Shown here piece by piece: positions 1-64,000 of a stretch of DNA of 64,000 nucleotides. Below the pieces are notes generated by a model. The model searched no databases. It was not told the DNA's origin and saw only the letters and a program-made list of their open reading frames with translations. The stretch comes from Nitrospirota bacterium (GTDB lineage: Bacteria > Nitrospirota > Thermodesulfovibrionia > UBA6902), in the NCBI GenBank assembly GCA_016234115.1, contig JACRHD010000021.1:26185-90184 (forward strand), given 5' to 3'. Numbering within the stretch: the first letter of the stretch is position 1; the number at the start of each line of letters is the position of its first letter. The translations under genes and the position numbers were made by a program.

Positions 1-342
1 AAGCGCCTCGCGTCCCATTACAGAGCAGTGCATCTTCTCGCGCGGCAGTCCGCCCAGGAAGTCAGCTATGTCCTGGTTGGTGACCTTCAGGGCCTCGTCA
101 AGGGTCTTGCCTTTTATTATTTCAGTCAAGGCCGAGGAAGACGCTATGGCGCTGGCGCAGCCGAAGGTCTGGAACGTCGCGTCAGTGATCCTGTTTGTTT
201 CTTTATCGACCTTGAGGAAGAGTTTTAACGCGTCGCCGCAGACTATGCTGCCTACTTCCCCGACGGAATCGGGCTTCTCTAACTCGCCGACGTTTTTGGG
301 GTGGAGAAAAAGGTCTCTGACCTTATCGGTATATTCCCACAT
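1..342 (-). CDS. nifU: Fe-S cluster scaffold NifU/IscU, N-terminal part (runs off window start)
   Basis: Not in the ORF track. My translation from ATG 342 is [19 protein letters not shown]...[12 protein letters not shown]...[14 protein letters not shown]...[12 protein letters not shown], with the three conserved U-type scaffold cysteines. Confidence 0.9.
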
Positions 343-390
343 GGTGCTTATTTATTAACACAGCGTTTTTTTCTTGTCAAGGCGGGTGGG

Positions 391-419
391 TTTAAACTGC
401 CTGCCATATCTGTTACAAT
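391..419 (+). promoter_or_regulatory. Putative sigma70 promoter for the 483 gene
   Basis: TTTAAA-N17-TACAAT with an extended TG. A divergent TTGACA lies at 380-375 toward nifU. Confidence 0.4.
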
Positions 420-482
420 AAGGTTTAATTTTATGGCACGGTAGGCTTAAATTTATTTAATTAAAAAAGGACTGAAATTTTC

Positions 483-1403
483 ATGCGCTGCATCTTCGTC
501 ATCTTAGCACTGCTTTTTGCAAACACGGCCCTGGCGTCGGTTGATTACGGCTTCAACGGGGGCAAGGCCGCCTACATGCTCGGCAGGGAGTTTGATCTGA
601 AGGGTATCAGCGACGGGGCAGCGTATGATTCATCACGGGAGACCGGGACCTTTGCAGTCTCTGAAAGCCTTCAACTTGGCAATGACAGGGACACTGAACA
701 GGGCACTCTGATAAAATTCTCTGGTACGAAGGCGGCAGAGGACTCCCGCGACTGGAAAGGCATAAAAAGGGACACTCTTTATTTTATGGGTTATCAGTTT
801 GCCGTTATCGGGGCGCTGTATGTTGCGCCGGAAAGTGTGTCCTCATGGTCGAATGAGCAAAAAAAGGCATACAGTTTAAGCAGGTGGTGGGACAATATCA
901 CCAGTCCCCGTATGGACCCGGACAGGTGGTGGCTTAATTATATCACGCATCCCTATTGGGGCGCGACGTATTATGTGCGCGCCCGCGAGCGCCATTTCGA
1001 CGAGTTTGATTCGTTTAAGTATTCATTGCTTCTGTCAAGTATTTTTGAATTCGGGATAGAGGGTCTTTTTGAAAAATTGTCCATCCAGGATATCATCGTG
1101 ACGCCTGTCGTCGGATCGCTTGTCGGTACTTATTTTGATAAGGCGAGAAAGACGATAAAAGGCAGGGGCCGGTCGCTTTGGTACGACGATATTGTGATTT
1201 TTGCGACCGATCCGCTCGGAGAAGTCAATAAGGCCATGGACAAGCTGCTTGGAATCAATGCCAGCGTGGAGATAAAATCCATCCAGCCCCTGTACAATCT
1301 GAATGAACCGCTCCATTTTGAACCCGCCGCGCAGCAAGGGAAACCGCGCCCGAGGCAGACCGCAATGACTTATCCCGGCATTGAGCTGAAGGTCAACTGG
1401 TAA
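483..1403 (+). CDS. Exported DUF3943-like protein
   Basis: Signal peptide, motifs D.WWLNYITHPYWGATYY..AR and FEFGIE...EK.SIQD...TP..G, C-terminal W. Confidence 0.7.
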   Translation: MRCIFVILALLFANTALASVDYGFNGGKAAYMLGREFDLKGISDGAAYDSSRETGTFAVSESLQLGNDRDTEQGTLIKFSGTKAAEDSRDWKGIKRDTLYFMGYQFAVIGALYVAPESVSSWSNEQKKAYSLSRWWDNITSPRMDPDRWWLNYITHPYWGATYYVRARERHFDEFDSFKYSLLLSSIFEFGIEGLFEKLSIQDIIVTPVVGSLVGTYFDKARKTIKGRGRSLWYDDIVIFATDPLGEVNKAMDKLLGINASVEIKSIQPLYNLNEPLHFEPAAQQGKPRPRQTAMTYPGIELKVNW

Positions 1404-1406
1404 GCA

Positions 1407-1442
1407 ACCGTTCAAGGTGTTCAAACCGCTCAAACTGTTGTA
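1407..1442. repeat. Degenerate 9-mer tandem repeat
   Basis: accgttcaa ggtgttcaa accgctcaa actgttgta directly after the stop codon. Confidence 0.6.
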
Positions 1443-1475
1443 CCGTTATGCTGTCCTGCCTTTGCCAAAGACCGA

Positions 1476-1504
1476 TTGATGAAAGGGCTAAAGATTGTTA
1501 TAGT
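1476..1504 (+). promoter_or_regulatory. Putative sigma70 promoter for archease-rtcB
   Basis: TTGATG-N17-TATAGT with an extended TG. Confidence 0.45.
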
Positions 1505-1533
1505 CTTACTGTTGACTTTCAGGGTGAATTAAA

Positions 1534-1995
1534 TTGGAAAAATATGAGCAGATAGACATCTCCGGTGACGTAGGGTTACGGGTAAGAGGACATTCCGTTA
1601 CCGAGCTTTTTGTCAACGCGGCTGAAGGGATGGGGGAGCTCATTACGGACACGTCTCTCATAGACGTTAAAGAAGAAAAGGAGGTCGCGCTGACGTCCGA
1701 CGGCACGGAGGGCCTCCTTATACAGTGGCTTAATGAGCTTATATTCCTCTTCGATACGCATGGCTTTATCGGGAAAATATTTCGTGTCGATATAACCGGG
1801 GGGCAAGGGTCAGGGGGCAAGGGGCAAGGGGACAGAGGTCGGGATGAGGTTAAATTGACCGCAAAAATTTCAGGTGGTCTCTTTGATCAGGGAGTCAACG
1901 AAAGCCGGCTGCTCCTGAAGGCCGCGACGTATCATGATCTGTCGATCAGACAGGTTGGGTCATATTGGGAAGCGGAGGTGATTTTTGATATATAA
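1534..1995 (+). CDS. Archease (RtcB activator)
   Basis: N-terminal D...DVG, WLNELIF, C-terminal KAATYH...VIFDI; adjacent to rtcB; TTG start. Confidence 0.9.
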   Translation: MEKYEQIDISGDVGLRVRGHSVTELFVNAAEGMGELITDTSLIDVKEEKEVALTSDGTEGLLIQWLNELIFLFDTHGFIGKIFRVDITGGQGSGGKGQGDRGRDEVKLTAKISGGLFDQGVNESRLLLKAATYHDLSIRQVGSYWEAEVIFDI

Positions 1996-2017
1996 GAGGG
2001 TGAAAGGAACAGAAGGC

Positions 2018-2102
2018 GTAGTTAGTAGTTAGTAGTTAAGGGAGGCACTTCAAGAATCCCCCCTTAACTACTTGCTACTAACTACTTACTACTTACTACT
2101 TA
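2018..2102. repeat. Palindromic heptamer element, TAGTAGT family
   Basis: (gtagtta)n-AAGGG...CCCTT-(aactact)n. Confidence 0.85.
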
Positions 2103-2210
2103 ATCGGGCCGCCTTCGTGCCGGTAACAGGCGAAGCATTCTCAAGCACTCATCCCTCTTTCAATCAGTTTGATAATGCCCTATAATTAGAACACCAGTTT
2201 GAAAGGTGAA

Positions 2211-3656
2211 ATGACCATCGAAGGATTGCACAGAATCGACCGCGACAGGCTTGAGGTCCCCAAGGGCTACAAATCCGGGATGAGGACCAATGGGATCATC
2301 TATGTCGATGAGGCCCTGGAAAAAGAGCTTGAGAAAGACGCCATTGATCAGGTCGCGAATGTGGCCACGCTGCCGGGAATTGTCGGCTCGTCCCTTGCAA
2401 TGCCGGATATCCATACAGGATACGGTTTCAGCATAGGAGGGGTGGCGGCGTTTGATCTGAAAGAAGGCATTATCTCCCCCGGCGGCGTAGGTTACGACAT
2501 CAACTGCGGGGTCAGGCTTCTGAGGACCACTCTTGTCAGAGAAGAAGTCCTCCCTAAAATAAAAGAGCTTATTGAGGGCTTTTACAGGGACATCCCTACA
2601 GGAGTGGGATCTAAAGGGAAACTGCGTCTTGATTCCGCTGAGCACAGGAAAGTCCTTCTCAGGGGCGCGCGGTGGGTCGTGGAGCAGGGCTTCGGGGAAA
2701 AAGAAGACCTCGACCATACCGAATCTCACGGCTGCATTGAGGGCGCCGACCCCGAACTCATCAGTGAAAAGGCGTATGAGCGCGGAAAAGCGCAGCTTGG
2801 GACCCTCGGCTCCGGCAATCATTTTACAGAGGTCCAGTACGTGGATGAGGTGTACGACGAGAAAATTGCGAACAGCCTCGGCCTGTTCAGAAACCAGATA
2901 ACCGTGATGATCCATACCGGCTCTCGCGGCTTCGGCCATCAGGTCTGCACGGATTTCATCGAAGTGATGCAGAAGGCAGTGCAGAAATACGGAATAGAGC
3001 TCCCGGACAGGGAGCTTGCGTGCACGCCCTTTAACAGCCCCGAAGCGCGGGACTACCTGGCGGCAATGAGGGCTGCCGCGAATTTTGCATGGGCGAACAG
3101 GCAGCTTATCATGCACTGGGTAAAAGAGTCATTCATGAATATTTTCAGGACCGGGCCGAAGGCGCTCGGAATGGGCCTCATATACGATGTCGCGCATAAT
3201 ATAGCCAAAATTGAAGACCACACGGTCGGCGGGCGGGAGGTGAAGCTCGTTGTCCACCGTAAAGGCGCGACAAGGGCCTTCCCCCCGGGACATCCCGAGC
3301 TTCCTGATGTTTATAAACATGTGGGCCAGCCTGTTATAATACCCGGTGACATGGGAAGGGCGTCTTTCGTGCTCATCGGCACTGAAAGAGGGATGAAGGA
3401 ATCCTTCGGCTCCACCTGCCACGGCGCCGGCAGGCTGATGTCGAGGCATCAGGCCATAAAGAGGGCCAAAGGCAGGTCGATCTGGAGAGAGATGCAGGAC
3501 CTGGGAATCACCGTGAGGGCCACTGGAAGGGGCACTCTCGCCGAGGAGATGCCGGAGGCCTACAAGGATGTTGCAAATGTTGTAGACGTCGTGCACAGCG
3601 CGGGGTTATCGAAGAAGGTGGCAAAGCTCAGACCGCTTGGAGTGATAAAAGGATAA
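2211..3656 (+). CDS. rtcB: RNA-splicing ligase RtcB
   Basis: MPDIH.GYGF, GYDINCG, GSGNHF, HTGSRG, HRKGAT, HGAGR, EE.PEAYK. ATG 2211 follows AAGGTG. Confidence 0.97.
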   Translation: MTIEGLHRIDRDRLEVPKGYKSGMRTNGIIYVDEALEKELEKDAIDQVANVATLPGIVGSSLAMPDIHTGYGFSIGGVAAFDLKEGIISPGGVGYDINCGVRLLRTTLVREEVLPKIKELIEGFYRDIPTGVGSKGKLRLDSAEHRKVLLRGARWVVEQGFGEKEDLDHTESHGCIEGADPELISEKAYERGKAQLGTLGSGNHFTEVQYVDEVYDEKIANSLGLFRNQITVMIHTGSRGFGHQVCTDFIEVMQKAVQKYGIELPDRELACTPFNSPEARDYLAAMRAAANFAWANRQLIMHWVKESFMNIFRTGPKALGMGLIYDVAHNIAKIEDHTVGGREVKLVVHRKGATRAFPPGHPELPDVYKHVGQPVIIPGDMGRASFVLIGTERGMKESFGSTCHGAGRLMSRHQAIKRAKGRSIWREMQDLGITVRATGRGTLAEEMPEAYKDVANVVDVVHSAGLSKKVAKLRPLGVIKG

Positions 3657-3734
3657 GCTCTCAGCGATCATCTTTCAGCAGTCGGCATATCATTTTTCTC
3701 AGGATGAGCGCTGACGGCTGAGAGCTGACTGCTA
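3656..3734. repeat. Palindromic heptamer element, TCAGC/GCTGA family
   Basis: agctctcagcgatc...gctgacggctgagagctgactgct. A related copy is at 34587-34644. Confidence 0.7.
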
Positions 3735-3737
3735 TTA

Positions 3738-4601
3738 GTGATCATGGAAAAAGAACAGTTAAAAATCGGCAGGATCCCTTACGCGAACTTTTACCCGATA
3801 TTTTACTATTTCGATAAAGAGTGCAAAAATTCGGCATATAAGTTTGTAAAAGGCGTTCCTTCAAAGGTCAACAGGATGCTGAGGGAGGGCGAACTTGATA
3901 TAAGCCCGTCATCATCCATCGAGTTTTTGCGAAACAGGAGCGAATATCTCATACTGCCCTGGTTTTCCATCAACTCCTCCGGGTGCATCAACAGCATCCT
4001 CCTGTTTTCGCAGTGCCCCATACAGGAGCTCGGAGGGAAGGACATAGCGCTTTCTTCGGAATCCGAGACATCCGCCGCGCTGCTGAGGATTATACTGAAA
4101 GAATTTCTTTCCCTGAAATGCAGGTTCAGCCCGGTCCACAGGCGGAGCGTAAAAAATATCCTCTCCTCCTTCTCAGCGGTCCTCCATATCGGGGACACGG
4201 CGATGAGGGAAGCGAAGAAATTAGAGTCAAGAGTCAAGAGTCAAGAGTCAAGTGTTCTTAACTCTAAACTCCTGACTCTTAACTCTATCTATGTTTACGA
4301 CCTGGGGGATCTGTGGTTTAAATATACGGGGCTCCCCTTCGTGTTCGCCTTATGGATAGTCAGGAAAAACGCCGCTTCTGAAAAAGATGAGCTTGTCAGG
4401 CAATTCGCGTCAGACCTGCTGAAGGCGAAAAAGTATGCGAGGAGGCAATTCCCTCTGATAGCCGGTGAGACGCCCCAGAGAAAATGGCTGAGCGAAAAAG
4501 AACTCATTGATTACTGGAAGACGATCTCTTATGATTTCACAGAAAAACAGATGGAGGGGCTCAACCTGTTCGAGAAATATTTGAAGAAATTCAGGCAATG
4601 A
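3738..4601 (+). CDS. mqnA: Chorismate dehydratase (futalosine menaquinone pathway)
   Basis: IPYAN..P, PS.VN..L..G.LD, S.TS..LL, IGD.A, YDLG.LW...TGLPFVFALW. Confidence 0.88.
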   Translation: MIMEKEQLKIGRIPYANFYPIFYYFDKECKNSAYKFVKGVPSKVNRMLREGELDISPSSSIEFLRNRSEYLILPWFSINSSGCINSILLFSQCPIQELGGKDIALSSESETSAALLRIILKEFLSLKCRFSPVHRRSVKNILSSFSAVLHIGDTAMREAKKLESRVKSQESSVLNSKLLTLNSIYVYDLGDLWFKYTGLPFVFALWIVRKNAASEKDELVRQFASDLLKAKKYARRQFPLIAGETPQRKWLSEKELIDYWKTISYDFTEKQMEGLNLFEKYLKKFRQ

Positions 4602-4660
4602 TAAAAAGTAACAAGTGACGGGCAAATACAGACAGGGCCTAATATCTGAGTCCCATCGCC

Positions 4661-5542
4661 TTAAAAGCGATAAGTCACATTAACCACCCCGGTAAATATC
4701 TGCGTCCGGCTGTCGGGGAACACGATGTCCCGCCTTGAAATTATATTCCCGTGCTGAGTAATCTCCCGCTTGACTTCACTCTCGTTGAGATCAATAAGCG
4801 TATAACTGCCGCCCAGGTAAAGCCCTGTTTCACCGGTTATCTCCCGCATTACGCCTATGCCCGCGTCAAAGCATATCCCGTCCGTATCGAACACCAGTCC
4901 GCGATGGCTGCTGTTTCTTACGTCCCCGTCGAAGTAATAGGAATATGCCGCCCTTATATCGGCGGCCCATTTGCCGAACTTATATCCTGAGCCGACTCCG
5001 GCCCCGGTCCGCCATAAACTGAAATCTTCTGTAATGACGTCCCCGGCCCTGGAACCGTCGCTTGCAGTAAAATTCTTTCTCCTGAAGTGGATCCCGTCCC
5101 ATCCGCCTGAGAGATACGCCCTGTAATATAAACGGCCGAGACTGTTTTTATACCCGAACCTGAGATCGTAAAACTGGCCGAAAACACTCACATCATTTGT
5201 CTGAATCCGGACATCATCTTCTTTCCATTCTTCTTCACCTTCAAGCCCGACGGTAAAGTCTGTCACAAGCCCGGTATAAAAATTATTCAGCTTAACAAAA
5301 GAATACTCCCCTGAAAACCCGAAAAGGACCGTATTCAGTGTCGTTTCCGATTCAATGACCTGCCCGAAGACATCGGTGTTTTCTTCATATTTCAACACGC
5401 CGTAGCCCGCGTGAGAGCCGACCCCGAAGTTGCCGGCATAAGCACTCCCCGCAAGAAACAGGTAAACAACGACACACAGAATATATGTCAACTTAAGATT
5501 TTTCTTTCTCAAAATGTACCTCAGATATAGTGAGGAAGCCAT
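4661..5542 (-). CDS. Putative outer-membrane beta-barrel protein (start uncertain)
   Basis: Signal peptide ending AYA, amphipathic strands, C-terminal VTYRF. Confidence 0.65.
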   Translation of the reverse strand: MASSLYLRYILRKKNLKLTYILCVVVYLFLAGSAYAGNFGVGSHAGYGVLKYEENTDVFGQVIESETTLNTVLFGFSGEYSFVKLNNFYTGLVTDFTVGLEGEEEWKEDDVRIQTNDVSVFGQFYDLRFGYKNSLGRLYYRAYLSGGWDGIHFRRKNFTASDGSRAGDVITEDFSLWRTGAGVGSGYKFGKWAADIRAAYSYYFDGDVRNSSHRGLVFDTDGICFDAGIGVMREITGETGLYLGGSYTLIDLNESEVKREITQHGNIISRRDIVFPDSRTQIFTGVVNVTYRF

Positions 5543-5602
5543 GAAGTGCGGAAGCGATGAAGTAAAAAGACGGATAAATGCCGTCGTTATACCCTCACTC
5601 CA

Positions 5603-6679
5603 TCACTTCATCGAATCGGCAACCGCCCTGTTCATGACTTCCCCTCTGTATGTATTGAGCGCGCTCCTCAACGTTTTATGGTCCGTAACTGCTCCTTCTA
5701 TTCCGGCGTTTGCAATCATGGCAATATATTTAATGCTCTCCGAGGTAAGCGCCAGGGTGGACGTCCTCGGATAGGCCCCCGGCATATTTGCAACTGAATA
5801 ATGAATTACCCCTTCTACGCTGTAAACCGGATTGCCGTGGGTCGTAGGCCTTGTGGTCTCCACACAGCCTCCCTGGTCCACGGAGACGTCGACAATGACC
5901 GCCCCCTTTTTCATTCGTGATACAAGTTCCCGCGAGACCAGTTTCGGCGTCCTCGCCCCGGTAATGTAAACTGCGCCGATCAGCGCGTCCGCCGCTACCG
6001 CCTCAGATTCTATCAGCTCTCTTGCTGCCGCGAGCGTTTTCACCTTGCCGTGATAAAGTTCATCAATCCGTTTAAGCTTCTCCATCCCCCTGTTTATGAC
6101 CGTAATGTCCGCGCCCATGCCGTGGGCGACTTTCAGGGCGCTCATGCCGACAATCCCGGCCCCTAATATGAGGACGCGGGCCGGAGAGACCCCGGCGGCC
6201 CCCGTCAAAAGCAGTCCTGAGCCTCCGTGTATTTTCTGCATGTAGTACGCCGCCATGACCGGGGCCATCTTGCCCGCGATTTCGCTCATGGGCTGAAGAA
6301 GGGGCAGCGCCCCGCCGGCCTCAAGGGTCTCATACGCAAATCCCGTTATGTGTTTTTCCAATAAAATTTTTACAAGCCCGGGGTTTGAGGCGAGATGAAG
6401 GAACGTAAATAAGGCCTGCCCTTTTTTGAGGAGGGAATATTCCGAAGGCAAAGGCTCTTTTACTTTTACAATAAACTCTGAAGCGGCGAATACGGTCTCC
6501 CTGTCCGAAATCTCCGCGCCCGCATTAAGGTACTCTTCATCGGAAAAGCCGCTCCCCATGCCTGCGGATTTCCCGACGATTACCCGGTGTCCTTCCCTGA
6601 TGAGTTCAGCGACCCCCGACGGCGTTGCGCCGACCCTGTATTCATGCTCCTTTATCTCTTTTGGAATGCCGATTATCAT
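5603..6679 (-). CDS. ald: Alanine dehydrogenase
   Basis: IGIPKEIK..EYRV, VKVKEP, FTFLHLA, PMSEIAG, DVSVDQGG, VANMPGAYPRTST. Confidence 0.95.
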   Translation of the reverse strand: MIIGIPKEIKEHEYRVGATPSGVAELIREGHRVIVGKSAGMGSGFSDEEYLNAGAEISDRETVFAASEFIVKVKEPLPSEYSLLKKGQALFTFLHLASNPGLVKILLEKHITGFAYETLEAGGALPLLQPMSEIAGKMAPVMAAYYMQKIHGGSGLLLTGAAGVSPARVLILGAGIVGMSALKVAHGMGADITVINRGMEKLKRIDELYHGKVKTLAAARELIESEAVAADALIGAVYITGARTPKLVSRELVSRMKKGAVIVDVSVDQGGCVETTRPTTHGNPVYSVEGVIHYSVANMPGAYPRTSTLALTSESIKYIAMIANAGIEGAVTDHKTLRSALNTYRGEVMNRAVADSMK

Positions 6680-6819
6680 AAAAGAAAAGGGTCAAGGGTC
6701 AAGGGTCAAGGGTCCGGCAAATGAATGTATCCGGAAGTAGGTAAAAACATGCTCCGGTAACCATGTCAGCAATAATTTGAAATATCTGATAATCAATAAC
6801 ATGAAAGGTTGCCGGCTAC

Positions 6820-7155
6820 TCAAAACCCGGGGAAGACCTTTATTTCAAGGGGGGTCCCGTTACCGGGGAGATACGCTGCCTTTAATATCCCGCCTTCCAC
6901 ATATGAGAGGCTGAAGTTTCCGAACCCTTCCCTTACAACACTTTTGGCATTGGAAGGGCATCCGGCCTCACAACCCGCTACTCCCCTGATCATCCGGGGG
7001 ATAAGCTGATCTATCCTGAGGTCTATTATGTCTATTCCCTTGTCTTTTACGAAGTCGATTACACTTCTAATTACTTGTGAGAGGTCAACACGGTGAGGGT
7101 TTTCAATATTGATCGTTACAGATTCTTTTCCAACGCTGATGTCGATGTCCATCAA
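6820..7155 (-). CDS. Hypothetical protein with CxxxC motif
   Basis: GGAGG RBS, coherent 111-aa ORF, GCEAGCP. Confidence 0.6.
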   Translation of the reverse strand: MMDIDISVGKESVTINIENPHRVDLSQVIRSVIDFVKDKGIDIIDLRIDQLIPRMIRGVAGCEAGCPSNAKSVVREGFGNFSLSYVEGGILKAAYLPGNGTPLEIKVFPGF

Positions 7156-7283
7156 TATCCTCCGGCAAACAGGATTTGCTGTAACAAAGTTTTATATTAC
7201 CAAATTTGGTATGACTTATAAAATAGCGGCCGGCGATCAGCTTTTGTCCCATCCTGAAATACAAAAGCTGAGTATCATAGTTT

Positions 7284-7360
7284 GTCATTCCCGCAGTTAG
7301 TAAGCGGGAATCCAGAAGGCTGAAAGCCTGGATGCCCGATAAAAAACCTCGGGCATGACG
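7284..7360. repeat. REP-like double hairpin, GTCATTCCCG family
   Basis: gtcattcccgc..gcgggaatcc...ggatgcccga..tcgggcatgac. Near-identical to 22781-22859 and the 3' part of 55057-55181. Confidence 0.85.
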
Positions 7361-7386
7361 GACAAGGTGTTGTACTTATAAACTGA

Positions 7387-7995
7387 TTAGAGAGCCAGCC
7401 CTTTTTCCCCGATATATCTCTGAAGCTCTCTCAGCGCTTTTCCCCTGTGGCTTAAGGCGTTCTTTTCATCGTCACTCATCTCGGCAAAGGTCCTGTCGTG
7501 CCCTTCGGGATAGAAGAGGGGGTCGTAGCCGAACCCTTTCGTTCCCCGCATCTGCGTCCCTATTCTCCCTTCCACACGACCGAAAAAGGTCCGCACAGCG
7601 CCTTTCACCGCAAGCGCCATGCAGCAGACAAAGCGCGCGCTCCTTCTTTCACGAGAGACATCCTTCATTTCTATCAGGAGCTTTTCATTATTCGCAGTAT
7701 CGTCCGCGTCTTCTCCGGCAAAGCGCGCTGAAAAAACACCGGGGGCCCCGTTGAGCGCGTCGGCCTCAAGGCCGGAATCGTCGGCTATCGCGGGCAGACC
7801 CGTGCATTCCGATATATACCGGGCCTTCTTGACGGCATTTTCCTCAAAGGTCTTTCCGTCCTCTTCCACCTCGCGGCACTGAGGGAAATCATCCGGGACC
7901 AATATATTAATATCAGCTCCGGAGATCGCTTCACGCATTATCTTCTTCATTTCCTCAATCTTCTTTTTATTCCGTGTTGCAAGAACGATGTCCAT
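7387..7995 (-). CDS. rdgB: XTP/dITP diphosphatase (HAM1)
   Basis: ATRN..K..E, ENA..KA, ADDSGL, GFGYDP.F, SHRG.A. Confidence 0.95.
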   Translation of the reverse strand: MDIVLATRNKKKIEEMKKIMREAISGADINILVPDDFPQCREVEEDGKTFEENAVKKARYISECTGLPAIADDSGLEADALNGAPGVFSARFAGEDADDTANNEKLLIEMKDVSRERRSARFVCCMALAVKGAVRTFFGRVEGRIGTQMRGTKGFGYDPLFYPEGHDRTFAEMSDDEKNALSHRGKALRELQRYIGEKGLAL

Positions 7996-8067
7996 GTAAA
8001 TTATTGTTTACAAAATCCCCCTTCATCCCCCTTTTACAAAGGGGGAAAGATATTTTCATGCCCCTGC

Positions 8068-8144
8068 TTAACTCATAACTCATAACTCATAACTCATAAC
8101 TCATAACTCTTAACTCTTAACTCTTGACTCTTGACTCATAACTC
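8068..8144. repeat. 11 x 7-nt tandem array (ATAACTC/TTAACTC/TTGACTC)
   Basis: 77 nt read directly; it supplies the last codons and stop of pdxA. Confidence 0.9.
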
Positions 8145-9110
8145 TAATCTCGCCGCAAGCTTTATCGCTTCGATCATGCTCGCGGGGTTTGCTTTGCCTT
8201 TCCAGGCGATGTCGAAGGCGGTGCCGTGGTCCGGCGACGTCCTTATGACGGGTAATCCGACAGTGACGTTTACCCCTGTATCGAAGGCTATCATTTTAAA
8301 GGGGACCAGCCCCTGGTCGTGGTACATGCATACGACCATATCGAATTCGCCGTTATATGCCCTGTGAAAGATAACATCCGGAGGGTAAGGGCCCGAGACA
8401 TGGGTCCCTCCTGCCCGCGCCTTTTTTATCGCGGGGCTGATAGCAGCCGACTCCTCTTTGCCGAGAATGCCTGATTCACCCGCGTGCGGATTAAGCCCTG
8501 CCACGGCAATCCGGGGGTCTGCGACTCCGAGCATACGCATGCCTCTTTCAGCAAGGTTGATGGTCTTGCGGACCAGCTTCTCATTTATCCTTCCCGGCAC
8601 ATCCCGAAGCCGGATGTGAATAGTGCACAGGATGAGTTTCAATTTATCGCTCACAAACATCATCGCGAAATCTTTCGTATTCGTAAGCTCCGCCAGAAGC
8701 TCCGTATGCCCGGGCCACTTATATCCGGCCATCTTCAGCGACTCTTTTGAGATCGGCGCGGTCACGACCGCATCGACTTCTTTGCTCAACGCAAGCCCGA
8801 CCGCGCGCCTGATATAGCCGGCAACCGCTGCGCCTGCGTTCTTTGACGGGGCGCATTTTTTGAAAGGGAAGCGCGATTTGATATCAATAACATCGATCCG
8901 TCCTCTTTCGGGTTTCGACTTCGACGGGGCCGTAACGGGATTGATTTCAAGCGGCAATTTCGTGAGCCTTACGGCCTGCCTCATAATTTCCGCGCTGCCG
9001 ATGACAAGCGGATTGCAGCGCCTCCTTATCCCGGAATGATAAAGCGCCCTGACAATCACCTCCGGCCCAACGCCGCCGGGTTCTCCCATGGTTATGGCGA
9101 TCTTCTTCAT
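8136..9110 (-). CDS. pdxA: 4-hydroxythreonine-4-phosphate dehydrogenase
   Basis: TMGEP.GVGPE, TAPISK, GHTE, NPHAGE, MYHDQG, RTSPDHGTAFDIA. Confidence 0.95.
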   Translation of the reverse strand: MKKIAITMGEPGGVGPEVIVRALYHSGIRRRCNPLVIGSAEIMRQAVRLTKLPLEINPVTAPSKSKPERGRIDVIDIKSRFPFKKCAPSKNAGAAVAGYIRRAVGLALSKEVDAVVTAPISKESLKMAGYKWPGHTELLAELTNTKDFAMMFVSDKLKLILCTIHIRLRDVPGRINEKLVRKTINLAERGMRMLGVADPRIAVAGLNPHAGESGILGKEESAAISPAIKKARAGGTHVSGPYPPDVIFHRAYNGEFDMVVCMYHDQGLVPFKMIAFDTGVNVTVGLPVIRTSPDHGTAFDIAWKGKANPASMIEAIKLAARLEL

Positions 9111-9272
9111 ATGCCGGAATTATATAATAACCGGGGAGGAATTCCCACATTCAGTCTCGTCGCCGTCTTCAGCGTGATCAGAATGGAAGCCCCCTTCACC
9201 CCTTTTTTTTCAAATGCGGGAATACGCCGTTTGACCGGGCGATTAGAGAAAACGTATGGTATTATTATCTGG

Positions 9273-10493
9273 ATGAAATTCAAATCATTGACAGCCCTGT
9301 CATACAGGAATTTCAGGCTCTTCTGGATAGGTCAGTTGATTTCGCTTACCGGAACATGGATGCACTCGGCCGCGCAGGGCTGGCTGGTCTTCAAACTCAC
9401 CAACTCCCCTTTTTATCTGGGATTGGTCGGCTCCGCAATGTCTTTCCCCATCCTCCTCTTTACCATGGCAGGCGGTGTAGCGGCGGACAGGTTCTTCAAG
9501 AGGAATATTATTTTGGCGGCGCAAATCGCCCTCATGTTCCTTACCCTGGCCCTTGCCATCATGGTGTCGAGCGGAATCATTACAGTCTGGCACGTGCTGG
9601 TAATATCGTTTCTGATCGGCACGACGAATTCGTTCGAGATCCCCGCAAGACAGGCCTTTTTCGTCGAGATGGTCGGGAAGGAACACCTGATGAATGCCAT
9701 CGCCCTGAACTCCGCCGCTTTTCACGGGGCGAGGATGATAGGGCCGACCATTGCCGGGTTCATCATGGGCTCTCTCGGGCTGGCCGCCTGTTTTTATCTC
9801 AACTCCGCGAGTTTCTTTGCCACGATAATCGGACTCCTCAGGATGCGCTTTAAACCGGAGGAGATCAGGACTTCACCGGGAACAGGGATCAGGAGTGAAT
9901 TCAATGAAGGGCTTAAATATATTTTTTCGGACTCGAAAATTTACGCGCTTATACTGTCTTCCGGGGTGATAAGTTTCTTCGGATTTCCCTATGTGACTTT
10001 TTTGCCTGTTTACGCGCGCGATATCCTCAAGACAGGGGCGACCGGGCTCGGCATCCTGATGGGCTTTGCCGGGGCAGGGGCCTTTGCCGGAGCAGTGAGC
10101 CTTGCGGTAAGGAGTAAATTTACAAATATGGGGGTTTTTCTGACGGTGTCGGGTTTCGCCTTTTCAATTGCCCTCTTCGTATTCTCAATTTCGACCACGG
10201 CATGGCTTTCATACTGTATGCTCTTTATCGTAGGGTTCGGGGCGATAAGCCAGGTGGCGACCGCCAACAGCCTGCTGCAGCTTACCGTGCCGGACAAACT
10301 CAGGGGGCGGGTGATGAGTTCATTTACCACCGTATTTTTAGGCATGACCACAATAGGAAACTTCGCCCTCGGGAGTCTCGCGCACTATATCGGCACGCAG
10401 TACGCCCTCATGACGAGCGCGGGACTCTGCCTGTTTGTCTCTATGCTGCTGGTTCTGATAAAACCGGAGATACTCAGGATAAGGGGCGGGTAA
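9273..10493 (+). CDS. MFS transporter (MFS_3/DHA3-like)
   Basis: RNFRLFW.GQ.IS..GTWM, G..ADRF, LRGRVMS, about 12 TM segments. The ORF-track start at 9036 overlaps pdxA and is rejected. Confidence 0.88.
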   Translation: MKFKSLTALSYRNFRLFWIGQLISLTGTWMHSAAQGWLVFKLTNSPFYLGLVGSAMSFPILLFTMAGGVAADRFFKRNIILAAQIALMFLTLALAIMVSSGIITVWHVLVISFLIGTTNSFEIPARQAFFVEMVGKEHLMNAIALNSAAFHGARMIGPTIAGFIMGSLGLAACFYLNSASFFATIIGLLRMRFKPEEIRTSPGTGIRSEFNEGLKYIFSDSKIYALILSSGVISFFGFPYVTFLPVYARDILKTGATGLGILMGFAGAGAFAGAVSLAVRSKFTNMGVFLTVSGFAFSIALFVFSISTTAWLSYCMLFIVGFGAISQVATANSLLQLTVPDKLRGRVMSSFTTVFLGMTTIGNFALGSLAHYIGTQYALMTSAGLCLFVSMLLVLIKPEILRIRGG

Positions 10494-10520
10494 TCAAGGT
10501 CAAGGGATTAGATATCCGGG

Positions 10521-10715
10521 AGGCGCAAAGGGGAGTCTGCGGAGTAATTTCTATACGACACATTTAACAAAAAGTCGCGAGCCAGCGTAGGGGCGACCCG
10601 CAGGGTAGCCCCGGCAGTATAGAAAACAACGAAGACAAGAATAGCGCAGAAGCAAAAATTTAAATATGGTGTTTGTCTATTTTAGAAATTACTCCGCAGA
10701 CTCCCCTTTGTGCCT
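10521..10715. mobile_element. MITE-like element with 33-bp terminal inverted repeats
   Basis: 10521-10553 matches the reverse complement of 10683-10715 with one mismatch. The interior has no convincing CDS and holds a GTAG-type hairpin. Confidence 0.6.
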
Positions 10716-10733
10716 GTAAGTGTTAACTGGAAT

Positions 10734-12998
10734 TCAAGATGACTGGAATTGATAATGCCCCGCAACTGCCTGTCCCAGCGATATCCCTCCGTCATTCGGG
10801 GGCACAGTCTGGTGGATCAAGGGAGCAAAGCCCCGCTCTTTCAGGCTTCTGAAGCTCTCTTCAAGCAGGATTACGTTCTGGAACACCCCTCCCGACAGGG
10901 CGACGGTCTTTATCCCGGTTTCATCCCTGATCAGCCCTGAAACATGCAGGACCATCGCGACAATCGTATTGTGGAATTTTCTCGCGAGCTCCTCTTTCGG
11001 GAGCCCCGCCCTCAGGTCATCCACGAGACGGTCGATGACCGGGAGATGGTAGATCATATTGTTTTTGACTATGCAGGGATATGAATCCGCAGTGTCTGAT
11101 TTCAGCGCAGCCTGTTCAAGCGCGATTGCCGCCTGGGCGTGATAAGAGACCTTGTGCGCAAGACCGATCAGCGACGCGACCCCGTCAAAGAGCCTGCCCA
11201 TGCTCGTCGTGACCGGAGAATTGACGCCGTTCTTCAGCATATTGATGAAGAAATCCGTCTCCTGCCGGCCCAGCGGCAGGAGATTGAGCTCCCGCGCCTT
11301 TTCCCCGAAGGCCCCGTACAAAAGCGAAAAGGCCGTCCTGCACGGCTCTTTTACCGCCTTGTCTCCGCCGGGAAGTTTATACGGCTGAAGGTGGTATGCC
11401 CTTTTGAATCCCCGGTAAGAAGCGATGAGGACCTCACCTCCCCATACGGTGTTGTCAGTGCCGAACCCGGCGCCGTCAAAGGCGAAACCGATTATTTCAT
11501 TGTCCGGGGGCGTCCCGTTTTCGGTCATGCAGGACAATATATGGGAATAGTGATGCTGAACTTTGACCAGCATGTCGCCGTAATGTCTTTCACCATATTT
11601 TGTGCTGTAATATCCCGGGTGCATATCGGAGACGACTATGCCGGGTTTCACATCCAGCAACCGCAGAAGATCGGCTATCGTTTCTTCATAAAAACCCGCT
11701 GCAAGGGGAGTGTCCAGATCGCCTATATGCTGGGACAGGAATACCTTGTCATCGATGCCGACCGCTATCGTGCTGTTCATATAGGGTCCCAGCGCGAGGA
11801 CGGGCTTTTTAAATCCGAAGGGGACCGTTACCGGAAGCGGGGCAAAGCCCCTGGAGCGCCTTACCGGGACCTGTCTTTCAGCCGCTATCCTGACGACCGA
11901 GTCGTCGCATCTCCTGACTATGGCCCTGTTGTGAGAAAGAAAATAATCCGCTATGCCGGACAGGCGTCCAAACGCGTCCTCTTCATCCTTTGCCACAGGC
12001 TCATCCGTAATGTTGGCGCTCGTCGCTATAAGAGGTCGTCTGAACTTTTTCAAAATCATATGGTGAAGAGGGGTATAAGGAAGAAAGGCCCCGACCGCGC
12101 TGTTGTCCGGGGAGACCCCTTTTGCAAGCGTCGCGGACTCCTTTTTTCTTACGATGACGATGGGTCTTTCGACGGAGCATATTGCGCGTTCTTCAGCGAC
12201 ATTCAGATAAGCCTCTTTTTTTATAGAGCCGATATTAGGGAACATCACCGCCATCGGTTTTTCTTCGCGGCCTTTCCTCTTTCTAAGCCTGCATACGGTC
12301 TCATCATTTTCGGCGTCGCAGATGAGATGGTATCCTCCGACGCCTTTGACCGCTATAATATAACCTTTACGCAACAGGCTGACCGCCTTTTCAAGGGCCT
12401 CTTCCTTTTCGCAGACCGGTTTGCCGTCACAGTCGTGAAGTCTTATCTTCGGACCGCAGACGTCACATGCGTTGGGCTGGGCATGGAACCTCCTGTCCGA
12501 CGGGAGGTTGTATTCCCTCTCGCACTCAGGACACATCCTGAACTCTTTCATGGACGTATTCTTTCTGTCATACGGAAGTGTGTGGATAATGGTAAAGCGC
12601 GGGCCGCAGTTTGTGCAGTTTGTAAAGGGATAGAGGAACCTCCTGTCCCTCGGGTTTGTGATGTCGCTTAAACATTCTTCGCAGGCAGAGATATCAGGAA
12701 GGATGAGGGCCCTTTTTTCCCCTTCCGCGCTGCTTTCCCGAATTTCAAATTTCTGAAAGCCGGTCTCTTCAAGGAACGCATGCCGGAGGCTGTAGATCCG
12801 GGCAAGGGCCGGTTTTTCTTTATCCGCACGGACAATGAAATCGTCGAGTGTTTCCTTAGCGCCCTCGACTTCCAGCAATACGCCTGACGCGGTGTTTGCG
12901 ACATAGCCTTTCAGTCCCATCTCTTCTGCAAGCCTGTGGACGAAGGGCCTGAAGCCGACCCCCTGGACAAGACCGGTGATGTCGATTTTCAGCCGCAT
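10734..12998 (-). CDS. hypF: [NiFe]-hydrogenase maturation carbamoyltransferase
   Basis: VQGVGFRPF, zinc fingers CEEC/CTNCGPR/CPEC/CDVCGP, QHH.SH, SMGRLFD, PPNDGGISLGQ. Confidence 0.96.
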   Translation of the reverse strand: MRLKIDITGLVQGVGFRPFVHRLAEEMGLKGYVANTASGVLLEVEGAKETLDDFIVRADKEKPALARIYSLRHAFLEETGFQKFEIRESSAEGEKRALILPDISACEECLSDITNPRDRRFLYPFTNCTNCGPRFTIIHTLPYDRKNTSMKEFRMCPECEREYNLPSDRRFHAQPNACDVCGPKIRLHDCDGKPVCEKEEALEKAVSLLRKGYIIAVKGVGGYHLICDAENDETVCRLRKRKGREEKPMAVMFPNIGSIKKEAYLNVAEERAICSVERPIVIVRKKESATLAKGVSPDNSAVGAFLPYTPLHHMILKKFRRPLIATSANITDEPVAKDEEDAFGRLSGIADYFLSHNRAIVRRCDDSVVRIAAERQVPVRRSRGFAPLPVTVPFGFKKPVLALGPYMNSTIAVGIDDKVFLSQHIGDLDTPLAAGFYEETIADLLRLLDVKPGIVVSDMHPGYYSTKYGERHYGDMLVKVQHHYSHILSCMTENGTPPDNEIIGFAFDGAGFGTDNTVWGGEVLIASYRGFKRAYHLQPYKLPGGDKAVKEPCRTAFSLLYGAFGEKARELNLLPLGRQETDFFINMLKNGVNSPVTTSMGRLFDGVASLIGLAHKVSYHAQAAIALEQAALKSDTADSYPCIVKNNMIYHLPVIDRLVDDLRAGLPKEELARKFHNTIVAMVLHVSGLIRDETGIKTVALSGGVFQNVILLEESFRSLKERGFAPLIHQTVPPNDGGISLGQAVAGHYQFQSS

Positions 12999-13051
12999 AC
13001 GGAGCCCAGCGTGTTCTTTTTCCGCAACCTGAGTTTTAATCCCGCCCTGTC

Positions 13052-15514
13052 CTACCTCACCGCCTCCACGTTCACCGCGACGATGGGGCACTCCCCGTTT
13101 ACGGCGAGATGCGTCAGCGCGTGGATCTTGGCGTGCGGGAAATGCGCGGGCACGAAGAGGGTCCCCTCGGGGACGGCGCCTGAATACTTTGCCTTGAGGA
13201 AAACCGAGCCCTGCCTGGAGGACAGCTTCACGTGGCTGTTGTCCAGTACGCCCAGCTTCTTGGCGTCATCCTCATTGATCTCAAGGAGCGCTTCCGAGAT
13301 GACGAGGTCCAGGGACCTGGAGCTGGTCGACATGCTGCCTGAATGCTGCAGGACGTCCCTGATGACGAGATTGAACGGATAAATACCCCCTGTTTCCTCG
13401 CACGGGCCGTATTCAACGGGATTAAAAGCGCTCTTTTTTTCAGGCTCCGGCTTTGCAGTCAGCATGGCCTTGATCTCTTCCTGGATTGCCTGGAGGTTCC
13501 GGCTCCCCATTTCTTTCCCCATGATAAGCGCGAGGTTCTTGAAAATCATCCAGTCGGGCACTGACTCGCCCGAGGGATCGACTAATTTGTGGACCTGCTG
13601 CAGGAGGCCCTCCGCGTTCATGAAGGTGCCGTCCTTCTCCGCCCAGCTCGAGGCCGGCAGTACGACGTGCGCAAGTTTGGCGGTTTCCGTAAAGAAGATA
13701 TCCTGCACCACGAGGAAACTCAGGGCCTTCAGTCTCCTGACGACCTGAGAGCTGTCAGGGAAGGTCACGGCCGGGTCTTCTCCCATGACGTACATCGCCT
13801 TAATGCCGGAGGCTTCATTGTATAGCATCTCTTTCACCCCCGCTCCCGACGGCTGACCGGAAGGCCTTACCCCCATTTGATAGAGACCGAAGGTATTTGA
13901 ATACTCGGCGGGTATCTGAAGTGACCGGGGATCATCACCTAAAAGATGGACCAGGTTGGCTGCGGCAAGGACTGCATCCGACCCCTTTGTGTTTTCAGAC
14001 GCGCTGAGAGACAGCGAGATCATCCTGCTCTTTGCCGAGGCAAGGTCCGTTGCGGCGCTGATGATTTCGTCTTCAGGCACGCCCGTGATCTTTGAAACCT
14101 TTTCAGGGGTATAATTTTCGAGCATGGTCCTTAACGGTTTGAAGCCCGCAACATTCTCTGCATCCTTGCTGAACAGGTTCCTGTCGATAATCACTTTCAT
14201 GAGTCCGTTCAGAAGGGCAATTCCTGTACCGTCCTTCAGCCTCAGCCACTGTGTGCTGTGCCTTGTCAGTTTGGTTTCCCTTGAATCCGCGACAATAAGT
14301 TTGGAACCTTCCCTCTTTGCCTGGAGTATGTTGAGGCCGAATACCGGGTGAGTTACCGAGGTATCCGATTCGATAATCAGGACAACGTCCTTGCCCAGAG
14401 GGGATTTCAGGTTTATGGGATGGGCGTCCCCGCCGAACGCCTTTTCCCAGGCCGTCTGCACCCTGCCGTATCCGAAAGAGGCGGATGAATCGATATTGCC
14501 GGAGCCGACGATCTTTCTCATGAATTTCTGGAGGCTGTAATTGTCTTCGTTGGTGCACCGGGGCGAGCCGATCGCGCCGATGGCGTTTGCGCCGTCATGC
14601 TGAATAATCTGTTTTAAATTGTCGGAGATAAAGGTCAGCGCCTTTTCCCACGAGACTTCTACAAACTCGTTCCCCTGTTTTATAAGAGGGCTTTTGAGCC
14701 TCTTTTCGCTGTAGATATAATCGATGCCGAACCTTCCCCTGCCGCACAGGTTGCCGTCGTTGACGCCCTTGCCCTCAACTCCTTTTGATCTCAGTATCTT
14801 CCCTTCTCTCAATCCGAGGGTGAGGGTGCAGCCGACGCCGCAGAACGGACAGATGGTCTCTTTTTCTTCGAGAAACCATGAGCGCGCGGTAAACTTGTAC
14901 GGCTTGCTCAGTATCGCGCCGGTCGGGCAAATATCGAGACATTGCCCGCAGTAATCGCATTCGAGTATCTCGCCGAAGGCAGGCTGTACAATAGTGGGAA
15001 AGCCCCTGCCGATCAGACCGAGCGCGGCCCTTCCCTGGTGTTCGGCGCATATCCTGACGCATTTGCCGCAGAGGATGCACCTTCTCGAGGTCAGCTCGAT
15101 CAACGGCCCCCTGACGTCGGGCATTGCCTGTTTCCTGTTTCTTAAAAACCGCGAGTGGGGTTTCCCGTACTCATACGCAAGGTCCTGCAGGTCGCACTCT
15201 CCTGCCTTGTCGCATTCCGGGCAGTCAAGGGGATGATGCACCAGAAGCAGCTCGATCACTGTCTGGCGCAGCTTCCTGAGTTTCGGAGTGTCGGTATTGA
15301 TGACCATCCCGTTTTCAGCGGGGGATGAGCACGCGGCAAAGAGCCGCGCCTGTCCCTCTACCTCGACAATGCATAGCCTGCAACCGCCGTAGGGCCTCAG
15401 CCTCTTGTCGGCGCATAGGTTCGGGATGTATATGCCGTTCTTCAGGGACGCCTGAAGAATGGTCGAGCCGTCATCCGCCGTAATCTGTTTACCGTTTATA
15501 GTTAAATTTATCAT
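13052..15514 (-). CDS. NuoG/FdhF-like large subunit (HydA/BfuA-type): 2Fe-2S, four 4Fe-4S, molybdopterin-fold domain lacking the metal-ligating Cys
   Basis: GGCRLC, HHPLDCPECDKAGEC, CILCGKC, CDYCGQC, CPFCGVGC. NIDSSASFG occupies the position of FdhF N.DxCARx(C/U)H. Confidence 0.85.
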   Translation of the reverse strand: MINLTINGKQITADDGSTILQASLKNGIYIPNLCADKRLRPYGGCRLCIVEVEGQARLFAACSSPAENGMVINTDTPKLRKLRQTVIELLLVHHPLDCPECDKAGECDLQDLAYEYGKPHSRFLRNRKQAMPDVRGPLIELTSRRCILCGKCVRICAEHQGRAALGLIGRGFPTIVQPAFGEILECDYCGQCLDICPTGAILSKPYKFTARSWFLEEKETICPFCGVGCTLTLGLREGKILRSKGVEGKGVNDGNLCGRGRFGIDYIYSEKRLKSPLIKQGNEFVEVSWEKALTFISDNLKQIIQHDGANAIGAIGSPRCTNEDNYSLQKFMRKIVGSGNIDSSASFGYGRVQTAWEKAFGGDAHPINLKSPLGKDVVLIIESDTSVTHPVFGLNILQAKREGSKLIVADSRETKLTRHSTQWLRLKDGTGIALLNGLMKVIIDRNLFSKDAENVAGFKPLRTMLENYTPEKVSKITGVPEDEIISAATDLASAKSRMISLSLSASENTKGSDAVLAAANLVHLLGDDPRSLQIPAEYSNTFGLYQMGVRPSGQPSGAGVKEMLYNEASGIKAMYVMGEDPAVTFPDSSQVVRRLKALSFLVVQDIFFTETAKLAHVVLPASSWAEKDGTFMNAEGLLQQVHKLVDPSGESVPDWMIFKNLALIMGKEMGSRNLQAIQEEIKAMLTAKPEPEKKSAFNPVEYGPCEETGGIYPFNLVIRDVLQHSGSMSTSSRSLDLVISEALLEINEDDAKKLGVLDNSHVKLSSRQGSVFLKAKYSGAVPEGTLFVPAHFPHAKIHALTHLAVNGECPIVAVNVEAVR

Positions 15515-15531
15515 TATCTATCTCCCAAATT

Positions 15532-15615
15532 AGAGTTATGAGTCAAGAGTTAAGAGTTAAGGGGGTAACCATCAGTAAGGTTATACTTGACTCTTAACTC
15601 ATCACTCTTGACTCT
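15532..15615. repeat. Palindromic heptamer element, GAGTTAA/GAGTCAA family
   Basis: (agagtta)n...(tgactct/taactc)n between the NuoF-like and NuoG-like genes. Confidence 0.85.
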
Positions 15616-15618
15616 TTC

Positions 15619-17454
15619 TTATTTCATTGCCGGTTCCTTTTTCTCTTTAACCGCCGCCGGCCCTATCTCTATGGACCCGAATTTACATGTATCGTAGCAG
15701 GTCCGGCACTGGATGCAGAGTTCCTGGATGATCCTGTGGGGGACCTTCTTTTCCCCGACGATCGCCTTTTGCGGGCAGGCCCGTAAACACGCGCCGCAGG
15801 CCTTGCACAGCTCTTCGTTTATGTGGAAGGAGCAGAGGTTTCTGCATATCCCCGCCTTGCACCAGTGGTCTTTGATGTGGGATTCATATTCATCCCTGAA
15901 GTATCTTATTGTGGAAAGGACCGGATTGGGGGCCGTCTGCCCTAATCCGCAAAGGGAAGTAGCTATAACATCCCTGCTGAAATCTTCGAGGATCTCTATG
16001 TCGCCATCTTTTCCCTTGCCCTCGCAGATATCGGTAAGCATGTCTAACATGACGCGCGTGCCTATCCTGCACGGGGTGCATTTGCCGCAGGACTCATCTG
16101 CCGTAAATTCGAGGAAGAATTTCGCGGTGCTGACCATACAGGTGTCTTCGTCCATGACGACCATGCCGCCTGAACCCATGATCGCGCCTGTCTTGACCAC
16201 GTCTTCATAGGTCACGGGAATCTCTATGAGGCCCATGGGGATACACCCGCCTGAGGGGCCGCCCATCTGCACGGACTTGAATTTCTTCTTTTTGTTTTTC
16301 ATGCCCCCGCCGATGTCATAGATTATCGTCTTAAGCGGGATGCCCATCGGTACTTCGACGAGGCCGACGTTTTTAATATCGCCTGTAAGCGCAAACACCT
16401 TTGTGCCCGCGCTCTTTTCAGTCCCGAGCGTCCTGTACCATTCAGCTCCGTGCAGGATGATCGGGGAAATCTGCGCGAGGGTCTCGACATTGTTCAGGAC
16501 AGAGGGTTTGTCCCATAAGCCCTTGTGGGCAGGGAAAGGCGGCCTCGGCCTCGGCATGCCGCGCTTGCCTTCTATGGAGCGCATAAGGGCGGTCTCTTCG
16601 CCGCACACGAACGCGCCAGCGCCAAGATATATTTCAAGGTCAAAGGCGAAACCGCTGCCGAAGATGTCTTCTCCGAGGAGACCTTTTTCATGGCAATCAT
16701 TGATGGCCTTCTGGAGACGTTTTACTGCAAGCGGGTATTCCGCCCTGACGTATATTACTCCTTTGCTTGAGCCTATCGCCCTTGCGCCTATGATCATTCC
16801 TTCGATGACCGAATGCGGGTCCGCTTCCATGACGGACCTGTCCATGAACGCGCCGGGGTCCCCTTCATCACCGTTACAGAGCATGTATTTCTGGTCTGCC
16901 ACAGACTTTGAAGCGAATTCCCATTTCAATCCCGTGGGGAACCCCGCGCCTCCGCGACCCCTCAGCCCGGAGTCTTTCACTACCTTTATAATGTCCGCGG
17001 GCGTCATTTCCGTAAGGGCCTTTGCGGCAGCCATATATCCGTCCCGGGCAATGTATTCCTCGAGGCTGTCAGGGTCTATCATGCCTTTGTTCCTCAGGAC
17101 CCTCAGGACCTGGTGCTTGAAGAACGGGATCTCGTTCATGGCCGGGATCGCGTGTTTCTTCTCAGGCTCCTTGTAGAGCAGTTTTTCGTAGGGACGCCCT
17201 TTCAGGAAATGCTCTTCAACTAATTTCGGCATTTCATCCACGGTCATTTTCTGATAAAAGATCCCTTCCGGGTAGACGAGCATGACCGGGCCTTCGGCGC
17301 AGAAGCCGTTACAGCCGGTGAGCACTATCTTTATCTCATCCGCAAGCCCCCTCTTTTCAAGCTCCTCCTGCAAGGCGGCCCTGACCTTTGGGGTCCCGCT
17401 CGCAACGCACCCTGTCCCGGCGCACATCAGTAAATTTGTACGAACTTTTTCCAT
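15619..17454 (-). CDS. NuoF/HydB-like NADH/FMN-binding subunit
   Basis: N-terminal thioredoxin-like 2Fe-2S, GRGGAGFP, NGDEGDPGAFMDR, CGEETAL, GGPSGG, ESCGKCTPCR, C-terminal 2x4Fe-4S. Confidence 0.93.
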   Translation of the reverse strand: MEKVRTNLLMCAGTGCVASGTPKVRAALQEELEKRGLADEIKIVLTGCNGFCAEGPVMLVYPEGIFYQKMTVDEMPKLVEEHFLKGRPYEKLLYKEPEKKHAIPAMNEIPFFKHQVLRVLRNKGMIDPDSLEEYIARDGYMAAAKALTEMTPADIIKVVKDSGLRGRGGAGFPTGLKWEFASKSVADQKYMLCNGDEGDPGAFMDRSVMEADPHSVIEGMIIGARAIGSSKGVIYVRAEYPLAVKRLQKAINDCHEKGLLGEDIFGSGFAFDLEIYLGAGAFVCGEETALMRSIEGKRGMPRPRPPFPAHKGLWDKPSVLNNVETLAQISPIILHGAEWYRTLGTEKSAGTKVFALTGDIKNVGLVEVPMGIPLKTIIYDIGGGMKNKKKKFKSVQMGGPSGGCIPMGLIEIPVTYEDVVKTGAIMGSGGMVVMDEDTCMVSTAKFFLEFTADESCGKCTPCRIGTRVMLDMLTDICEGKGKDGDIEILEDFSRDVIATSLCGLGQTAPNPVLSTIRYFRDEYESHIKDHWCKAGICRNLCSFHINEELCKACGACLRACPQKAIVGEKKVPHRIIQELCIQCRTCYDTCKFGSIEIGPAAVKEKKEPAMK

Positions 17455-17474
17455 TTATATTTCTCCTTAATAAA

Positions 17475-17571
17475 GCAAGTAGTTAGTAGTAAGTAGTTAG
17501 TAGTTAGGGGGGGCGCTGGTCTCAAATTCCCATCTTTTCCCTTAACTGCTAACTACTAACTACTTTCTACT
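17475..17571. repeat. Palindromic heptamer element, TAGTAGT family
   Basis: Same arms and GGG...CCCTTAAC junction as 2018-2102. Confidence 0.85.
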
Positions 17572-17575
17572 GTCC

Positions 17576-17959
17576 TTAATATGTTGTCTCGCTCCCTACG
17601 ACCAGGGCGTATTTTTCAACGGGATTGCCGCCGAGGACATGCTCTTTGAATATCTCCCGTATCTTCTCTTTGTTAAGGTCGCCGTATTTTACGGGCGGTT
17701 TATTAAGCAGCTCCACCGTGACCATGGGCTCACGGGCGCAAAGACCTGCGCAGCCTGAAGTCGTGGTAATCACGTCTTCCGCCTTTGACTGGGCTATCTC
17801 ATCGAGCAGCACCGTCATGACTTCCCTCGCGCCGGCCGCGATCCCGCAGGTGCCCATATGGACGGTCACCTTTGCCCTGTAACCGCCTTCTCTAAGGGAA
17901 AAAGTGGCCTTCTGTTTGTCCTTTATCTTCTTCAGGTCTTCAATTGTCAGCCTCGCCAT
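17576..17959 (-). CDS. Thioredoxin-like 2Fe-2S ferredoxin (HydD-type)
   Basis: HMGTCGIAAGA...SGCAGLC..EP. Confidence 0.88.
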   Translation of the reverse strand: MARLTIEDLKKIKDKQKATFSLREGGYRAKVTVHMGTCGIAAGAREVMTVLLDEIAQSKAEDVITTTSGCAGLCAREPMVTVELLNKPPVKYGDLNKEKIREIFKEHVLGGNPVEKYALVVGSETTY

Positions 17960-17971
17960 AAAATCTCCTTT

Positions 17972-18054
17972 GGGTCAAGGGTCAGGGGTCAGAGGTCAAG
18001 CGGCCAGGAAGTACTTTACTTCTTGACCCTTGCCCCATGACCCTTGACCCTGAC
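17972..18054. repeat. Palindromic heptamer element, GGGTCAA family
   Basis: gggtcaa gggtcag gggtcag aggtcaa...ttgaccc ttgcccc atgaccc ttgaccc. Confidence 0.85.
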
Positions 18055-18058
18055 TTTT

Positions 18059-18934
18059 TCACGCGTATTCCTTCAAAATATCCGGCACCTTCTTCGGGTT
18101 CATGGCGCCGTATGTTTCCTCGTCGATAACCATGACCGGCGCCAGCCCGCAGGCCCCGAGGCAGCGGACGGTCTCCAATGAGAATTTCTTGTCTTCCGTC
18201 ACCTCGCCGACATCTATCTTGAGGTCTTCTTTTATCCTGTTCAGGACCTCTTCAACCCTTTTTACGTAACATGCGGTGCCGAGGCAGATCCTGATATTAT
18301 GGTCTCCTCTGGGCTTCATTGTGAAAAAAGAGTAAAAGGAGACGATGCCGTGTATCTCGGCCGGCGTCATGTTCAATCCCTTTGCAATTCGCTTCTGCAC
18401 CTCGGGAGGGAGATATCCGACTATTTGCTGACAGCGCTGAAGCACAGGGATGGAGCTTCCGGGTTTGCTCCTGTACTGGCTTATGACCCTGTCTATCTCC
18501 TGCAGCATTGACGGGGGCAGTTCTTCTTTCTTTTCCTTTGGCTCAAGAGGAGCTTTCTTCTCCCTTATCCAGCTTACCGCCCTCTGGGTCACATCTAACA
18601 GGACGGTCGGGGTAAAAGGCTTCGGAACATAATCTATAATGCCGAGCTCCAGGGCGTCCTTTATCGTGTCCTGGGAAGGATAACCGGTGATTATCACGAC
18701 ACCCGTGTCCGGTCTTTTCTGCCGGATCCATCTTATGAGGGTTATGCCGTCCACTTCAGGCATTTTAAGGTCGGTAAAGACAAGGTCGAAAGGCTGCTGT
18801 TCCATCCGGAGTATCGCGTCTTTCGCGCTCAGCAGTCCCTGGACGTTGTATCCCTCCGACTTAAGGATGCTCTCACAGCTTCTTATTATTATCGGCTCGT
18901 CGTCAACGACCAGTATTTTTAAATCATCAACCAT
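18059..18934 (-). CDS. Response-regulator receiver fused to NuoE/HydC 2Fe-2S subunit
   Basis: REC: VVDDE, TDLKMP, ITG, KPF. NuoE: FYSFF, ICLGTAC, RCLGACGLAP. Confidence 0.9.
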   Translation of the reverse strand: MVDDLKILVVDDEPIIIRSCESILKSEGYNVQGLLSAKDAILRMEQQPFDLVFTDLKMPEVDGITLIRWIRQKRPDTGVVIITGYPSQDTIKDALELGIIDYVPKPFTPTVLLDVTQRAVSWIREKKAPLEPKEKKEELPPSMLQEIDRVISQYRSKPGSSIPVLQRCQQIVGYLPPEVQKRIAKGLNMTPAEIHGIVSFYSFFTMKPRGDHNIRICLGTACYVKRVEEVLNRIKEDLKIDVGEVTEDKKFSLETVRCLGACGLAPVMVIDEETYGAMNPKKVPDILKEYA

Positions 18935-18952
18935 TTAATGTCTCCTCATTAA

Positions 18953-19031
18953 AAGGGTTCAAGGGTTAAGGGTTCGAGGGTTCAAGTGAGGGTCTTACTC
19001 GACCCCTCGAACCCTTAACCCCTTGGACCCT
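18953..19031. repeat. Palindromic 7-8-mer element (GGGTTCAA variant)
   Basis: agggttca agggtta agggttcg agggttca...tcgacccc tcgaaccc ttaacccc ttggaccc. Confidence 0.8.
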
Positions 19032-19034
19032 AAA

Positions 19035-19808
19035 TTAAGTCTGTTCACTTGCCAGCGGCAGCACCCTTGCCAGCCAGAGCAGCCACCCTTCCGACAGGTG
19101 GTCTTTCAGCAGGGCGACCATTACATCGTTTGCCTTCGTATTGATTTCTCTCAGCTCTCCGCTCATGGGCGAATTCAGGTCGCTCACCGGACTGCTGCTT
19201 GCATAAAGCCTTGCGAAAGGCTTTCCGGCTTCCAGACTGTCTATATCCTGCATGAATTCCACATACACGAGATTGCCCGCCAGCATCCAGTACCTGAGGT
19301 CGCAGCCGATCTCCCACAGACCGTCTTTGACCGGCCTGGCCCAGGTGCCTTCTTTATAGAAGATGACCGGGTTTTCCGCGTCCCTGAGGGGGGTCACGGA
19401 GTCCCTGAACTCGTCGATGAAGGCCTGCCTCAGTATCCACCCCCGCGTGTCGAAAACCTTGTTGGCGACATTGATCATGAAGTCCGGAGTAAAGGGCTTT
19501 TCGATATATTCAAACGCGCCGAGGCGTGAAGATTCCCTCGCGTCTTCGAGGGTCGGATAGCCGGTGATGATGACAACGTCCGTCTTGGGCTTGAGGACCC
19601 GCGCCTCCTTCAGCACGGTCATGCCGTTTATATCAGGCAGTCTTACATCCGAGATGAAGAGGTCGAAGTCTTCCCTGGCCAGCTTGTTGAGGGCGTCCTC
19701 TCCTCTTTCCGCGGTCGATATGCTGTATCCTTCGGCGCCAAGAATCCTCTTGCAGCTTAACGTCACGACAGGGTCATCGTCGAGTACTAAAATTCTCCCT
19801 TTTTCCAC
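19035..19808 (-). CDS. Response-regulator receiver fused to glycine-cleavage-H-like domain
   Basis: REC: VLDDD, SDVRLP, ITG, KPF. The C-terminus follows the GcvH pattern (W.R...G...IG, VYVE, G.PF, SP.SG...E.N, EGWL). Confidence 0.8.
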   Translation of the reverse strand: MEKGRILVLDDDPVVTLSCKRILGAEGYSISTAERGEDALNKLAREDFDLFISDVRLPDINGMTVLKEARVLKPKTDVVIITGYPTLEDARESSRLGAFEYIEKPFTPDFMINVANKVFDTRGWILRQAFIDEFRDSVTPLRDAENPVIFYKEGTWARPVKDGLWEIGCDLRYWMLAGNLVYVEFMQDIDSLEAGKPFARLYASSSPVSDLNSPMSGELREINTKANDVMVALLKDHLSEGWLLWLARVLPLASEQT

Positions 19809-19959
19809 TGAGCCACCTTTTCTGAGTGATCATGCGCCCCCCGTCGCCCCAAGGCATCGCAACGGGAAGCGGGAGATTTTGATTAAATAATTTGTTTTCA
19901 AAATCCCCCCGTCTCCCCCTGTTTCAAAGGGGGAAAATATGTGCCGGTGAACTTTTGGG

Positions 19960-20511
19960 CTATTGTAGCATATTGTTTGCAATAATTAGCCATGCACTTA
20001 TATCATCTTTAATAATTTTTATTACTTCGGGGGTGTTCAGGGGAACGCCGTCCAGTTCTTTACGAATGTCGGCGATATTTAAAGTATAAACATCGTCATC
20101 CTTCCGGTGCTCGAAGATAAAGTCGATCTCCGGGTTGGAGGCAATCAGGACTATAAGCGTATTGCAAATGTCCCCGAGCGGTTTCCTGTCCACGTGATCG
20201 CACTGAAAACAGGCGCTGATAGTCGTGCCCTTCCCTTTTTCAGTCTTGATGGTCAAATCCCCGCAGCATTCTCTCGCTGCCTGGGCCAACAGGGGAATCC
20301 CCAACCCGACCTTCCGCACTGTCTTTGTGGTAAAAAAAGGGTCTGTAATTTGTTGGACCGTCTTGCTGTCCATCCCCTTGCCGTTGTCGCTTATTTCAAG
20401 GAGAAGGAGGTTCTTCCCGGTGTCTTCAACGATCTTAATCCTGATTTCCGTAGCGCCCGCGGCTATGGAGTTTTCCGCGATGTCGAGGATGTGTAATGAA
20501 AGGTCCTGCAT
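19960..20511 (-). CDS. Stand-alone HATPase_c protein of the type found in bifurcating hydrogenase operons
   Basis: MQDLSLHILDI.ENS, DNGKGM, DPFFTTK..RKVGLG, HVDR.PLGD; no HisKA domain. Confidence 0.85.
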   Translation of the reverse strand: MQDLSLHILDIAENSIAAGATEIRIKIVEDTGKNLLLLEISDNGKGMDSKTVQQITDPFFTTKTVRKVGLGIPLLAQAARECCGDLTIKTEKGKGTTISACFQCDHVDRKPLGDICNTLIVLIASNPEIDFIFEHRKDDDVYTLNIADIRKELDGVPLNTPEVIKIIKDDISAWLIIANNMLQ

Positions 20512-20814
20512 ACTTTTAAAGCATTATAACAAAAAATGAAGGAGGGGTGTGAATAACCCGGGCAGCATACCTGCGAAGCCCCTAATCGCTAAATTCCCCC
20601 TTTGAAAAAGGGGGATGAAGGGGGATTTTGAAATAAAGGCATCTATCAGAACACCCTCTGTCCGGTTATAATGGCCACTAACGTTTTAATAGGACATCAA
20701 CATCTTCATCAAGGTAGATCGAGATCAACGGACTGAAGGATGGATGATTTTATCAGATCAGAAAATTAGTTCTATCATTTCGCCTTTTTTTGTTTCTTAC
20801 CTGAGATCCGTGAG

Positions 20815-20849
20815 TTGACATAGTGTAGCTTATAAGCTACACTATGTCA
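20815..20849 (+). promoter_or_regulatory. TA promoter with 34-bp perfect palindromic operator
   Basis: TTGACA (20815-20820)-N17-TACACT (20838-20843). TGACATAGTGTAGCTTATAAGCTACACTATGTCA (20816-20849) is self-complementary. Confidence 0.85.
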
Positions 20850-21191
20850 TGCGGGCATTTCCACTTGAACTTGAATATTATGTCAGCGCAACCGGCAAGA
20901 TACCTTTTAAGGAATGGCTCGAAGGGCTTCGGGATATTTTCTGCCAGAGCTAAGATACGCGTCAGACTCGATCGCGTGAGGCTTGGCAATGTCGGTGATA
21001 ACCGCGCCGTCGGCGAAGGCGTCAGTGAACTGAAGATCGACTATGGTCCAGGGTATAGAGTTTATTTTGCCCGGGAAAGTGCCCGTATCATCCTTCTTCT
21101 CCTCGGGGGAGACAAGTCGGGGCAGAAGAAAGATATTCAAACACCAAAAGAATACTGGAATGATCACAAAACGAGGAGAAAACATGCCTAA
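20849..21191 (+). pseudogene. RelE/ParE-family addiction-module toxin, frameshifted
   Basis: ATG 20849 gives MRAFPLELEYYVSATGKIPFKEWLEGLRDI then a stop at 20951. Removing one T from 20937-20940 joins it to SARAKIRVRLDRVRLGN.GD...ELKIDYGPGYRVYF...GGDK. Confidence 0.75.
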
Positions 21192-21495
21192 GACATCTTC
21201 TTATCAAAAAGACCTGATCGAGTCGCTTAAAGACCCGTGTGAGGCCGCGGCTTATCTTAACGCTGCCATTGAGGAGGGAGACCGCTCTGTTTTCCTGCTG
21301 GCTTTGCGCAATGTGGCAGAGGCGCACGGCGGGATGGCCGCCCTCGCGGAAAAGGCAAACCTTAGCCGCGAAAGCCTCTACAGGATGCTCTCAAAAAAAG
21401 GCAATCCGGAGATCAAGAGCCTTTACACGCTCCTTCATGCCATGGGGTTGCGGCTTGCCATAGAGGCCGAGCCGAATACCTGCGAAGCCGCCTGA
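21184..21495 (+). CDS. Addiction-module antidote (HTH antitoxin)
   Basis: AAAYLNAA.E.GD...LALRNVA.A.GGMA.LA....LSRESLYR.LS..GNP; overlaps the toxin stop; GGAG RBS. Confidence 0.9.
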   Translation: MPKTSSYQKDLIESLKDPCEAAAYLNAAIEEGDRSVFLLALRNVAEAHGGMAALAEKANLSRESLYRMLSKKGNPEIKSLYTLLHAMGLRLAIEAEPNTCEAA

Positions 21496-21505
21496 CCCTT
21501 TCCGG

Positions 21506-22723
21506 CTACGCCCCGAACTTCTTGAGCCTCAAGGCGTGGGCCAGCGCCAGGGGCATGATGTTCAATGCGGGAAGGATGCCGAGTTCGCCTTTGACGCATT
21601 CACGCTCTGAAAAGGCACTGCAGATATTGCCTAACACATAAGGCGACTTAAGGAGGACGGGAACCGGGTGCCAGCTATGCCCCTTCATCAATGCGGGAGT
21701 CGAATGGTCGCCGGTTATGATCAGGACATCGGGATTTAGTTCAAGCACCTGCGGAAGCAGTTTATCGAATTCCGAAATCCTCGCGGCCTTGCCCTCGAAA
21801 TTACCGTCCTCGCCGTATGAATCGACCTTCTTTACATGCATAAAGAAAAAATCATAATCATTGTATTTCTGTTTCAGGAAACTGATTTCATCTTCAACGG
21901 TCCCTTCCAGCGTCGGCGTTTCCATGCCCACGAGCTTTGCAAGCCCGCGGTACATCGGATATGTCGCAATGGCCAACGCCTTGAGCCCGAAGGCCTCGCG
22001 AAACGACGGGATGTGAGGCATGTTTGAAAAGCCCCGGGTCAGGATGAAATTGGCCTTCTCCTCATTTCGCAGGACTTCATGCGCCTTCTTTATCAGCTTC
22101 TCCGCTATCGCTGAAACCCTTTCCGCGTTTTTTGACAACGCCGAGGGCGGCAGAGGCGCCTTTCCTTCTTTTTGCGGGTCCGTATCGGACAGCATTGCCG
22201 CGTCCGGCTTTAGGTCTCCGGGAAATCTCATGAGAACGGCAAACCTGTGCTCCATGCCCGGCGCAAAAATGAGTTCGACGTCATCTATCTTTTTTATCTC
22301 CTGCTGCAGCCTTTCAGTGAGTTTCCTGCTCTGCTCGGTAGGAACCCTCCCGGCGCGCCTGTCCGCGATGACGCCGTCTTTGATAGTCGCGTAATTGCAC
22401 CTGACCGCTACATCCGTCTTTCTCACTTCGAGACCGAGACCGAGGGCTTCGAGTATCCCTCTGCCGATCTGACACTCAAGCGGGTCGTATCCGAATATGC
22501 CGAGATGCCCGGGCCCGCTTCCCGGTGTGATTCCATACGCAACAGGCACGTGCAGTCCACACGCGGACTTCCTTGCAAGCGCATCGAGGTTCGGAGTGTC
22601 GGCCGCCTCAAGCTCCGTCTTTCCGGAGGCGTCGGGAAGGCCCCCTATTCCATCCAAAACGACCATAACGATCTTCGCAGCATTGTTCTGTAAAAGCGGC
22701 TTTATCAATTCCTGCATATTCAT
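21506..22723 (-). CDS. apgM: 2,3-BPG-independent phosphoglycerate mutase, ApgM type
   Basis: VLDG.G, T.LE.A.TPNLD, PGS..GH, DRRAGR, H.K..D..G.DG, TGDHSTP, HSWHPVP. Confidence 0.9.
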   Translation of the reverse strand: MNMQELIKPLLQNNAAKIVMVVLDGIGGLPDASGKTELEAADTPNLDALARKSACGLHVPVAYGITPGSGPGHLGIFGYDPLECQIGRGILEALGLGLEVRKTDVAVRCNYATIKDGVIADRRAGRVPTEQSRKLTERLQQEIKKIDDVELIFAPGMEHRFAVLMRFPGDLKPDAAMLSDTDPQKEGKAPLPPSALSKNAERVSAIAEKLIKKAHEVLRNEEKANFILTRGFSNMPHIPSFREAFGLKALAIATYPMYRGLAKLVGMETPTLEGTVEDEISFLKQKYNDYDFFFMHVKKVDSYGEDGNFEGKAARISEFDKLLPQVLELNPDVLIITGDHSTPALMKGHSWHPVPVLLKSPYVLGNICSAFSERECVKGELGILPALNIMPLALAHALRLKKFGA

Positions 22724-22780
22724 GATTTCATTTCCTCCCGGTAGCTATTATTAAGGTTCTCATACTATCATTCCTTCATA

Positions 22781-22859
22781 CGTCATTCCCGCATGCCTTT
22801 AGCGGGAATCCAGTAGTTCTTAGTCTCTGGATGCCCGATAAAAACCTCGGGCATGACGG
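22781..22859. repeat. REP-like double hairpin, GTCATTCCCG family
   Basis: Near-identical to 7284-7360. Confidence 0.85.
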
Positions 22860-22955
22860 AAAAGGCCTTGCATCCTATGAGATCCAAAGCTAATTACCGT
22901 CAGCCCGTGTCGTAAATTATAACAGATCGGGATGCCGCCTCGCCCCTGCAGCCTG

Positions 22956-23798
22956 TCAAACCTCCGGCAGCATTATGTTGATCTGCGCGCCGGGGAAAAA
23001 AGGAAGATTCGACTCTTTCTCCTTCCCCCAGGCCCATTCAGGGATGATCGACAGCTTGGCCTTCCCCGAGCGGATCGATATTTTCCCGTTCCACTCCTTT
23101 ACCAGCCTCCTGACGGCGGCGAGCCCGTGTCCCCTGCCCGCGTCTTCATATCTTGACATGCCGCAGAGGAGCGCCTTCTCAATCGCCTCGAGGTCGTTAC
23201 CCACCTGAATTCTCCTGGCGAGGGACTCCCTGAAGCCTATCCCCAAATCCATCACCGCGATCTTGACGACGTTCCTGTCTATTTTATGAAAGTGATATTT
23301 CTGGATGCCTACAAATCCCGTGTTCTCGCTGTGCTCGATGATGTTCTGGCACACCTCGGAAAGCGCGACAATGAAGGAGTTGACAGCGCGCTCGTCATAG
23401 TGAAGATGTTTGGCGAGGATCGCATGAGCGCGCTTTTTTACCCTGCCGACAATAAAATGGATATCATCCGATTTCTCAATCGGCGTAATTTCCAGAAGGA
23501 CGTCCGAGCCGGGGCTCCGCAAATACCTGACCGGTATGTCCGGTCTTTGCGGCCTGACGTCAAAATACCCGCCAGCGTACCTGAAGAAATCCATCCTCTC
23601 AAGATATTTGAGCGCGTCCGCCGACCGTGGAAGCAGGAGGGTCTTTCTCTTTTGTTGAAGCGCGAGAAGTCGTCCGGTCTCCAACAGGCCGACTATCCCG
23701 TAGGGGTCGATGAACGTTACGTCGCGCAGGTCGATTGCTTCAGAGCCGGACGTCCCGGAGAGGAACAATTCAAAGGTGTCGTCGGAAAGGTGTGTCAT
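22956..23798 (-). CDS. STAS-like + HATPase (anti-sigma kinase-like) protein
   Basis: IDL..VTFIDP.G (STAS-like), SEVCQNIIEHS, D.GIG, GRGHGL, PGAQI. Confidence 0.75.
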   Translation of the reverse strand: MTHLSDDTFELFLSGTSGSEAIDLRDVTFIDPYGIVGLLETGRLLALQQKRKTLLLPRSADALKYLERMDFFRYAGGYFDVRPQRPDIPVRYLRSPGSDVLLEITPIEKSDDIHFIVGRVKKRAHAILAKHLHYDERAVNSFIVALSEVCQNIIEHSENTGFVGIQKYHFHKIDRNVVKIAVMDLGIGFRESLARRIQVGNDLEAIEKALLCGMSRYEDAGRGHGLAAVRRLVKEWNGKISIRSGKAKLSIIPEWAWGKEKESNLPFFPGAQINIMLPEV

Positions 23799-23833
23799 GC
23801 GAATTCTTTGCCCTATGCGCTTTGCTCTCTGCC

Positions 23834-24505
23834 CTACGCAATTATCATCCCGTCCCTCATTCTTATAATCCTCCCGCATCCGGCTGCGAGGGTTTCATTA
23901 TGGGTCACGATGATAAACGTTGTGCCTTTTTTGTTCAGGTCTTTCAGGAGCTGAAACAACTCTTCCCCGGTCTGAGTATCGAGATTGCCCGTAGGTTCGT
24001 CCGCCAGCACGACCTTGGGGTCGAGCATAAGAGCCCTCGCAACGGCGACCCTCTGCTGCTCGCCGCCTGAAAGCTCGCCCGGCTTGTGAGTCAATCTGCC
24101 GGAAAGCCCGACACCGGAAAGTATCTGTGAGGCCCTCTTTACGGCTTCGTCGCGATTGGTCCCCGAGATGAGCGCCGGCATCATCGCATTTTCAAGGGTG
24201 TTGAACTCCGGCAGGAGGTGGTGAAACTGAAAGACATAACCTACAGACCTGCTCCTGAAGAGGCACAGGGCGTCTTCCTTCAGCGCAAAGACGTCTTGCC
24301 CTTCATAAAAGACATTGCCTGAAGAAGGCTTATCGAGCGTTCCAAGTATATGAAGCAGTGTGCTCTTGCCGACCCCTGACGGCCCCATAAGGGCGACCAT
24401 TTCTCCTCGGGGCACATCAAAGGTAATGTCCTTCAGCACACGCAGCGCGCCGCCCGGCGTGGTAAACGTCTTGTTCAGGTCCTTAACGCTTATTAACGGT
24501 TCCAT
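23834..24505 (-). CDS. lolD: Lipoprotein-releasing ABC ATPase
   Basis: GPSGVGKSTLL..LGTLD.P, FQFHHLL.EF, LSGGEQQR, ADEPTGNLD. Confidence 0.92.
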   Translation of the reverse strand: MEPLISVKDLNKTFTTPGGALRVLKDITFDVPRGEMVALMGPSGVGKSTLLHILGTLDKPSSGNVFYEGQDVFALKEDALCLFRSRSVGYVFQFHHLLPEFNTLENAMMPALISGTNRDEAVKRASQILSGVGLSGRLTHKPGELSGGEQQRVAVARALMLDPKVVLADEPTGNLDTQTGEELFQLLKDLNKKGTTFIIVTHNETLAAGCGRIIRMRDGMIIA

Positions 24506-24547
24506 ACTAAAATTTGAGATTTGAAATTTGAGATTTGATATTTTTTA

Positions 24548-25777
24548 TTATTCATACCTCAACGGCTCCACCGGATCGACTTTTGCCGCCTGCCACGACG
24601 GATAAATCGTAGCGATAAAACTTATGAAAATCGCCGCCGCGGGGACGATGATGAAATCAAATGGGCTTATCCTCACCGGCAGATAACTCAGGTAATACAC
24701 ATCCGCGGGGAGATTGATGAATTTGTACGTCTTCAGCAGCTCGCAGAGCGTGTAACCTCCCAGGACACCCGCGGCCGTGCCGCTTGTCCCTATAATGAGC
24801 CCGTGAATAATGAATATCGACATTACCCCTCTCCTGGTCGCGCCCATGGCCTTCAGGATCGCTATCTCCCTCGATTTTTCAATAACGATCATGATGAGGT
24901 TGCTTACGATATTGAAAGAAGCCACAAGGATGATGAGCGTCAGAATGATGAACATCACGATCTTCTCAAGTTTCAGCGCCGAAAACAGGTTCCTGTTCAA
25001 CTGCATCCAGTCCCGCGCGACATAAGGAAGTGAAAGCGTCTTTTCAATCTTCGCCGATATTTCCGCGGAACGGTAAGGATCGCCGACCTTTACTTCGACG
25101 GCGGTGACCGCGTCCCCCAGCCCGAAAAAATTCTGGGCCGCGCCCAGGTTTATAAACGCCAGGCTTGAATCATATTCATACATGCCGGCCTCGAAAAGGC
25201 CCGTGACTTTAAATTTCTTCATCTTGGGGATCATGCCTAACGGACCGGGCTCCCCTACAGGCGATATCACGTCGATCTCATCCCCCATGAAGGCCCCGAG
25301 ATTTCTCAGCAGCTCCCTGCCGACAATAATGCCGGGAATGTCTTCGCGGGCCTTCAGGCTGCCGACGCTGCCCATCTTCAGTCTGTTGAGGATGTCCGTC
25401 GTGTCCTGCTCGATGTCGGGATCGATCCCCCTGACAACGACGCCCGAGGCCCTGCTGCCGTACCTCAGCATGACCTGGCCGTACACGACCGGCGAAGAGC
25501 CCGTGACCCCGTCCGTACTATTGATTTTTTCCCGTACCTCCTGATAGTCCTTGATCTTTCCCTCGTAGGTCTGCACGATAATGTGGGCGTTGGCCCCGAG
25601 TATCTTCCCCTGCAGGTCCTCATGGAAACCGCTCATGACGGAGAGCACCGTCAAGAGGGTCGTCACGCCGAGGGCGACCCCGGCGATTGATATGAATGTG
25701 TTTATTGAAATACCGCCGTGCTTTTTTTTGGATTTGAAATAGCGAAGGGCGATGAAAAACTGGTAAGGGAATTTCAT
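24548..25777 (-). CDS. lolE: Lipoprotein-releasing ABC permease LolC/E
   Basis: SVMSGF, DW...N..LF.AL.LEK, EK..EIAILKAMGA, P.E.LRYE; adjacent to lolD. Confidence 0.9.
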   Translation of the reverse strand: MKFPYQFFIALRYFKSKKKHGGISINTFISIAGVALGVTTLLTVLSVMSGFHEDLQGKILGANAHIIVQTYEGKIKDYQEVREKINSTDGVTGSSPVVYGQVMLRYGSRASGVVVRGIDPDIEQDTTDILNRLKMGSVGSLKAREDIPGIIVGRELLRNLGAFMGDEIDVISPVGEPGPLGMIPKMKKFKVTGLFEAGMYEYDSSLAFINLGAAQNFFGLGDAVTAVEVKVGDPYRSAEISAKIEKTLSLPYVARDWMQLNRNLFSALKLEKIVMFIILTLIILVASFNIVSNLIMIVIEKSREIAILKAMGATRRGVMSIFIIHGLIIGTSGTAAGVLGGYTLCELLKTYKFINLPADVYYLSYLPVRISPFDFIIVPAAAIFISFIATIYPSWQAAKVDPVEPLRYE

Positions 25778-25785
25778 AAGAAAAG

Positions 25786-25902
25786 ATTAAAAGTCAAACA
25801 TCAAAAATCAAAATGACAGATTAAAATGTAAAGATGTCGGCTTGCCGCTATTTTTGAGTTTTGATTTGTCATTTTGCATTTTGATTTTTCATTTTTGAGT
25901 TT
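25786..25902. repeat. AT-rich palindromic heptamer element (TCAAAAA/TTTTGA family)
   Basis: atcaaaaatcaaaatgaca...tgtcattttgcattttgatttttcatttttga. A related half-element is at 24510-24540. Confidence 0.75.
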
Positions 25903-25903
25903 T

Positions 25904-27394
25904 TTATTGTTCCGGTTTTAACTGAGGAAATAGTATCACGTCCCTTATCGAAGAAGTATTCGTCAGGAGCATGAACAGCCTGTCTATGCCGATACCCTCT
26001 CCCGCGGCCGGAGGCATGCCGTATTCGAGCGCCCTCAGGAAGTCCTCATCCATGAACGCAGCTTCCTCGTCGCCCTGCTTCCTTGCTTCCACCTGCTCGA
26101 GGAACCTTCCCCTCTGGTCGGCAGGATCGTTCAGCTCTGAAAAGGCATTTGCGACTTCCCTGCCGCCTATGAAAAGCTCGAACCTCTCAACCAGTTCAGG
26201 TTTGTCCTTCCGCCTCCTGGCAAGGGGCGAAAGCTCCACGGGATAATCAGTGATAAAAGTTGGCTGGACAAGCTTGGGCTCGACCTTCTTCTTGAATATC
26301 TCATCCAATATCTTGCCGTGGGTCGTTTTTCTGTCGACATCTATCTTATTGTCGAGGGCATACTGCCGCGCCTTTTCCACGTCCTGAAAAACAGAGGGGT
26401 CCACGCCTTCCTGCGACATTACATCGAGCATTGTGACCCGCCGCCACGGTGGAGTAAAGTCAATCACGGTCTGGTCGCTCTCGGACTCGCCAAAAGGGAC
26501 TTTCAGCCCGCCGTTTATCTCCTTGCAGAGATAGGGGACAAGCTCCTCAGTGAATGTCATCAGGTAATTGTAATCCTCGTAGGATATATAGAACTCGAGC
26601 ATGGTAAATTCGGGATTGTGTTTTGCTGAAATGCCCTCATTTCTGAAATTTTTATTTATCTCGTAGACCCGCTCATAACCGCCCACAAGGAGTTTTTTAA
26701 GATACAGCTCAGGGGCTATCCTGAGGTAAAGGTCCAGGCCCAGGGCGTTGTGGTGCGTCTTGAAGGGGCGCGCGGCAGCTCCTCCGGGGATCTGGTGCAT
26801 CATCGGGGTCTCGACTTCTATAAATCCCCTCTCATCGAAATAGTTCCTGATGGCCATTATCAGCCTGCTCCGCTTTGTGAAAAGCTCCCTGACATGGGGG
26901 TTGACGATAAGGTCTACATACCGCTGTCTGCACCGTGTCTCTATGTCCTTGAGCCCGTGCCATTTCTCGGGCAGGGGCCTGAGCGACTTGCATAAAAATT
27001 CAATGCCGCCGACCTGGACCGTCAGCTCGTTTGTCTTTGTCCTGAACAGGCGGCCGGTTACGGCTACTATGTCTCCAATGTCGAGGTTTTTGAAAATGTC
27101 CGGATTCGAGGAGATGACGTCCTTGGAGAAATAGACCTGTATCCTGCCGGATGAGTCCTGGATGTGCGCGAAGGCGGTCTTCCCGAAATCCCTGAATGAA
27201 ATAAGGCGTCCCGCAAGCGCAACCCGGTCCTCCCGCCCCTCAAGGTCTTCCTTGCTGAGTCCGCCGAATTTGTCCGCTATGCCGGCAGCCTTGTCCTTTA
27301 CGGCAAAAGGCGCCCCGTACGGCTCGACGCCGGATTCACGGAGCCGGGCAAGTTTCTTCAGTCTTTCCTGCATTAATTCGTTAGTGTCTTCCAA
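25904..27394 (-). CDS. lysS: Lysyl-tRNA synthetase class II
   Basis: LPEKWHGL, RQRYVDL, GGAAARPF.TH, FRNEG, YGMPP..G.GIGIDRL. Confidence 0.97.
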   Translation of the reverse strand: MEDTNELMQERLKKLARLRESGVEPYGAPFAVKDKAAGIADKFGGLSKEDLEGREDRVALAGRLISFRDFGKTAFAHIQDSSGRIQVYFSKDVISSNPDIFKNLDIGDIVAVTGRLFRTKTNELTVQVGGIEFLCKSLRPLPEKWHGLKDIETRCRQRYVDLIVNPHVRELFTKRSRLIMAIRNYFDERGFIEVETPMMHQIPGGAAARPFKTHHNALGLDLYLRIAPELYLKKLLVGGYERVYEINKNFRNEGISAKHNPEFTMLEFYISYEDYNYLMTFTEELVPYLCKEINGGLKVPFGESESDQTVIDFTPPWRRVTMLDVMSQEGVDPSVFQDVEKARQYALDNKIDVDRKTTHGKILDEIFKKKVEPKLVQPTFITDYPVELSPLARRRKDKPELVERFELFIGGREVANAFSELNDPADQRGRFLEQVEARKQGDEEAAFMDEDFLRALEYGMPPAAGEGIGIDRLFMLLTNTSSIRDVILFPQLKPEQ

Positions 27395-27420
27395 TGTTCA
27401 CCTTTCTTAAGTATTAAAAG

Positions 27421-27516
27421 CATGGTCCGACAGGCCCACCATGACAAGCTTGTCACCCTTTGCCTGTCGAAAGGTAGCCTGCCCAAGGGCTGGATTCCCG
27501 CCTTCGCGGGAATGAC
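27421..27516. repeat. Composite REP-like hairpins
   Basis: tccgacaggcccaccatgac/gtcaccctttgcctgtcgaa followed by ggattcccgccttcgcgggaatgac. Confidence 0.7.
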
Positions 27517-27522
27517 GACATT

Positions 27523-27792
27523 TTACTCTTCAAGGAAATTGGACAGTATCTTCGTCTTCTCCTCAATCATCCCGTCGAGGCGCTGCAGCTCCATCCTGAG
27601 CTTGAAAAGCTCGTCGGTTATGCCGAAGGCGGCCATGACCATCGCCCTCGACTGATTGATGCTGGGCGCGACGCTGTAAATCTCTTTCAATTTTTCGTCA
27701 ATATACTTTGCCAGCGATCTTATGTAGGCCTCTTCATCATCCGTCTTGATGGAATAGCTCTGGCCTAATATCTGGACCTCTACGGAACGCAT
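27523..27792 (-). CDS. zapA: Cell division protein ZapA
   Basis: V.V.ILGQ.Y.I, YI..LA.YID.K, VMAA..I.DEL, C-terminal coiled coil. Confidence 0.88.
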   Translation of the reverse strand: MRSVEVQILGQSYSIKTDDEEAYIRSLAKYIDEKLKEIYSVAPSINQSRAMVMAAFGITDELFKLRMELQRLDGMIEEKTKILSNFLEE

Positions 27793-27796
27793 GGGG

Positions 27797-28066
27797 TCAG
27801 AGCTCCACCGACTCGAGTTCTTTGATCAGGCTCTCCAACTGGGACTTTACTGTCTCGCGCTCGTTGTTAAGCTTCTCCACGTCGGTCTTCAACGCCTCGG
27901 CGCTCTTCAGATCGCGCTTAAGCGCGGCTATCTCTTCATCCCTGTCGGCAAGTTCATCCTTTAACTTGGTCATTTTAGAGGCCAAATCCGCATTTTCCTC
28001 GGACAGGGCTTTAATCCTCTCGATTACCTTTGTGATTTTCTCTTCAAGCATCTGTACTTTTTCCAC
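27797..28066 (-). CDS. zapB: ZapB-like coiled-coil protein
   Basis: GTG start after AAGGAGG; LEEKI..VIE coiled coil; upstream of zapA. Confidence 0.7.
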   Translation of the reverse strand: MEKVQMLEEKITKVIERIKALSEENADLASKMTKLKDELADRDEEIAALKRDLKSAEALKTDVEKLNNERETVKSQLESLIKELESVEL

Positions 28067-28173
28067 AGATGTTCCCTCCTTCGAAAAATTAAACAGTCCT
28101 TCTTGCATTAGCAAGTAAATTATCAAAACCAGGCCAAAAAGTAAACCCTTAAAGAGGGTATGGGGGAAAGAAT

Positions 28174-28236
28174 GTAGTCAGTAGTTAAGGGGGGAAGTTC
28201 TTAAAGCAATCCCTTAACTACTAACTACTAACTACT
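28174..28236. repeat. Palindromic heptamer element, TAGTAGT family
   Basis: gtagttaaggg...cccttaactactaactactaactac. Confidence 0.85.
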
Positions 28237-28241
28237 TGCGG

Positions 28242-30356
28242 CTAATTCTTCGCGGTCATCTGCGGACCCTCCAGCGGCAGGCCGTTCAGGGCGCGGTACT
28301 GCCAGTAGCTGCGAAGGACTTTTTTCACATACGACCTTGTTTCCTTATAAGGAATGTTCTCGATGAATTCAATGAGATCGTCCCTGTAATATTTCTCCTG
28401 CCATCTCTTAAGGGCATTTTCTCCGGCGTTGTACGCCGCAAGAGCAAAGGGGACGTCCCCGAATTCGTCTATCAGTATCGACAGATAATGAGCTCCGAGC
28501 AGGACATTCTTGTCAACGTCGTGGATTTCAGAATCATCGTCGAGACGCAAGCCCACGTCTTTCTTCAACCTGTTTGCGGTAGCAGGCATAAGCTGCATGA
28601 GCCCCATCGCCCCGGCCCAGGAGACCGCCTTCGGGTCAAAGCGGCTTTCTTCCCTGATTACAGCGGCCACAAGATACTTGTCCACGTCCTGAGAGGCCGA
28701 GGCGGCTTCTATAATATTATCGAAGCCGAAGGGGAATGAGTAGGGAAGGAACTCCCTGCCCTCTTCTTTTTCCGCGACGGCTATTATCTTCCTGTACTCG
28801 CCTAATCCCATCGCGATCCGGCCTAAATACAGGAAGTCGTTCCTGTTTTTATTGTGCTTCAGGGCGTCGATTATCTCACTTACCGCCTCGTCCCTCATGC
28901 CGAGCAATGCGAGGGCCTCAATCCTGTCATATGTATCTCCCTCAGGTCTTGCGGGTCCCGCAAGCTCCATCCTCTCCTGCAATGAACGCCCGGGCGAGCG
29001 CATCTTGATAAGATACCCGTAAAAGCTCCTGTCATGGGGAAGGCCGCTGAAGAAGTCGATGCCTTCACTATCGCATGTGACGTTGTCGTCCGGCTGAGCA
29101 GATACTTTGTGTTTCAGGCATTCACTTGTCGCCCTTTCATGTGTCCTCGCCTTCCAATAGAGGTACATGTAATAGTTCCCGCTCTTTTCATATGTAGCAA
29201 GCTGTGAGAAATATTGAAGCGCCGCACTGTACCTGCCCGAAATGTAATTCAGCCAGGCGGCCCCCCAGAGGGCCTCTTCCTTCTTCGCGGGGAATTTGTC
29301 TATGACCTCGTTGTAGTTCTTTCCTGAGTCCTCAACCCGACCCCGTCTCCCAAGCTCTTCCGCCTCCATAATAAGCAGGCGGGCCAGCCTTTCATCACCC
29401 GGATATTTTTTCCTGAATTCCTTTTTAATCTTGCCGAAATCCGCACTGTTGTCGGTCCTGTGAAAGGCCCAGCCCTTATAGTACAGCGCTTCGGCGGACT
29501 TCACCATACCGAAGGTTTCAGCCGCCCTGTCATATTGCTTCATCTTAAAGCGGCACATGCCCAGAGAGAACCTGATCCGGTCCTTCTCTGCCTTGCCGGC
29601 GAGCTTAAGGGCGCTTTCATATTCCGTCTCCGCCCTCTGAAAATTAAGTTTCTCATACAGCTTGTCGGCCCTTTTCAGGATTTCATCCTTTGTAAAGGTG
29701 TCGGACTTGAGCAGCTCCAATTCCTTCAATGCGCTGTTGGATTCGGGCACGGCATTGATATAGATGTCCTTGAGGAGCCGGACAGCCTGTTCGGACTTAT
29801 CCAGGAGCACGGCAAGGGTCAGTTTATATTCCCAGTCGGAAGGATAAGCCTCAATATATTGAGACAGGACATCCCTCGCCTCTTTTTCCTTTTTCAGGGC
29901 AAGCAGGGCCTTTACTTCCGCTCTTGTCGCGCGCTGCGCCAGGAGACGGCCTTTAATCTGCCCGGCCGTACTGATTACGTTCTCGAATGTCCCGGCGTCC
30001 ATGTATGTGTCGGCGAGTAATATAAGGGCGTAGTTTTTCAGCAAGGGGTAAGTATCGGCGGCCTTCAGCAGATAATTCTCAGCCTTATCAAAAGGGCCTG
30101 CTTCCCTATAAAGCCTGCCAAGCAGGAAATAAGCCTTCTGCCTTTCACCTAAACCGCTGCGCTCAATCTCCAGCAGGACATCTTCCGCATCTTTATATGA
30201 CCGGGACTTGATAAGTTCCGCCGCCCCCCTGAGTCGGCCCTCAAGGTCACCGTTTCCGTCGGCTTCCGGTCCGGAAGCGATGCAAGCGCCGGACAACGCC
30301 CATAAGCCGGTAAGCAAAACCAATAGCGGTATCTTTAAATACGAAAAGATTCGCAT
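28242..30356 (-). CDS. slt: Soluble lytic murein transglycosylase with TPR repeats
   Basis: IREESRF, GAMGLMQLMP.TA, AAYNAG, IPY.ETR.YVK. Confidence 0.88.
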   Translation of the reverse strand: MRIFSYLKIPLLVLLTGLWALSGACIASGPEADGNGDLEGRLRGAAELIKSRSYKDAEDVLLEIERSGLGERQKAYFLLGRLYREAGPFDKAENYLLKAADTYPLLKNYALILLADTYMDAGTFENVISTAGQIKGRLLAQRATRAEVKALLALKKEKEARDVLSQYIEAYPSDWEYKLTLAVLLDKSEQAVRLLKDIYINAVPESNSALKELELLKSDTFTKDEILKRADKLYEKLNFQRAETEYESALKLAGKAEKDRIRFSLGMCRFKMKQYDRAAETFGMVKSAEALYYKGWAFHRTDNSADFGKIKKEFRKKYPGDERLARLLIMEAEELGRRGRVEDSGKNYNEVIDKFPAKKEEALWGAAWLNYISGRYSAALQYFSQLATYEKSGNYYMYLYWKARTHERATSECLKHKVSAQPDDNVTCDSEGIDFFSGLPHDRSFYGYLIKMRSPGRSLQERMELAGPARPEGDTYDRIEALALLGMRDEAVSEIIDALKHNKNRNDFLYLGRIAMGLGEYRKIIAVAEKEEGREFLPYSFPFGFDNIIEAASASQDVDKYLVAAVIREESRFDPKAVSWAGAMGLMQLMPATANRLKKDVGLRLDDDSEIHDVDKNVLLGAHYLSILIDEFGDVPFALAAYNAGENALKRWQEKYYRDDLIEFIENIPYKETRSYVKKVLRSYWQYRALNGLPLEGPQMTAKN

Positions 30357-30395
30357 AACCTATATTAATTCAAAAACCGTTTGTAAACAACCTCT

Positions 30396-30464
30396 CAGGG
30401 TCCAGGGGCCTGGGTCAAGGGGCCGGGGTATTTCCTCGCCCCTAACTACCGGCCCCTGGACCCT
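30396..30464. repeat. Palindromic heptamer element, GGGTCAA family (degenerate)
   Basis: agggtccaggggcc...ggcccctggaccct. Confidence 0.7.
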
Positions 30465-30538
30465 ATTGCTGCGTGGGGAAAAAGATACAAACCGAATTAC
30501 GAGATTTTGAACTTTAGAAAAACACGAGAGGGCTGAAA

Positions 30539-30613
30539 TGGAGGCGGCGAGCGGATTCGAACCGCTGAATAAAGGTTTTGCAGACCTCTCCCTTGCCACT
30601 TGGGTACGCCGCC
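30539..30613 (-). tRNA. tRNA-Cys(GCA)
   Basis: GGCGGCG...CT-GCA-AA...GGTTCGAATCC...CGCCGCC-T-CCA. Confidence 0.95.
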
Positions 30614-30738
30614 GTTAAAGCTGTCACCTGCAGGGACATACGGCTGTTCGCCCTACAGGCAGCTTAAAGTTTACCAGATTTTGCCATTGCTTTGCCAGTA
30701 GCTGATTTAACCCGGATTTGATTCACCATCAAAAGACA

Positions 30739-30902
30739 AACCACAGAGACCACAGAGGAAAAAAATAAATATTAATCCACAGATTACACTGATTAACACA
30801 GATGTATTTAGAAATATTGTTTCAATCTGTGAAATCTGTGAAATCTGTGAAATCTGTGAAATCTGCGGATAAATAAATCTTTTCTCTGTGACCTCTGTGG
30901 TT
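30739..30902. repeat. Nested 9-mer palindromic elements
   Basis: Outer arms (accacagag)2/(ctctgtg..)2; inner arms cacagatt.../(aatctgtga)4-5. Confidence 0.85.
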
Positions 30903-30934
30903 AGGTGGTGGATTCTGGTCAAACCGTTCAAGAG

Positions 30935-31019
30935 TGGTGCGAGAGAGGGGAGTTGAACCCCTACGGTTTTACCCACTGGATCCTAAGTCCAGCGCGTCTG
31001 CCAGTTCCGCCACTCTCGC
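30935..31019 (-). tRNA. tRNA-Leu(TAG)
   Basis: GCGAGAG-TGGCGGAACTGGCAGACGC...CT-TAG-GA, long variable arm, GGTTCAACTCC, ACCA. Confidence 0.95.
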
Positions 31020-31107
31020 TTGGTTATGATTTTACAGCTATTTTGATAATTGTGTCCAGAAAGGCCGGCGCGGTGTCTTAGTCCTGAAGGACGGATGTGT
31101 TTGGACG

Positions 31108-31153
31108 AAAATAAAAAGCTATGTCATGAACCATCTCTGCTTCATGACATAGC
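31108..31153 (-). terminator. Intrinsic terminator after tRNA-Asn
   Basis: Perfect 13-bp stem gctatgtcatgaa/ttcatgacatagc followed on the minus strand by TTTTTATTTT. Confidence 0.65.
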
Positions 31154-31169
31154 CCTAAGATTCAAAAAA

Positions 31170-31242
31170 CTCCCGGGGAGGGATTCGAACCCCCGACAGG
31201 GTGGTTAACAGCCACCTGCTCTGCCGGCTGAGCTACCCGGGA
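31170..31242 (-). tRNA. tRNA-Asn(GTT), CCA not encoded
   Basis: TCCCGGG-TAGCTCAG...CT-GTT-AA...GGTTCGAATCC-CCCGGGA-G. Confidence 0.93.
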
Positions 31243-31257
31243 ACTTTATTATTTCTT

Positions 31258-31338
31258 AGCCGCGAATGAACACGAATTCTCACGAATGACTTTGACATAT
31301 TCTTGCAATTCGTGTCTCTTCGTGTCAATTCGCGGCTG
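31258..31338. repeat. Palindromic 10-mer element (CACGAAT family)
   Basis: agccgcgaatgaacacgaattctcacgaat...attcgtgtctcttcgtgtcaattcgcggct. Confidence 0.8.
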
Positions 31339-31340
31339 AA

Positions 31341-32300
31341 TTATTTGTCTTTCTCTTCTGCGCCGAAGGATGCCGCCTCTTTCTGGAGGCGCTCCCACTG
31401 TTTGTCTACATACTCCTGCGCCTGTTTCAGCATCCATTCGTTTTGAGGGCTGAACATATGTCTGAAACTTCCCTGAGGTTTCAGGAAATCCACAAGGGGT
31501 TTCTTTTCCTTCGGCCTGTAGGTAATTTTTGTGACCCCGTTCTCGATCTCATACAGCGGCCAGTAGCAGGTATCGACGGCAAGCCTGGAAAGCGCTATCG
31601 CGTCGTTTGTCTGGCTGCGCCATCCACGGTTGCACGGGGAGATGACATTCAGAAATTTCGGACCTTTGATCTCAAACGCCTTCTGGACTTTCTTCATCAG
31701 GTCCATCCAGTTGGACGGGGACGCCTGCGCCGCATATGGAATACCGTGAGCAGCCATTATCCTTGTGAGGTCTTTTCTCTGCTGCAGCTTGCCGGGGATT
31801 GCGTCTCCCGCCGGACACGTTGTCGTATTTGCTCCAAAGGGCGTCGCGCTTGAACGCTGGATGCCCGTATTCATGTACGCGCCGTTATCATAGCATATGT
31901 ACATCATGTCCTGACCGCGCTCCATGGCCCCTGAAAGGCTCTGAAAACCAATATCGTAAGTGCCGCCGTCGCCTCCGAAGGCGACGAATTTTACATTCCT
32001 GTCTTCAAGCCTTCCCTGTTTCACAAGGGACTTGTACATGGCCTCAATCCCGGACGCCGTCGCAGCGGCATTTTCGAATGCGCTGTGCATCCAGGGTATC
32101 TTCCACGAAGTGAACTGCTGGATACATGTGGAAACCTCAAGACATCCTGTTGCGTTCGCTGCGACAACAGGATAGTCTGTTGCCATGAGGACCTGTTTGA
32201 TGATGATCGGGGCCCCGCAGCCGGAGCACATCCTGTGGCCGTGAACGAACCGTTCTTCTCCCTTTGCAAGTTCTCTTAATTTAAGTGGTTTCGCAGTCAT
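31341..32300 (-). CDS. porB: Pyruvate/2-oxoacid:ferredoxin oxidoreductase beta
   Basis: GHRMCSGCG, ATGCLEV, GGDGG...DN..YMNTG.QRS TPP motif. Confidence 0.92.
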   Translation of the reverse strand: MTAKPLKLRELAKGEERFVHGHRMCSGCGAPIIIKQVLMATDYPVVAANATGCLEVSTCIQQFTSWKIPWMHSAFENAAATASGIEAMYKSLVKQGRLEDRNVKFVAFGGDGGTYDIGFQSLSGAMERGQDMMYICYDNGAYMNTGIQRSSATPFGANTTTCPAGDAIPGKLQQRKDLTRIMAAHGIPYAAQASPSNWMDLMKKVQKAFEIKGPKFLNVISPCNRGWRSQTNDAIALSRLAVDTCYWPLYEIENGVTKITYRPKEKKPLVDFLKPQGSFRHMFSPQNEWMLKQAQEYVDKQWERLQKEAASFGAEEKDK

Positions 32301-32323
32301 TTCTCATTACCTCTCTTTTGGTA

Positions 32324-32400
32324 AAGTAGTTAGTAGTAAGTAGCAAGTAGTTAAGGGAACTGCCTCCCCCTAACTACTAACTACTATCTACTTGCTACTA
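32324..32400. repeat. Palindromic heptamer element, TAGTAGT family
   Basis: Located between porA and porB. Confidence 0.85.
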
Positions 32401-32404
32401 TAAT

Positions 32405-33583
32405 CTATTCTCTTACTCCGATATATTCTTTTACGGTCTTGACCTTTCCGGTCTTTGCAATCGTTATCAACTCATCAATGACATACTCGGCCTGATCAGG
32501 CAGGTAGTCCCTGCCGCCTAATCCGAAGATCTTGTTGGTCACGGCAGGTTTTGAGTCCATCTGCATGACCGCGCCTGCGACCTCCGAATAGAGGGGCCCC
32601 ATTCCGCCGAAAGAGTCCGCCCTGTCAAGCACGGCTATGGCCTTTACATGCTTCAGGGCATCGGCCATTTCAGCAAACGGAAAAGGCCTGAACATCCTCG
32701 GCTTCAGAAGGCCGATCCTGACTCCCTTATCTCTGTATCTGTCAATGATGTCTTTGGTCGTTCCTGCGGCGGAGCTCATGACGACAATCGCCATTTCCGC
32801 GTCCTCAAGCCTGTATGTTTCAAATAATCCGTATTTCCTGCCGGTCATCTTTTCGAAGTCGGCGGCGACTTCAAGCACCACCCTGGGCGCCTTCGTCATT
32901 ACTTCGTGCTGCGCCCTCTTGTACTCATGATAGAGATCGGTCAGGATAAGCGGGCCGTAGCTTTTCGGCTTGTCGAGATCGAGCAGCGGATGTACCGGGA
33001 CGAACTTTCCCACAAACTTCTTTACATCTGCATCATCTATATATTCCACGCGTTCAATGGAGTGGCTGACGATAAAACCGTCCATACAGACCATCACGGG
33101 AAGCCTTACGTCCAGGTGCTCCGCGATCCTGAATGCCTGAATCAAATTGTCGTATGCCTCCTGCGCGTTCTCGGAATAGAACTGCAGCCAGCCGGTGTCT
33201 CTGGCGCCCATTCCGTCGGAATGGTCGCCGTGGATGTTCAGGGGAGCTGAAAGGGCCCTGTTCACCAGCGGCATTACGATGGGCAGCCTTGTGCCCGCAG
33301 CTATATACAGCATCTCCCACATGAGGGCAAGCCCCTGTGAAGAGGTTGCAGTCGCGACCCTGCCTCCTGCTGCCGCGGCGCCTATACAGGCGCTCATTGC
33401 GCTGTGCTCACTTTCAACAAGCACCAGCTCCGTGTCCACTTTACCGTCATTGACAAAGCTCGAAAACCGCTGCATAAGGTCCGTGGCCGGCGTAATAGGA
33501 TATGCCGCGCATACATCGGGGTTGATCTGCTTCAGGGCCTGTGCGCAAGCTTCATTTCCGGTTACCGCTACAATCTTGCCCAT
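32405..33583 (-). CDS. porA: Pyruvate/2-oxoacid:ferredoxin oxidoreductase alpha
   Basis: AYPITP, ESEHSAMS, TSSQGL, NRALSAP, GLGGRD. Confidence 0.92.
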   Translation of the reverse strand: MGKIVAVTGNEACAQALKQINPDVCAAYPITPATDLMQRFSSFVNDGKVDTELVLVESEHSAMSACIGAAAAGGRVATATSSQGLALMWEMLYIAAGTRLPIVMPLVNRALSAPLNIHGDHSDGMGARDTGWLQFYSENAQEAYDNLIQAFRIAEHLDVRLPVMVCMDGFIVSHSIERVEYIDDADVKKFVGKFVPVHPLLDLDKPKSYGPLILTDLYHEYKRAQHEVMTKAPRVVLEVAADFEKMTGRKYGLFETYRLEDAEMAIVVMSSAAGTTKDIIDRYRDKGVRIGLLKPRMFRPFPFAEMADALKHVKAIAVLDRADSFGGMGPLYSEVAGAVMQMDSKPAVTNKIFGLGGRDYLPDQAEYVIDELITIAKTGKVKTVKEYIGVRE

Positions 33584-33879
33584 TATTTGCCCTCCTCTTC
33601 CATTACAATTGCCTTATTGCCCTTTTTGCCGGGGCATTCGAGGGCGCATATCCCACAACCCTTGCAGTAGTCATAATTGAATTCCGCTCTCTTGCCTTCC
33701 GCAGTCGCCTTGATCGCCATATCAGGGCAGTACATCCAGCAGAACATGCACTGGATGCAGTTTTCTTCTATCCACCTGGGCCTCATGGAACGCCAGCCGC
33801 CTGTCTTGAACTTTGCCGAACTTCCCGCCTCAAGGACAACAGAGCCCTGAGGAAGTGTTTCCCAGAATTTCTTGCTCAT
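33583..33879 (-). CDS. porD: POR delta subunit (2x4Fe-4S)
   Basis: TG.WR..RP, CIQCMFC...CP, YCKGCGICA.ECP. Confidence 0.92.
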   Translation of the reverse strand: MSKKFWETLPQGSVVLEAGSSAKFKTGGWRSMRPRWIEENCIQCMFCWMYCPDMAIKATAEGKRAEFNYDYCKGCGICALECPGKKGNKAIVMEEEGK

Positions 33880-34451
33880 CCTTCCCTTACCTCCTCATAT
33901 CCGCGCTTTGCAGCTTCAATATTACCGTCGATGATCTTCTGCGCGAATTTCTTACCGAAGCTCTTTTTGACGTTTTCCAGAAGCACGTCAAGCTTCACAA
34001 CCCCTGTTGCCTTGCACAGCGCGCCCAATATCGATGAATTCGGCAACGGTCTTCCAAAGCAGTCAAGGGCTATCTTTGTCGCGTCCACGGCGAATACCTT
34101 CTGTGTGTCTTTTGCCTTAAGTTTCAGCCGGACTTCTTTAGGGTCCTTTGATGTATTCACCAGAAAAATGCAGTCATCCGGCGAGCCCTCGGTCACATTC
34201 ACGGCATCCATGAGGGTAGCGTCGGCAATGCTCACTATTTTCGGGTGCAGTACCGGCCCGTACATCCTTATGGCATGGTCACTGATCCTGTTGAACGCCC
34301 TTATAGGCGCCCCTGCCCTTTCGGGGCCGTATTCCGGAAAGGCCTGCACGTATCCGCCTTTGCTCAGGCAGGCGTCCGCGAGGACTTTTGCGGCAGTAAC
34401 AGTCCCCTGGCCACCCCGGCCGTGCCAGCGGATTTCAATCATATCTCCCAT
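33876..34451 (-). CDS. porC: POR gamma subunit
   Basis: EIRWHGRGGQG, AFPEYGPER.GAP. Confidence 0.92.
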   Translation of the reverse strand: MGDMIEIRWHGRGGQGTVTAAKVLADACLSKGGYVQAFPEYGPERAGAPIRAFNRISDHAIRMYGPVLHPKIVSIADATLMDAVNVTEGSPDDCIFLVNTSKDPKEVRLKLKAKDTQKVFAVDATKIALDCFGRPLPNSSILGALCKATGVVKLDVLLENVKKSFGKKFAQKIIDGNIEAAKRGYEEVREG

Positions 34452-34690
34452 AACAATTTTCCTCCGAAATCTAATAGATAAAAGAGAGACTTAATAATAG
34501 CTTATCGTTCTGAAATTCTTCAAGGGGGGGTACAATGAGGGGCAAGGGGGAAGGGTCAGAGACCCGGGGAGGGAACTCCCGGCAACAGCAATCAGCTAAG
34601 CCGGTCCGTCTTTTTTGAGCTGACCGCTGAGAGCTGATAGCTGAATGCCGACGTCATATTCGTCAGAGACAGACCTCCGACGCGCCGGCG

Positions 34691-35218
34691 TCAGCCCGCA
34701 AAAAGGTTTACCAATTTCTGCAGGAATGAGTCGGTCCTTCCGGCCCAGAATGTCTCAACAAGACCGACCCGCCAAACGCCGTCTTCTCTTAAGACCTTCA
34801 GGGTCACCGGGTCACTTGCTTTCCTGTGCGTGATTATTATTTCCGCCTTCTGCTTATCTATAACACCCATTTCCCATTTACATTCCTCCAGGATCATGTC
34901 GGGATTAAAGGTGTTGAGAAAGGCGTTCCAGTAGCTGGTCGAGATGACCCCTGAATTTTCGAAATCCTTTATTATGTCATCCTTATTGGTCCCGCCGCCC
35001 GCCTTACGCGTCGCCCTTATAATATCGCTGATGATCGTTTCCCGGGATTTTAAAGACAGTAAATTCCAGGCGGTATTAAAGTCATTCTTCTTTAAGGATA
35101 TGAAGAACCTTTCGGATGATTCGAGGATTGCATCTTCCGGATTGCCAGTCCCATCGGGAAATGCCTCGCCGAAGCCGAAGGTAAACAGCAAGAGAAACAG
35201 AAATATCGACTTGCGCAT
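34691..35218 (-). CDS. Exported hypothetical protein
   Basis: Signal peptide; AW.LLS and EDG.WRV patterns reminiscent of NTF2-like folds. Confidence 0.6.
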   Translation of the reverse strand: MRKSIFLFLLLFTFGFGEAFPDGTGNPEDAILESSERFFISLKKNDFNTAWNLLSLKSRETIISDIIRATRKAGGGTNKDDIIKDFENSGVISTSYWNAFLNTFNPDMILEECKWEMGVIDKQKAEIIITHRKASDPVTLKVLREDGVWRVGLVETFWAGRTDSFLQKLVNLFAG

Positions 35219-35311
35219 GATTCAAAAAGTCGCGGTTCGCAGTCAGTAGTCAAGGGAAGAAGGCATGAATAGCCTCTCCCTTAACTGCTTGACCGCTTTT
35301 CCGCTCAATTC

Positions 35312-35773
35312 TTAATGATGATGCGACGTAGTCGTGCCGCCGCTTCCGCCTGCGGCCACGACAAGGGCCGAAGCGCCGCCGACAACGGCAGCCCCCGCGG
35401 CAATCGTGCCCACGCTGACGCCGGTCCCGACGGCCATTCCGGCTGCTGTTCCGGCTGTCGAAGCAGCGACGGATGAAGCGACCGATGTATACCCGGCGGC
35501 ATTAAGCGTCGAAACGAGACTCGCCTGTTCCGCAACAACGTACCCGACGACATTGCCCGTTGCCTGGCTGACTACCGGCAGCGCAACCTGGGTGCCCGTG
35601 ACTGCCGGGGCCGCTGCCCCCGCCACATATGTGCCGCCGGCCTGCGCCGCAATCTCCTGCGCGATCGCCTCCGAGGCTATGTTCGCAGTCACCGCTTCAG
35701 CGTATGAAGAGACCGTAAGCCCGAAGTTGATCAAAAAAGACAGAACAACAAATAATGTTGTGACCTTTTTCAT
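35312..35773 (-). CDS. Secreted Ala/Gly/Val/Thr-rich protein, GfcA/YjbE-like
   Basis: Signal peptide, low complexity, hydrophobic helix then GGSGGTTTSHHH; next to the YjbH gene. Confidence 0.6.
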   Translation of the reverse strand: MKKVTTLFVVLSFLINFGLTVSSYAEAVTANIASEAIAQEIAAQAGGTYVAGAAAPAVTGTQVALPVVSQATGNVVGYVVAEQASLVSTLNAAGYTSVASSVAASTAGTAAGMAVGTGVSVGTIAAGAAVVGGASALVVAAGGSGGTTTSHHH

Positions 35774-35808
35774 TTTTCCACCTCTTTAAAGTTTAGATTG
35801 TTTTTATT

Positions 35809-37872
35809 TTAAAACAGCATCGTTTTTTCCCTGTCAAGAAACACTTTTGCATTCCTCCCGATGAAATCGAACAGCGTCTCGAAATGTTCGATGTCCTGAC
35901 CTGTGTCTCTTGTCCAGGGGGACAAGCTGTAGTTATAGGCAGTCCGCGAATCCGTCCCTTTAAACAGCCTCAGGGGAATGGACACGCCGATTCCCTTGTC
36001 ATGGTATCCCCTGTTAAACCCGTCTTCAAACCCGGAAGTGTCAGTAATGCCGTACCACGCCCGGATGGTGACCCCATTTATAAATTTCGATAAAGTGACC
36101 CTTGCGCCGTAATCGCCCGCAAGGAACCTCCCGGCCTTGACGTCCACCGCCATCCCGGTTTCAGGGACATTCAGCCGCGTATTGAAAAAAGCCGTGGTAT
36201 AAAGGTCCCTGACGCCGTCGCGTTTGAATTTCAGGATATTATCGGGGTCCCTTTTTTTCACGGCGCTCCCGCTCGCTCCGAAATACACCCTCCCGTCAAA
36301 GGCAGGCGTCGCTACCTCGGCATCGACGCCGGAGTACTGGACCTCGAGATGTCCCGCGGCGAGCCTGCCATATACGTCAGGGGTCACTCTCTTTATCCAG
36401 TCGAACATCAGCCTGTTGAGCACGACACTCTTCTCTTTATAAAGCACTATATCGGACCTGACCGGGTCGGAAACCGGTTCATTAACAGTGGAAATATTAT
36501 TCAGCGGATACGTCACGAGGCCCGTAATCAAAGATAACCCCTTCAGCGGCTGATAATTTATCCAGCCCTGGACGCCCAGCCTGTATTTAAAAAAACCCGA
36601 AGGGTCATTTAAAAATGTCTCCAGGGCGGGCCTGACGCCGTAGCTCCAGGACGCCTTGCGCCCGACGCGCGTCTCCGGCGCCCCTGTTACAACGGTCCTG
36701 AATTCCGAAACAGCCAGAAAGTCGTCAAGCGACATCCTGTCCGCATACAGCTCGGCTATATCTCTTCCGGCGCACTCGAATTCCATGACGGGGATGCCTC
36801 TCTCAGTCAGTATTATATGTACCCGGCCGGCATACGCCGGATTGATGTCGGCAATTATTCTCAGGACTTTCCCGACCGCCCTGCTGTTGAGAAAATACTT
36901 ATCATTGTGCGCCGTGATCCGCAATTCGTCATCCCCGACAGTCACCCCTACGTCGCTGAAGCCCGAACCGGACATGGCCCTGGCGATCCTCGTGAGTTCC
37001 GGGTCCGTCTTTTCAGAAGGGCCTTCCTGATAACTCCGGTCGTACAGCGGAACAAGCGGGACGCCGATATCGAAGGCAACAGAGGCATTGACGCCGAACT
37101 GGTTGCCTCTCTGCCAGCTCATCCCGACCTCCGACCATTTCGAGGGTTTGTACCGCAGGCCGAAATTATATTTTGACGGCGCCGGCGAGGTAAAATATTT
37201 TTCCCGGGCCGGGTCCGTCTGGACGTGATATTTTATCGGGCTATATTCAAGCATCAGGGCATATTTCTCCGAAGGCGCAAATTGTATGCCCCCGAAAAAC
37301 AGGGAATCCTCCAGCCAGCCTCTTGGGTCGGTGATGATCTCCAGTTTCAGATTACCCGTCTGGGCGCTGAGGGGCCTTTTGCCGAACCTCCCGTTGCCGA
37401 AACCCATCGTAAAATCGAAAGGGTATATTTGCTTGCTGACGGAGATATACTGGGCCGCGTAACGCCTGGTGCCGTGAGGGTCCATAATGCCTAACGCCAC
37501 TGCGGGCAAATACTTCCCTTCGGGGATGAACTGATATTTTAAATCCACGGCCTTGTCCTTATAATCACCGTACCCCTGAAATGTCGGGTTAATTACGTCG
37601 ACGCCCAGGACCTCGGTTATCCTTCCCGTAATTTCGAGCCCCTTAAGCGGGCTTATCGCGCCGTAATAATATCTGTACGGCGTTACCTGGCTGATTCCTA
37701 AGCGGTAGCTGTTCTTTCTCATCACCCTTGCAGTCGGGACCTCCATAAGGCCCGTATCTCCGCGGTTTGAAGGATAAGTGAAAGGCTCGTCACCGGCGCA
37801 TGCGTCAGAGAAAGCAGAAAACAGAAAGAAGAGAGCAAAGAGAAGACAGGCATAAGACCTTGCCGAATACAT
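35809..37872 (-). CDS. yjbH: YjbH/GfcD outer-membrane barrel
   Basis: G.TGLMEVPTAR, YKDKAVDLKY, GRFLAGD.G.R, YHDKG...SIP, PWTRD.GQ. Confidence 0.85.
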   Translation of the reverse strand: MYSARSYACLLFALFFLFSAFSDACAGDEPFTYPSNRGDTGLMEVPTARVMRKNSYRLGISQVTPYRYYYGAISPLKGLEITGRITEVLGVDVINPTFQGYGDYKDKAVDLKYQFIPEGKYLPAVALGIMDPHGTRRYAAQYISVSKQIYPFDFTMGFGNGRFGKRPLSAQTGNLKLEIITDPRGWLEDSLFFGGIQFAPSEKYALMLEYSPIKYHVQTDPAREKYFTSPAPSKYNFGLRYKPSKWSEVGMSWQRGNQFGVNASVAFDIGVPLVPLYDRSYQEGPSEKTDPELTRIARAMSGSGFSDVGVTVGDDELRITAHNDKYFLNSRAVGKVLRIIADINPAYAGRVHIILTERGIPVMEFECAGRDIAELYADRMSLDDFLAVSEFRTVVTGAPETRVGRKASWSYGVRPALETFLNDPSGFFKYRLGVQGWINYQPLKGLSLITGLVTYPLNNISTVNEPVSDPVRSDIVLYKEKSVVLNRLMFDWIKRVTPDVYGRLAAGHLEVQYSGVDAEVATPAFDGRVYFGASGSAVKKRDPDNILKFKRDGVRDLYTTAFFNTRLNVPETGMAVDVKAGRFLAGDYGARVTLSKFINGVTIRAWYGITDTSGFEDGFNRGYHDKGIGVSIPLRLFKGTDSRTAYNYSLSPWTRDTGQDIEHFETLFDFIGRNAKVFLDREKTMLF

Positions 37873-37937
37873 TACCGCCTATATGCGCTGTCTGTTTGTT
37901 CCCATGACCCTTGCCCCATGACCTTTGCCCCTCTCTT

Positions 37938-40796
37938 TTAGAACAGCGCCACTACAACGCCTGTGGTGGCCGCTATCTGGAATAATATCTGGCTTATGTC
38001 CTTTGTCTCCCTCATCCATGCGACACGCTCTAATTTTTCCGGCACGACAATAGTGTCTCCGGGCTCGATGTCCTTTATATCTTCACCAAAGCCGGACATT
38101 TCCCACCTCGACTTTGAAGAATTCCAGTTAAAGCGGCCCTTCGACAGCTTCCTGGCGCTGCCGTCGACTTTCAGGACATATACACTGCCCTCGTCCGCGT
38201 ATCTCGTATATCCGCCGGCCATTTCCACGTAATCGCCGAAATCGAGTCTCTCGGAGTAAATGTAGCTGCCCCTCGACATCACCGCGCCGGTCACATCGAC
38301 CACGCTGTTTTTCATCGGAATATAAAGATGGTCGCCCTGTTCGAGCTCGATGTCGTATTCACTGCCCTTCAACAGCCGCAGGTGGGCCATTCTTATCGCC
38401 ATCCTGCCCGACACCGGCACCTTCCTCAACGATTCAATGAACTTCTGTTTTTGCTCCAGCTCCGTCTTTTTGGCTTCAACCTCTTCCTTTGACAGCGAGA
38501 TGGCCACCTGCATGGAGCCCTCTGCAAGCAGCTCCCTCTCGAGCCTTGATATCATTTCGTTGAGACTCTTCTGCTGTAATTCCCTGACGCGCTCCCTTGT
38601 GAAGACGGCCCCGCGTAAATACGCCCCGTCGGAATAGCCGCCCGCTCTTTCAATAAGAGATGACAACTTCTCGCCTTTTTTAATTATGTATTTGCCCGGG
38701 AAACCGACTTCTCCCGCGACCGACGCAAACTGCTGCTCCTGCCATCCAGGCATGCGTTTGACAAGCAGTCTGTCGTACGGTTTTAAAATCAAATTATGCC
38801 CGGGGTCGTTTGCGAGGGCGGCCCGGAGGTTTATTTCCCTGTAATCCACGTTCACTTCTTTGCCTGCCTCTATAACGTAAGAAGATATCTCGGCGTTCTC
38901 CAGATAGGCGGACTCAAGCGTGTTTCCGGCGGAAAATACCAGATCGCTTACCCGCATGTCTTTTACGAGGGCATATTCGCCGGGCCTGTTTACGTCCCCG
39001 GCTATGGAAACCGTGTGCTTATACCGGCTTTCCCATATAGAGTGAATGACTATTTTATCCATGTCCCGAAGCAGGATGTTGTCTTCGGGACCATCAGCCA
39101 TCGCGCGCCCCACGTCAAAATATACCTGGGAAACCACGCCCGGTCCCTCCGTCCTGAATATCTCGCCCTTGTGAAGGACCGCGTCTTTTGTAAGCCCGCC
39201 GGCTTCGAGGATGGCGTCCTTTACCCTGTAGTTCTCAAGGAGATCGAACGTCCCTGTCTTTCTCGCCTCTCCCGCAACGGTTATCTTCGGCCTGTCTTTA
39301 AAAAACCATCCCGAAAATATATATATGTTGTCCAGGGGCTCAAGGGGAATATTGCCGGCTTCATCATTGCCGAACAAGAGCCTGCCGAGGTCAAAGGGTA
39401 TCAATTGCGGCTCCATCTTTTGGTCGCCGGCCCTCTTGATCAGGGCATATTCAAAGTGCGTCTCACTCAGCAGTTCCCCGGTATCTTTAATCAGGTCCCT
39501 GACCCTCATGCCGGGTTTATACTCGTACTTCCCCGGACGCTTCACGTTGCCGGCAAGAAACACCGCGTTCATATTTTTATCGACTATTGAAAACACCTTG
39601 ACCAGATCGCCGTCCTGCAGGATAAAGTTTTTCGATTTGGTGAGGTCCTTATCATTAATGTCCACCACTACGGTCCTCTCGTTTTTCTGGATCCTCTCCA
39701 CCTGTATATGCTGCGTATATGCGCTCGGTATGACGCCGCCTGCCATATCGAAGACGCTCAGGAGGTCGTTCTTGGCCTTCAGCTCATAAATCGCGGGGCG
39801 TTTGACATTGCCGGCTATTCCGACGAGGGGGCCGGTGGTCGGGACAAAGACCACGTCCCCCGACTGGAGCGCCCTGTCCTCGGATTTGTCTCCCTTCAGG
39901 AGGAAATCATAGAAATCCATCTCCGTAACGGGCCTGTTGTTCCGTTTCAACTGTATGTTGCGCAGCGAGCCTATCTCCGTAGGCCCCCCGGCTGAAAGCA
40001 GGGCGTTTGTTATTGTCGAAAAGGAATCCAGCGTGTAACTGCCCGGCCTCCTGACCTCGCCCAAAACAAAAACCTGGATGCTCTTGAGCGCCCCGGTGGT
40101 GACGTTGATGTTGGCGCCGATAATCTGCTGGGCCTGACCGGTAAGGAAATTTTTCATCTCGTTAAAGCGCATCCCCGCGACGTGCAGCGGTCCTATCTGC
40201 GGCACGGTTATATTGCCGTCCCTGTCGACGACAAGGCTGTACTGCGCGTTGACCCTCCCCCACAGGAGCATTTTTATTTCATCTCCCGGACCTATGGCGT
40301 ATTCCGGCGAAACCGGCATGTCCTTCCTCGGGGTCAGGGACCTTACGGCGACATTCGAGAAAAACTCATAACCGAAGGCCGTCAGTTCGGTGGATATCTC
40401 CTGATACGGTCCCACGACATGATACCTGTTGAACAGGGAATCCGGTTTTTGTCCGATCGGGGAGACGGGCTGGGCCGGCTCGACGGCCGCCGCTTGTTCT
40501 TCAGGCTGCTGTCCGGCGGCCTCTTTCTTCCCGATCATCTCCTTGCCCCTGGCAATGTCCTCGGGCGTAACGCCCTGAAATTCAGGACGCTCCTGGAGCG
40601 ATTTGATCGCCTCGGGCGACAGCACATTGCCCGACTTGCCCATCTCGGCCTCCACGACGCCGCGCTGTTCGGGAGACAATGACTGCAGGGCGTTCGCATC
40701 GACGACCACGCCGGTGTTCTGCGCGCAAACGCTCCCGCCGAGGACAAAAAATATTATAAGGGTCAAATAACGCATGCTGCGTAAGGTCTTGTTCAT
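37938..40796 (-). CDS. Polysaccharide export protein, Poly_export + multiple SLBB domains
   Basis: FGY.FF, Y.IGPGD, VDRDG.I..P.IG, repeated G.V.RPG.Y...AGG, PGD.I.VP. Confidence 0.9.
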   Translation of the reverse strand: MNKTLRSMRYLTLIIFFVLGGSVCAQNTGVVVDANALQSLSPEQRGVVEAEMGKSGNVLSPEAIKSLQERPEFQGVTPEDIARGKEMIGKKEAAGQQPEEQAAAVEPAQPVSPIGQKPDSLFNRYHVVGPYQEISTELTAFGYEFFSNVAVRSLTPRKDMPVSPEYAIGPGDEIKMLLWGRVNAQYSLVVDRDGNITVPQIGPLHVAGMRFNEMKNFLTGQAQQIIGANINVTTGALKSIQVFVLGEVRRPGSYTLDSFSTITNALLSAGGPTEIGSLRNIQLKRNNRPVTEMDFYDFLLKGDKSEDRALQSGDVVFVPTTGPLVGIAGNVKRPAIYELKAKNDLLSVFDMAGGVIPSAYTQHIQVERIQKNERTVVVDINDKDLTKSKNFILQDGDLVKVFSIVDKNMNAVFLAGNVKRPGKYEYKPGMRVRDLIKDTGELLSETHFEYALIKRAGDQKMEPQLIPFDLGRLLFGNDEAGNIPLEPLDNIYIFSGWFFKDRPKITVAGEARKTGTFDLLENYRVKDAILEAGGLTKDAVLHKGEIFRTEGPGVVSQVYFDVGRAMADGPEDNILLRDMDKIVIHSIWESRYKHTVSIAGDVNRPGEYALVKDMRVSDLVFSAGNTLESAYLENAEISSYVIEAGKEVNVDYREINLRAALANDPGHNLILKPYDRLLVKRMPGWQEQQFASVAGEVGFPGKYIIKKGEKLSSLIERAGGYSDGAYLRGAVFTRERVRELQQKSLNEMISRLERELLAEGSMQVAISLSKEEVEAKKTELEQKQKFIESLRKVPVSGRMAIRMAHLRLLKGSEYDIELEQGDHLYIPMKNSVVDVTGAVMSRGSYIYSERLDFGDYVEMAGGYTRYADEGSVYVLKVDGSARKLSKGRFNWNSSKSRWEMSGFGEDIKDIEPGDTIVVPEKLERVAWMRETKDISQILFQIAATTGVVVALF

Positions 40797-41644
40797 TCAT
40801 TCTCTCCTTTAGCGGTCCTCTTACTCTTTTTTGCATTTTCCGAATATTCCCTGGCGAAGGCGAAAAATACCCCTGCGAACACTGAAACGACGAAGGCAAT
40901 GAGGACATTTTTCTTTCTCGTCGGCCTTATCCTGTCCGGCGAGGCCCTCGGCGGATCGAGTATCTTGAAAGCGAAATTCTCTTTGACCTCCGCCATCATT
41001 GCGGTCTCTATCTGCAGGGCGATCAGCGAATAGATTTTCTGTCTTATCAGGGGATCGGCGTTCCTGTCGATCAATGATTCAAGATATTTCCTGTTTGTCT
41101 CCGCGACCCTTCTGGCCTCGCTGCTCATATAATCAGTAAGCTCTATCAACATGTAGTTGAGCAAATCGGTCGCAATGGCCGGGTCCCTGAACTCCGCGGA
41201 AAGCTCGATAATGCCCTCTTTTTGATTGTGTTTGACCTTGAAAAGCTCCTTCAGACTCTTGATGACCAGCCACGTCTTTCCGGAAGCGGTCAGCTTTTCA
41301 GAACCCTTCGAGGAAAATACGGGCACGAGATCATATTTATTAATGACCCTTTCAATTAAAATATTGCTCTTGAGGAGGGCCAGCATCTCGGAGACATTCG
41401 ACGTTCCCGCCGTGGATATGCCGAATGTGCTTGCAATCGCGCTCATGCCGCCCTGTTCCCTTTGAGGAGAAGCCGGCATTATCAGCGCCTTTGATTCGAA
41501 CACGGGCGGCGTCATGAACGAGACGATGCCCGTTGCAGCTACGGAGACGGTAATGATAAGAAGTATGGATACCATGCGCTTTCTGAGCACATGTATATAA
41601 TCGGACAGCTTTATCTCGTCGTCATCCATTACTGTCTCTTTCAT
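40793..41644 (-). CDS. wzz: Wzz-type chain-length regulator (no kinase domain)
   Basis: DDEI.L..Y, two terminal TM helices, F.ILDPP....P.RP. Confidence 0.8.
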   Translation of the reverse strand: MKETVMDDDEIKLSDYIHVLRKRMVSILLIITVSVAATGIVSFMTPPVFESKALIMPASPQREQGGMSAIASTFGISTAGTSNVSEMLALLKSNILIERVINKYDLVPVFSSKGSEKLTASGKTWLVIKSLKELFKVKHNQKEGIIELSAEFRDPAIATDLLNYMLIELTDYMSSEARRVAETNRKYLESLIDRNADPLIRQKIYSLIALQIETAMMAEVKENFAFKILDPPRASPDRIRPTRKKNVLIAFVVSVFAGVFFAFAREYSENAKKSKRTAKGENE

Positions 41645-43695
41645 ATCTTCTCCCGGTTAAATAATTTCCCCAGGGACGGGTCGCTCTGTTTAAAAATGTT
41701 CATTGCCATGCCTCCGCCTGTTGCCCCTCCGGCCGCCGGAATGCCGGAAAATAACGGTATCTCTTCCCTGAACTTCCCATCCGTCTTTCTCTCCGTCCAC
41801 TGAGGATATTGCCACTCCGGCGACGTGTCGTCTTCCTGCAGGGAGGGATTATATGAAGGCACATAATTCATCAGCAGATTTCTTATCCAGGCCCATTGCC
41901 TGTTTTTTATGACCTCTTCGAACAACGGGATACTGTCGAGTATGTATCCGTTGCCCCCGTTTAAATCTTTTGCGACAAAGATCTTCGGGTGCCCCGTTGA
42001 TTCCATTCCTTCCGTATCCAGCATTAGCTCTTCATAGAGTTTCTCTCCCGGCCGGATGCCTGTAAAGACAATCGGAATCTCTATCTCCGGCTCAAGGCCG
42101 TTGAGCCGAATCAGCTCTCTGGCGATATCTACTATCTTTATCTGTTCACCCATATCGAGAAGGAACACCTCCCCCCCCTGGCCCATGGCGGCGGACTGCA
42201 GGATAAGGATGCAGGCCTCGGGTATGCTCATGAAATACCGCTTCATGTCCTTGTGAGTGATCGTGACGGGCCCGCCCCTCCTGATCTGGTCCTCGAAAAT
42301 AGGGACCACGCTGCCGCGACTGCCTATCACATTGCCGAACCGCACTGAAATGAATTTCGTCTTCCCTGAATAATTAAGCTCCTTCACGATCTTTTCAGCT
42401 ACGCGCTTGGTGGCCCCCATGACGTTCTTCGGCCTTACCGCCTTGTCGGTGGAGACGAGCACAAACTTTTCCACCCCGAATTCGACGGCGGTCTCCGCAA
42501 CGAGCTTTGTCCCGAGGATATTGACCCTTACGGCCTCCTCGGGGTATCTCTCCATCATGGGGACATGTTTATACGCGGCCGCGTGGAAAACAACGTCAGG
42601 CCTGTACTGGTCGAAAACGGTCTCTATTTTATGCTTGTCGCAGACGTCGGCAACGACCGGCACTATGTCTATCTGCCCGTTGCGGTTGCTCTCTAATTCA
42701 ACATTGTGCACCTCTGTCTCGTCTATATCGAGCACTATGACCCTTTTAGGTTTAAAGGCCGTTACCTGCCTGACCAGCTCCGACCCGATGGAGCCTCCCG
42801 CCCCCGTGATCAACAAGGTCTTCCCCTCTAAAAACCCGGACACCACCTTCTCGTCTATCGGCACCTGCTCCCTCCCTATTATCTCCTCGATCCTTACCTC
42901 CTTCACATCGGACAGAGATACGGGTCCTGTTACGAGTTCATTGAGTCCCGGCAATGTCTTTACCTCATTGGCCCCGGCCTTTCGCACGTGTGAAAGGATG
43001 TCCCATATATCGCGCGTCGGCGCCGAGGGCATGGCAAGGAGCACCAGTTCTACTCTTAATTTCTCCATAATGCCGGAGATCATCGCCCTGCCGCCGTGGA
43101 CCTTGACCCCCTGGATATAAACGCCGTGCTTCATCGGATCATCATCAATAAAACCTACGGGCAGGTAGGGGCTGTGTATCTGCCTTCTCATGTCCCTTAC
43201 TATCTGCTCCCCGGCGTCTCCGGCGCCGATTATGAGCGTGCGTTTAATATCTTTCGTCCGCCTGCTGCTCCAGGTCTGGCGGTAAAATCTCTTCGACGTC
43301 CTGAAAAAGACTATGCACAGCAGAGAAATGACGAAGTCCATGACCACAATGGAACGAGGGAACCCGGCAAAGACGCCGTCCTGATTGAAGGCGGACACCC
43401 CGAAGAGAAGGACAAGGGCCGTAACGTTCGCCATCAGTATATTAAGCATCTCATAAAAGCCTACATAGGACCAACTGACATTGTATAACCGGAAGAGGAT
43501 AAAGATCAGATACTTCAGTGAAAGGAACACCGTCAGATATCCCCGGAACCCGTCCATGTAAAACGGAGGGACCATCCCCTCGTATTTCAGATAGAATGAG
43601 AAATACAGCGCGAAGGTCAGCAGCATGCCGTCGCCGGCCGCATAAAAGACTGTTCTCTTGAGCCTGGTAGTTTTGAGGATGTCGGTTTTACTCAT
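41641..43695 (-). CDS. Membrane nucleoside-diphosphate sugar 4,6-dehydratase (CapD/PglF/WbpM)
   Basis: GAG.AG, TGAGGSIGSEL, HAAAYKHVP, STDKAV, VRFGNV.GSRGSV, RPGEKLYEEL. Confidence 0.93.
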   Translation of the reverse strand: MSKTDILKTTRLKRTVFYAAGDGMLLTFALYFSFYLKYEGMVPPFYMDGFRGYLTVFLSLKYLIFILFRLYNVSWSYVGFYEMLNILMANVTALVLLFGVSAFNQDGVFAGFPRSIVVMDFVISLLCIVFFRTSKRFYRQTWSSRRTKDIKRTLIIGAGDAGEQIVRDMRRQIHSPYLPVGFIDDDPMKHGVYIQGVKVHGGRAMISGIMEKLRVELVLLAMPSAPTRDIWDILSHVRKAGANEVKTLPGLNELVTGPVSLSDVKEVRIEEIIGREQVPIDEKVVSGFLEGKTLLITGAGGSIGSELVRQVTAFKPKRVIVLDIDETEVHNVELESNRNGQIDIVPVVADVCDKHKIETVFDQYRPDVVFHAAAYKHVPMMERYPEEAVRVNILGTKLVAETAVEFGVEKFVLVSTDKAVRPKNVMGATKRVAEKIVKELNYSGKTKFISVRFGNVIGSRGSVVPIFEDQIRRGGPVTITHKDMKRYFMSIPEACILILQSAAMGQGGEVFLLDMGEQIKIVDIARELIRLNGLEPEIEIPIVFTGIRPGEKLYEELMLDTEGMESTGHPKIFVAKDLNGGNGYILDSIPLFEEVIKNRQWAWIRNLLMNYVPSYNPSLQEDDTSPEWQYPQWTERKTDGKFREEIPLFSGIPAAGGATGGGMAMNIFKQSDPSLGKLFNREKI

Positions 43696-43879
43696 GTGTT
43701 ACTCCTTACGTCCCTGCAGCACAATTTAATGCCGCAGTTCGTCACAGCGTGTCCTGCTTAAACGGCATAGCGCCGTTTTATTTGACCCGGATTATTCATA
43801 ACTTCCGGGAGGTATGATTCAAAAACATATTGCTGCAATCCCTTACTCAGTGTCCTGCCGGTCATGCCCGAAGTTGTCC

Positions 43880-44551
43880 CTACGCGTCGGTGCGGGAATG
43901 ACAAACCTTGCGACTCTCCCTGTGAACGCTTTTTGAATTCCCCGCGAGCCTCAGCAGGGTAAGCCATATCAGCCTCAGGTCATTGCCGGGGCCGATGTCC
44001 CTGATATATTTTTTGTAAAGCCTGATTTTCTCGGGCAGGACGTCATTGAGATAGCCCTCTTCAGGACTTTCATACCTGCCGAGCGTCTCTTCCTCGTTCC
44101 TGAACTCGATCGCGGCATAGTCGGTTATTCCAGGTCTGATCTTTAAAATCTCCTCATAATCCTCTTTAAAGCTTTCAACGTATCCGGGCACTTCAGGCCT
44201 CGGTCCCACAATGCTCATCTCTCCCTTCAATACATTCCAGAGCTGCGGGAGCTCGTCCAGCTTTGTCTTTCTCAGTGCCCTTCCGACGGCCGTAATCCTC
44301 GGGTCGCCTCCTGCCGTAACAGAAATCCCCTTTTGGGGGGCGTCATTAATCATGGTCCTGAACTTCAACAGCATGAAGGGCTCAAAACCCTTCCCGACCC
44401 TCCTCTGCCTGAAAAAGACCGGCCCCCCGTCGCAGATTATGATCAGAAGCGGGATCATGAGAAACAGGGGGGCAAGAAGGATGACTCCGAGGAGGCCCGA
44501 TACGAAATCGAATGTCCGCTTGCCGTATCGCAGATAAAAGTTAGCCGGCAT
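43880..44551 (-). CDS. Initiating phosphoglycosyl transferase
   Basis: KR.FD, KFRTM, DPRIT, LDELPQL.NVL.GEMS.VGPRP. Confidence 0.92.
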   Translation of the reverse strand: MPANFYLRYGKRTFDFVSGLLGVILLAPLFLMIPLLIIICDGGPVFFRQRRVGKGFEPFMLLKFRTMINDAPQKGISVTAGGDPRITAVGRALRKTKLDELPQLWNVLKGEMSIVGPRPEVPGYVESFKEDYEEILKIRPGITDYAAIEFRNEEETLGRYESPEEGYLNDVLPEKIRLYKKYIRDIGPGNDLRLIWLTLLRLAGNSKSVHRESRKVCHSRTDA

Positions 44552-45761
44552 ATCTACGTACCCTCTCTGTAATATACTCCGCTTCGCCGGCGGTCAGGCC
44601 GGGGAATATCGGCAGCGAAAGCGATTGCCCGAATACCCTGTTAGCGACCGGGTAATCCGCGTCGTTGTAGCCGTAAGTTTCGCGATAGTAGGGGTGCTTA
44701 TGCACCGGGATGAAGTGTACGGACGCGCCGATGCCGTCCGCCCTGAGTTTTTCATAGAGCTCGTCCCTGTTGTCCGTTTTGATGACATACAGGTGCCAGC
44801 TGGTCTCCCTGTCATCCATCACCGTGGGGGGGATGATCCCGGTCCCTTCAAAGGCGCGCGTGTACAGTTCGGCGATCTCCCTTCTTCTGTCATTCATCCA
44901 GAGGACCTTCTGAAGCTGGGCCAGCCCGAGGGCGGAGTTGAGGTCGGTGGTATTGTATTTGTTTCCGTTATCGACGACCTCGTAGCGCCAGTCCCCCTCC
45001 AGTGTATACCTGTTCCAGACGTCCTTGCTGATGCCGTGAAGCCGGTTGGTCCTTATTTTTTTGGCGTACTCCTGATTTGTCGTGACCGCCATCCCCCCCT
45101 CGCCGGTGCAAAGGGTCTTGGTGGCATAAAAGCTGAAGCACGTGATATCACCGATAGTGCCGATCATCCTTCCCTTATATCTGCTCGGCAGGGCGTGGGC
45201 TGCGTCCTCTATCAAATGAATTTTCTGATCATGGGTCTGCATCCTCCGCCCGGCAATATCCAGTATCTCATCCATATCGCAAGGCTGCCCCCCGAAGTGC
45301 ACCGGGATGATCGCCCTGGTCCTTCCGGTAATCAGACCCTCTATTTTCGACACGTCCATATTGTGTGTAACTTCCTCGATATCGCACAGGACCGGGACCG
45401 CCCCGAAATAGGTCACCACCTCCGCAGTGGCGATAAAAGTATTGGTAGGCAGGATGACCTCGTCTCCCGCCTTCAGTCCTATGGCCTTGAGCGCGAGGTG
45501 AAGGGCGGCAGTGGCCGAATTCAGCGAGACTGAAAACCTCTTATCTTCGGAGACAGCGGAGTCCCTGAAGATAAAGTCGCTGAAACGCCGCTCGAATTCC
45601 ACTGTCTTGGGTCCCATCGTAAACCACCCGGACTTGATGGCGTCGATGACCTCCGCCACCTCATCGACGGTTATGTATGCCTTATGAAAAGGGATGTCCA
45701 TGGATTTCGCGACTTCCGGAAATGCCGTGGGTACTACGCTTCCTGCCGGACCTGTGCTCAT
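44541..45761 (-). CDS. DegT/DnrJ sugar aminotransferase
   Basis: NSATAALHL, EDAAH, SFYATK...GEGG. Confidence 0.93.
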   Translation of the reverse strand: MSTGPAGSVVPTAFPEVAKSMDIPFHKAYITVDEVAEVIDAIKSGWFTMGPKTVEFERRFSDFIFRDSAVSEDKRFSVSLNSATAALHLALKAIGLKAGDEVILPTNTFIATAEVVTYFGAVPVLCDIEEVTHNMDVSKIEGLITGRTRAIIPVHFGGQPCDMDEILDIAGRRMQTHDQKIHLIEDAAHALPSRYKGRMIGTIGDITCFSFYATKTLCTGEGGMAVTTNQEYAKKIRTNRLHGISKDVWNRYTLEGDWRYEVVDNGNKYNTTDLNSALGLAQLQKVLWMNDRRREIAELYTRAFEGTGIIPPTVMDDRETSWHLYVIKTDNRDELYEKLRADGIGASVHFIPVHKHPYYRETYGYNDADYPVANRVFGQSLSLPIFPGLTAGEAEYITERVRRYAG

Positions 45762-45783
45762 TATGCCTTACCTCCTGAAATGC

Positions 45784-46830
45784 CTATCGTGTCAGGGGAA
45801 CGTCCGCCAGAATTTTCCTCTTATGCCTGTTCATGACAATGAAGTCCCATATCCCTTTTAAATATCCGGCCCCGTAGCTGAAATGGAGCGTGGCAAATAC
45901 CACCGGCAATGTCACGATATGTTTCATGCCCCGTCTGAAGGCGACCGGGAGAGAAAAGCCGATGACGGCCATTAAATAACTCGACAGGATCAGCAGGAAC
46001 AACCACTTCAGCGGCGTGAATACAAGAGAGAGCGCCCCGGCGGCGATCAGGCTGCCGACAAAAAGGGCCGGGACCACCTGACGCAGTGTAAGGACGCCTC
46101 CCACCTTCATGGCCACGAGCGGTTTGAAGTGACCGTACTGAAAATACATCCTGAAGAGCCTGGAGAGGGAGTCCCTGGCATGGTAATAAGAAATTATCTC
46201 AGGGACGAGAAGCACCTTCCCCTTGTTTTTTATCAGCCGCATATTGAATTCATCGTCCTGGTTTCTGGCGAGGTCTTCATCAAAAAGGCCTATCTTCTGA
46301 AAGGTCTCTTTCCTGTAGCATCCGAAAGGGACCGTGTCCACATATCTGGGTTCTCTGGAGCCGGTACGGAAATAGGCGTTTCCGATGCCGAAGGGATGAG
46401 AGACGGCCAGGGAAATCGTCTCCGCAAGAAGGGTATCGTCGCCCGGCAGGGTAATCAGTATCCCGCCGACGCAATCGGCGATATTCCGGTTAAGGCTTTC
46501 TATGTTCTTCCTGATGAAATCGGGGGCGGTCCTGGAGTGGCTGCCGAGGATCATGACGCAGTCCCCGGTCGATGACCTGACGCCCGTGTTCAATGCGAAA
46601 GGGGTCATCATCTTCGGGTTGTCCAGGAGTTTGATAAATGAAAAGTCCGAGGCGTACTTCCCGACTATTTCCCTGGTCCCGTCGGAGCTCCTTCCGTCAA
46701 CGACCAGGACCTCCATCTTCTCCTTCGGATAATCCTGCGCCACCAGCGACTCGAGGCACGCCCCTATGAACTTTTCCTCATTCCGGCACGGAATGACTAC
46801 TGAAACAGAGCTGTGGTTATGTCCCTGCAT
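45784..46830 (-). CDS. GT2 glycosyltransferase (ExoA-like)
   Basis: VIPCRNEE, VDG.S.D, FDE.L.RNQD.E.N.R, C-terminal TMs. Confidence 0.88.
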   Translation of the reverse strand: MQGHNHSSVSVVIPCRNEEKFIGACLESLVAQDYPKEKMEVLVVDGRSSDGTREIVGKYASDFSFIKLLDNPKMMTPFALNTGVRSSTGDCVMILGSHSRTAPDFIRKNIESLNRNIADCVGGILITLPGDDTLLAETISLAVSHPFGIGNAYFRTGSREPRYVDTVPFGCYRKETFQKIGLFDEDLARNQDDEFNMRLIKNKGKVLLVPEIISYYHARDSLSRLFRMYFQYGHFKPLVAMKVGGVLTLRQVVPALFVGSLIAAGALSLVFTPLKWLFLLILSSYLMAVIGFSLPVAFRRGMKHIVTLPVVFATLHFSYGAGYLKGIWDFIVMNRHKRKILADVPLTR

Positions 46831-46915
46831 ATAGGTCCTCCGCCTTTCTGCTTATTCTTACCATCCGGTAACTCCTTAAAAAGGGTATCCGCTCCTGCCC
46901 CGTCCGGCGCTCAAC

Positions 46916-48457
46916 TTAAAATCTCCCCGACGGGTCCGCCCCGATTTTTCCGGAGACAGGAGAAGGTCCTCCCTTTGACAAAGGGAGGTCGGAGAGAATT
47001 TTAGAATTAATGTCTTCAGCATTATGAGACCGACGGCAATTATCTCTCCTCAGCAGCTTCTGCATCATACCGTACCAGCCGCTGCTGACCCATTTGGAAT
47101 AACAGTGCACGAGAAAGCCGCGCAATTTGTAGTGGTACTTTGTCTTCACGTACAGATAACGGATTATCCTGCCGGTCAGTTTTCCGCCGAAGCGGTCGCC
47201 CATGATCTCGGACGCGGCCATCTTGAGCCTCTCATAATCCTTGCCCCTGATCTTCGGGACTTCAGGCGAAAATTCCACCCACATCTCGGGGTCGTCATTC
47301 AGGATAAGGTCGTTGTCCTTGCTGTACTGATAAAGGTCGTTGCCCGGTATGGGGGTAAAGAAGGCGACCGAGCAGAAATGCGGCCTCATCTCTTTAGCGA
47401 GACTCACGGTGGCCTTCACGTCCTCTTCTTCCTCCCCTGGAATGCCTAACATAAATGAGGCGGAAAGAAGTATATCGTTTGATTTAATGATCTGCGCCGC
47501 CCTGAGGTTTATGTCCCTTGTCGAACCCTTGCGTAAAAATTTGAGGGTCTTGTCGGAGCCTGATTCAAACCCGACGCCGATCAGTTTCAGCCCTACCTTT
47601 TTGAGCTTCTTTATCAGGGCAGGCTGCTTGCAGATGAGGTCGGCCCTGCTCTGTATCCAGAAGGGCTTGCCGATAGGGGCATACATGTCGCAGAATTCAT
47701 CGACCCACTCGGGGTACTGGCTGAAGGTGTAATCATAGAACTTTACGGAATTGAATTTGTACCGGTCATTGAGCATCCTGAGCTCTTCAATCACATTCTT
47801 CACGGACCTCAGTCGTACGCCCTTTCCGAAATGGCTTCTTGAATGGGGAGCGCAGAAGGAGCAGTTGTACATGCACCCCCGCGAGCAAAGCATCGTTACC
47901 ATGGGAGGATGAAAGACGCCCTCGTAGTTGGGCAGATTTATTGCGGTATCATACGGATAAAATTCCCTTTCGATAAACGGCACGCTGTCAAGTTCGGGAC
48001 GCTCTCCCCAGCAGAAGCGGGGGAATTCTTCGCCTTTTTCAAGCGCCTGAACGAGCTTTACAATGGATATCTCTCCTTCTCCGGCGATTATGTAATCATA
48101 GGCCTCCACCTTCTGCACGGCTTCAGGATCGATGGAAACATGGACCCCGCCGACCGCGATTTTGACCCCCGGGTTTATCCTCTTGAATCTCTCCGCTATC
48201 TCGCGCACCATGTTGATATCGCATGAACGCATGCTTATGCCGACAAGGTCGGGCTTCAAGTCCGCGAACCTGCGCTCCAGTTCGTTCCAGTCCTTCATTG
48301 TCCTGACGTCAAGGAGATGAATATCTTTATATCCGGCCTCTTTCAGGCAGGCCGTCAAGCCGCACAACCCCTGATGGATGATGCTGCTCCAGTGGGACTG
48401 TCCGAAGGTGTTCCAGCTCCTCTTGCCGAAGCCGGGGTCAACAAATGCTATTTTCAT
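46916..48457 (-). CDS. Cobalamin-dependent radical SAM protein
   Basis: B12 domain (VGGVH, GEGE) plus SRGCMYNCSFC and G.ESGS. Confidence 0.9.
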   Translation of the reverse strand: MKIAFVDPGFGKRSWNTFGQSHWSSIIHQGLCGLTACLKEAGYKDIHLLDVRTMKDWNELERRFADLKPDLVGISMRSCDINMVREIAERFKRINPGVKIAVGGVHVSIDPEAVQKVEAYDYIIAGEGEISIVKLVQALEKGEEFPRFCWGERPELDSVPFIEREFYPYDTAINLPNYEGVFHPPMVTMLCSRGCMYNCSFCAPHSRSHFGKGVRLRSVKNVIEELRMLNDRYKFNSVKFYDYTFSQYPEWVDEFCDMYAPIGKPFWIQSRADLICKQPALIKKLKKVGLKLIGVGFESGSDKTLKFLRKGSTRDINLRAAQIIKSNDILLSASFMLGIPGEEEEDVKATVSLAKEMRPHFCSVAFFTPIPGNDLYQYSKDNDLILNDDPEMWVEFSPEVPKIRGKDYERLKMAASEIMGDRFGGKLTGRIIRYLYVKTKYHYKLRGFLVHCYSKWVSSGWYGMMQKLLRRDNCRRSHNAEDINSKILSDLPLSKGGPSPVSGKIGADPSGRF

Positions 48458-48880
48458 ATAACCGTCCTTTCCCGTTCACAGGGAGTTTCATTCCACTGGC
48501 CCATTATTTCTTACATGTCCCGCCGGTTGTTCCCGGGACCCGGATGCGGGGGCTGAAGCCCGGCCCTGCACACACTACTCCGTCCTCTCAGTTACACGCA
48601 TCAAAATGCACGGCAGTGCAACTTCCGGTTTTATCGCAATATAAACACAGCGCTTCAATCGCTCTGCCGGTTATGCCGCGATAATGTAAAAAATCCGTAA
48701 CCGACCGTTTAGAGCAGTGTCCTCTCTTACACTTAACGCTTCTCTAATTCAAGAATCATACCCGCTATAACACGTTGATAAATAATGATTGGCGACGAGG
48801 TTTACTGACAAGATAATGACTGTAACGTCAAATTATCGGCTTGTTTCGGTGTGGGAATTTTTAGAAACTTCGGAAACGGT

Positions 48881-48911
48881 CGTAGGGGCGGGTTTGAAAC
48901 CCGCCCCTACT
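48881..48911. repeat. GTAG-type REP palindrome
   Basis: gtaggggcgggtttgaaacccgcccctac; relatives at 10587-10612 and 30627-30659. Confidence 0.8.
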
Positions 48912-49042
48912 GCTTTGTCTGCAAATCTTATCGAATGAGGATCGCAAGCACAATTAAAGAGCGGCTGTGTTTCTTTAATAATACCAAATATTACTTCTGC
49001 TATTGAAGCGTAATTAAAGTCAAAATCTCACCCTTTTGTCCC

Positions 49043-49309
49043 TTAGCAAGCGGCTCCAGGGCCTTTCCTAACAGCGTAGGTTTCCATTCCATCATAAACA
49101 AAGATTTGCGAGTTATTTGACCATACTACATATACTCCGTTTCCGTTCACATGTGTTTTAAGATCGTAATTAGCATCATCAATATTAGATGCGAATGGTC
49201 CCGAACTTTCTGAAATTTTCATCTTATTATATGAAGCTGATTGGGAAGTTTCTGATAATACAAGCAATATGAATAACCATATTAACAATGCATGAATTGT
49301 TCTTCTCAT
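49043..49309 (-). CDS. Short secreted hypothetical protein, possibly truncated
   Basis: AAGGAG RBS before ATG 49309, signal peptide, AT-rich. Confidence 0.45.
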   Translation of the reverse strand: MRRTIHALLIWLFILLVLSETSQSASYNKMKISESSGPFASNIDDANYDLKTHVNGNGVYVVWSNNSQIFVYDGMETYAVRKGPGAAC

Positions 49310-49405
49310 ATCTCTCCTTTCAAATAAATTCAACATTAAATTCTCCTTCCTGCGCCGGTGCCAGGACAATTTTCCATCCCCATAGTATTGACGACACGAA
49401 GCCGC

Positions 49406-49483
49406 AGGGGATGAAGGGGACTTTTAAAATAAAAAGCATTCATTAAGAAATCTCCCCTCCCCCTCTTTTCCAAAGAGGGGGAT
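49406..49483. repeat. Dispersed ~80-bp CCCCCTTT-family repeat
   Basis: Near-identical to 53684-53763; partial copies near 8014, 9199, 19899, 20591 and 46965. Confidence 0.85.
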
Positions 49484-49494
49484 AAGCTGCACAC

Positions 49495-50583
49495 TTATTT
49501 GACAACGACTTTTCTGTAAATCCCTGACAACGATGCTGCTACATCCGGGGCAGTGAGACCCTGACTCATGAGTTCAAGACGGCCGTTGGACCGTTGCGAC
49601 GCTTCAAAAACTTTCATTATCCCTTCAGCCAATGAACCTTCATCATACCCGTAAGTCCCGCCGGGATATACCCCTCGCAGACGTTCAGCAACATCTCCGC
49701 ACAGAACAGACACCACAGGTAAATTACAGGCCATCGCCTCCTTCACCACGTTCGGCGAACCCTCATGTAAAGAAGTAACCAGCAGGCAATCGGACGCGCA
49801 CATCATAGTGCGTATTGTTTCTCTGGTAAGTTTGGAGAACTGAAATAATTCAACGCCGGGCATCCGGTCCTCAACCGCCCTGAAAACGGCCTCAGCCAGT
49901 TTTACATTCTTAATATCACTAATGTCCCGGCTGCGGTCTACCCCCGAGTGAAACAGGATAATTTTTGCGTCCCGGCGCCAACCCAGCATAGCACGACAAA
50001 TATCTTTATCCATCGGGATGAAAAAATCGGTATCAACGCCATTCGGCAAAATGTGCGCCCTCCTTTGAAGGTAAGATGGAAGGCGCTGCAGGATATTACT
50101 GCTTTTTACGATGATAACGTCAGCAAAGTGAGCTGCCCATAAACCCATCAGTCTGGCCAGCCATTCACGTATGCGCCAGTTTAAGCCGGGAACCGGCACA
50201 CCAAGTAAATCGCTCCCGCAAAAAGAAACCACAAGAGGGACCTTCCCTTTTATCAGAGAGGCCGCAAGCGCTATTACAGAACCATATTGCGCGTGTATGA
50301 CGTCCGGCTTTATTCCTTTAATTTCCGATCTCATTTTCAGTAAATTCCGCAGCATACCTGAAATTGAGACCGGGGGTCCTACTATGCCGAAATATATTTC
50401 CAGGCCTTTTGTTCTCAAAGACGCAGCCTGTTCGTTGACGAGAACCGAGAAAGGCGCCCGGCTGTCCGATGCCTTGCCACGGGCGATCATATAAATTCTG
50501 TGTCCTGATTCTTCCGGCCTTGCTAAAGTATCTCCTCGAAGGTCTTCAGGTTTTATGTTGTATGATTCAACAGCGGTTTTCAT
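49495..50583 (-). CDS. GT4 glycosyltransferase
   Basis: PD.IHA, GSD, PNGVD, EGSPNVVKEAMAC. Confidence 0.88.
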   Translation of the reverse strand: MKTAVESYNIKPEDLRGDTLARPEESGHRIYMIARGKASDSRAPFSVLVNEQAASLRTKGLEIYFGIVGPPVSISGMLRNLLKMRSEIKGIKPDVIHAQYGSVIALAASLIKGKVPLVVSFCGSDLLGVPVPGLNWRIREWLARLMGLWAAHFADVIIVKSSNILQRLPSYLQRRAHILPNGVDTDFFIPMDKDICRAMLGWRRDAKIILFHSGVDRSRDISDIKNVKLAEAVFRAVEDRMPGVELFQFSKLTRETIRTMMCASDCLLVTSLHEGSPNVVKEAMACNLPVVSVLCGDVAERLRGVYPGGTYGYDEGSLAEGIMKVFEASQRSNGRLELMSQGLTAPDVAASLSGIYRKVVVK

Positions 50584-50609
50584 GTTTGATCATTCGAGGT
50601 AAACTTTTT

Positions 50610-52448
50610 TCAGTTTATATACTCCTGATACCAGAGCTCAAAAATAAGCGTATACCAAAGGAGATGCCCGTAATACCCTCGCCCCGCCTGGAAATCATTC
50701 CATGCCTCGCGTATTCTGTCCTGCTGAAAGTAACCGTGAGCGCCGAACCCCGGATCGGAAAAAACCTCCCCGGCCACTTGTTTGAGATCATCACGCAGCC
50801 ACTCTTCAAAAGGCACGCCGAAGCCTTTTTTGGGCGAGTCCAGGATGCTGTCAGGCACCACTCCCCGCATCGCCTTCTTCATGCCGACTTTCAGTCCCCA
50901 GGGCGTTACCTTAGCAGACCCCGGCAGACTGTAAACGTACTCCACCAGATCACTGTCCAGCATGGGAACACGCGCCTCCAATCCGTGGGCCATGGTCGGT
51001 CTGTCTATCTTTTTCAGGTAGGTATTCTGAAGGAGAAGGTTGAGGTCGGTATAAAGCATATTGTTTACGATACCTCTGCCGCCGGATTCACTAAAATGCG
51101 TTTTGTACTGTTTGAAATGTTCATTTTCGGCTTCTGTGTTGAAAACCGCAGGATCGAGGAACCGATATAGTTCCCTTGTCCCATCGCTGAAAGGCAGCAT
51201 CCACAATGCATACCTGCGATATAGTTCTTTCTCTCCAAGGATTTTCAATATACGCTGATACCTCGGCGAAAAGCCCAGTCCGCCCAGCGGCGGTAAAAAA
51301 GGTCCCAGCTTCGATGCCACGAGATTTCCCCTGTAACGGCGATATCCGCCGAAAACCTCGTCGCCGCCGTCGCCGCACAGGACGACCTTTACATAAGGCC
51401 GGGCCAATTCGGACATAGAGAAGATGCATAAATTGGCGGCGTCCCCGAACGGTTCATCATGGCATCGAATCGTCCGGCCGAGGTTCCTGACCATGCTTTT
51501 ATAATCAATCAGCAATTCATGGTGCGTAGATGCCATTTTGTCTGCAATGGAACGAGCGGTTTTTGATTCATCGTGTCCGCCCGCATCAAAACGGACCGTA
51601 AAGGTGTGAAATTCATTTTGCCCGGACAGACCCGCCAATGAAGCTATGCTGCTGGAGTCTATCCCCCCGCTCAGAAAAAGTCCCACAGGGACGTCGCTGA
51701 CCAGGTGAGACCGGACCGCAGCCGATATCTTTTCTCTCAGCTCGGAATAATCCCATTCGGGCTGCGACTCGGAGATGTCGGCTTCTCTCAATGACCAGTA
51801 CCGGTATTTATTCAGCCTGCCTTTGTCGAACACGAAGACGTGGCCGGGTTCCATTTCATTGATACCCTCAAAGATAGTATGAGGTCCGACGGTGTTGCCG
51901 TTGATGAAGTAATCTGAGACCGACCGGGGACGAATCTCTTTCTTATACAGGCCGCTGCTTAAAATCGCCTTGATTTCACTGGCGAATACAAGCGTCTTTC
52001 CTTTCTGGTAATAGTACAGCGGTTTGATCCCCAGCCTGTCCCGCACCAGGACGGCCCTGCGCTTTTCAATGTCATATATGCAGAAGGCGAACATCCCTTT
52101 GATGTACTGAACACAATCCTCGCCGAATTTCCTGTAAAGCCTTAAGAGCACCTCGGTATCGCTTGACGTCTCAAATGTCTCGTCCGCAAGATAGCCTTGC
52201 CGAAGCTCATTGAAATTATAAATTTCACCGTTATAAGTCATGACCAATTTGCCGTCTTTGCTCTGAAACGGCTGGTTCGCCTTGTCCGAAAGATCCAGTA
52301 TGCTCAGGCGCGTATGGCCGAGACACACATCATCTCCAAAGTATAAGCCGCTTGCATCAGGCCCCCGGTGTGACATGCTTTTCAGCATGTCATCGACTTT
52401 GGCCCGTTTTATATCGGGGCAATTAATAATTCCGATAATTCCGCACAT
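50610..52448 (-). CDS. asnB: Asparagine synthase-like amidotransferase
   Basis: MCGIIG start at 52448, HRGPD, RLSILDL, RDRLGIKPLY, LSGGIDSS, GDGGDE.FGGY. Confidence 0.93.
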   Translation of the reverse strand: MCGIIGIINCPDIKRAKVDDMLKSMSHRGPDASGLYFGDDVCLGHTRLSILDLSDKANQPFQSKDGKLVMTYNGEIYNFNELRQGYLADETFETSSDTEVLLRLYRKFGEDCVQYIKGMFAFCIYDIEKRRAVLVRDRLGIKPLYYYQKGKTLVFASEIKAILSSGLYKKEIRPRSVSDYFINGNTVGPHTIFEGINEMEPGHVFVFDKGRLNKYRYWSLREADISESQPEWDYSELREKISAAVRSHLVSDVPVGLFLSGGIDSSSIASLAGLSGQNEFHTFTVRFDAGGHDESKTARSIADKMASTHHELLIDYKSMVRNLGRTIRCHDEPFGDAANLCIFSMSELARPYVKVVLCGDGGDEVFGGYRRYRGNLVASKLGPFLPPLGGLGFSPRYQRILKILGEKELYRRYALWMLPFSDGTRELYRFLDPAVFNTEAENEHFKQYKTHFSESGGRGIVNNMLYTDLNLLLQNTYLKKIDRPTMAHGLEARVPMLDSDLVEYVYSLPGSAKVTPWGLKVGMKKAMRGVVPDSILDSPKKGFGVPFEEWLRDDLKQVAGEVFSDPGFGAHGYFQQDRIREAWNDFQAGRGYYGHLLWYTLIFELWYQEYIN

Positions 52449-52494
52449 AAAGCATCCTTTCAGATAATACTTGGAAAGAAACGACCGCCATCTA

Positions 52495-53667
52495 TCATAT
52501 GTTTGAAATATTCCTGGCAGACTCCGCGATGAAATCCGCTGATATGCCGGAGAGAATTTTGTCGGTCCCGTACAACAATTTAATATAAATACCCTGTGTG
52601 TCATCCACCATTTTCTGCAACGTGAAGTCTCTCAGGATTCTTTCCCTTCCCCGTTCTCCCATTACGCTGGAATTCTGTGGATCAGCAAGAAGGTGGATTA
52701 CTCTTTCCGCTATCAGCGCCGCATTATCACATGGGCACAGAAAGCCCGTCTCTCCATCGACCACCAGTTCATTGCTGCCGCCGACGTCTGATGCAACTAC
52801 CGGCAGTCCCGCTGCCATGGCTTCCATTACTGCGTTAGGCATCCCCTCATACAATGAAGTCATTACGAATATGTCCGCATCGTGCAACACCTCAGGGATG
52901 TCGTTCCTCTCTCCGGCAAATATCACATTACCACGAATGCCTAAACTTTCGGCATAATTCTCCAGTTCCTCCTGAAGCGGCCCTTTTCCTATTATCAGGA
53001 ATTTTATCTCTTTATCTTCAGATTTCTTCAGGACAATCTTTGCCGCTTCCAGAAACAACCTGTGATTTTTTTGATGGTAGAGTCTTCCGACTGTCACAAT
53101 GATTTTTTGCGCTCTCTTATCGGTGCCTCCAATGCAGTCTTGTTTAAAGAAATTGTCCGCATTGATACCATTATGGACTACCATAATTTTCCTTGAAGCA
53201 AATGAATATTTATTAATTAGAGTCAAAGCCACGCCGCGTGAGTTGCATATAATTCCTTGAGAAAATAAAGCAAGCAACCTATCAATGTAATTTTGATATT
53301 TGCCCATTTCATACTTATTTCGTTCACAGCGTTCGGATGCGATAATAACCGGCACCCTGCAAAGGACTGCGGCAACTCTTCCGTATGAATTGGCAGAGAA
53401 CATAAACGTATGAACGATGTCCGGCTTCACAGATTTCAGGAGCCGGAAAAGTTTCAGAAGCCTGCTGAACTCCCAATTCTTTTTCCTTTGAAGCTCTATC
53501 ACCTGAACATTCAGCTTCTGTATCTCGTCCTTCCATAAACCGCCCTGACTGAGACTGATTACGACCGGATGGAACCTTTCCCTGTCAAGCCCCTTGACAA
53601 GCTCGTATAATTGCCGTTCGGCCCCGCCTTTGCCAAGCTGACCGATGATGTAGCAGACTTTTATCAT
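52495..53667 (-). CDS. GT4 glycosyltransferase
   Basis: GGAERQ, VGRL..QK, EGMPNAVMEAMA. Start moved to 53667 because the extra N-terminus is repeat-encoded. Confidence 0.9.
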   Translation of the reverse strand: MIKVCYIIGQLGKGGAERQLYELVKGLDRERFHPVVISLSQGGLWKDEIQKLNVQVIELQRKKNWEFSRLLKLFRLLKSVKPDIVHTFMFSANSYGRVAAVLCRVPVIIASERCERNKYEMGKYQNYIDRLLALFSQGIICNSRGVALTLINKYSFASRKIMVVHNGINADNFFKQDCIGGTDKRAQKIIVTVGRLYHQKNHRLFLEAAKIVLKKSEDKEIKFLIIGKGPLQEELENYAESLGIRGNVIFAGERNDIPEVLHDADIFVMTSLYEGMPNAVMEAMAAGLPVVASDVGGSNELVVDGETGFLCPCDNAALIAERVIHLLADPQNSSVMGERGRERILRDFTLQKMVDDTQGIYIKLLYGTDKILSGISADFIAESARNISNI

Positions 53668-53683
53668 TTCAGGATATTCACAT

Positions 53684-53763
53684 AAGGGGATGAAGGGGGA
53701 TTTTGAAATAAAAAGCATTCATTAGAAAATCTCCCCTCACCCCTCTTTTCCAAAGAGGGGGAT
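53684..53763. repeat. Dispersed ~80-bp CCCCCTTT-family repeat
   Basis: Copy of 49406-49483. Confidence 0.85.
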
Positions 53764-55005
53764 TTGTCCCACCCCGGTAACTGAGGGGTCACCAGCCAGG
53801 TTAATCCTGTCTTTATTGTTGTTAACAAGCTGAGTATATACCTTCATGTATTGATCCGCGACATTATCACGGTCATATTTGAACAGCTCTTTCCGGCCCT
53901 CTTCGACCAAATGGTCCCTTAATCCGTAATCATCGATCAGCCTGCCGATATTGGAGGCCATCGACCCGACGTCGTCTATTTCCGACAGGAGGGCCGTTTT
54001 ATTGTGGGTGACGACTTCTCTTACTCCCGGGCTGTTAGTTGTCGCAACAGGAATCCCGGCGGCCATGGCCTCTATCAGGACCATGGGAAAGCCTTCAAGC
54101 CTTGTAGGGAAGACGAATATATCAGAGCATTTCAATAACGCAATGAGCTCATGATTGGGGACATTGATCTCGCCCTGTTCGCCGAACAGGTCCGTCATGC
54201 CTATCTCTTCTTTCAGGATAAAATAACCGAACAGCCCCTTTTGATTAATTTCCCCTCTCAGGTTTTCAAGCCCGTTGCCGATCAACAGCCATTTAAAGTC
54301 TATGCGCCTTTGCCTGAGTCGATCGGCGATCTCAGGAATTAAATCATGCCCTTTCTTTATATGATATCTGCCCACGGTAACAAGCAGGGTCCTGTCTTCC
54401 GGTATGCCATATCTGCGTCTGGTCGCGGACCTGTCTACGGGTATTGAAAACCTCTTGAGGTTCACGGTGTTGGGTATCTCAACTATTTTCTCCGGCGGGA
54501 CCTGAAGCTCCGTATAACAATCGTACATGTTCCGTGTCATCGCAATAAGCCTGTCCATTGAGTCCAGGGTCTCCCTGATCCTCTTCTCTTTGGCGGAGTC
54601 AAGCCTGGCCCCATAGTTCAACGCCTGATCTTTCTGAATGTCGTCGCCGTGCGTCCTTAATACAAGAGGCACTATGCCGCTCAGCGCGGACGCGACAAAC
54701 CCGGCGGGATAAGCGCCTATCACCTGCCATAAATCATACTTCTCTCTCTTCTGTATTCCCCTTATTATTTTCCTGATCAAAAAGGGGGCATACATGGAAA
54801 GGCGGGCGGTCTCAATAAAGAAAAGCGGCTCTATCCTGAAAGGGCATTTTTTCATCTTACTCTGCAACTCCTTGTATGAACAATCCGTCAGATAGAGGGT
54901 AACGTCATGACCGGACTCGTGCAGCTTCCCCAGGAGATTAAAGGCAAACACCTGTGCCCCGCCCATTTTGTCCATCGGCGCATATATCATGCAGGCTATC
55001 TTCAT
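53737..55005 (-). CDS. GT4 glycosyltransferase
   Basis: GGAQ, HG.D, VGR...KG, EGFPMVLIEAMA. Confidence 0.88.
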   Translation of the reverse strand: MKIACMIYAPMDKMGGAQVFAFNLLGKLHESGHDVTLYLTDCSYKELQSKMKKCPFRIEPLFFIETARLSMYAPFLIRKIIRGIQKREKYDLWQVIGAYPAGFVASALSGIVPLVLRTHGDDIQKDQALNYGARLDSAKEKRIRETLDSMDRLIAMTRNMYDCYTELQVPPEKIVEIPNTVNLKRFSIPVDRSATRRRYGIPEDRTLLVTVGRYHIKKGHDLIPEIADRLRQRRIDFKWLLIGNGLENLRGEINQKGLFGYFILKEEIGMTDLFGEQGEINVPNHELIALLKCSDIFVFPTRLEGFPMVLIEAMAAGIPVATTNSPGVREVVTHNKTALLSEIDDVGSMASNIGRLIDDYGLRDHLVEEGRKELFKYDRDNVADQYMKVYTQLVNNNKDRINLAGDPSVTGVGQIPLFGKEG

Positions 55006-55056
55006 CCGATTATTAAGGGTCTCATACTAAAAACCAGCATAACAAAGCCTCATAGT

Positions 55057-55181
55057 CGTCATTCCCGAGGTAGTAATCGGGAATCCAAGTCCTTGTAAAA
55101 AGTAGCTTCCCGCATGTCTTTAACGGGAATCCAGTAGTTTTTAGTCTCTGGATGCCCGATAAAGGATTTCGGGCATGACGG
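55057..55181. repeat. REP-like triple hairpin, GTCATTCCCG family
   Basis: Extra hairpin followed by a copy of 22781-22859. Confidence 0.85.
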
Positions 55182-55232
55182 CAAAGGCTGAAAGCTTGTA
55201 AATACTATTTTGAGACTGTTAATAATTGTCCT

Positions 55233-56006
55233 TCAGCTCTGCTTCCTCAGCAGGAACAGCATGCTGGAGAAAATTTTAAGGCGATTAAACTTTCCTGTCG
55301 TCGGCAGTAACGGCCACTCCGAAGGCCCGTAGAAAAGAAGCGGCTGCATTTTTATGATCGAGAAGCCGTTGTTCTGAAATAATCTTGTCCAGGACCCTGG
55401 AACGAAAGACCTGTAGCATTCAAAAAAATCCGCGTACTCTCCGTGAACGCCCGGCAGCAGCCTTCTCATTATCCCGGTCCCTTTTCCGCTGTTTCCGTTG
55501 CCTGCGGCGGGGGCGCCGAAAAGCCTTTCCCTGCAGAAGCCCTTAAACCTGTTGAAATACAGGGCCGGAATGCTGATCAAAAGCCAGATGTTGGTAGGGA
55601 CCGAAAAAGCATAGATGCAATCAGGCGCCCCGATCCTCTTTATTTCCCTGAACGCCGAATCCCTGTCTTCGATGTGTTCAATGACATGGTTGGAAAATAC
55701 GACGTCGAAATGACTGTCCCTGAAAGGGGTATTTGTTATGCTGCACTCATGAAAGTCCAGTCCCTTCATCTCTTTGATATCATCATTTGTGTAAACATCC
55801 GAGGCCGTTACGCTGCCGATCTTGTTGAGATAAGGGATCTGAAACCCGTTTCCGCAGCCGAATTCCAGGACCCTTATATGCTTCTTCCCTTGCGCCGGGT
55901 CGCCGCCGATCAGGTCCGACATGGTCCCGATTATCAGGTCCATCTCCATTTCTCTCTTGCGCCTTCTATGTTTCTTTTCACCTGCTTTTAATTTTGGAAA
56001 TATCAT
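55233..56006 (-). CDS. Class I SAM methyltransferase
   Basis: VLEFGCGNG, PF.D..FD.V.S.HVIEH. Confidence 0.85.
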   Translation of the reverse strand: MIFPKLKAGEKKHRRRKREMEMDLIIGTMSDLIGGDPAQGKKHIRVLEFGCGNGFQIPYLNKIGSVTASDVYTNDDIKEMKGLDFHECSITNTPFRDSHFDVVFSNHVIEHIEDRDSAFREIKRIGAPDCIYAFSVPTNIWLLISIPALYFNRFKGFCRERLFGAPAAGNGNSGKGTGIMRRLLPGVHGEYADFFECYRSFVPGSWTRLFQNNGFSIIKMQPLLFYGPSEWPLLPTTGKFNRLKIFSSMLFLLRKQS

Positions 56007-56018
56007 CTCGTTCTTCCT

Positions 56019-57374
56019 CTATCCCGTCAGCCACAGAGGCCTGTGCCTGACGGCTTTTATTGAATATACGGGTTGGGCATTATAGTGAAAATAACAGGCT
56101 GTGTAAGCTACAATCGCAACAAGATCTCCGGGCGTTTCGAAAAATGAGCTCTGTATAACGAAAATCAAACCGAGGATTATTTCGGGCTTTTTCAATAAAT
56201 ACGCGTCGAAAATAAATAATTTATAGTAATAATAAACATATAATATAAAGAATATAATCCCGAACGAGGCCAGCAACTGAAGATGCTGACCGTCATCAAT
56301 TGTTCCGATTCCTTCCCTTACCGAAGCATCGTTGAACCCCATGCCGGTAAGGGGATGGTCCAGAAAATTCTCCCACGCGTTACGCGCGTTTATCAGCCTC
56401 ACCATATGTTCATATCTTCCCTCGGTAAAGTCCACACCCGCCCGCTTTATCAGCCCGATTTGAATGTCAAATACGCCGTTATTTTCAAGGATATTGCCGA
56501 ACTTGGACAGGGCGAGAGCTGAAATTACAATAATAAATATAAACATCAACACGGACAAAAACATTTTTGTGTTCCTGTCCTTAACGCCGGACCGCCAGAG
56601 GGTATAGACATAAAAACAGACAAATACTATGGCGACCATGAAGGCCGCCCTTGCCGCGTTAATAATTATCAATCCCATGAGCAATAAAATGAGGGTAAAA
56701 TCCCTGATGAGACGGGCCCTGTAATATTTTTTCTCATTGAGCTGTTTAATTACCAATAAGAGGATGGCAAAGGCAAACAGATACGACACCGCGTTGACAT
56801 GAAGCAAATGGTGCGGTTTGACGGCTTCGGTCAATGATGACTGAATTATTGCCCGGCTCACATTATGGTCAAAGGCCATCTCGAAAAAACCTGTATAACC
56901 GAAATAAGTGATAAAACAAATCAGCAGGATACAATACAGGGTGTAATCGATGACCTTATAGAACATCTTGCGGTCTATCCCGAAATTGACCAGCATCAGA
57001 AAGAAAATATACATGCGCGCCTGGCCCCAGAAGAAATTATAATGATGTGGCGCAGTGTCACGGAAAGGCGACAGGAATTCTTCGAACAATACATAAGCCA
57101 GTAATATTAAAAACATTAAAATCAAATGCGGGAACCTGAGCGACTGTTTCCAGAATTTCTGGTGAATGATGTACAGCGCTGGCAAGACCTGCAGATACAA
57201 CCTCGGATAGCTCAGTTCCCCGATTCCCACGTTCAGGATCATGAGGTCCATAATAAACTTGTATAAGCCGACAAGCAGGGCTATTAAAGCAAAGAGCGCG
57301 ATGTTCTGCACAGGGGTAAAGTCCTCTTCCGCCCTGACATTATCCATAAGACTATCTGTGGCCTTCGATAACAT
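56019..57374 (-). CDS. Wzy polymerase / O-antigen ligase-like membrane protein
   Basis: About 11-12 TMs, AR.AF, R......W..F..HPL.G.G. Confidence 0.7.
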   Translation of the reverse strand: MLSKATDSLMDNVRAEEDFTPVQNIALFALIALLVGLYKFIMDLMILNVGIGELSYPRLYLQVLPALYIIHQKFWKQSLRFPHLILMFLILLAYVLFEEFLSPFRDTAPHHYNFFWGQARMYIFFLMLVNFGIDRKMFYKVIDYTLYCILLICFITYFGYTGFFEMAFDHNVSRAIIQSSLTEAVKPHHLLHVNAVSYLFAFAILLLVIKQLNEKKYYRARLIRDFTLILLLMGLIIINAARAAFMVAIVFVCFYVYTLWRSGVKDRNTKMFLSVLMFIFIIVISALALSKFGNILENNGVFDIQIGLIKRAGVDFTEGRYEHMVRLINARNAWENFLDHPLTGMGFNDASVREGIGTIDDGQHLQLLASFGIIFFILYVYYYYKLFIFDAYLLKKPEIILGLIFVIQSSFFETPGDLVAIVAYTACYFHYNAQPVYSIKAVRHRPLWLTG

Positions 57375-58548
57375 CTCTGTATATCTGTTCCAGGCTTGCG
57401 GAGTAGTTCTCTATGCTGAATTGAGCTGCGGTTTTGTGTCCGTTTTCAATGGCCCCGGCGCGCAGCCTGTTGTCATCGAGAAGTTCGGACATCGCTTTTC
57501 GCAGACCTTCCTCATCGCCGTAATCCACCAAAAGGCCGTTATAGCCGTGCTTCACTACTTCAGGTACCCCGCCTACATCTGTTGCCGCTACCGGGGTCCC
57601 GGCAGCCATGGCCTCCAGCAAGACCCTGCCGAATGCCTCAGTCTGTGACGGAAGGACCAGGAGATCGAGACCGGCAATAAAGTCTTTCGCATCAGCCAGG
57701 TAGCCGGTAAAAATAACGCGGTCCCGTATTCCCAGGTTTATAGTTTGCCGGACCAACTCCTCCCTGAGCAGTCCCTCTCCGGCTAAAAAAAGGACTACAT
57801 CCGGCCTGAGCTTTGCGAATTTCGCAAAGGACCGCAGCAGAAAATCATGTCCCTTGCCGCCGGCTAACGACCCCACGCAGCCGATGAGGAAACGCACGCC
57901 GTCGTCTATTTTCCATGCAGCGCGGATATCCACCGGTTTTATCTGTTCCCTGCTGATCGCGTTATGCACAACCTGTATTTTGTCCCCGTCTATCCCCAAT
58001 GCCTCCCAGTACTGTTTTGTGCTGTTTGAGTTCGCGACAAAAGCGGAGACATACCGGTTCGCGAAATCCGCGCTGCGCTGCCCGAAATTGCCGCTGCGCA
58101 TCGAGCGCAAATGACTCACACACGGCACATTCGTTTTTTGGGCAACAAAAAGACCGAACAGGTCGCGCTTTATCTGGTCATTCAGGTGTATCAGATCTAT
58201 CTCTTCTCTGTAAACAATCCGCTCAATAGAATCTAACAGCGGTCTATGCGTAATGCGGAAAAAAGGAATATAAAATACCGGCATGTAATTGCCGATTATC
58301 CCCGTCATTCTGTTTAATATCAGCTCCCCGCAGGTTTCGACCTGGATCTTATATAACCAGTCGTCCAACAGGTAAACCGCGATACCCAGCTCTTTCACCG
58401 GTCCGATATAGCGGTTATTATTCAGATAGACTACGACCGGATTAAATAATTCCCTGTCGATGACCCTCAAATGCTGATAGAGGCTCTCGAACGAACCCCC
58501 TCCCGAGGCGCCGGATTCAATGAACAGGATGTTAATTTTGGGGCTCAT
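57352..58548 (-). CDS. GT4 glycosyltransferase
   Basis: GGS..SL, KGHD, EAFGRVLLEAMA. Confidence 0.88.
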   Translation of the reverse strand: MSPKINILFIESGASGGGSFESLYQHLRVIDRELFNPVVVYLNNNRYIGPVKELGIAVYLLDDWLYKIQVETCGELILNRMTGIIGNYMPVFYIPFFRITHRPLLDSIERIVYREEIDLIHLNDQIKRDLFGLFVAQKTNVPCVSHLRSMRSGNFGQRSADFANRYVSAFVANSNSTKQYWEALGIDGDKIQVVHNAISREQIKPVDIRAAWKIDDGVRFLIGCVGSLAGGKGHDFLLRSFAKFAKLRPDVVLFLAGEGLLREELVRQTINLGIRDRVIFTGYLADAKDFIAGLDLLVLPSQTEAFGRVLLEAMAAGTPVAATDVGGVPEVVKHGYNGLLVDYGDEEGLRKAMSELLDDNRLRAGAIENGHKTAAQFSIENYSASLEQIYRDVIEGHR

Positions 58549-58612
58549 AATGCAAAGACCGTAGTCGCCGGAATCAAAATTGCGTAAGGTATCATGCAGG
58601 GGAGGGAAATAT

Positions 58613-60001
58613 TCAGTTTCCGTTCAGGGCCACAGCCATATTTTTCTTGTTTGACCAGCTCCTGATTTTGCCGAGGGTCCCATGAATCCCTCTGGCGCTT
58701 ATCATAAGGTAAAACGGGATTATCGGGACTTTATATCTGGAAGACCCGACGATACCGGTTATATTTGCAAAATAAAATATTATCAGCAACAAAAACATGG
58801 AGTATATTTTGGGGTCTGTTTCCCTGTCTTTGAAGTAAATCATAAACAGTCCGGTGAGGAAAAAAGAGTACGCCGCCAAATTTTCCGTTACTGAAACGAG
58901 ATAATATCCGTCATTAAGCTTTCTGAGAAATCTGTCGACAAAACTTTCCGACAACGGGCGTCTCCTTGTCTCCGTGCTGTCTTTCTCTATTCCAAATAAG
59001 CGCGTCACCTCTTCTTCGGCCGTCCCCAAAAACATCATGGCTACGCCCTTTATGTGAAAGCGCAAATATTCCAGGGGATGCCCGGAGATGTATTCAAGAG
59101 CGCTTTTTTTCAGTACCTTTGATTTTTCGAATGGGTTCTTTATGCCTTCCACGGTCGCCAAAAAGTCCTTCTTTACAGCTTCCGTGCTTTTATTTTCAAG
59201 ATTGGCTTTTACTATCGTCGCATTGAAATTGGACAGTGTGAAACCGTCGATAAACGTTAAAGAGTAGTGCCCGTAGGTCTGCAGATTTCGCATCTGCCAG
59301 GGAGACAGGACTGCGAAAAACGTCAACAATAATGCGGCAATAATATACACCTTCCGAAGCGGTTTGATTTTTTGCAATAGCAGGACGAAGGCAACAAGAA
59401 AGGAGAAATATAACAGGATCGGCCGGACGAGAGTAGCTGTTCCCATAACAAAACCCACCAGGGCGAATCTCCATAATCTGTTTGCCTTTACAGCGTGAAT
59501 AAGAAGCAGGATTGAAAGAGAAAAAATGAATGTAAACAGGGTTTCATTACAGAATTGCTGCGTAAGAATAATCGACAAAACACTCATGGAATACAGGAGG
59601 GCCGAGATCAGAGGAATTGCTTTGTCCTGAAATATCTCCTTTGAAATCAAATAAATAATGACTACTGTCCCGACATCCAGCAAGACCTGGAAAACCGGCA
59701 CAAGCCATATCTTGGCGCCGAAAATAATATAGATCAGCGCGATGAATAAGGGATAGCCCGGAGTATATTTATCCGACGTCCAGTGTTCCACGCCGTAAGA
59801 AAAATCAAACTTCTCGGCAAAAGACAAGGCCATCTCATTAAATTTCTGGTCATCGATCAGCAGTACCGGTTCGCCCCAGGGTTGCGCCAGTATTAATGCC
59901 GCTGTCCTCAAAAACAGCGCAAAAAGGACAATCAGTATAAGTTTTTTGTCGGACACTTCCCTGAATAAATTACCGGTCTGACGACATTCCCCTCTCTGCA
60001 T
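58613..60001 (-). CDS. ArnT/PMT-like GT-C membrane glycosyltransferase
   Basis: DD..F...A, PGYPLF, ETLF, TLVRP, PW..RN, C-terminal RY..P. Confidence 0.78.
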   Translation of the reverse strand: MQRGECRQTGNLFREVSDKKLILIVLFALFLRTAALILAQPWGEPVLLIDDQKFNEMALSFAEKFDFSYGVEHWTSDKYTPGYPLFIALIYIIFGAKIWLVPVFQVLLDVGTVVIIYLISKEIFQDKAIPLISALLYSMSVLSIILTQQFCNETLFTFIFSLSILLLIHAVKANRLWRFALVGFVMGTATLVRPILLYFSFLVAFVLLLQKIKPLRKVYIIAALLLTFFAVLSPWQMRNLQTYGHYSLTFIDGFTLSNFNATIVKANLENKSTEAVKKDFLATVEGIKNPFEKSKVLKKSALEYISGHPLEYLRFHIKGVAMMFLGTAEEEVTRLFGIEKDSTETRRRPLSESFVDRFLRKLNDGYYLVSVTENLAAYSFFLTGLFMIYFKDRETDPKIYSMFLLLIIFYFANITGIVGSSRYKVPIIPFYLMISARGIHGTLGKIRSWSNKKNMAVALNGN

Positions 60002-60024
60002 AACAGGCCTCCATTAAATTTTTC

Positions 60025-61434
60025 CTATATAAATTTTATCTTCCACATGGCAAAAAAGGTCATCCTTAAAAGGAGCAACCCGTGTCTGAAGCGGCTGATC
60101 TGGGTTGTCCCATAGGTCCGATCACGGTACTTAATGGGAATTTCTACGATCTTTAAATTGAGTTTTGCCGCTCCGAACAACAGATCGAAGTCTCCGAAGG
60201 GATCAAAATCTCCAAAGTATTCCCTGCCGGCGATTATCTTATTGTAATCTTCCCTCCACAGGACTTTGGTGCCGCACAAGGTGTCTCTTATGCGCTGCTC
60301 AAGCAGATAGGTAAAAGCCCTGCTGAAAAACTTGTTGCCTAACAGGTTTAAAAAGCGCATGGCCTGTTTTTCCATCTGGTAGACCAGTCTTGAGCCATTG
60401 ATAAACTCGCCCTTACCCCGTGCGATGGCGTCAAAAAACTTCGGCAGGTCTTCCGGGGGAACGGTCAGGTCGGCATCCAGAATCATTAAGACATCATTTT
60501 TGGCCTGAGAAAATCCTTTCCGGACCGCGTCTCCCTTGCCTTTACCGTCCTGTACCAGAACAGTAATGTCTCTCGAGGCATATTTGTCTTTTACTCTTTC
60601 GCATTCGGCCAGCGTCCCGTCCTGAGAATGGCCTTCAACGAAAATGATCTCCGTGTGCGCGCCCATATCGGGGATCCTTGACACAGCCTGCTCTATATTC
60701 CCTTTTTCGTTCCGGCAGGGGACTATAACCGAACATGTTACCTCGTCAGGAGATTTCCTCCTTTCAACGGGCCGGGCAATCAATACCTCATTTACGGAAA
60801 GCTTCCAGAAAAAAGGCATGTTTGCGAGGAACTTATTGAATAGGACTGAAATGAAAGGGACATAGACAGGCAATAAAAAACGGTAACCCTTTTTGATTAC
60901 CTCGAATTCGCTCAGATAAAGTAAATTCGAGATATCGTCAAGGGGGAGCCAATGCTTCAGGGGCCGTTTCATTCTCAGGGACATGCGCTCCGCAAATTTC
61001 AGTACAGGTTCCCACAGATAATTGTAATAAACGACAATTAACCGCGTTTCGGGCCCGCAGACTTTTTGAAGTTCGGTGAATGCCAGTTGAATATCCTCGA
61101 CATACCCGATAGTCTCATCAAGCACCACATAATCGAATTTTTCCTTTACCTGCAAATTTTCAAGATCACCCACCTGAAATTCGAGGTGAGGATAGTTTTT
61201 TCCGGCGGCATCAATCATTCGGGGGCTTATGTCGATGCCGACTCCCCTGCCCGTATCCAGCCCTGCCAGCAATTCCCCGGTCCCGCAGCCGACTTCAAGA
61301 ACGGACGACCCCGGCGGAATTAAAAACCGCAGATATTTCTCGAGCTCCTTCTGATAATAGGCCCAGCGTTTCTTCCATTTTTTCCTTTCCGCGGCTACGG
61401 AATCGAAATATTCAATTTTTTCGGTTTTCGTCAA
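60025..61434 (-). CDS. SAM methyltransferase domain fused to GT2 (polyprenol-P glycosyltransferase-like)
   Basis: VLEVGCGTG; then VPCRNE.GNI, GKGDAVR.G, ILDADL, DTLCGTK. Confidence 0.85.
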   Translation of the reverse strand: MTKTEKIEYFDSVAAERKKWKKRWAYYQKELEKYLRFLIPPGSSVLEVGCGTGELLAGLDTGRGVGIDISPRMIDAAGKNYPHLEFQVGDLENLQVKEKFDYVVLDETIGYVEDIQLAFTELQKVCGPETRLIVVYYNYLWEPVLKFAERMSLRMKRPLKHWLPLDDISNLLYLSEFEVIKKGYRFLLPVYVPFISVLFNKFLANMPFFWKLSVNEVLIARPVERRKSPDEVTCSVIVPCRNEKGNIEQAVSRIPDMGAHTEIIFVEGHSQDGTLAECERVKDKYASRDITVLVQDGKGKGDAVRKGFSQAKNDVLMILDADLTVPPEDLPKFFDAIARGKGEFINGSRLVYQMEKQAMRFLNLLGNKFFSRAFTYLLEQRIRDTLCGTKVLWREDYNKIIAGREYFGDFDPFGDFDLLFGAAKLNLKIVEIPIKYRDRTYGTTQISRFRHGLLLLRMTFFAMWKIKFI

Positions 61435-61477
61435 TTCGGTCAGCCTCCTGAGTTGAAGGGGTCAATAAAATATCGCT

Positions 61478-62980
61478 TCAATTAAAATACGCTTCTTTGT
61501 GCTTGTTATTATATGCGGTAACAACCAATTTGAGGGCATTCATTGTTTTTCTCGCAAAGATTCTCGGCGTCATATTCTTCCAGGCTTCCACCCTGAAATT
61601 TTCCCTTAAAACTCTTCTTAGCGTAGTATTAAAATAAATAAATTTTGTTGTACATTGGGCCCCGAAATCATCCATTTTCTCCCTGATGTCTTCAGGCGTC
61701 AAATGCTCGGTATAGAACGGAAGGGTCCTGTAAAGGGGAGAGGCGATATGGAGTCTGTCGTCATTTTTATATGGCCTGAACCAGTTGAAGTCCCCCGGCA
61801 GGATATTTTTTTCGAGCGCGATTTTGTAAAGGGCCGTGTCCGGCAATATCCTTGTGGTCTGCATCCCCGCGCTGTAGACGTATTTCGACATCCTTTTTAC
61901 AAAATTTATCGTCACATCTACGTCTTCACGCGTCTCGCCCGGCAGACTTATCATGCAGAAAAGATATAGTTTGATCCCGAGGCTGTGCGCCTCTTTGCAA
62001 AAATTTTCGACCTGATCGAGATTGATCCTCTTGCTTATTGCTTCCAGGACCCTGGGAGAGCCGCTCTCAAGGCCTACCGCGGCCGAGACCATTCCGGCTT
62101 TTTTCATCAATTTCAGAAGGGAAATGTCCACGTTCACCCTGCTGTAGCAGTGCCAGCGGATATTCAATTTCCTCTCTATGATTTTTTCGCACAGGGCAGT
62201 AATGAATTTCTTGTTGTATGTCAGCGACGAATCGTCGAACCGTATGTTCCTTATGCCGGTGGTGTCGATCTTCGCCCCGATCTCTTCAATTATGCTGTCT
62301 ATGCTCCTGAACCTTACCTGCCTGCGGCCGAGGCTGCAATAGACGCAGTTGTAAGGACATCCCCTTGTGGTATAAATGCTGAAATAGAGATTTTTCTTGT
62401 CGAGCTTTGAATTGGCGAGATATATTTTTTTATCAAGCTCATTTTTATCATAGCTGCGGAACCTGTTTATGTCCCTTTCAACCGGTCTGTCCGGATTATG
62501 GATTACTTCCTTCCCGTCCCTGTATGAAAGCCCCGGAATGCCGGCGTAACCGGCGTTGTCGCGGACCGAATCGCATATTTCCTTGAAGGTGATCTCTCCT
62601 TCGCCCCTTACGACTATATCGACCTCCGGCAGCTCCCGCAAGGTCTCTTCCGGCAGAAAACCGAAGTGCCTGCCGCCGACGACTATCAGGCTGCCGGGTA
62701 TGTCCTTCCTGACCCGGCGTATAAGGTCGTAGGCGTGAAACCGCTCCCTCGTATACCCGGTGACGCCGATTACCGGTCTTTCGTCCTCCTTTAATTTCGC
62801 GATGACCTCATTCAGGTCCCTGTCATACTGGGCGCAATTGATTATCTCCGCCTGATATCCGTTGTCGACCAGATAGTATTTGATGTACCCCAGACTGGTT
62901 TCAGGGTCGATATACCTTTCTTCGACCCACGGGGAAAGTAAATATATTTTGTTCATCTGTCCTTCTCTCCCTTTCTGCAA
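61478..62980 (-). CDS. Cobalamin-dependent radical SAM protein
   Basis: VGGRH, RGEGE, TRGCPYNCVYC, GLESGS. Start may be ATG 62956. Confidence 0.9.
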   Translation of the reverse strand: MQKGREGQMNKIYLLSPWVEERYIDPETSLGYIKYYLVDNGYQAEIINCAQYDRDLNEVIAKLKEDERPVIGVTGYTRERFHAYDLIRRVRKDIPGSLIVVGGRHFGFLPEETLRELPEVDIVVRGEGEITFKEICDSVRDNAGYAGIPGLSYRDGKEVIHNPDRPVERDINRFRSYDKNELDKKIYLANSKLDKKNLYFSIYTTRGCPYNCVYCSLGRRQVRFRSIDSIIEEIGAKIDTTGIRNIRFDDSSLTYNKKFITALCEKIIERKLNIRWHCYSRVNVDISLLKLMKKAGMVSAAVGLESGSPRVLEAISKRINLDQVENFCKEAHSLGIKLYLFCMISLPGETREDVDVTINFVKRMSKYVYSAGMQTTRILPDTALYKIALEKNILPGDFNWFRPYKNDDRLHIASPLYRTLPFYTEHLTPEDIREKMDDFGAQCTTKFIYFNTTLRRVLRENFRVEAWKNMTPRIFARKTMNALKLVVTAYNNKHKEAYFN

Positions 62981-62984
62981 GCTG

Positions 62985-63893
62985 TCACAATGTTCCTTTT
63001 GCTGAAGCGCCCATAATATGCCGCTGCCTCGGGCAAGGCGCGCCCTGGGACTTACCCGGAAGCGGTTTCAGCAGATATTCCCTGAAGCCTAATTCACCCG
63101 CGGGCGCCCCGTTCATGTCCAGTATCCCGTATCCCACGCCTTCTATGATATTCTTCAGATTGTCCACTGAATCGCCCAACAATTGCAGGTGCCTCGGGTG
63201 GACGCTCAGGACAATGACGGGCCGGTGGTTTCTCAATACATTTTCAGCGCCGCGCAATACCCCTGATTCAGCGCCCTCGACGTCTATCTTTATGATCTCA
63301 GGGATTATGTCATGATCCGCGCAAAAGTCGTCTATGCTTACCTGGTCTTTATACGTGATACTGTACGTATCGTCGCCTTTATAGCGGGCTATGGAGTTCA
63401 TCCCGGTCACTTCATATGATTCATGGAACGGGACATTCGCCCGGCTTTTGTCGCCCACAAGGTGCGGCAGCAATTTAACATTGTCTATATTGTTGTAGGC
63501 CAGATTTTTCGACAGGCGGTCCATATTTGTCTTTGAAGGCTCAAATGCATACACAACGCCGCCTTCCCCGATCACCCTGCTGACCGGCATCGAGCAGAGC
63601 CCGACATGAGCGCCGACGTCGAATACCACTTTTCTGCCTTCGCACATCTTCAGGAGGACCTGAAACGCGTTGTTGTGGCCCGTTCCCCAGCTTTGAAAAT
63701 CAGAGAAGGCAAAGGTGTAATCGAACCTGAAGGCCCCCCCCGCGCCTATATTTTTATTTATGCCCTTTCCCCTGGTCGCTATTTTAAGGGCCGTCATATA
63801 CGCGCGCTTCAGCAGGGTCTTAAACCCCTTATGCCTTTGCAGCAGCTCGCTTCCCTGCAGCAACTTTATTGATGAATTGAGCACGGTCATCAT
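62985..63893 (-). CDS. FkbM-family methyltransferase
   Basis: FDVGAHVG, AFEP, IKIDVEGAE..VL.G. Confidence 0.9.
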   Translation of the reverse strand: MMTVLNSSIKLLQGSELLQRHKGFKTLLKRAYMTALKIATRGKGINKNIGAGGAFRFDYTFAFSDFQSWGTGHNNAFQVLLKMCEGRKVVFDVGAHVGLCSMPVSRVIGEGGVVYAFEPSKTNMDRLSKNLAYNNIDNVKLLPHLVGDKSRANVPFHESYEVTGMNSIARYKGDDTYSITYKDQVSIDDFCADHDIIPEIIKIDVEGAESGVLRGAENVLRNHRPVIVLSVHPRHLQLLGDSVDNLKNIIEGVGYGILDMNGAPAGELGFREYLLKPLPGKSQGAPCPRQRHIMGASAKGTL

Positions 63894-63898
63894 AATTA

Positions 63899-64000
63899 TC
63901 AGCCCCTTGCCAGGACCACGTCCCTGACCCCTCCCAGTTCACACACCAGGCGGACCGCGTCCGCTGCCGAAACGTCCCGGTATACGCCCTGGTAGTGGTC
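63899..64000 (-). CDS. C-terminal end of an upstream CDS (partial)
   Basis: Open frame ...DHYQGVYRDVSAADAVRLVCELGGVRDVVLARG* ending just before the FkbM start. Confidence 0.5.
   Translation of the reverse strand, partial: DHYQGVYRDVSAADAVRLVCELGGVRDVVLARG

Follow-up and report, generated by a model that had tools for sequence, protein, structure and literature searches.

Rapidly replaced tandem-arm hairpins in a groundwater Nitrospirota genome and their probable kinship with gene-bearing, IVS-like cassettes

Cyanobacterial STRR repeats are over-represented tandem heptamers that lie mostly between genes. Rickettsia palindromic elements, by comparison, are palindromic repeats carried in frame by protein-coding genes and tolerated there as extra loops; they have long family consensus sequences and lack arms built from a tandem word. 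The PF05635 protein (S23p, or "23S rRNA intervening-sequence protein") is related to Avd, the accessory protein of DGRs. As described in PMC4990558, Coxiella burnetii carries an intervening sequence (IVS) that has a 28-bp stem, with tandem heptamers preceding the S23p ORF, and RNase III cleaves it inside that stem. In Xanthomonas, 70 to 75 convergent heptamer pairs are capable of forming stem-loops; the same account describes heptamer locations as stable and proposes quadruplexes (PMC4692102), and its text never uses the terms "helix bundle," "intervening sequence" or "S23."

Abundance and design of the tandem-arm hairpins

The window, by which we mean the whole stretch of 64,000 nucleotides analysed, comes from a groundwater Nitrospirota genome (G000). 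A first-pass annotation had reported palindromic elements of unrelated tandem unit words at its gene junctions. TRF and the sequences themselves confirmed every array that it had named, most of them as inverted pairs. Two of the elements do not lie at junctions but in frame within genes (4223-4286 in MqnA and 1800-1831 in archease). Nor are the words entirely unrelated: many fit a pattern of the AAG-N-G type, and most pairs have the purine-rich arm first (166 of 186), whichever strand is read. The elements are as follows (no strand is assigned except where the plus strand is given).

1407..1441: weak run of ~9-nt units seen on sequence inspection, without a TRF call; lies right after the DUF3943 stop codon (gene 483-1403, Pfam)
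1800..1831, plus strand: single arm GGGGCAA x4.6 (GGGTCAA type; TRF), in frame within the archease gene (1534-1995)
2018..2102: AGTAGTT-family hairpin (TAGTAGT type; TRF), archease/RtcB gap; RNA fold -38.2 kcal/mol, z -5.3
3656..3733: TCAGC/GCTGA-type hairpin, RtcB stop (3656) to MqnA start (3738); fold z -3.1
4223..4286, plus strand: AGAGTCA/TGACTCT hairpin (GAGTCAA type), in frame within the MqnA gene (3738-4601); fold z -7.0
6687..6714: single arm AAGGGTC x4 (GGGTCAA type; TRF), immediately upstream of the minus-strand alanine dehydrogenase gene, whose start is at 6679
8069..8144: single long arm TAACTCA x10.9 (GAGTCAA type; TRF), beginning at the stop of PdxA (8136), with a REP-like hairpin of ATCCCCC alongside at 8015-8050
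15532..15616: AGAGTYA hairpin (GAGTCAA type), NuoF-like stop (15619)/NuoG-like start (15514); z -6.4
17478..17564: AGTAGTT hairpin (TAGTAGT type), gap between ferredoxin and NuoF-like genes; fold z -6.1
17972..18051: GGGTCAA hairpin, response-regulator/NuoE-like gene to ferredoxin gene; fold -52 kcal/mol, z -6.6
18953..19030: AAGGGTTC hairpin, given as GGGTCAA type in the first-pass annotation but in fact of period 8, gap of two response-regulator genes; fold z -7.3
24510..24543: single arm ATTTGAG x4.6 (TCAAAAA type), LolCE stop/LolD start
25786..25908: AAAAATC/ATTTTTG hairpin (TCAAAAA type), LysS/LolCE gap; fold z -3.1
28174..28236: AGTAGTT hairpin (TAGTAGT type), 3' of the lytic transglycosylase gene; fold z -6.0
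30398..30429: GGGTCAA/GGGGCC-type array (TRF), transglycosylase start/tRNA-Cys gap
30739..30865: 9-mer hairpin ACCACAGAG ... AATCTGTGA, tRNA-Cys/tRNA-Leu gap; fold z -6.3; from the CAGATTACA/CACAGAT family with its conserved loops
31258..31332: hairpin of ~10-nt units, CACGAAT type, tRNA-Asn/PorB stop gap; fold z -6.9; a similar element occurs in the relative G007 (gap 9)
32324..32400: AGTAGTT hairpin (TAGTAGT type), PorA/PorB gap; fold z -6.1
34537..34650: GGGGCAA single arm of the GGGTCAA type (34537-34560), then at 34587-34650 a CAGC/GCTGA hairpin of the TCAGC type, both upstream of PorC; fold z -3.5
35233..35300: degenerate AGTAGTC hairpin with an inner AAGGG...CCCTT stem; fold z -6.0
37809..37931: AGAAAAC run (37809-37827) and pyrimidine-rich GGGTCAA-type single arm (37901-37931), between a polysaccharide-export gene and YjbH

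Two window elements lie between tRNA genes. All 14 window elements tested fold into long hairpins, with z from -3.1 to -7.3 (z at or below -5 in 11 of 14). Genome-wide, 643 heptamer sites occur in 3.5 Mb, and period-7 TRF rows number 1031, whereas a third-order Markov sequence of equal length yields 80. A reverse-complement partner lies within 150 nt of 434 of 848 arms, compared to 16 of 848 random places, and same-word pairs less than 50 nt apart are inverted in 170 cases and direct in 1. The common design consists of two arms, each ~30 nt long and made of ~4 copies of a 7- to 10-nt word, with arm lengths peaking at 27 to 35 nt (555 of 915 arms). This one genome uses ~200 such words; core unit positions are 98% invariant, and two positions are variable. 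The lengths of paired arms are not correlated.

The position of the hairpins immediately 3' of stop codons would suit plain intrinsic terminators, and the G-richness of some words would suit G-quadruplex-forming repeats, as PMC4692102 proposes for GGGAATC. Both are scarcely credible as explanations. Quadruplexes are impossible for most words (AGTAGTT, AAGAGTY, AAAATTC). A sense-strand T-run is present in only 14 of 119 elements, 0 of 27 terminator-like sites overlap an element, and elements are depleted at convergent junctions (7 of 137 elements versus 377 of 2779 junctions overall). The arms are not the plain terminators that the first-pass annotation had named as the outcome to exclude.

Turnover at orthologous junctions and within genes

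Comparison of related genomes revealed that the hairpins are selfish inserts with rapid turnover. Presence/absence polymorphism, proposed earlier as a check, is abundant, together with replacement, both at orthologous junctions and within genes. The NuoF-like/NuoG-like junction (15532..15616) is filled in 3 of 19 genomes, and most relatives have an overlapping ATGA there. The ferredoxin/NuoF-like junction (17478..17564) carries a tandem-arm hairpin in 13 of 19 genomes, nearly all with differing words, and the junction of the response-regulator/NuoE-like and ferredoxin genes (17972..18051) carries one in 5 of 19. Between relatives at ~92% nucleotide identity, almost every intergenic gap differs and elements are replaced wholesale. 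The inserts settle at tolerant places: the spacer that separates a stop codon from the following ribosome-binding site, tRNA gene gaps and, in frame, the surface loops of proteins. Related species have been hit repeatedly at the same sites.

The two in-frame inserts of the window fall at such hot spots. In MqnA (chorismate dehydratase), the Pfam PF02621 match (residues 8-283) is unbroken despite the insert at 4223-4286, and alignment with PDB 7ahr opens a gap at residues ~160-182. Alignment of nine genomes places a 48-nt insert in G000 exactly between native AGAG and ACTCT, while the relative G010 lacks an insert. At this site (CAGCTGT)n continues native AAGCTGT in G006 and G002, and (AGAAGAC)n continues native AAGAAGAC in G004. 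In archease, the 1800-1831 arm is translated as the additional peptide GGQGSGGKGQGD; Pfam PF01951 spans residues 4-153, and alignment with PDB 1jw3 has a 12-residue gap. Six relatives lack the archease insert, and G007 and G008 have a different palindrome at the same spot.

Could the elements instead be host regulatory hairpins under selection, serving as an mRNA stabiliser, an attenuator, a gene-uncoupling RNase III site or a global regulator site? Stems begin a median of 6 nt past the upstream stop codon, the elements lie within operons and fold very stably, their unit core is invariant, and paired tandem hepta-/octanucleotide sites are treated in PMC2700814 as putative global regulator sites. 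We nevertheless consider this explanation very unlikely, because the elements are unconserved, with orthologous junctions empty in many relatives or occupied by unrelated words, and because the same elements lie in frame within enzymes. In addition, the window's 26-kb polysaccharide cluster contains no element, and sense-strand G:U wobble pairs are not in excess (177 versus 198).

Gene-bearing cassettes and the origin of the gene-less hairpins

A link of such arms to four-helix-bundle and GxxExxY genes, mentioned for other anaerobes in the first-pass annotation, holds in this genome, where ORF-containing copies were found outside the window. Five of its seven four-helix-bundle genes (PF05635/TIGR02436, the 23S rRNA IVS protein family) lie within inverted tandem arms, as does one GxxExxY gene fragment. 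Across the genus, a lenient rule applied automatically counts 33 of 46 four-helix-bundle genes as armed; GxxExxY genes are also armed in relatives, and two are enclosed by 8-mer arms. Cassettes, together with their arms, are found in unrelated contexts and move as a unit, as evidenced by the contig C15 cassette of G000 and its G006 copy (90% aa), whose homology spans arm, gene and arm between unrelated flanks.

The suggestion that the window elements are empty copies gained direct support in one family. The arm order AGTAGTT-AGTAGCA-AGTAGTT-AGTAGTT-AAGGG, including the odd AGTAGCA unit, and a loose loop consensus are common to 27 to 32 AGTAGTT hairpins and the four-helix-bundle cassette of contig C27. 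Across phyla from Nitrospirota to Patescibacteria, relatives of the C27 protein (41 to 77% identity) retain a word with a GTAG core; 7 of 20 relatives' cassettes have a word at most one change from AGTAGTT, versus 1 of 23 other genus cassettes and 2% of heptamers drawn at random. The C27 protein matches PDB 2gsc, XCC0516 (E 5e-19), which is a homopentamer according to PMC4990558. No AAGGGKC-word cassette is assembled in G000 despite ~112 TRF rows of that word; AGTAGTT arms are on no examined cassette of G010 or G004, though the word gives 41 and 22 pattern hits, respectively; and the AGTTGAAA cassette shows no spread. We found no published account of the link between cassettes and gene-less hairpins.

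One potential explanation is that nothing moves, and that the elements grow in place only, by microsatellite-like polymerase slippage with a preference for 7 nt that starts from near-repeats present by chance. Hairpin-templated copying at short native palindromes would then give rise to the second arm, and the small genes would merely happen to be located in regions of this kind. The MqnA inserts abut or continue the native flank in G000, G006, G002 and G004, a pattern expected of such growth. The two largest families after AGTAGTT (AAGAGTY and AAGGGKC) have mosaic unit orders, unrelated loops and no master consensus. The two arms do not mirror each other in unit order (p 0.70), and there is no target duplication of at least 4 nt (3.42 versus 3.38). 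Moreover, heptamer number differs among Coxiella strains (PMC4990558), and a slippage hypothesis is quoted in PMC4692102. As the sole process, however, growth in place is unlikely. Against it stand the arm order, inner stem and loop consensus common to the 27 to 32 AGTAGTT loci, the near-identical loops of the 8-mer and 9-mer families at separate loci, the occurrence of cassettes with arms in unrelated contexts, the conservation of the word with the protein clade across phyla, and the wholesale replacement at ~92% identity; the narrow arm lengths and invariant unit core are also unlike free slippage.

Ordinary REPINs or MITEs mobilised by a transposase encoded elsewhere, such as Y1 (RAYT-like) genes, would fit the inverted doublet with spacer (PMC3116915, PMC3337134), the GTAG in the commonest word, which is the tag of one REP class (PMC3733652), and the five or six Y1_Tnp genes of this genome. 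Yet these Y1 genes have other flanking motifs, without tandem arms, target duplication is absent, and hundreds of different words are beyond any single sequence-specific enzyme, so that we regard this origin as highly improbable.

On balance, we favour the reading that the window elements are gene-less representatives of a repeat superfamily that resembles IVSs and REPINs and has no transposase, with RNA stems that are probably cut by RNase III; slippage, or growth in place, contributes in some part. Full-length forms share the design and carry a small four-helix-bundle (PF05635) or GxxExxY gene in the loop, which is how ORF-bearing 23S rRNA IVSs are laid out. Spread may occur by template switching during replication, or by microhomology, between the tandem arms, which are prone to slip, and a target of similar sequence; units would afterwards be gained and lost by slippage. 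No movement enzyme was found, and RVT_1 (reverse transcriptase) is absent from the assembly. By analogy with the Coxiella IVS, transcribed stems of ~25 to 40 bp, interrupted, may be cut by RNase III, the gene for which is present in the genome; cleavage of this kind would divide polycistronic and tRNA transcripts. The four-helix-bundle protein, whose solved relative is a homopentamer, may recognise its own word.

Relation to described repeat systems

The window elements resemble the multicopy sites of Geobacter metallireducens, with 4 to 5 tandem units of 7 to 8 nt, mostly in opposite-strand pairs, between or inside genes. Those sites are annotated as putative global regulator binding sites, and the part of PMC2700814 that describes them gives no species comparison and no link to a small gene. 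Similarly, the heptamer repeats of Xanthomonas (GGGAATC) and Nostoc/Anabaena are over-represented in tandem, ~90% intergenic and near a neighbouring ORF (PMC4692102), although a single word dominates each of those genomes, compared to ~200 words here.

REPIN-RAYT systems likewise have extragenic, hairpin-forming inverted doublets in many copies (PMC3116915, PMC3337134), and there too the repeat flanks a low-copy gene, each clade of which goes with a repeat of its own. Here, in contrast, the gene encodes a small four-helix bundle or GxxExxY protein rather than an HUH tyrosine transposase, and a short word repeated in tandem makes up the arms, in place of one 20- to 40-nt palindrome.

The ORF-bearing 23S rRNA IVS of Coxiella burnetii shares terminal inverted repeats, tandem heptamers in its 5' part and a PF05635 ORF in the loop with the elements described here. 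The 23S gene itself is missing from the G000 assembly. Unlike that IVS, the window copies lack an ORF, the elements lie outside rRNA, between protein genes or tRNA genes or in coding sequence, and hundreds of sites with many words occupy one genome, where cutting by RNase III is predicted.

Tandem-heptamer hairpins across the genome

The first-pass annotation had reported palindromic elements built from short tandem units along 1407..37932. TRF arrays were present at all of the places it named, and inspection of the sequences revealed that the majority were inverted pairs. The usual layout of the window elements is a purine-rich run of a 7-nt word, followed by a spacer and a reverse-complement run. 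A genome-wide scan of the source assembly (G000; 3.50 Mb, 69 contigs, 97% complete) returned 2803 TRF rows, 1031 of which had period 7, compared to 80 period-7 rows in a third-order Markov copy of the genome. Arms of period 6 to 11 with at least 2.5 copies numbered 1373, including 915 of period 7, and the distinct heptamer words of the genome numbered 200 once rotation and strand were merged. Same-word pairs separated by <50 nt were inverted in 170 cases and direct in 1. Similarly, a reverse-complement partner was located ≤150 nt away from 434 of 848 heptamer arms versus 16 of 848 random places. The heptamer arms group into 643 sites (1.8 per 10 kb), and a word was common to neighboring sites 65 times, compared to 38.6 ± 5.7 by shuffling. 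These data confirm the presence of tandem-unit hairpins.

Folding of 14 elements yielded 14 long hairpins, with z scores from −3.1 to −7.3 relative to shuffles (−5 or lower in 11). The 186 close pairs have the terminal inverted repeats with a long stem that are a feature of the intervening-sequence (IVS) type: the mean stem was 31.7 nt with 25.9 Watson-Crick pairs, the median loop was 21 nt, and the purine-rich arm was read first in 166 pairs. Arm length was sharply peaked, with 555 of the 915 arms at 27 to 35 nt (∼4.3 units), and the lengths of left and right arms were uncorrelated (rho = 0.10). Four or five core positions of the unit were ∼98% invariant, and two positions were free to vary. 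In the AAGAGTY family, position 2 varied in 100 of 519 units versus 7 to 10 of 519 at positions 3 to 6; the pooling of words into families accounts for part of the variation seen at position 7 and, in the AAGGGKC family, at position 6. Because two unit positions vary around an invariant core, the stems have a mismatch approximately every 7 nt. The order of unit variants was not mirrored between arms (2575 matches observed versus 2567 expected in 128 pairs; P = 0.70), as calculated on the periodic parts of the arms only, given that including the nonperiodic inner stems biases toward mirroring. Selection on the sense-strand RNA gave no signal either, with 177 G:U-compatible mismatches in the sense orientation versus 198 in the antisense orientation (P = 0.30).

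Nested tandem-in-tandem elements were absent from G000 and were seen only in relatives. At the junction after the NuoF-like gene of the related genome G023 (locus L036), a hairpin with GGATTCA arms carries a second tandem array (TAAGTTA, five copies) in its loop. In another relative, G010, perfect AGTAGTT arrays of ∼13 to 14 units, instead of the usual four, were found at C6:76626-76716 and C58:19291-19388.

Genomic placement and rejected identities

Among the element pairs with callable flanking genes, 119 were located at co-directional junctions, 7 at convergent junctions, and 11 at divergent junctions, compared to 2035, 377, and 367 genome-wide. The stem started at a median of 6 nt past the upstream stop codon and within −10 to +15 nt of it in 83 of 119 cases. 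The adjoining stop codons (TAA, 41; TAG, 21; TGA, 20) displayed only a mild shift from those of the genome (1205, 615, and 1028). A rough count placed 563 of 915 arms outside ORFs, with ORF-based gene calls over-extending starts across the repeats.

The earlier claim that the elements lie at gene junctions fails for the element at 4223-4286, inside the chorismate dehydratase (MqnA) gene, and for the one at 1800-1831, inside the archease gene; both are in frame. In MqnA, PF02621 spans residues 8 to 283 unbroken, and the insert occupies approximately residues 160 to 182 in comparison with PDB 7ahr. In archease, the insert amounts to 12 residues compared to PDB 1jw3. Arms are also located inside genes for a P-type ATPase, a YjeF/Nnr protein, and a CobB/CobQ-type amidase elsewhere in the genome. 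For annotation, this means that the repeats extend ORFs and give enzymes such as MqnA and archease extra peptide loops. The archease and RtcB genes are adjacent as a pair (1534-3656). The RtcB protein matches just the C-terminal part of the NCBIfam model of intein-containing RtcB, and therefore no intein is indicated.

Rfam matches at the window elements consisted of three tRNA genes and nothing else, with two hairpins between those tRNA genes. At 30539-31243, the repeat hairpins separate the genes for tRNA-Cys, tRNA-Leu, and tRNA-Asn, and a tRNA precursor would therefore contain long foreign stems. All 27 arms of the window are at or before 37932. The 26-kb polysaccharide/EPS cluster at 37933-64000 has zero tandem arms and a lower G+C content (0.45 to 0.53), and it may have been acquired recently; genome-wide, 22 of 142 bins of 20 kb are without arms.

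Could the elements be intrinsic terminators? On the sense strand, the stem was followed by a run of ≥4 T in only 14 of 119 cases. Only 7 of 137 elements lie at convergent junctions, which argues against enrichment at operon ends, and no element overlaps any of the 27 terminator-like sites in 13001-33000. The scarcity of T-runs and this lack of overlap indicate that the elements are not ordinary terminators.

An origin as miniature (MITE) derivatives of a transposase-encoding insertion sequence was likewise rejected, given that the only genes inside arms, besides ordinary genes between neighboring elements, are those of PF05635 and GxxExxY. Target-site duplications of ≥4 nt, a MITE feature, were not detected: the longest direct word common to both flanks was 3.42 nt versus 3.38 ± 0.07 nt for permuted flanks, with duplications of 2 to 3 nt below the resolution of the test. 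A TAA or TA duplication fits the boundaries of one filled/empty pair (with and without element; related genomes G004 versus G007). The elements do have the REPIN-type feature of an inverted doublet with a spacer in many extragenic copies. A link to RAYT was rejected on the basis of five full-length Y1_Tnp genes of G000 (IS200/RAYT-like, ∼310 to 330 aa), the flanks of which have other motifs and no tandem arms:

C11:40912-41889, Y1 transposase gene
C48:13730-14662, Y1 transposase gene
C59:127686-128621, Y1 transposase gene
C8:7337-8326, Y1 transposase gene
C51:153086-154060, Y1 transposase gene

Each of the five genes has its own short flanking motif, for example, GGGACGTTGTT and its reverse complement. 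A different REP-like palindrome, built on ATCCCCC...GGGGGA(T), is located at 8015-8050 and 20608-20626 of the window. In the relatives G007 and G008, this motif occurs in frame within the archease gene, and G007 also has it in an intergenic gap. It represents a second type of small invasive palindrome in the genus.

Filled and empty sites among relatives

Comparison of orthologous sites revealed both filled and empty alleles, at junctions and inside genes of relatives. In 19 genomes of the order, synteny is conserved across a gene cluster (response-regulator/NuoE-like, ferredoxin, NuoF-like, and NuoG-like). The NuoE-like/ferredoxin junction has a tandem-arm hairpin in 5 of the 19 and consists of only 1 to 27 nt in 11; two genomes have other palindromes there, and one has a short array. 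At the ferredoxin/NuoF-like junction, 13 of the 19 have a tandem-arm hairpin, and the word differs in almost every one. The NuoF-like/NuoG-like junction is filled in 3 of 19, and in most relatives these genes overlap as ATGA; the repeats break up operons that are translationally coupled in relatives.

Turnover was evident even between G004 and G007, whose DNA is ∼92% identical. At the first of these junctions, the two genomes have common arms with unrelated loops; at the second, their words are unrelated. Over ∼20 kb of synteny, their repeat content differs in nearly all of 10 intergenic gaps. One 206-nt element of G004 (locus L108; C36:45460-45665 in contig coordinates) has arms of the 8-mer AAGGCACA and, in its 120-nt interior, no evident ORF; its site in G007 consists of 4 nt between two genes overlapping as TAATG. 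At the ruvC-ruvA junction, G000 has a four-helix-bundle gene between arms (a cassette), G001 and G010 have a gene-less 8-mer hairpin, G004 and G007 have a different gene-less hairpin, and seven other genomes have no insert.

Across relatives, the loops in MqnA and archease are likewise insertion hot spots. In G010, the MqnA site has no insert and reads ATAGAG followed directly by ACTCTCAACTCTG; in G000, a 48-nt insert lies exactly between the native AGAG and ACTCT; and in G006, G002, and G004, the words continue the native flank. A potential donor of the G000 insert, at C36:42818, differs from its right arm at just one of 30 positions. By a rough estimate, chance alone would yield about one match of this quality in a family of ∼130 arms, and the site is hence a lead only. 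Four DNA runs covering 13001-33000 were from the same strain at low depth and offered no usable element polymorphism; their arms drew same-arm contigs from other places.

Small-gene cassettes, proposed spread, and known repeat systems

The first-pass annotation had suggested that the elements may be empty or nonautonomous copies of gene cassettes, an interpretation that the analysis supports. ORF-containing copies do exist outside the window: 5 of 7 PF05635/TIGR02436 genes, encoding four-helix-bundle (S23p or 23S rRNA IVS) proteins, lie inside inverted heptamer arms, a count that includes a cassette on contig C27 with its right arm reduced to one unit. None of the window elements has a PF05635 ORF in its loop. 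The source genome also has one GxxExxY gene fragment with 9-mer arms on both sides. Across the genus, an automatic rule allowing two mismatches called inverted same-word arms around 33 of 46 four-helix-bundle genes, with a few doubtful pairs among them, and two GxxExxY genes lie inside arms of the 8-mer word CACAGAGR.

Word similarity tracks protein similarity among the genus cassettes. Of the five protein pairs with ≥85% identity, two fully share their word, and two more have the same or a close word on one side only, with no clean arm pair called; a 100%-identical pair has no arms. Pairs at 72 to 75% identity have similar or different words, and pairs at ≤60% have different words. In one cassette pair at 90% identity, homology extends through arm, gene, and arm, and the flanks are unrelated. 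The word is also conserved with the protein clade across phyla. The C27 protein has 43 relatives at 41 to 77% identity, the nearest in Nitrospirota and others in Ignavibacteria, Bacteroidota, Acidobacteriota, Chloroflexota, Desulfobacterota, Elusimicrobia, and Patescibacteria. Clean arms surround 23 of the 43, with words that retain a GTAG core. Words within one change of AGTAGTT occur in 7 of 20 C27 relatives versus 1 of 23 other genus cassettes and 2% of random heptamers, a rough comparison because kin are nonindependent. The C27 protein matches XCC0516 (PDB 2gsc; E = 5e-19), which is described as a homopentameric ring (PMC4990558). PF05635 is the Avd-like family of diversity-generating retroelements (PMC10053308). 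A reverse transcriptase as partner of the Avd-like protein was rejected because RVT_1 is absent from the 97%-complete assembly. The 23S rRNA gene, sought to look for an IVS, is absent from the assembly.

The 27 to 32 AGTAGTT hairpins of G000 have a common arm order (AGTAGTT, AGTAGCA, AGTAGTT, AGTAGTT) and a common inner stem, AAGGG...CCCTT, and their loops conform to a loose consensus. Both the arm order and this inner stem recur in the left arm of the C27 cassette, as expected if the hairpins are empty copies. In the 8- and 9-mer families, loops are near-identical at separate loci. On the basis of these common arm orders and loops, the AGTAGTT, 8-mer, and 9-mer families descend from masters by copying. 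Two AGTAGTT hairpins at C4:99134 and C4:99276 of G000, 142 nt apart, have nearly identical loops and are the sole such pair in the family. The AAGAGTY and AAGGGKC families have mosaic unit order and unrelated loops.

On the basis of armed cassettes, the common arm consensus, turnover, and the nonterminator position, we lean, by a modest degree, toward explaining the window elements as gene-less members of an IVS-like, REPIN-like superfamily without a transposase. The main evidence against this reading comes from the families with mosaic unit order, from words that extend a native flank, from the lack of a cognate cassette for the AAGGGKC family, and from the lack of AGTAGTT arms on the cassettes examined in G010 and G004. 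In its simple form, the idea that cassette presence drives the copy number of a word was not supported. The word AGTTGAAA is found only at or near its own cassettes, in G001 and G005. Hits to the AGTAGTT pattern numbered 91 (G000), 41 (G010), and 22 (G004), with no AGTAGTT cassette among those examined in the latter two; the assemblies are incomplete.

How might such gene-less members spread? The absence of RVT_1 and of target duplications of ≥4 nt, and Y1 genes with other flanking motifs, point to spread without a transposase, potentially by template switching from the slippery tandem arms to a target of similar sequence or back. Template switching would be consistent with an insert flanked by the native AGAG and ACTCT, with words being shared locally, with the missing target duplication, and with the existence of copied as well as mosaic families. 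Once transcribed, the 25- to 40-bp stems between cistrons and between tRNA genes may be substrates for RNase III, a gene for which is present in the genome. In the Coxiella IVS, a 28-bp stem with tandem heptamers lies ahead of the S23p ORF and RNase III cleaves within the stem (PMC4990558). A conserved word with an invariant unit core would call for a clade-specific reader, and the obvious candidate is the four-helix-bundle protein, which may read its own word. It is conceivable, and in our judgment unlikely, that S23p/IVS proteins (relatives of Avd, homopentameric in the solved relative) are readers of 7-nt words, each propagating a cassette with its own word plus a cloud of gene-less hairpins through host replication/repair enzymes only, which would constitute protein-guided, transposase-free mobile DNA.

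One genome here unites hundreds of gene-less hairpins with a few armed cassettes of the same arm consensus, words kept with a protein clade across phyla, and filled/empty alleles in conserved genes with base-exact insert boundaries. We know of no accepted explanation for the over-representation of heptamers in many bacteria, for the PF05635 family, or for rRNA intervening sequences. If true, the word-reader proposal would explain by one mechanism the bacterial heptamer excess, cyanobacterial STRR, the repeat pairs of Geobacter and Xanthomonas, and how rRNA intervening sequences arose.

Known small repeats include Rickettsia palindromic elements and Correia elements. The STRR of heterocystous cyanobacteria are dispersed tandem heptamers, mostly noncoding. 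The resemblance to STRR noted in the first pass holds in these respects, but the words and the heterocystous host are absent here, and the nearest relatives of the cassette protein are in Nitrospirota. Already in print are the paired heptamers of Xanthomonas and Nostoc (PMC4692102), the tandem sites that occur in pairs in Geobacter metallireducens (PMC2700814), and REPIN-RAYT systems (PMC3116915, PMC3337134). Among the papers retrieved in literature searches, none linked free-standing four-helix-bundle/GxxExxY cassettes or gene-less forms to the heptamer excess, and heptamers beside an S23p ORF were mentioned only for the Coxiella IVS (PMC4990558). Set against these systems, the elements class as a cross between REPIN- or MITE-like repeats and rRNA intervening sequences.

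Follow-up and report, generated by a model that had tools for sequence, protein, structure and literature searches.

Bfu-type enzymes balance the pools of NADH, ferredoxin and a third carrier in anaerobes. The cellular control of these enzymes and the role of the accompanying HATPase, PHP and DRTGG genes form a gap in knowledge on which the locus described here bears. According to Schut et al. (PMC9304861), 17 clades of the Bfu family are without assigned function. The closest described systems are the [FeFe] hydrogenases HydABC/HndABCD (T. maritima, T. kivui, A. woodii and D. fructosovorans), StnABC/NfnABC (S. ovata 8oh5; archaeal 9bov and 9n5u), the Nuo-Bfu forms (Schut et al. 2022, clades 38/39), and FdsABG (R. 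capsulatus 6tg9; 9wxb). The locus lies in a window of 64,000 nucleotides, the whole stretch of Nitrospirota DNA that was analysed. It shares with HydABC/HndABCD the order of a NuoE-type subunit, a small 2Fe-2S protein, a long NuoF and an A subunit; the BfuB has every extra cluster domain, and the same DRTGG/HATPase_c_2/PHP/HATPase accessory genes occur. However, its BfuA is a full NuoG/FdsA-like protein with neither H-cluster nor catalytic residues, the BfuC carries a receiver, a gene for a REC-GcvH-fold protein is added, and in the tree the BfuB is separated from most FeFe HydB rows.

The StnABC/NfnABC enzymes also combine the Bfu core with an A subunit containing an inactive FdhF-like domain, and their B subunits match the BfuB with 687-718 bits. 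The domain of StnC is described in PMC10482914 as a catalytically inactive scaffold and oligomer interface that mediates tetramer formation. BfuA differs in having no fused GltD/NADPH domain, and receivers are found only on the side of the present locus. The Nuo-Bfu forms, as found in another family of the phylum, have the HATPase, NuoE, HndB, a BfuB with 67% identity in the same well-supported clade, and a dead NuoG-like A subunit. They are nuo-embedded, with a receiver-less NuoE and a shorter NuoG (706-726 aa) in which the former active site carries a deletion, whereas the present operon stands alone, and the nuo operon has its own NuoEFG. FdsA has the same domain order as BfuA and is its best solved relative (405-409 bits), but Cys386, His387 and the arginine motif are replaced in BfuA, and the NuoF partner is of the long bifurcating type rather than the short FdsB type. 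No description of this type of operon was found in the literature searched.

Seven open reading frames, all on one strand (Table 1), were found where a sequence-only reading had placed seven co-directional genes, with the domains that it had described (Pfam, NCBIfam). Six of the seven form one unit, and HypF is a neighbour only. That reading had proposed a signal-controlled bifurcating complex; it was right about the type of the core, the receivers and the lack of an end module, but not about the roles of HypF and the HATPase. Judged from sequence, the locus would encode a flavin/iron-sulfur complex that belongs to the Bfu family, is of the HydABC, Hnd, Stn or Nuo-Bfu type, and has a presumed ability to bifurcate. 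On balance it is probably an NADH/ferredoxin module under two-component control, the third redox partner of which is encoded elsewhere.

Table 1. Genes of the locus, in coordinates of the window.
Feature	Coordinates	Strand	Basis
HATPase-only (GHKL ATP-binding) protein, 183 aa	19960..20511	-	PF02518 residues 8-102
REC-GcvH-like protein, 257 aa	19035..19808	-	Response_reg + GCV_H (Pfam)
REC-NuoE (BfuC/HydC/HndA type), 291 aa	18059..18934	-	Response_reg + 2Fe-2S_thioredx (Pfam)
HndB/HydD-like small thioredoxin-like [2Fe-2S] protein, 127 aa	17576..17959	-	weak PF01257 + fdxn_Clost
BfuB (HydB/HndC type NuoF), 611 aa	15619..17454	-	Pfam, NCBIfam, PDB alignments
BfuA (NuoG/FdsA type), 820 aa	13052..15514	-	Pfam, NCBIfam, FdsA alignment
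HypF carbamoyltransferase	10734..13091	-	TIGR00143; likely start ATG at 12998

The BfuB contains an N-terminal 2Fe-2S domain, the FMN/NADH site, an N3-type 4Fe-4S site, a His/Cys site, and a C-terminal 2x[4Fe-4S] domain. It aligns with the NiFe-HydB of A. mobile (7t2r_B, 825.7 bits, residues 4-595), and over its full length with 7q4v_B, the B subunit of a bifurcating FeFe-HydABC (814.8 bits), and with 8a6t_B; every cluster cysteine is aligned in each case. The motifs GAFMD (residue 201) and F..V..GGPSG (residue 392) are present as first read; the literal C..H.....C....C set is absent, and the corresponding stretch is H526-x3-H530-x-C532-x4-C537-x3-C541. Neither the cluster cysteines nor the motifs vary among 32 orthologues. 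The domains, cysteine alignment and motifs are thus those of a Bfu-family BfuB, a NuoE-type [2Fe-2S] subunit (BfuC) is encoded alongside, and the proposed bifurcating-type NuoF is borne out as part of a HydB/HydC-type BfuB/BfuC core. The phylogenetic tree clustered BfuB with the Nuo-Bfu, Hdr-linked REC-Bfu and dead-BfuA forms (SH-aLRT 99), apart from a clade that holds 28 of the 31 FeFe-hydrogenase HydB rows. The HndB-like protein scores 22.1 bits with PF01257, just under the cut-off, and also matches fdxn_Clost; a separate orthologous gene is found in most related loci.

The BfuA contains the domains Fer2_4, NADH-G_4Fe-4S_3, Fer4_Nqo3, Molybdop_Fe4S4, Molybdopterin and Molydop_binding. It scores below the cut-offs of both TIGR01591 (467.5 against 666 bits) and the NuoG family TIGR01973 (463.3 against 470.05 bits). 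Five Fe-S sites are kept, and all 20 ligands are invariant in 31/31 orthologues. The catalytic residues of formate dehydrogenases (Sec/Cys-His and Arg) are not present in BfuA: the ARVCHS of R. capsulatus FdsA aligns to ASFGYG, and its arginine motif RGQNNVQG to QIPAEYSNTFG, so that G-Y and QIPAEYSNT stand in their place. The Fdh-Bfu of the same genome (contig C52) retains U-H and RGQNNVQG. As far as these alignments can tell, the description of this subunit as a Mo-less NuoG/FdhF holds. BfuA is then, by its sequence, a putative wire of five Fe-S clusters with a catalytically dead formate-dehydrogenase-like domain, and might show clearly how a formate dehydrogenase can become a wire or scaffold without catalysis. 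If this domain is dead, the operon would provide a module for electron input and transfer, with no third redox partner among its products.

Some features of BfuA count against this reading. The EKDGT, QHSG and PAHF motifs, which belong to the pterin pocket of real formate dehydrogenases, are conserved, and a bound cofactor, hence some catalysis, is therefore possible. BfuA might still be an enzyme for another substrate, with a Mo/W-bis-pterin held without a protein ligand in a remodelled site (FGY, LQIPAEYSNT); arsenite oxidase has such an unliganded cofactor. The replacement residues are themselves conserved, with G348 in place of the catalytic Cys in 31/31 orthologues and FGY and QIPAE(Y/F)xNT in nearly all 31, and both the pterin-pocket-like motifs and the 4Fe-4S site next to them (C222/C225/C229/C257) are invariant. 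However, G-Y also occurs in the class's own complex-I NuoG, where pterin-pocket-like motifs such as EKxGT are likewise conserved, and to our knowledge the NuoG family lacks the pterin cofactor. Moreover, column identity is lower in the FDH-like part of BfuA (50-55%) than in the Fe-S part (about 70%). An active BfuA is therefore considered improbable.

Two receiver domains on enzyme-type domains were among the unusual features first noticed, and both have intact phospho-acceptor sites. The REC-GcvH consists of a canonical receiver, a linker helix and an H-protein-fold domain, which matches GCV_H (PF01597) with 32.4 bits (cut-off 22.2). The GcvH-like profile found H-proteins only in the PDB (14/14, best E 5.9e-8), and with a model of the C-terminal domain (pLDDT 87) H-proteins were the top 21 PDB fold matches among those listed (TM about 0.6); profile and predicted structure thus agree on an H-protein fold. 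The lipoyl-lysine of GcvH sits in a hairpin with an E-S-V-K-A motif. REC-GcvH has Gly/Ser at the alignment position of the E. coli GcvH lysine, and no conserved lysine was found there in 34 orthologues. In the same 34, D10/D11/D12, D54 and K104 of the receiver are invariant and T82 is nearly so. The REC-NuoE consists of a receiver, a charged linker of ~30 aa and a complete thioredoxin-like [2Fe-2S] NuoE domain (PF01257, 170.7 bits, profile positions 1-144 of 145). Its D11, D12, D55, T83 and K105, as well as the four cluster cysteines, are invariant in 31 orthologues, and both domains are present in 120/120 of the closest database clusters. Each receiver therefore has the DD pocket, phospho-Asp, Thr/Ser and Lys.

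These proteins resemble enzyme-fused response regulators such as PorX, RssB and CheB, which also have a canonical receiver and a non-transcriptional effector without DNA-binding output; the fold matches listed for the REC domain include PorX and RssB. In contrast, the effector in REC-NuoE belongs, as a subunit, to a multi-cluster redox complex, and that in REC-GcvH has an H-protein fold. Neither the REC-NuoE nor the REC-GcvH fusion was found described in the literature searched. The receivers might also be structural relics or pseudo-receivers, with regulation at the transcriptional level only via NtrC. A degenerate phospho-site occurs in some members (one representative REC-NuoE, P0126), and the operon is apart from its kinase in the window's genome. 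This explanation is unlikely, since the phospho-acceptor residues show no or almost no variation among the 31 and 34 orthologues, which share 43-90% identity, and the fusion recurs with other Bfu types in KSB1 and Zixibacteria loci.

The distribution was analysed in 134 genomes of the same class (by inference Thermodesulfovibrionia) and 266 other genomes of the phylum. A full-length REC-NuoE was found in 81/134 and a REC-GcvH (GcvH-like domain, E<=4e-30) in 63/134 class genomes; in the 266 others neither was found at these criteria. Both are present in 61 genomes, whereas 20 have REC-NuoE alone and 2 have REC-GcvH alone, which suggests that neither receiver protein strictly requires the other. 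REC-NuoE, BfuB and BfuA lie downstream of REC-GcvH in 31 of 42 loci (29 by strict criteria, and two in which a gene is split or fused); contig ends cut off four further loci. Fusions and gene order are hence conserved in relatives across the whole class.

In relatives, a HAMP-HisKA-HATPase kinase, a CheY and an NtrC-type REC-sigma54-HTH regulator are encoded upstream of the operon, and a homologue of the kinase occurs in 14/27 REC-Bfu loci. The kinase gene of the window's genome is on another contig (C10:17284-18417), together with CheY, DRTGG and PHP genes divergent from nuo, and does not adjoin the operon. Sigma-54 promoter-like sites precede the called start of REC-GcvH in 11/41 loci, at a distance of 5-62 nt (30-62 nt in 10 of the 11); none were found before REC-NuoE (0/31), the HATPase (0/15) or BfuB (0/34), nor upstream of the operon in the window. 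The HATPase-only protein, which had been listed with the phosphorylation-gated complex, is an implausible kinase of the receivers: its HATPase_c domain (Pfam) is alone, without HisKA/DHp. Its gene is the last of a DRTGG/HATPase_c_2/DRTGG/PHP/HATPase cassette that accompanies Bfu/HydABC operons, and its orthologues adjoin the PHP gene in relatives. The cassette genes also occur in 16-19 of 29 receiver-less FeFe-hydrogenase HydABC loci (PHP and HATPase homologues in 19/29). The gene thus belongs to a cassette shared with ordinary HydABC operons, and the missing HisKA and this company speak against it as the receivers' kinase.

For the two-component-controlled module favoured here, we infer that it bifurcates, that its receivers are phosphorylated with consequences after translation, and that a partner exists. 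BfuC with its fused receiver, HndB, BfuB and BfuA would form the complex; BfuB and BfuC would be the core reacting with NADH and ferredoxin, and BfuA would carry electrons as a NuoG-type wire. By the gene context in relatives, the membrane HAMP-HisKA kinase with CheY and the NtrC-type sigma-54 activator would drive transcription. The same kinase might phosphorylate the receivers of BfuC and of the lipoyl-less GcvH-fold protein, and this may control after translation whether the complex assembles, which oligomeric state it takes or whether it docks on a partner. Receivers on Bfu-type enzyme subunits and a dead last subunit suggest that a sensor kinase directly switches a redox enzyme. In a bolder and doubtful version, the kinase acts via both receivers, and phosphorylation sets whether the complex docks on a membrane partner, e.g. 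complex I, or idles; if true, respiratory electron input would be under post-translational two-component control. The locus is relevant because it is widespread, its receivers are in the complex itself, and the kinase, NtrC-type regulator and sigma-54 promoters lie beside it in relatives. Post-translational gating of bifurcating modules becomes directly testable through it.

No gene for an H-cluster, GltD or NiFe protein was found in the operon (Pfam), as had been noticed; the module may, as was also proposed, dock onto a partner encoded elsewhere. A complex without a third substrate cannot bifurcate, which weighs against the main reading. The partner might be complex I, with BfuABC docking via BfuA on the quinone/membrane part of Nuo as a Nuo-Bfu in trans. 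BfuABC would replace or join NuoEFG and reduce menaquinone with NADH and reduced ferredoxin, and the receivers would time the swap. The G-Y shared with the class's NuoG and the TIGR01973 score close to the cut-off agree with this. Moreover, another family of the phylum has HATPase, NuoE, HndB, BfuB and NuoG inside a nuo-like cluster, flanked by nuoA/B- and nuoH-M-sized genes that were identified by order and length only. This arrangement matches the Nuo-Bfu type described by Schut et al. (PMC9304861). In the 20 kb fetched, nuo genes are nearby in 11/42 loci, with REC-GcvH directly after nuoG in 4, and the kinase-CheY-DRTGG-PHP genes of the window's genome also neighbour nuo. This repeated linkage suggests where the missing third partner should be sought. 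However, the operon is a separate unit in the window, as in 31/42 loci, and the class's nuo operon already contains NuoEFG. Canonical NuoH is present in 128/134 class genomes with or without REC-Bfu, and the co-occurrence profile is therefore uninformative on this link. BfuA also scores higher with FdsA (408.7 bits), as the complex-I NuoG proteins of the PDB reach no more than 261 bits, and the tree gives no resolved relation to Nuo-Bfu within the BfuB clade. The complex I input is therefore a possible but less likely alternative.

The third substrate might instead come from a separate GltD/NfnAB-type NADP(H) module, the whole being a Stn/Nfn-Bfu-like transhydrogenase in pieces. The solved A subunits StnC (8oh5_C) and that of NfnABC (9bov_A), with the dead FdhF-like domain, match BfuA residues 79-675 and 135-649, respectively. 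An NfnAB-like pair lies between REC-GcvH and REC-NuoE in two loci (L102 and L109), and a homologous pair is on the window's own contig. However, the insertion is found in just 2/42 loci, and BfuA has no GltD domain (Pfam). NfnAB is a self-sufficient bifurcating enzyme, and shared regulation would therefore account for the linkage just as well as membership in one complex. This arrangement is quite improbable.

HypF is genuine by its domains (acylphosphatase, two Zn fingers, YrdC-like and Kae1-like) and scores 824 bits with TIGR00143 (cut-off 466). The family match begins at residue 36, which points to the later start in Table 1. It had been counted as part of the complex, to which it is adjacent and co-directional here; yet a same-strand HypF was found downstream of BfuA in 0/42 related loci, and it is a chance neighbour of the operon. 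No terminator-like site was found between BfuA and HypF, so that read-through transcription is possible in the window's genome. This proximity, and the NiFe-HydABCSL B subunit as the best PDB match of BfuB, would fit a locus encoding the diaphorase part of a NiFe hydrogenase. That proposal, already disfavoured, is very improbable in view of the HypF count in relatives and of the hydrogenase itself: the only NiFe large subunit of the genome sits with a NiFe_hyd_SSU_C small subunit and a cytochrome b, the mark of a periplasmic uptake enzyme.

Pfam and NCBIfam annotation placed seven head-to-tail ORFs on the minus strand at 10734-20511 (table below), in agreement with the gene run and domains of the sequence-only reading. 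The operon is predicted to encode a Bfu-type module for NADH and ferredoxin that carries receivers of its own and lacks an end enzyme. This part of the earlier interpretation stands, whereas its inclusion of HypF and of the HATPase-only gene does not. The absence of a catalytic end module was borne out as well; the Bfu core is encoded with a dead A subunit (BfuA, the NuoG/FdsA-like protein). The flanking genes are unrelated: MFS transporter, PdxA and Ham1 on one side, and small ORFs, phosphoglycerate mutase and ABC transporter on the other.

Coordinates of the operon genes and of other features and loci named in the text
Sequence	Feature	Position	Strand	Length	Basis
Window	HATPase_c only, without HisKA	19960-20511	minus	183 aa	Pfam/NCBIfam
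Window	Response_reg + GCV_H (REC-GcvH)	19035-19808	minus	257 aa	Pfam/NCBIfam
Window	Response_reg + complete NuoE-type 2Fe-2S domain (REC-NuoE)	18059-18934	minus	291 aa	Pfam/NCBIfam
Window	Thioredoxin-like 2Fe-2S protein (HndB)	17576-17959	minus	127 aa	Pfam/NCBIfam
Window	NuoF with N-terminal 2Fe-2S and C-terminal double 4Fe-4S domain (BfuB)	15619-17454	minus	611 aa	Pfam/NCBIfam
Window	Full NuoG/FdsA domain series (BfuA)	13052-15514	minus	820 aa	Pfam/NCBIfam
Window	Bona fide HypF	10734-13091	minus	785 aa	TIGR00143, 824 bits
Window	Dispersed repeat, inverted copies	~20592-20633, ~19895-19934		~40 nt
Window	Second high-depth spot	22782-22843
Window	HATPase protein beside ABC-transporter genes	22956-23879	minus	307 aa
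C10	Kinase, CheY and cassette genes	17284-21249
L011	KSB1 Hdr-linked locus	532-7657
L017	Zixibacteria Hdr-linked locus	4504-10562
L102	NfnAB-like pair	12191-14474
L109	NfnAB-like pair	5454-7729
L147 (C52)	Bfu operon with formate dehydrogenase	5794-11431	minus
L148 (C22)	ACS/CODH and Bfu-type genes	5232-14973	minus
L159 (C51)	NuoH-/NuoD-like cluster	4664-12594	minus

Over its whole length the window NuoF matched the B subunits from solved bifurcating HydABC enzymes of the NiFe type (7t2r_B, 825.7 bits) and the FeFe type (7q4v_B, 814.8 bits); those of Stn and NfnABC gave 687-718 bits. All of its cluster cysteines align with the solved B subunits, and neither they nor the motifs vary among 32 orthologues. 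By these scores, aligned cysteines and motifs, the protein falls under the BfuB sequence definition in the main text of Schut et al. (PMC9304861). The GAFMD and F..V..GGPSG motifs named earlier are present; however, the third, C..H.....C....C, is not literal, and the matching stretch reads H526-x3-H530-x-C532-x4-C537-x3-C541.

A BfuB tree of 81 rows was reconstructed with a quick IQ-TREE run (LG+G4, SH-aLRT support only). The window BfuB fell inside a 45-row clade (support 99), within which the branching order was not resolved. This clade includes the receiver-bearing (REC-Bfu) operons of the class, the Nuo-Bfu loci from a different family of this phylum, Desulfobacterota loci whose A subunit is similarly dead, and two REC-NuoE loci, from KSB1 and Zixibacteria. 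Among 31 HydB rows of FeFe-hydrogenases, 28 clustered separately, two lay on a long basal branch and one was unplaced. The Nuo-Bfu loci carry HATPase, NuoE, HndB, BfuB and NuoG between genes of nuoA/B and nuoH-M size, which were assigned by order and length only. In the KSB1 MAG locus (L011), HndB, REC-NuoE and BfuB are followed by a short BfuA of 214 aa, a 555-aa HdrA-like flavoprotein, MvhD and an HdrB/C-like CCG protein. The genes of the Zixibacteria MAG locus (L017) are ordered alike until the contig ends in a 137-aa ORF; here Pfam confirmed BfuA and the flavoprotein only. The Hdr-linked Bfu type thus has the receiver fusion too, so that the fusion to BfuC recurs with different end modules. 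Another receiver-redox-enzyme fusion is the database protein P0128 (1217 aa), in which three receivers are joined to an HdrA-like part with FAD/NAD-binding and multiple 4Fe-4S domains.

Among solved structures, the A subunit scores best against FdsA of NAD-dependent formate dehydrogenases (405-409 bits). It has lost the catalytic residues: Gly-Tyr stands in place of Cys-His, and QIPAEYSNT in place of the arginine motif. All 20 ligands of its five Fe-S sites are invariant in 31 orthologues, and so is the glycine in place of the catalytic cysteine. Gly-Tyr is likewise found in the complex-I NuoG of this class's genomes; whereas the Fdh-Bfu enzyme of the own genome (contig C52) retains U-H and RGQNNVQG. 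The A subunit is thus predicted to act as a wire or scaffold of the NuoG type rather than as a formate dehydrogenase. Motifs resembling a pterin pocket are conserved in it, but also in the NuoG of the nuo operon. A direct precedent is Stn, for which the structure paper (PMC10482914) describes the FdhF-like domain of StnC as catalytically inactive and as mediating tetramer formation.

Both receivers are canonical. Comparison of 34 REC-GcvH and 31 REC-NuoE orthologues (identity down to 49% and 43%, respectively) showed no variation in the acidic pair, the phospho-acceptor Asp or the Lys, and little or none in the Thr. The GcvH-like domain scores above the Pfam cut-off, and its profile matched only H-proteins in the PDB (14/14). 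The fold search with the whole REC-GcvH protein was dominated by receiver domains; the C-terminal domain (model pLDDT 87) was afterwards searched alone, and the best 21 fold matches among those listed are H-proteins. The GCV_H clusters of the atlas reached a score of 0.79, which is under the level that counts and serves as a lead only. The lipoyl-lysine position is Gly or Ser and no conserved lysine is found there, so the domain is not a lipoyl carrier. RnfC and NqrA have an N-terminal barrel-sandwich domain; mimicry of that domain was considered and rejected, as the fold matches listed are H-proteins and weak biotinyl/lipoyl domains only. Complex prediction of the GcvH-like domain against BfuB and the NuoE domain, each given as an alignment, scored 0.00, which is no evidence either way. 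The protein P0121 (578 aa), considered as a Rosetta-stone fusion of REC-GcvH and REC-NuoE, proved to be a tandem REC-NuoE. In the literature searched, neither a receiver fusion to NuoE/HydC/HndA nor a REC-GcvH protein was found described; the terms 'receiver' and 'histidine kinase' are absent from the main text of the Bfu family paper (PMC9304861).

In the closest database clusters of REC-NuoE (73-90% identity) both domains were found in 120/120, and the named ones are Nitrospirota MAGs; at the 50% identity level, full-length fusions form about a dozen clusters. The survey covered 400 genomes sampled evenly from the phylum, 134 of them from the same class or closer and 266 others. Full-length REC-NuoE was detected in 81/134 same-class genomes vs 0/266 others, and the GcvH-like domain (E<=4e-30) in 63/134 vs 0/266. 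Both receiver proteins occur together in 61 genomes, REC-GcvH only in 2 and REC-NuoE only in 20. One genus (14 sampled genomes, ~1.9 Mb) has neither, and 48 genomes of one other family encode a receiver-less NuoE (43-60% identity).

The gene order was compared in 42 loci, 40 of them around REC-GcvH matches and two named loci. REC-NuoE, BfuB and BfuA lie downstream of REC-GcvH on the same strand in 31 (29 by strict criteria; BfuA is split in one further locus and BfuB fused in another). The fusions and gene order are conserved in relatives, so that the sequence-only reading is not refuted on this count. Four of the remaining loci are cut by contig ends, and seven have no REC-NuoE, BfuB or BfuA within 14 kb. 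In four of these seven (L118, L121, L122 and L127, from two families) REC-GcvH directly follows canonical nuoE-F-G; all four carry the REC-Bfu operon elsewhere in the genome, one of them as judged from BfuB only. HypF follows BfuA in 0/42 loci, which argues against its membership, and one locus has it on the opposite strand. The window's stretch is also present in DNA contigs of groundwater metagenomes, and no RNA data set was listed as containing it. A single contig from run X1, which is possibly the source sample, spans the BfuA/HypF junction; no contig of X2 or X3 does.

Clustering of all ORFs from the related loci revealed two recurrent neighbour sets that are absent from the window. One lies upstream of REC-GcvH and combines a HAMP-HisKA-HATPase kinase with a single-domain CheY, often joined by a REC-sigma54-HTH regulator; the other is a DRTGG, HATPase_c_2, DRTGG, PHP cassette that immediately precedes the HATPase-only gene. 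The own genome has the kinase, CheY and cassette genes together on contig C10, divergent from the nuo operon, so the unit is split in this assembly. The dispersed repeat (C5-T3-GAAA...G5-type hairpins) flanks the HATPase gene of the window, and it has ~80 matches across the genome. Contig depth at this repeat exceeds that on either side several hundred times, and it interrupts the contigs of each of the three runs. A misjoin at the upstream copy might explain the split between C10 and C1, the contig of the window; no copy was found on C10, which speaks neither for nor against this. At the second high-depth spot, too, the contigs of X1, X2 and X3 end with differing continuations, and it is probably another dispersed repeat. 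The nearby 307-aa protein has a C-terminal HATPase_c/HATPase_c_2 domain and no recognised HisKA.

FeFe-hydrogenase HydABC loci of other phyla have PHP with HATPase in 19/29 and DRTGG with HATPase_c_2 in 16/29, and the cassette genes also occur in Nuo-Bfu loci. The cassette thus accompanies Bfu operons in general and is not the kinase of the receivers; the HATPase-only gene had been misassigned, and the probable kinase is encoded elsewhere. Sigma-54 promoter-like sites (TGGCAY-N5-TTGCW, at most one mismatch) were found 5-62 nt before the called REC-GcvH start in 11/41 loci (10 of 11 at 30-62 nt), and none before REC-NuoE (0/31), HATPase (0/15) or BfuB (0/34). Upstream of the window operon no such site was found on the right strand with up to two mismatches, and the 17 total matches in the window are below the shuffle mean of 24.9. 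By hypothesis, the receivers would subject a bifurcating-type module to post-translational two-component control; the conserved operon makes this concrete and testable in a known enzyme family.

Complex I is the most suggestive candidate for a third partner of the Bfu module. The NuoG-type dead site is common to the A subunit and the class's complex-I NuoG, Nuo-Bfu relatives exist, nuo genes lie within 20 kb in 11/42 loci, and REC-GcvH follows nuoG in four; however, the nuo operon already has its own NuoEFG. NuoH is present in 383/401 genomes, so the phylogenetic profile is uninformative on this link. An NfnAB-like pair is another candidate link, as it lies between REC-GcvH and REC-NuoE in 2/42 loci (L102 and L109); L102 also has a tandem second BfuB-BfuA pair. 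A hydrogenase is unlikely, since the only NiFe large subunit of the genome adjoins a periplasmic-type small subunit and cytochrome b. In the C51 cluster of ~7 genes one match is weakly NuoH-like (135.7 bits) and a NuoD-like one falls within a 533-aa ORF, and the NiFeSe_Hases search gave no match there; the cluster may encode a complex related to energy-converting hydrogenases that has no evident input module.

Two other Bfu-type loci of the genome have obvious end enzymes, a Sec-FDH (C52) and CODH/ACS (C22). The C52 operon encodes NuoE, a 609-aa BfuB, a cyclic-nucleotide (cNMP)-binding protein, which is possibly another regulatory add-on, and the formate dehydrogenase, which an in-frame TGA at the U-H site divides into parts of 354 and 518 aa; this TGA likely encodes selenocysteine. 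On C22 the ACS/CODH genes are followed by a 629-aa BfuB-like NuoF, a 197-aa NADH_4Fe-4S/Fer4 protein and a 671-aa NuoG-like protein, and the whole looks like a Codh-Bfu-like cluster.

Follow-up and report, generated by a model that had tools for sequence, protein, structure and literature searches.

A response-regulator receiver domain fused to the NuoE-type subunit of a predicted electron-bifurcating module in Nitrospirota

Two-component systems are best known as switches of transcription, motility and second-messenger enzymes. Among the enzymes of the Bfu family, C subunits have been solved in the NiFe-HydABCSL complex (7t2r chain C), in HydABC (8a6t, 7q4v and 7p5h, chain C in each) and in NfnABC (9n5u chain C), and the mechanisms proposed for bifurcation treat cluster C1 of BfuC as the gate. 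Passages of the 2022 paper by Schut et al. (PMC9304861) give the ligand list of the B2 cluster of BfuB together with a diagnostic His criterion, this residue being missing from only 8 of 1558 BfuB sequences and absent from non-bifurcating homologues. They also predict “Nuo-Bfu,” a complex I with a BfuABC head, which corresponds to BfuB clades 38 and 39, the latter drawn from Planctomycetes and Nitrospirae (PMC9304861). A receiver within complex I is known from mycobacteria, where the orphan response regulator MSMEG_2064/Rv3143 is described as a subunit (PMC10068793; PMC9274095), and where the authors of the former call such a subunit unique to mycobacteria.

In the Nitrospirota genome analysed here, a receiver (REC) is covalently part of what is predicted to be the flavin/iron-sulfur core that holds the C1 gate. 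Within the window, that is, the whole stretch of 64,000 nucleotides under analysis, a single gene named REC-BfuC (or REC-NuoE) fuses the two, and it stands in an operon with the remaining subunits of the module (Table 1). No description of a receiver fused to NuoE, HydC or BfuC was found in the searchable literature, a scope that leaves subscription journals and supplements aside. The main text of PMC9304861 contains none of the terms “receiver,” “response regulator,” “CheY” or “histidine kinase,” and the main text of PMC11406978 none of “receiver,” “response regulator” or “CheY.”

The fusion gene runs on the minus strand, a point on which the preliminary description made from the DNA letters was silent. 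It follows a GAGGAG Shine-Dalgarno-like motif located 8 nt 5' of its start, and both of its domains score above their Pfam cut-offs, with E 2.2e-29 for Response_reg (PF00072; 102.3 bits against 30.2) and E 2.2e-50 for 2Fe-2S_thioredx (PF01257; 170.7 bits against 24.8), the latter match covering profile positions 1-144 of 145. That description had read here one continuous ORF composed of a canonical receiver with its DD pair, phospho-Asp in TDLKMP, Thr and Lys-Pro, a charged linker, and a complete NuoE with four cysteines, and each element of that reading is borne out: the frame runs through without an in-frame stop, the receiver residues are all present (D11-D12, D55 in FTDLKMP, T83 in IITGY, K105-P106 in PKPF), the linker is rich in Lys and Glu (EKKAPLEPKEKKEELPP), and the near-full-length NuoE domain carries the cluster cysteines C217, C222, C258 and C262. 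Two extra cysteines, Cys 20 and Cys 168, are variable among orthologues. The AF2 model of the whole protein (pLDDT 91.2, pTM 0.48) predicts a (beta-alpha)5 fold for the receiver, with five strands and five helices alternating over residues 1-120 at pLDDT 84-98, and lets helix 5 reach residue 127, while residues 129-135 fall below pLDDT 50, as expected of a flexible linker. The model places the receiver and the NuoE domain in no fixed contact, and the structure therefore yields no mechanism.

Table 1. Features of the REC-Bfu operon and its immediate surroundings, in window coordinates.
Feature	Position	Strand	Description
hypF (carbamoyltransferase HypF)	10734..13091	(-)	Directly downstream; NCBIfam TIGR00143, 824 bits
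BfuA, NuoG/FdhA-like, 820 aa	13052..15514	(-)	Mo-bisPGD-type domain, without catalytic Cys/Sec-His
BfuB, NuoF-type flavoprotein, 611 aa	15619..17454	(-)	N-terminal [2Fe-2S] and C-terminal 2x[4Fe-4S] (Pfam)
Small thioredoxin-like [2Fe-2S] ferredoxin, 127 aa	17576..17959	(-)	Weak Pfam match
REC-BfuC (REC-NuoE) fusion gene	18059..18934	(-)	291 aa, ATG start; ORF and translation
NuoE-type [2Fe-2S] domain of REC-BfuC	nt 18065-18496, aa 147-290	(-)	Pfam 2Fe-2S_thioredx
Linker of REC-BfuC	nt 18497-18592, aa 115-146	(-)	Charged, about 30 residues
REC of REC-BfuC	nt 18593-18916, aa 7-114	(-)	Pfam Response_reg
Palindromic repeat element	18935..19034	(.)	Between the two REC genes
REC and GcvH-like domain fusion, 257 aa	19035..19808	(-)	Directly upstream of REC-BfuC
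HATPase_c-only protein, 183 aa	19960..20511	(-)	First operon gene; GHKL ATP-binding fold

A full-length REC-BfuC orthologue is present in all 80 related loci that were fetched, at 55-88% identity, and the residues expected to matter are fixed: none of the 81 sequences (the window protein plus those of the 80 loci) departs from D55, P59, T83, K105, P106 or the four cluster cysteines, and positions 11 and 12 are both Asp in 80 of them, the one exception being N-terminally cut. Mean identity to the window protein is 69.5% in the receiver, 71.2% in the NuoE domain and 45.6% in the linker, the length of which is conserved at 27-35 residues across the 81 sequences. Judged by these identities, purifying selection acts on the receiver just as it does on the enzyme domain. 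In a scan of the phylum, the full-length fusion occurs in about 82 of the 135 genomes sampled from the same class (a manual count of the results table) and in 0 of the 266 genomes from the rest of the phylum. Further afield, both Pfam domains are found together in all of the best 120 database relatives, as well as in 120 of the 120 top matches of a profile search with the distant fusion families (P0124-P0208).

These data also bear on whether the fusion could be an artefact of assembly or gene calling, arising from a misassembled junction, as the preliminary description had considered, or from a missed stop. The same single ORF recurs in 80 of 80 independent assemblies, the best database relatives hold both domains, the frame is free of stops, and the linker DNA (nt 18497-18592) is bridged by a 2472-nt contig from run X1, possibly the source sample, and again by a 197-nt contig from run X3, which belongs to a different sample from the same study. 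Nothing was found that speaks for an artefact. A misassembled junction is thereby ruled out, and the probability that we are dealing with an artefact of any kind is negligible.

The subunits encoded downstream identify the enzyme. Residues 4-595 of BfuB can be aligned with the solved NiFe-HydB, a bifurcating enzyme subunit (7t2r_B, E 2.3e-247), and all five B2-cluster ligands of that chain (C438, C476, H525, C531, C536) are matched, while the best solved relative of the NuoE part of the fusion is the C subunit of the same NiFe hydrogenase (7t2r_C, E 5.9e-43). BfuA reaches 463.3 against the NCBIfam NuoG cut-off of 470.05 across profile positions 1-606 of 606, is 36% identical to the canonical NuoG of the window genome, and contains the Pfam domains Molybdopterin, Molybdop_Fe4S4 and Molydop_binding. 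A formate dehydrogenase reading of this 820-aa subunit (FdsABG or Fdh-Bfu type 1) was rejected on the absence of the Cys-His pair: its ASFGY aligns opposite ARVCH of FdsA, Gly takes the place of the formate dehydrogenase Cys in all 58 orthologues, with Tyr following it in 55 of them. The genome encodes two real formate dehydrogenases elsewhere (contigs C56 and C52), both genes being interrupted at the expected Sec position. An [FeFe] hydrogenase reading fails as well, since Pfam finds no H-cluster or Fe-hydrogenase domain in BfuA, to which HydA chains match only over the first ~205 residues. The HydC label given in the preliminary description has to be dropped for this reason, as a complex whose third subunit is NuoG-like and without an H-cluster domain is not HydABC. 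By its sequence signature, the module is a Bfu-type, NuoEFG-like enzyme and not a hydrogenase, and electron bifurcation or confurcation is the activity predicted for it from that signature.

The neighbouring genes differ in how closely they follow the fusion. The 127-aa ferredoxin, which matches 2Fe-2S_thioredx below the cut-off (E 1.5e-4), has an orthologue between the REC-NuoE and NuoF genes in 76 of the 80 loci. The REC-GcvH-like protein has a full-length orthologue in 67, and consists of Response_reg (residues 6-113) and GCV_H (residues 150-246; 32.4 bits against a cut-off of 22.2); D10-D12, D54, T82 and K104 are conserved in its receiver, and the lipoyl-Lys of E. coli GcvH (ESVKA) lies opposite a Ser at a site that is variable across 68 sequences. 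A fold search with the model of the whole protein returned mostly receiver structures, leaving its C-terminal domain uninformed, and a predicted complex of this protein with REC-NuoE scored 0.00, which speaks neither for nor against binding. The 183-aa protein that opens the operon has HATPase_c (residues 8-102) as its only Pfam domain, and its full-length orthologues, which in 40 of the 80 loci lie upstream or, in other cases, a short way downstream by a few genes, keep the ENS, DNGxG and GLG motifs; it is unlikely to be the REC-BfuC kinase, as it has no HisKA/DHp phospho-acceptor domain. At the other end, none of the 80 related loci was found to contain hypF, which is probably a lineage-specific neighbour outside the system. 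The link to a [NiFe] hydrogenase that it might have implied was rejected on that count and because a [NiFeSe] hydrogenase encoded on contig C24 of the same genome explains its presence; its Pfam match begins at residue 35, such that the 40-nt overlap with the BfuA gene may reflect an early GTG start. The repeat element between the two REC genes folds as RNA at -55.8 kcal/mol (z -7.3), recurs as partial copies on several other contigs, and shows elevated contig depth, and similar dispersed repeats occupy the operon's other intergenic regions. Read by eye, the sequence upstream of the operon gave no clear match to a sigma-54 promoter.

Within the 64-kb window there is no HisKA kinase, and the operon's sole ATPase has no phospho-acceptor domain. 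In 41 of the 80 loci, however, we found an orthologue of a HAMP-HisKA histidine kinase whose outer domain carries two haem-c motifs, CXXCH in 38 and CX4CH likewise in 38 of 39 near-full-length copies; as these motifs lie in an extracytoplasmic domain, the kinase is a probable redox sensor in the periplasm. The window genome encodes this kinase on contig C10, where it stands beside the nuo operon, and divergent from it, together with a single REC and a cassette of DRTGG, HATPase_c_2, unknown and PHP genes; in a close relative (L013), kinase, single REC and cassette form one uninterrupted stretch with the REC-Bfu operon. More distant fusions of REC and NuoE from metagenomes (30-50% identity) have a HisKA kinase directly upstream in four of the five contexts examined, the fifth ending at a contig end, and the gene after the kinase is a sigma-54 response regulator in L102, L106 and L108 and a single REC in L116. 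Taken together, the gene neighbourhoods show that REC-BfuC is inherited along with a candidate kinase for its receiver.

The reading that we regard as best, and to which we give roughly an even chance of being right, is that the module serves complex I as a second input head under the control of phosphorylation. The receiver is tethered by the flexible linker of ~30 residues to the N-terminus of BfuC in a module made of REC-BfuC, the 2Fe-2S ferredoxin, BfuB and BfuA, which most likely oxidises NADH and reduced ferredoxin together and would pass the electrons to respiratory complex I, both substrates and docking being inferred. D55 would most likely be phosphorylated by the co-inherited membrane HAMP-HisKA kinase, and phosphorylation would then alter the activity, the oligomeric state or the attachment of the module post-translationally, in parallel with the transcriptional control that the sigma-54 regulator of some clusters would exert. 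The arrangement suggests direct control of respiratory electron entry by a sensor kinase that acts on the protein itself. The preliminary description had pointed to HydC domain motion as being implicated in bifurcation, and a movement of HydC/BfuC is indeed proposed in passages of PMC9304861; the mobile part in that published model, however, is the C-terminal domain (PMC9304861), and since the receiver sits on the N-terminus of BfuC, a direct mechanical link is not evident.

Gene order around nuo is where a complex I head has to be weighed against a soluble, stand-alone Bfu enzyme that does not dock, a possible reading to which we assign a clearly minor share of the probability. The receiver would still regulate by phosphorylation, the nuo neighbourhood would reflect co-regulation only, and the partners would be NADH, ferredoxin and a third one, or a third substrate, at BfuA or behind it. 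A nuoB and/or nuoD gene, with at least 67% identity, lies within the flank in 35 of the 80 loci. Two of them place the module inside the nuo string, which argues for docking: in L035, the order on one strand is nuoB-nuoD-HK-REC-[REC-nuoE]-Fd-bfuB-bfuA-cassette-nuoH, the REC-Bfu module occupying the nuoEFG slot, and in L076 the cluster stands between nuoD and the canonical nuoE-F-G. A canonical NuoF was not found in the genome of L035, where the best match was a 596-aa ORF at 50% identity. In some relatives the module would be the sole head, in the manner predicted for Nuo-Bfu. Genome G405 (locus L021) also lacks a canonical NuoF, but was set aside as a case of this kind because a 100-N gap follows directly after the fusion gene and neither bfuB nor bfuA appears thereafter. 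In favour of the stand-alone enzyme, the flanks of 45 of the 80 loci show no nuo gene, many of these flanks ending at contig ends, and in the window genome itself the REC-Bfu operon is unlinked from a nuo operon with canonical genes of its own for NuoE (154 aa), NuoF (414 aa) and NuoG (857 aa). Canonical EFG genes occur in at least 23 relatives as well, which means that NADH could be oxidised without any second head. The identity of only 36% between BfuA and the canonical NuoG likewise counts against a complex I head. BfuC and BfuB have their best solved relatives among the subunits of a soluble NiFe hydrogenase, many BfuB clades have no assigned function in the portions of Schut et al. that treat them (PMC9304861), hypF adjoins the operon in the window, and the small clusters around the distant fusions L106 and L108 offer no more than a short 2Fe-2S gene resembling that of BfuA. 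Against it, no catalytic partner gene beside the operon is conserved across the 80 loci, hypF being found in none of them, and BfuA combines the loss of the formate dehydrogenase pair with a near-threshold NuoG score over its whole length.

Two further alternatives concern the receiver itself. Information may flow in the reverse direction, the receiver on BfuC acting as a phosphate sink or feedback sensor on which the enzyme, by its redox state or occupancy, alters the rate at which phosphate is gained or lost; this would tune the kinase's other outputs, namely the single REC and the sigma-54 regulator, and not the enzyme. The branched clusters, in which a single kinase faces between two and four receivers (single REC, REC-GcvH-like, REC-NuoE and, in part of the clusters, the sigma-54 regulator), are consistent with such a scheme, as is the AF2 model, which offers the receiver no fixed contact through which to act on the cluster domain; the conserved length of the linker, however, fits a positional role at least as well, and we consider reverse flow rather unlikely. 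Somewhat less probable still is a purely structural, assembly or dimerisation domain of the pseudo-receiver kind, for which phosphorylation would be irrelevant. Among the distant fusions, the acceptor is Tyr in P0127 and Glu in P0130, and acidic pairs or the acceptor position are altered among P0127, P0130, P0170 and P0183, from which it follows that BfuC can retain a receiver that is not phosphorylated; moreover, Asp63 of the mycobacterial complex I receiver subunit is occluded in the bound state, according to the structural account in PMC10068793. In the family studied here, by contrast, the invariance of D11, D12, D55, T83 and K105 in 80-81 sequences of 55-88% identity is hard to explain without phosphochemistry, and a HisKA kinase is co-inherited.

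Returning to the phosphorylation-controlled head, a more specific version would have one complex I with swappable heads, an NADH-only NuoEFG and a ferredoxin- and NADH-confurcating REC-BfuABC, chosen by the di-haem kinase; we hold this to be speculative and, as a whole, unlikely. The kinase would phosphorylate the receiver on BfuC, and that of the REC-GcvH-like partner, and thereby decide which head is attached or active, and, if so, the energy input of the proton pump would be switched within seconds, without new protein synthesis. More generally, if the receiver is phosphorylated, an environmental sensor would exert direct and fast control over respiratory or bifurcating electron entry. The fusion is common, occurring in most sampled genomes of one sulfate-reducing Nitrospirota class and in divergent metagenome families, and, with a defined candidate kinase at hand, post-translational control of Bfu enzymes and complex I becomes a testable question.

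When set beside the known systems, the window protein shares with solved BfuC/HydC the NuoE-type fold and the four C1-cluster cysteines, and its partner BfuB has, like that of the solved Bfu enzymes, additional cluster domains at both termini together with the B2 ligands. Unlike REC-BfuC, however, the solved C chains are 154-189 residues long, align only to residues 138-291 of the fusion and carry no receiver, and, unlike in HydABC and NiFe-HydABCSL, the third subunit in the window comes without an H-cluster or a partner NiFe dimer. The resemblance to Nuo-Bfu lies in a BfuABC set with a NuoG-like A subunit from a Nitrospirota lineage, which in L035 fills the nuoEFG slot, while the window module differs in being unlinked from nuo and in co-existing with canonical NuoEFG; the finding bears on the unproven Nuo-Bfu hypothesis because L035 and L076 carry the module inside the nuo string. 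With MSMEG_2064/Rv3143, a single-domain receiver, the fusion has in common a receiver within an NADH-dehydrogenase complex, nuo-encoded in the mycobacterial case and with phospho-control proposed, but the mycobacterial protein is separate and placed next to NuoB at the arm junction instead of being joined to NuoE on the input module, as described in sections of PMC10068793. The best solved relatives of the receiver part are NtrC1/DctD-type receivers (A. aeolicus NtrC1, 3dzd, 1ny5, 1zy2), the match to 3dzd spanning residues 6-154 of REC-BfuC and thus extending into the linker. NtrC1 dimerises through helix 5, which for REC-BfuC is only a lead. In NtrC1/DctD the output is an AAA+ sigma-54 activator, whereas in REC-BfuC it is an iron-sulfur enzyme subunit.

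REC-NuoE is a single ORF of 291 aa. Pfam assigns residues 7-114 to a receiver and residues 147-290 to a thioredoxin-like [2Fe-2S] NuoE domain, both matches scoring far above the cut-offs. The receiver presents D11-D12, D55 (within FTDLKMP), T83 and K105-P106, the linker that follows it is rich in Lys and Glu, and the NuoE part holds four cluster Cys (217, 222, 258 and 262), bearing out the preliminary description of one continuous reading frame with canonical receiver motifs, a charged linker and a complete four-Cys NuoE. Databases name the protein "response regulator" or "NAD(P)H-dependent oxidoreductase subunit E". Five NuoE paralogues are encoded in the genome, and a receiver is found on REC-NuoE only.

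The fusion is real and conserved. A misassembled junction, raised earlier as a possibility, is excluded: both Pfam domains occur in every one of the top 120 relatives in the database (73-90% identity), 80/80 loci returned when one genome was scanned per species contain a full-length orthologue (55-88% identity; titles nearly all Nitrospirota/Thermodesulfovibrionia), and the linker DNA is bridged by contigs from two sequencing runs. Across an alignment of 81 sequences, D55, P59, T83, K105, P106 and the four Cys are invariant, D11/D12 is Asp in 80 (the remaining sequence is truncated), and mean identity to the window protein reaches 69.5% in the receiver, 71.2% in the NuoE part and 45.6% in the linker, whose length stays at 27-35 residues throughout. 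AF2 modelling with 78 sequences yielded two confident domains (mean pLDDT 91.2, pTM 0.48), with helix 5 extending to residue 127 and residues 129-135 at pLDDT below 50; the prediction describes a tethered receiver without fixed contact.

Of 401 phylum genomes sampled, 135 belong to the same class, and about 82 of these gave full-length matches (best E ≤ 4e-84; counted by hand from the match table); the 266 from other classes gave none, only the NuoE part being matched. Scanning 19 representatives from a library clustered at 50% identity showed both domains in 16, down to 30% identity, and all 120 top matches to a profile built from ten distant fusions likewise carry both. A HisKA kinase lies directly upstream of REC-NuoE and BfuB in four of five metagenome contexts, the fifth being cut at a contig end, so the association of the fusion with a kinase extends beyond a single lineage. 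The sensor domains of these four kinases are of Cache, GAF or HAMP type, and the gene after the kinase encodes a sigma-54 regulator in loci L102, L106 and L108 and a single receiver in L116.

Genes of the REC-NuoE operon and its surroundings in the window
Feature	Position	Strand	Basis
HATPase_c-only protein	19960-20511	-	Pfam
REC-GcvH-like	19035-19808	-	Pfam
REC-NuoE	18059-18934	-	Pfam
small 2Fe-2S ferredoxin	17576-17959	-	weak Pfam match (E 1.5e-4, below cut-off)
NuoF-type protein, 611 aa (BfuB)	15619-17454	-	Pfam
NuoG/FdhA-like protein, 820 aa (BfuA)	13052-15514	-	domain/family profiles
hypF	10734-13091	-	family profile assignment

Residues 4-595 of BfuB align with 7t2r_B, subunit B of a solved bifurcating NiFe hydrogenase (E 2.3e-247), with all five cluster B2 ligands kept, including the His that Schut et al. 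2022 (PMC9304861) give as a mark of bifurcating BfuB. Since BfuB keeps these ligands together with an N-terminal [2Fe-2S] and a C-terminal 2x[4Fe-4S] domain (Pfam), the module core is, judged by sequence, of Bfu type. BfuA has no H-cluster domain in Pfam, its match to the NuoG model scores just below the cut-off and spans the whole model, and it presents Gly-Tyr at the formate dehydrogenase Cys/Sec-His site (Gly in 58/58 and Tyr in 55/58 orthologues). The genome holds two real formate dehydrogenase loci, in each of which the alpha subunit is split at the expected Sec position. Given the Bfu-type BfuB and these features of BfuA, the earlier label "HydC" is wrong in the strict sense, and REC-NuoE is best assigned as BfuC of a NuoEFG-like module. 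The REC-GcvH-like protein is predicted to pair a receiver with a beta-rich domain (pLDDT 83.8, pTM 0.51) that matches GcvH by sequence and lacks the lipoyl-lysine on comparison.

G+C-rich palindromic elements occur in all four intergenic regions at 17960-18058, 18935-19034, 19809-19959 and 20512-20700; the element separating the two REC genes (18935-19034) folds at -55.8 kcal/mol (z -7.3). The genome has short copies scattered over many of its contigs (16-81 BLAST matches per region), and contig depth is raised in these regions; the elements look like REP-like repeats, and an effect on processing of the operon mRNA is possible.

The block of REC-GcvH-like, REC-NuoE, ferredoxin, BfuB and BfuA is conserved in relatives, with full-length orthologues in 67, 80, 76, 67 and 57 of the 80 loci, many of which end early at contig ends. 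No hypF was found in these 80 loci, and the [NiFeSe] hydrogenase of the genome lies elsewhere, on contig C24. Relatives add a HAMP-HisKA-HATPase kinase (41/80), a single receiver, a sigma-54 activator (17/80) and a cassette of DRTGG, HATPase_c_2, a 110-aa unknown, PHP and a 183-aa HATPase (31-40/80). The genes nuoB and/or nuoD, at least 67% identical to those of the genome studied, adjoin the cluster in 35/80 loci, and canonical nuoE-F-G follows nuoD in at least 23. Locus L035 carries, on one strand, nuoB, nuoD, kinase, REC, REC-nuoE, Fd, bfuB, bfuA, the cassette and nuoH; canonical NuoF was not found in its genome as assembled, an assembly that may be incomplete. Locus L076 reads nuoD, kinase, sigma-54 regulator, REC-GcvH-like, REC, cassette, REC-nuoE, Fd, bfuB, bfuA and canonical nuoE, nuoF and nuoG; an extra stand-alone receiver in this cluster (L076:5491-5868), 59% identical to the REC of REC-NuoE (residues 1-126), hints that the fused domain arose by duplication. 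In L021, a record titled MAG chromosome, bfuB/bfuA are absent downstream and a 100-N gap directly 3' of the REC-NuoE gene (L021:9162-9261) is probably a scaffolding gap or misjoin.

In the genome studied, this supercluster is split between contig C10 and contig C1, which carries the window; in L013, a close relative, the two halves are contiguous. On C10, a nuo operon encodes canonical NuoE (154 aa), NuoF (414 aa) and NuoG (857 aa), and a divergent set beside it comprises the kinase, a 129-aa receiver, DRTGG, HATPase_c_2, the unknown and PHP; the remainder begins in the window with the 183-aa HATPase. Upstream of that gene lie unrelated genes and the antidote gene of an addiction module. This antidote gene, of HI1420 type (20844-21495, plus strand, 150-aa ORF), sits exactly at the synteny break with relatives, and the rearrangement that divided the supercluster may be marked by a mobile toxin-antitoxin cassette. 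The HAMP histidine kinase (C10 ~16500-18430; L089:11538-13427) has 39 near-full-length orthologues, of which 38 carry CXXCH and 38 CX4CH, both between the two membrane helices in the extracytoplasmic segment. We take these motifs to bind haem c, and the kinase is probably a di-haem periplasmic sensor.

Other contigs hold related sets. On C52 (L092:2794-8431), a second Bfu-type set (NuoE of 157 aa, BfuB of 609 aa) accompanies a formate dehydrogenase alpha subunit in two ORFs, as expected of an in-frame Sec codon, and a 153-aa cyclic-nucleotide-binding-domain protein between BfuB and FdhA places another signalling domain within a Bfu operon. On C22 (L090:3732-13473), a Bfu-like NuoE/NuoF-like/NuoG-like set directly adjoins CODH/ACS genes (Prismane and CdhC families), which suggests a Bfu-type partner of Wood-Ljungdahl enzymes. 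C51 (L096:11122-18594) encodes a Nuo-like membrane complex that lacks E, F and G subunits (NuoB-like, fused NuoC/D-like of 533 aa, NuoH-like and two antiporter-like subunits). This complex may be headless or of group-4 hydrogenase type, and the REC-Bfu module could partner with it as an alternative.

We propose that the kinase would sense a redox signal in the periplasm and phosphorylate receivers, D55 of REC-BfuC among them, and that the phosphorylated receiver would alter the module's activity, dimerisation or docking. The receiver sits at the BfuC end opposite to the part that is mobile in the published bifurcation model. Less probably, it serves as a phosphate sink or feedback sensor, or is a purely structural domain; among distant fusions the acceptor Asp is kept in most, being Tyr in one and Glu in one, and the acidic pairs are altered in some. 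Nuo-Bfu, complex I with a BfuABC head, was predicted by Schut et al. (PMC9304861). Less probably, the module is a stand-alone enzyme.

The text of Schut et al. (PMC9304861) makes no mention of receivers, and we found no description of a REC-NuoE fusion in the searchable literature; the fusion is unstudied. Among enzymes, the solved BfuC chains come closest to it, and all of them lack a receiver. For a receiver in a complex of this kind, the closest known case is MSMEG_2064/Rv3143, which its authors call unique to mycobacteria (PMC10068793); that protein binds near NuoB as a subunit of its own, whereas in REC-BfuC the receiver is fused.
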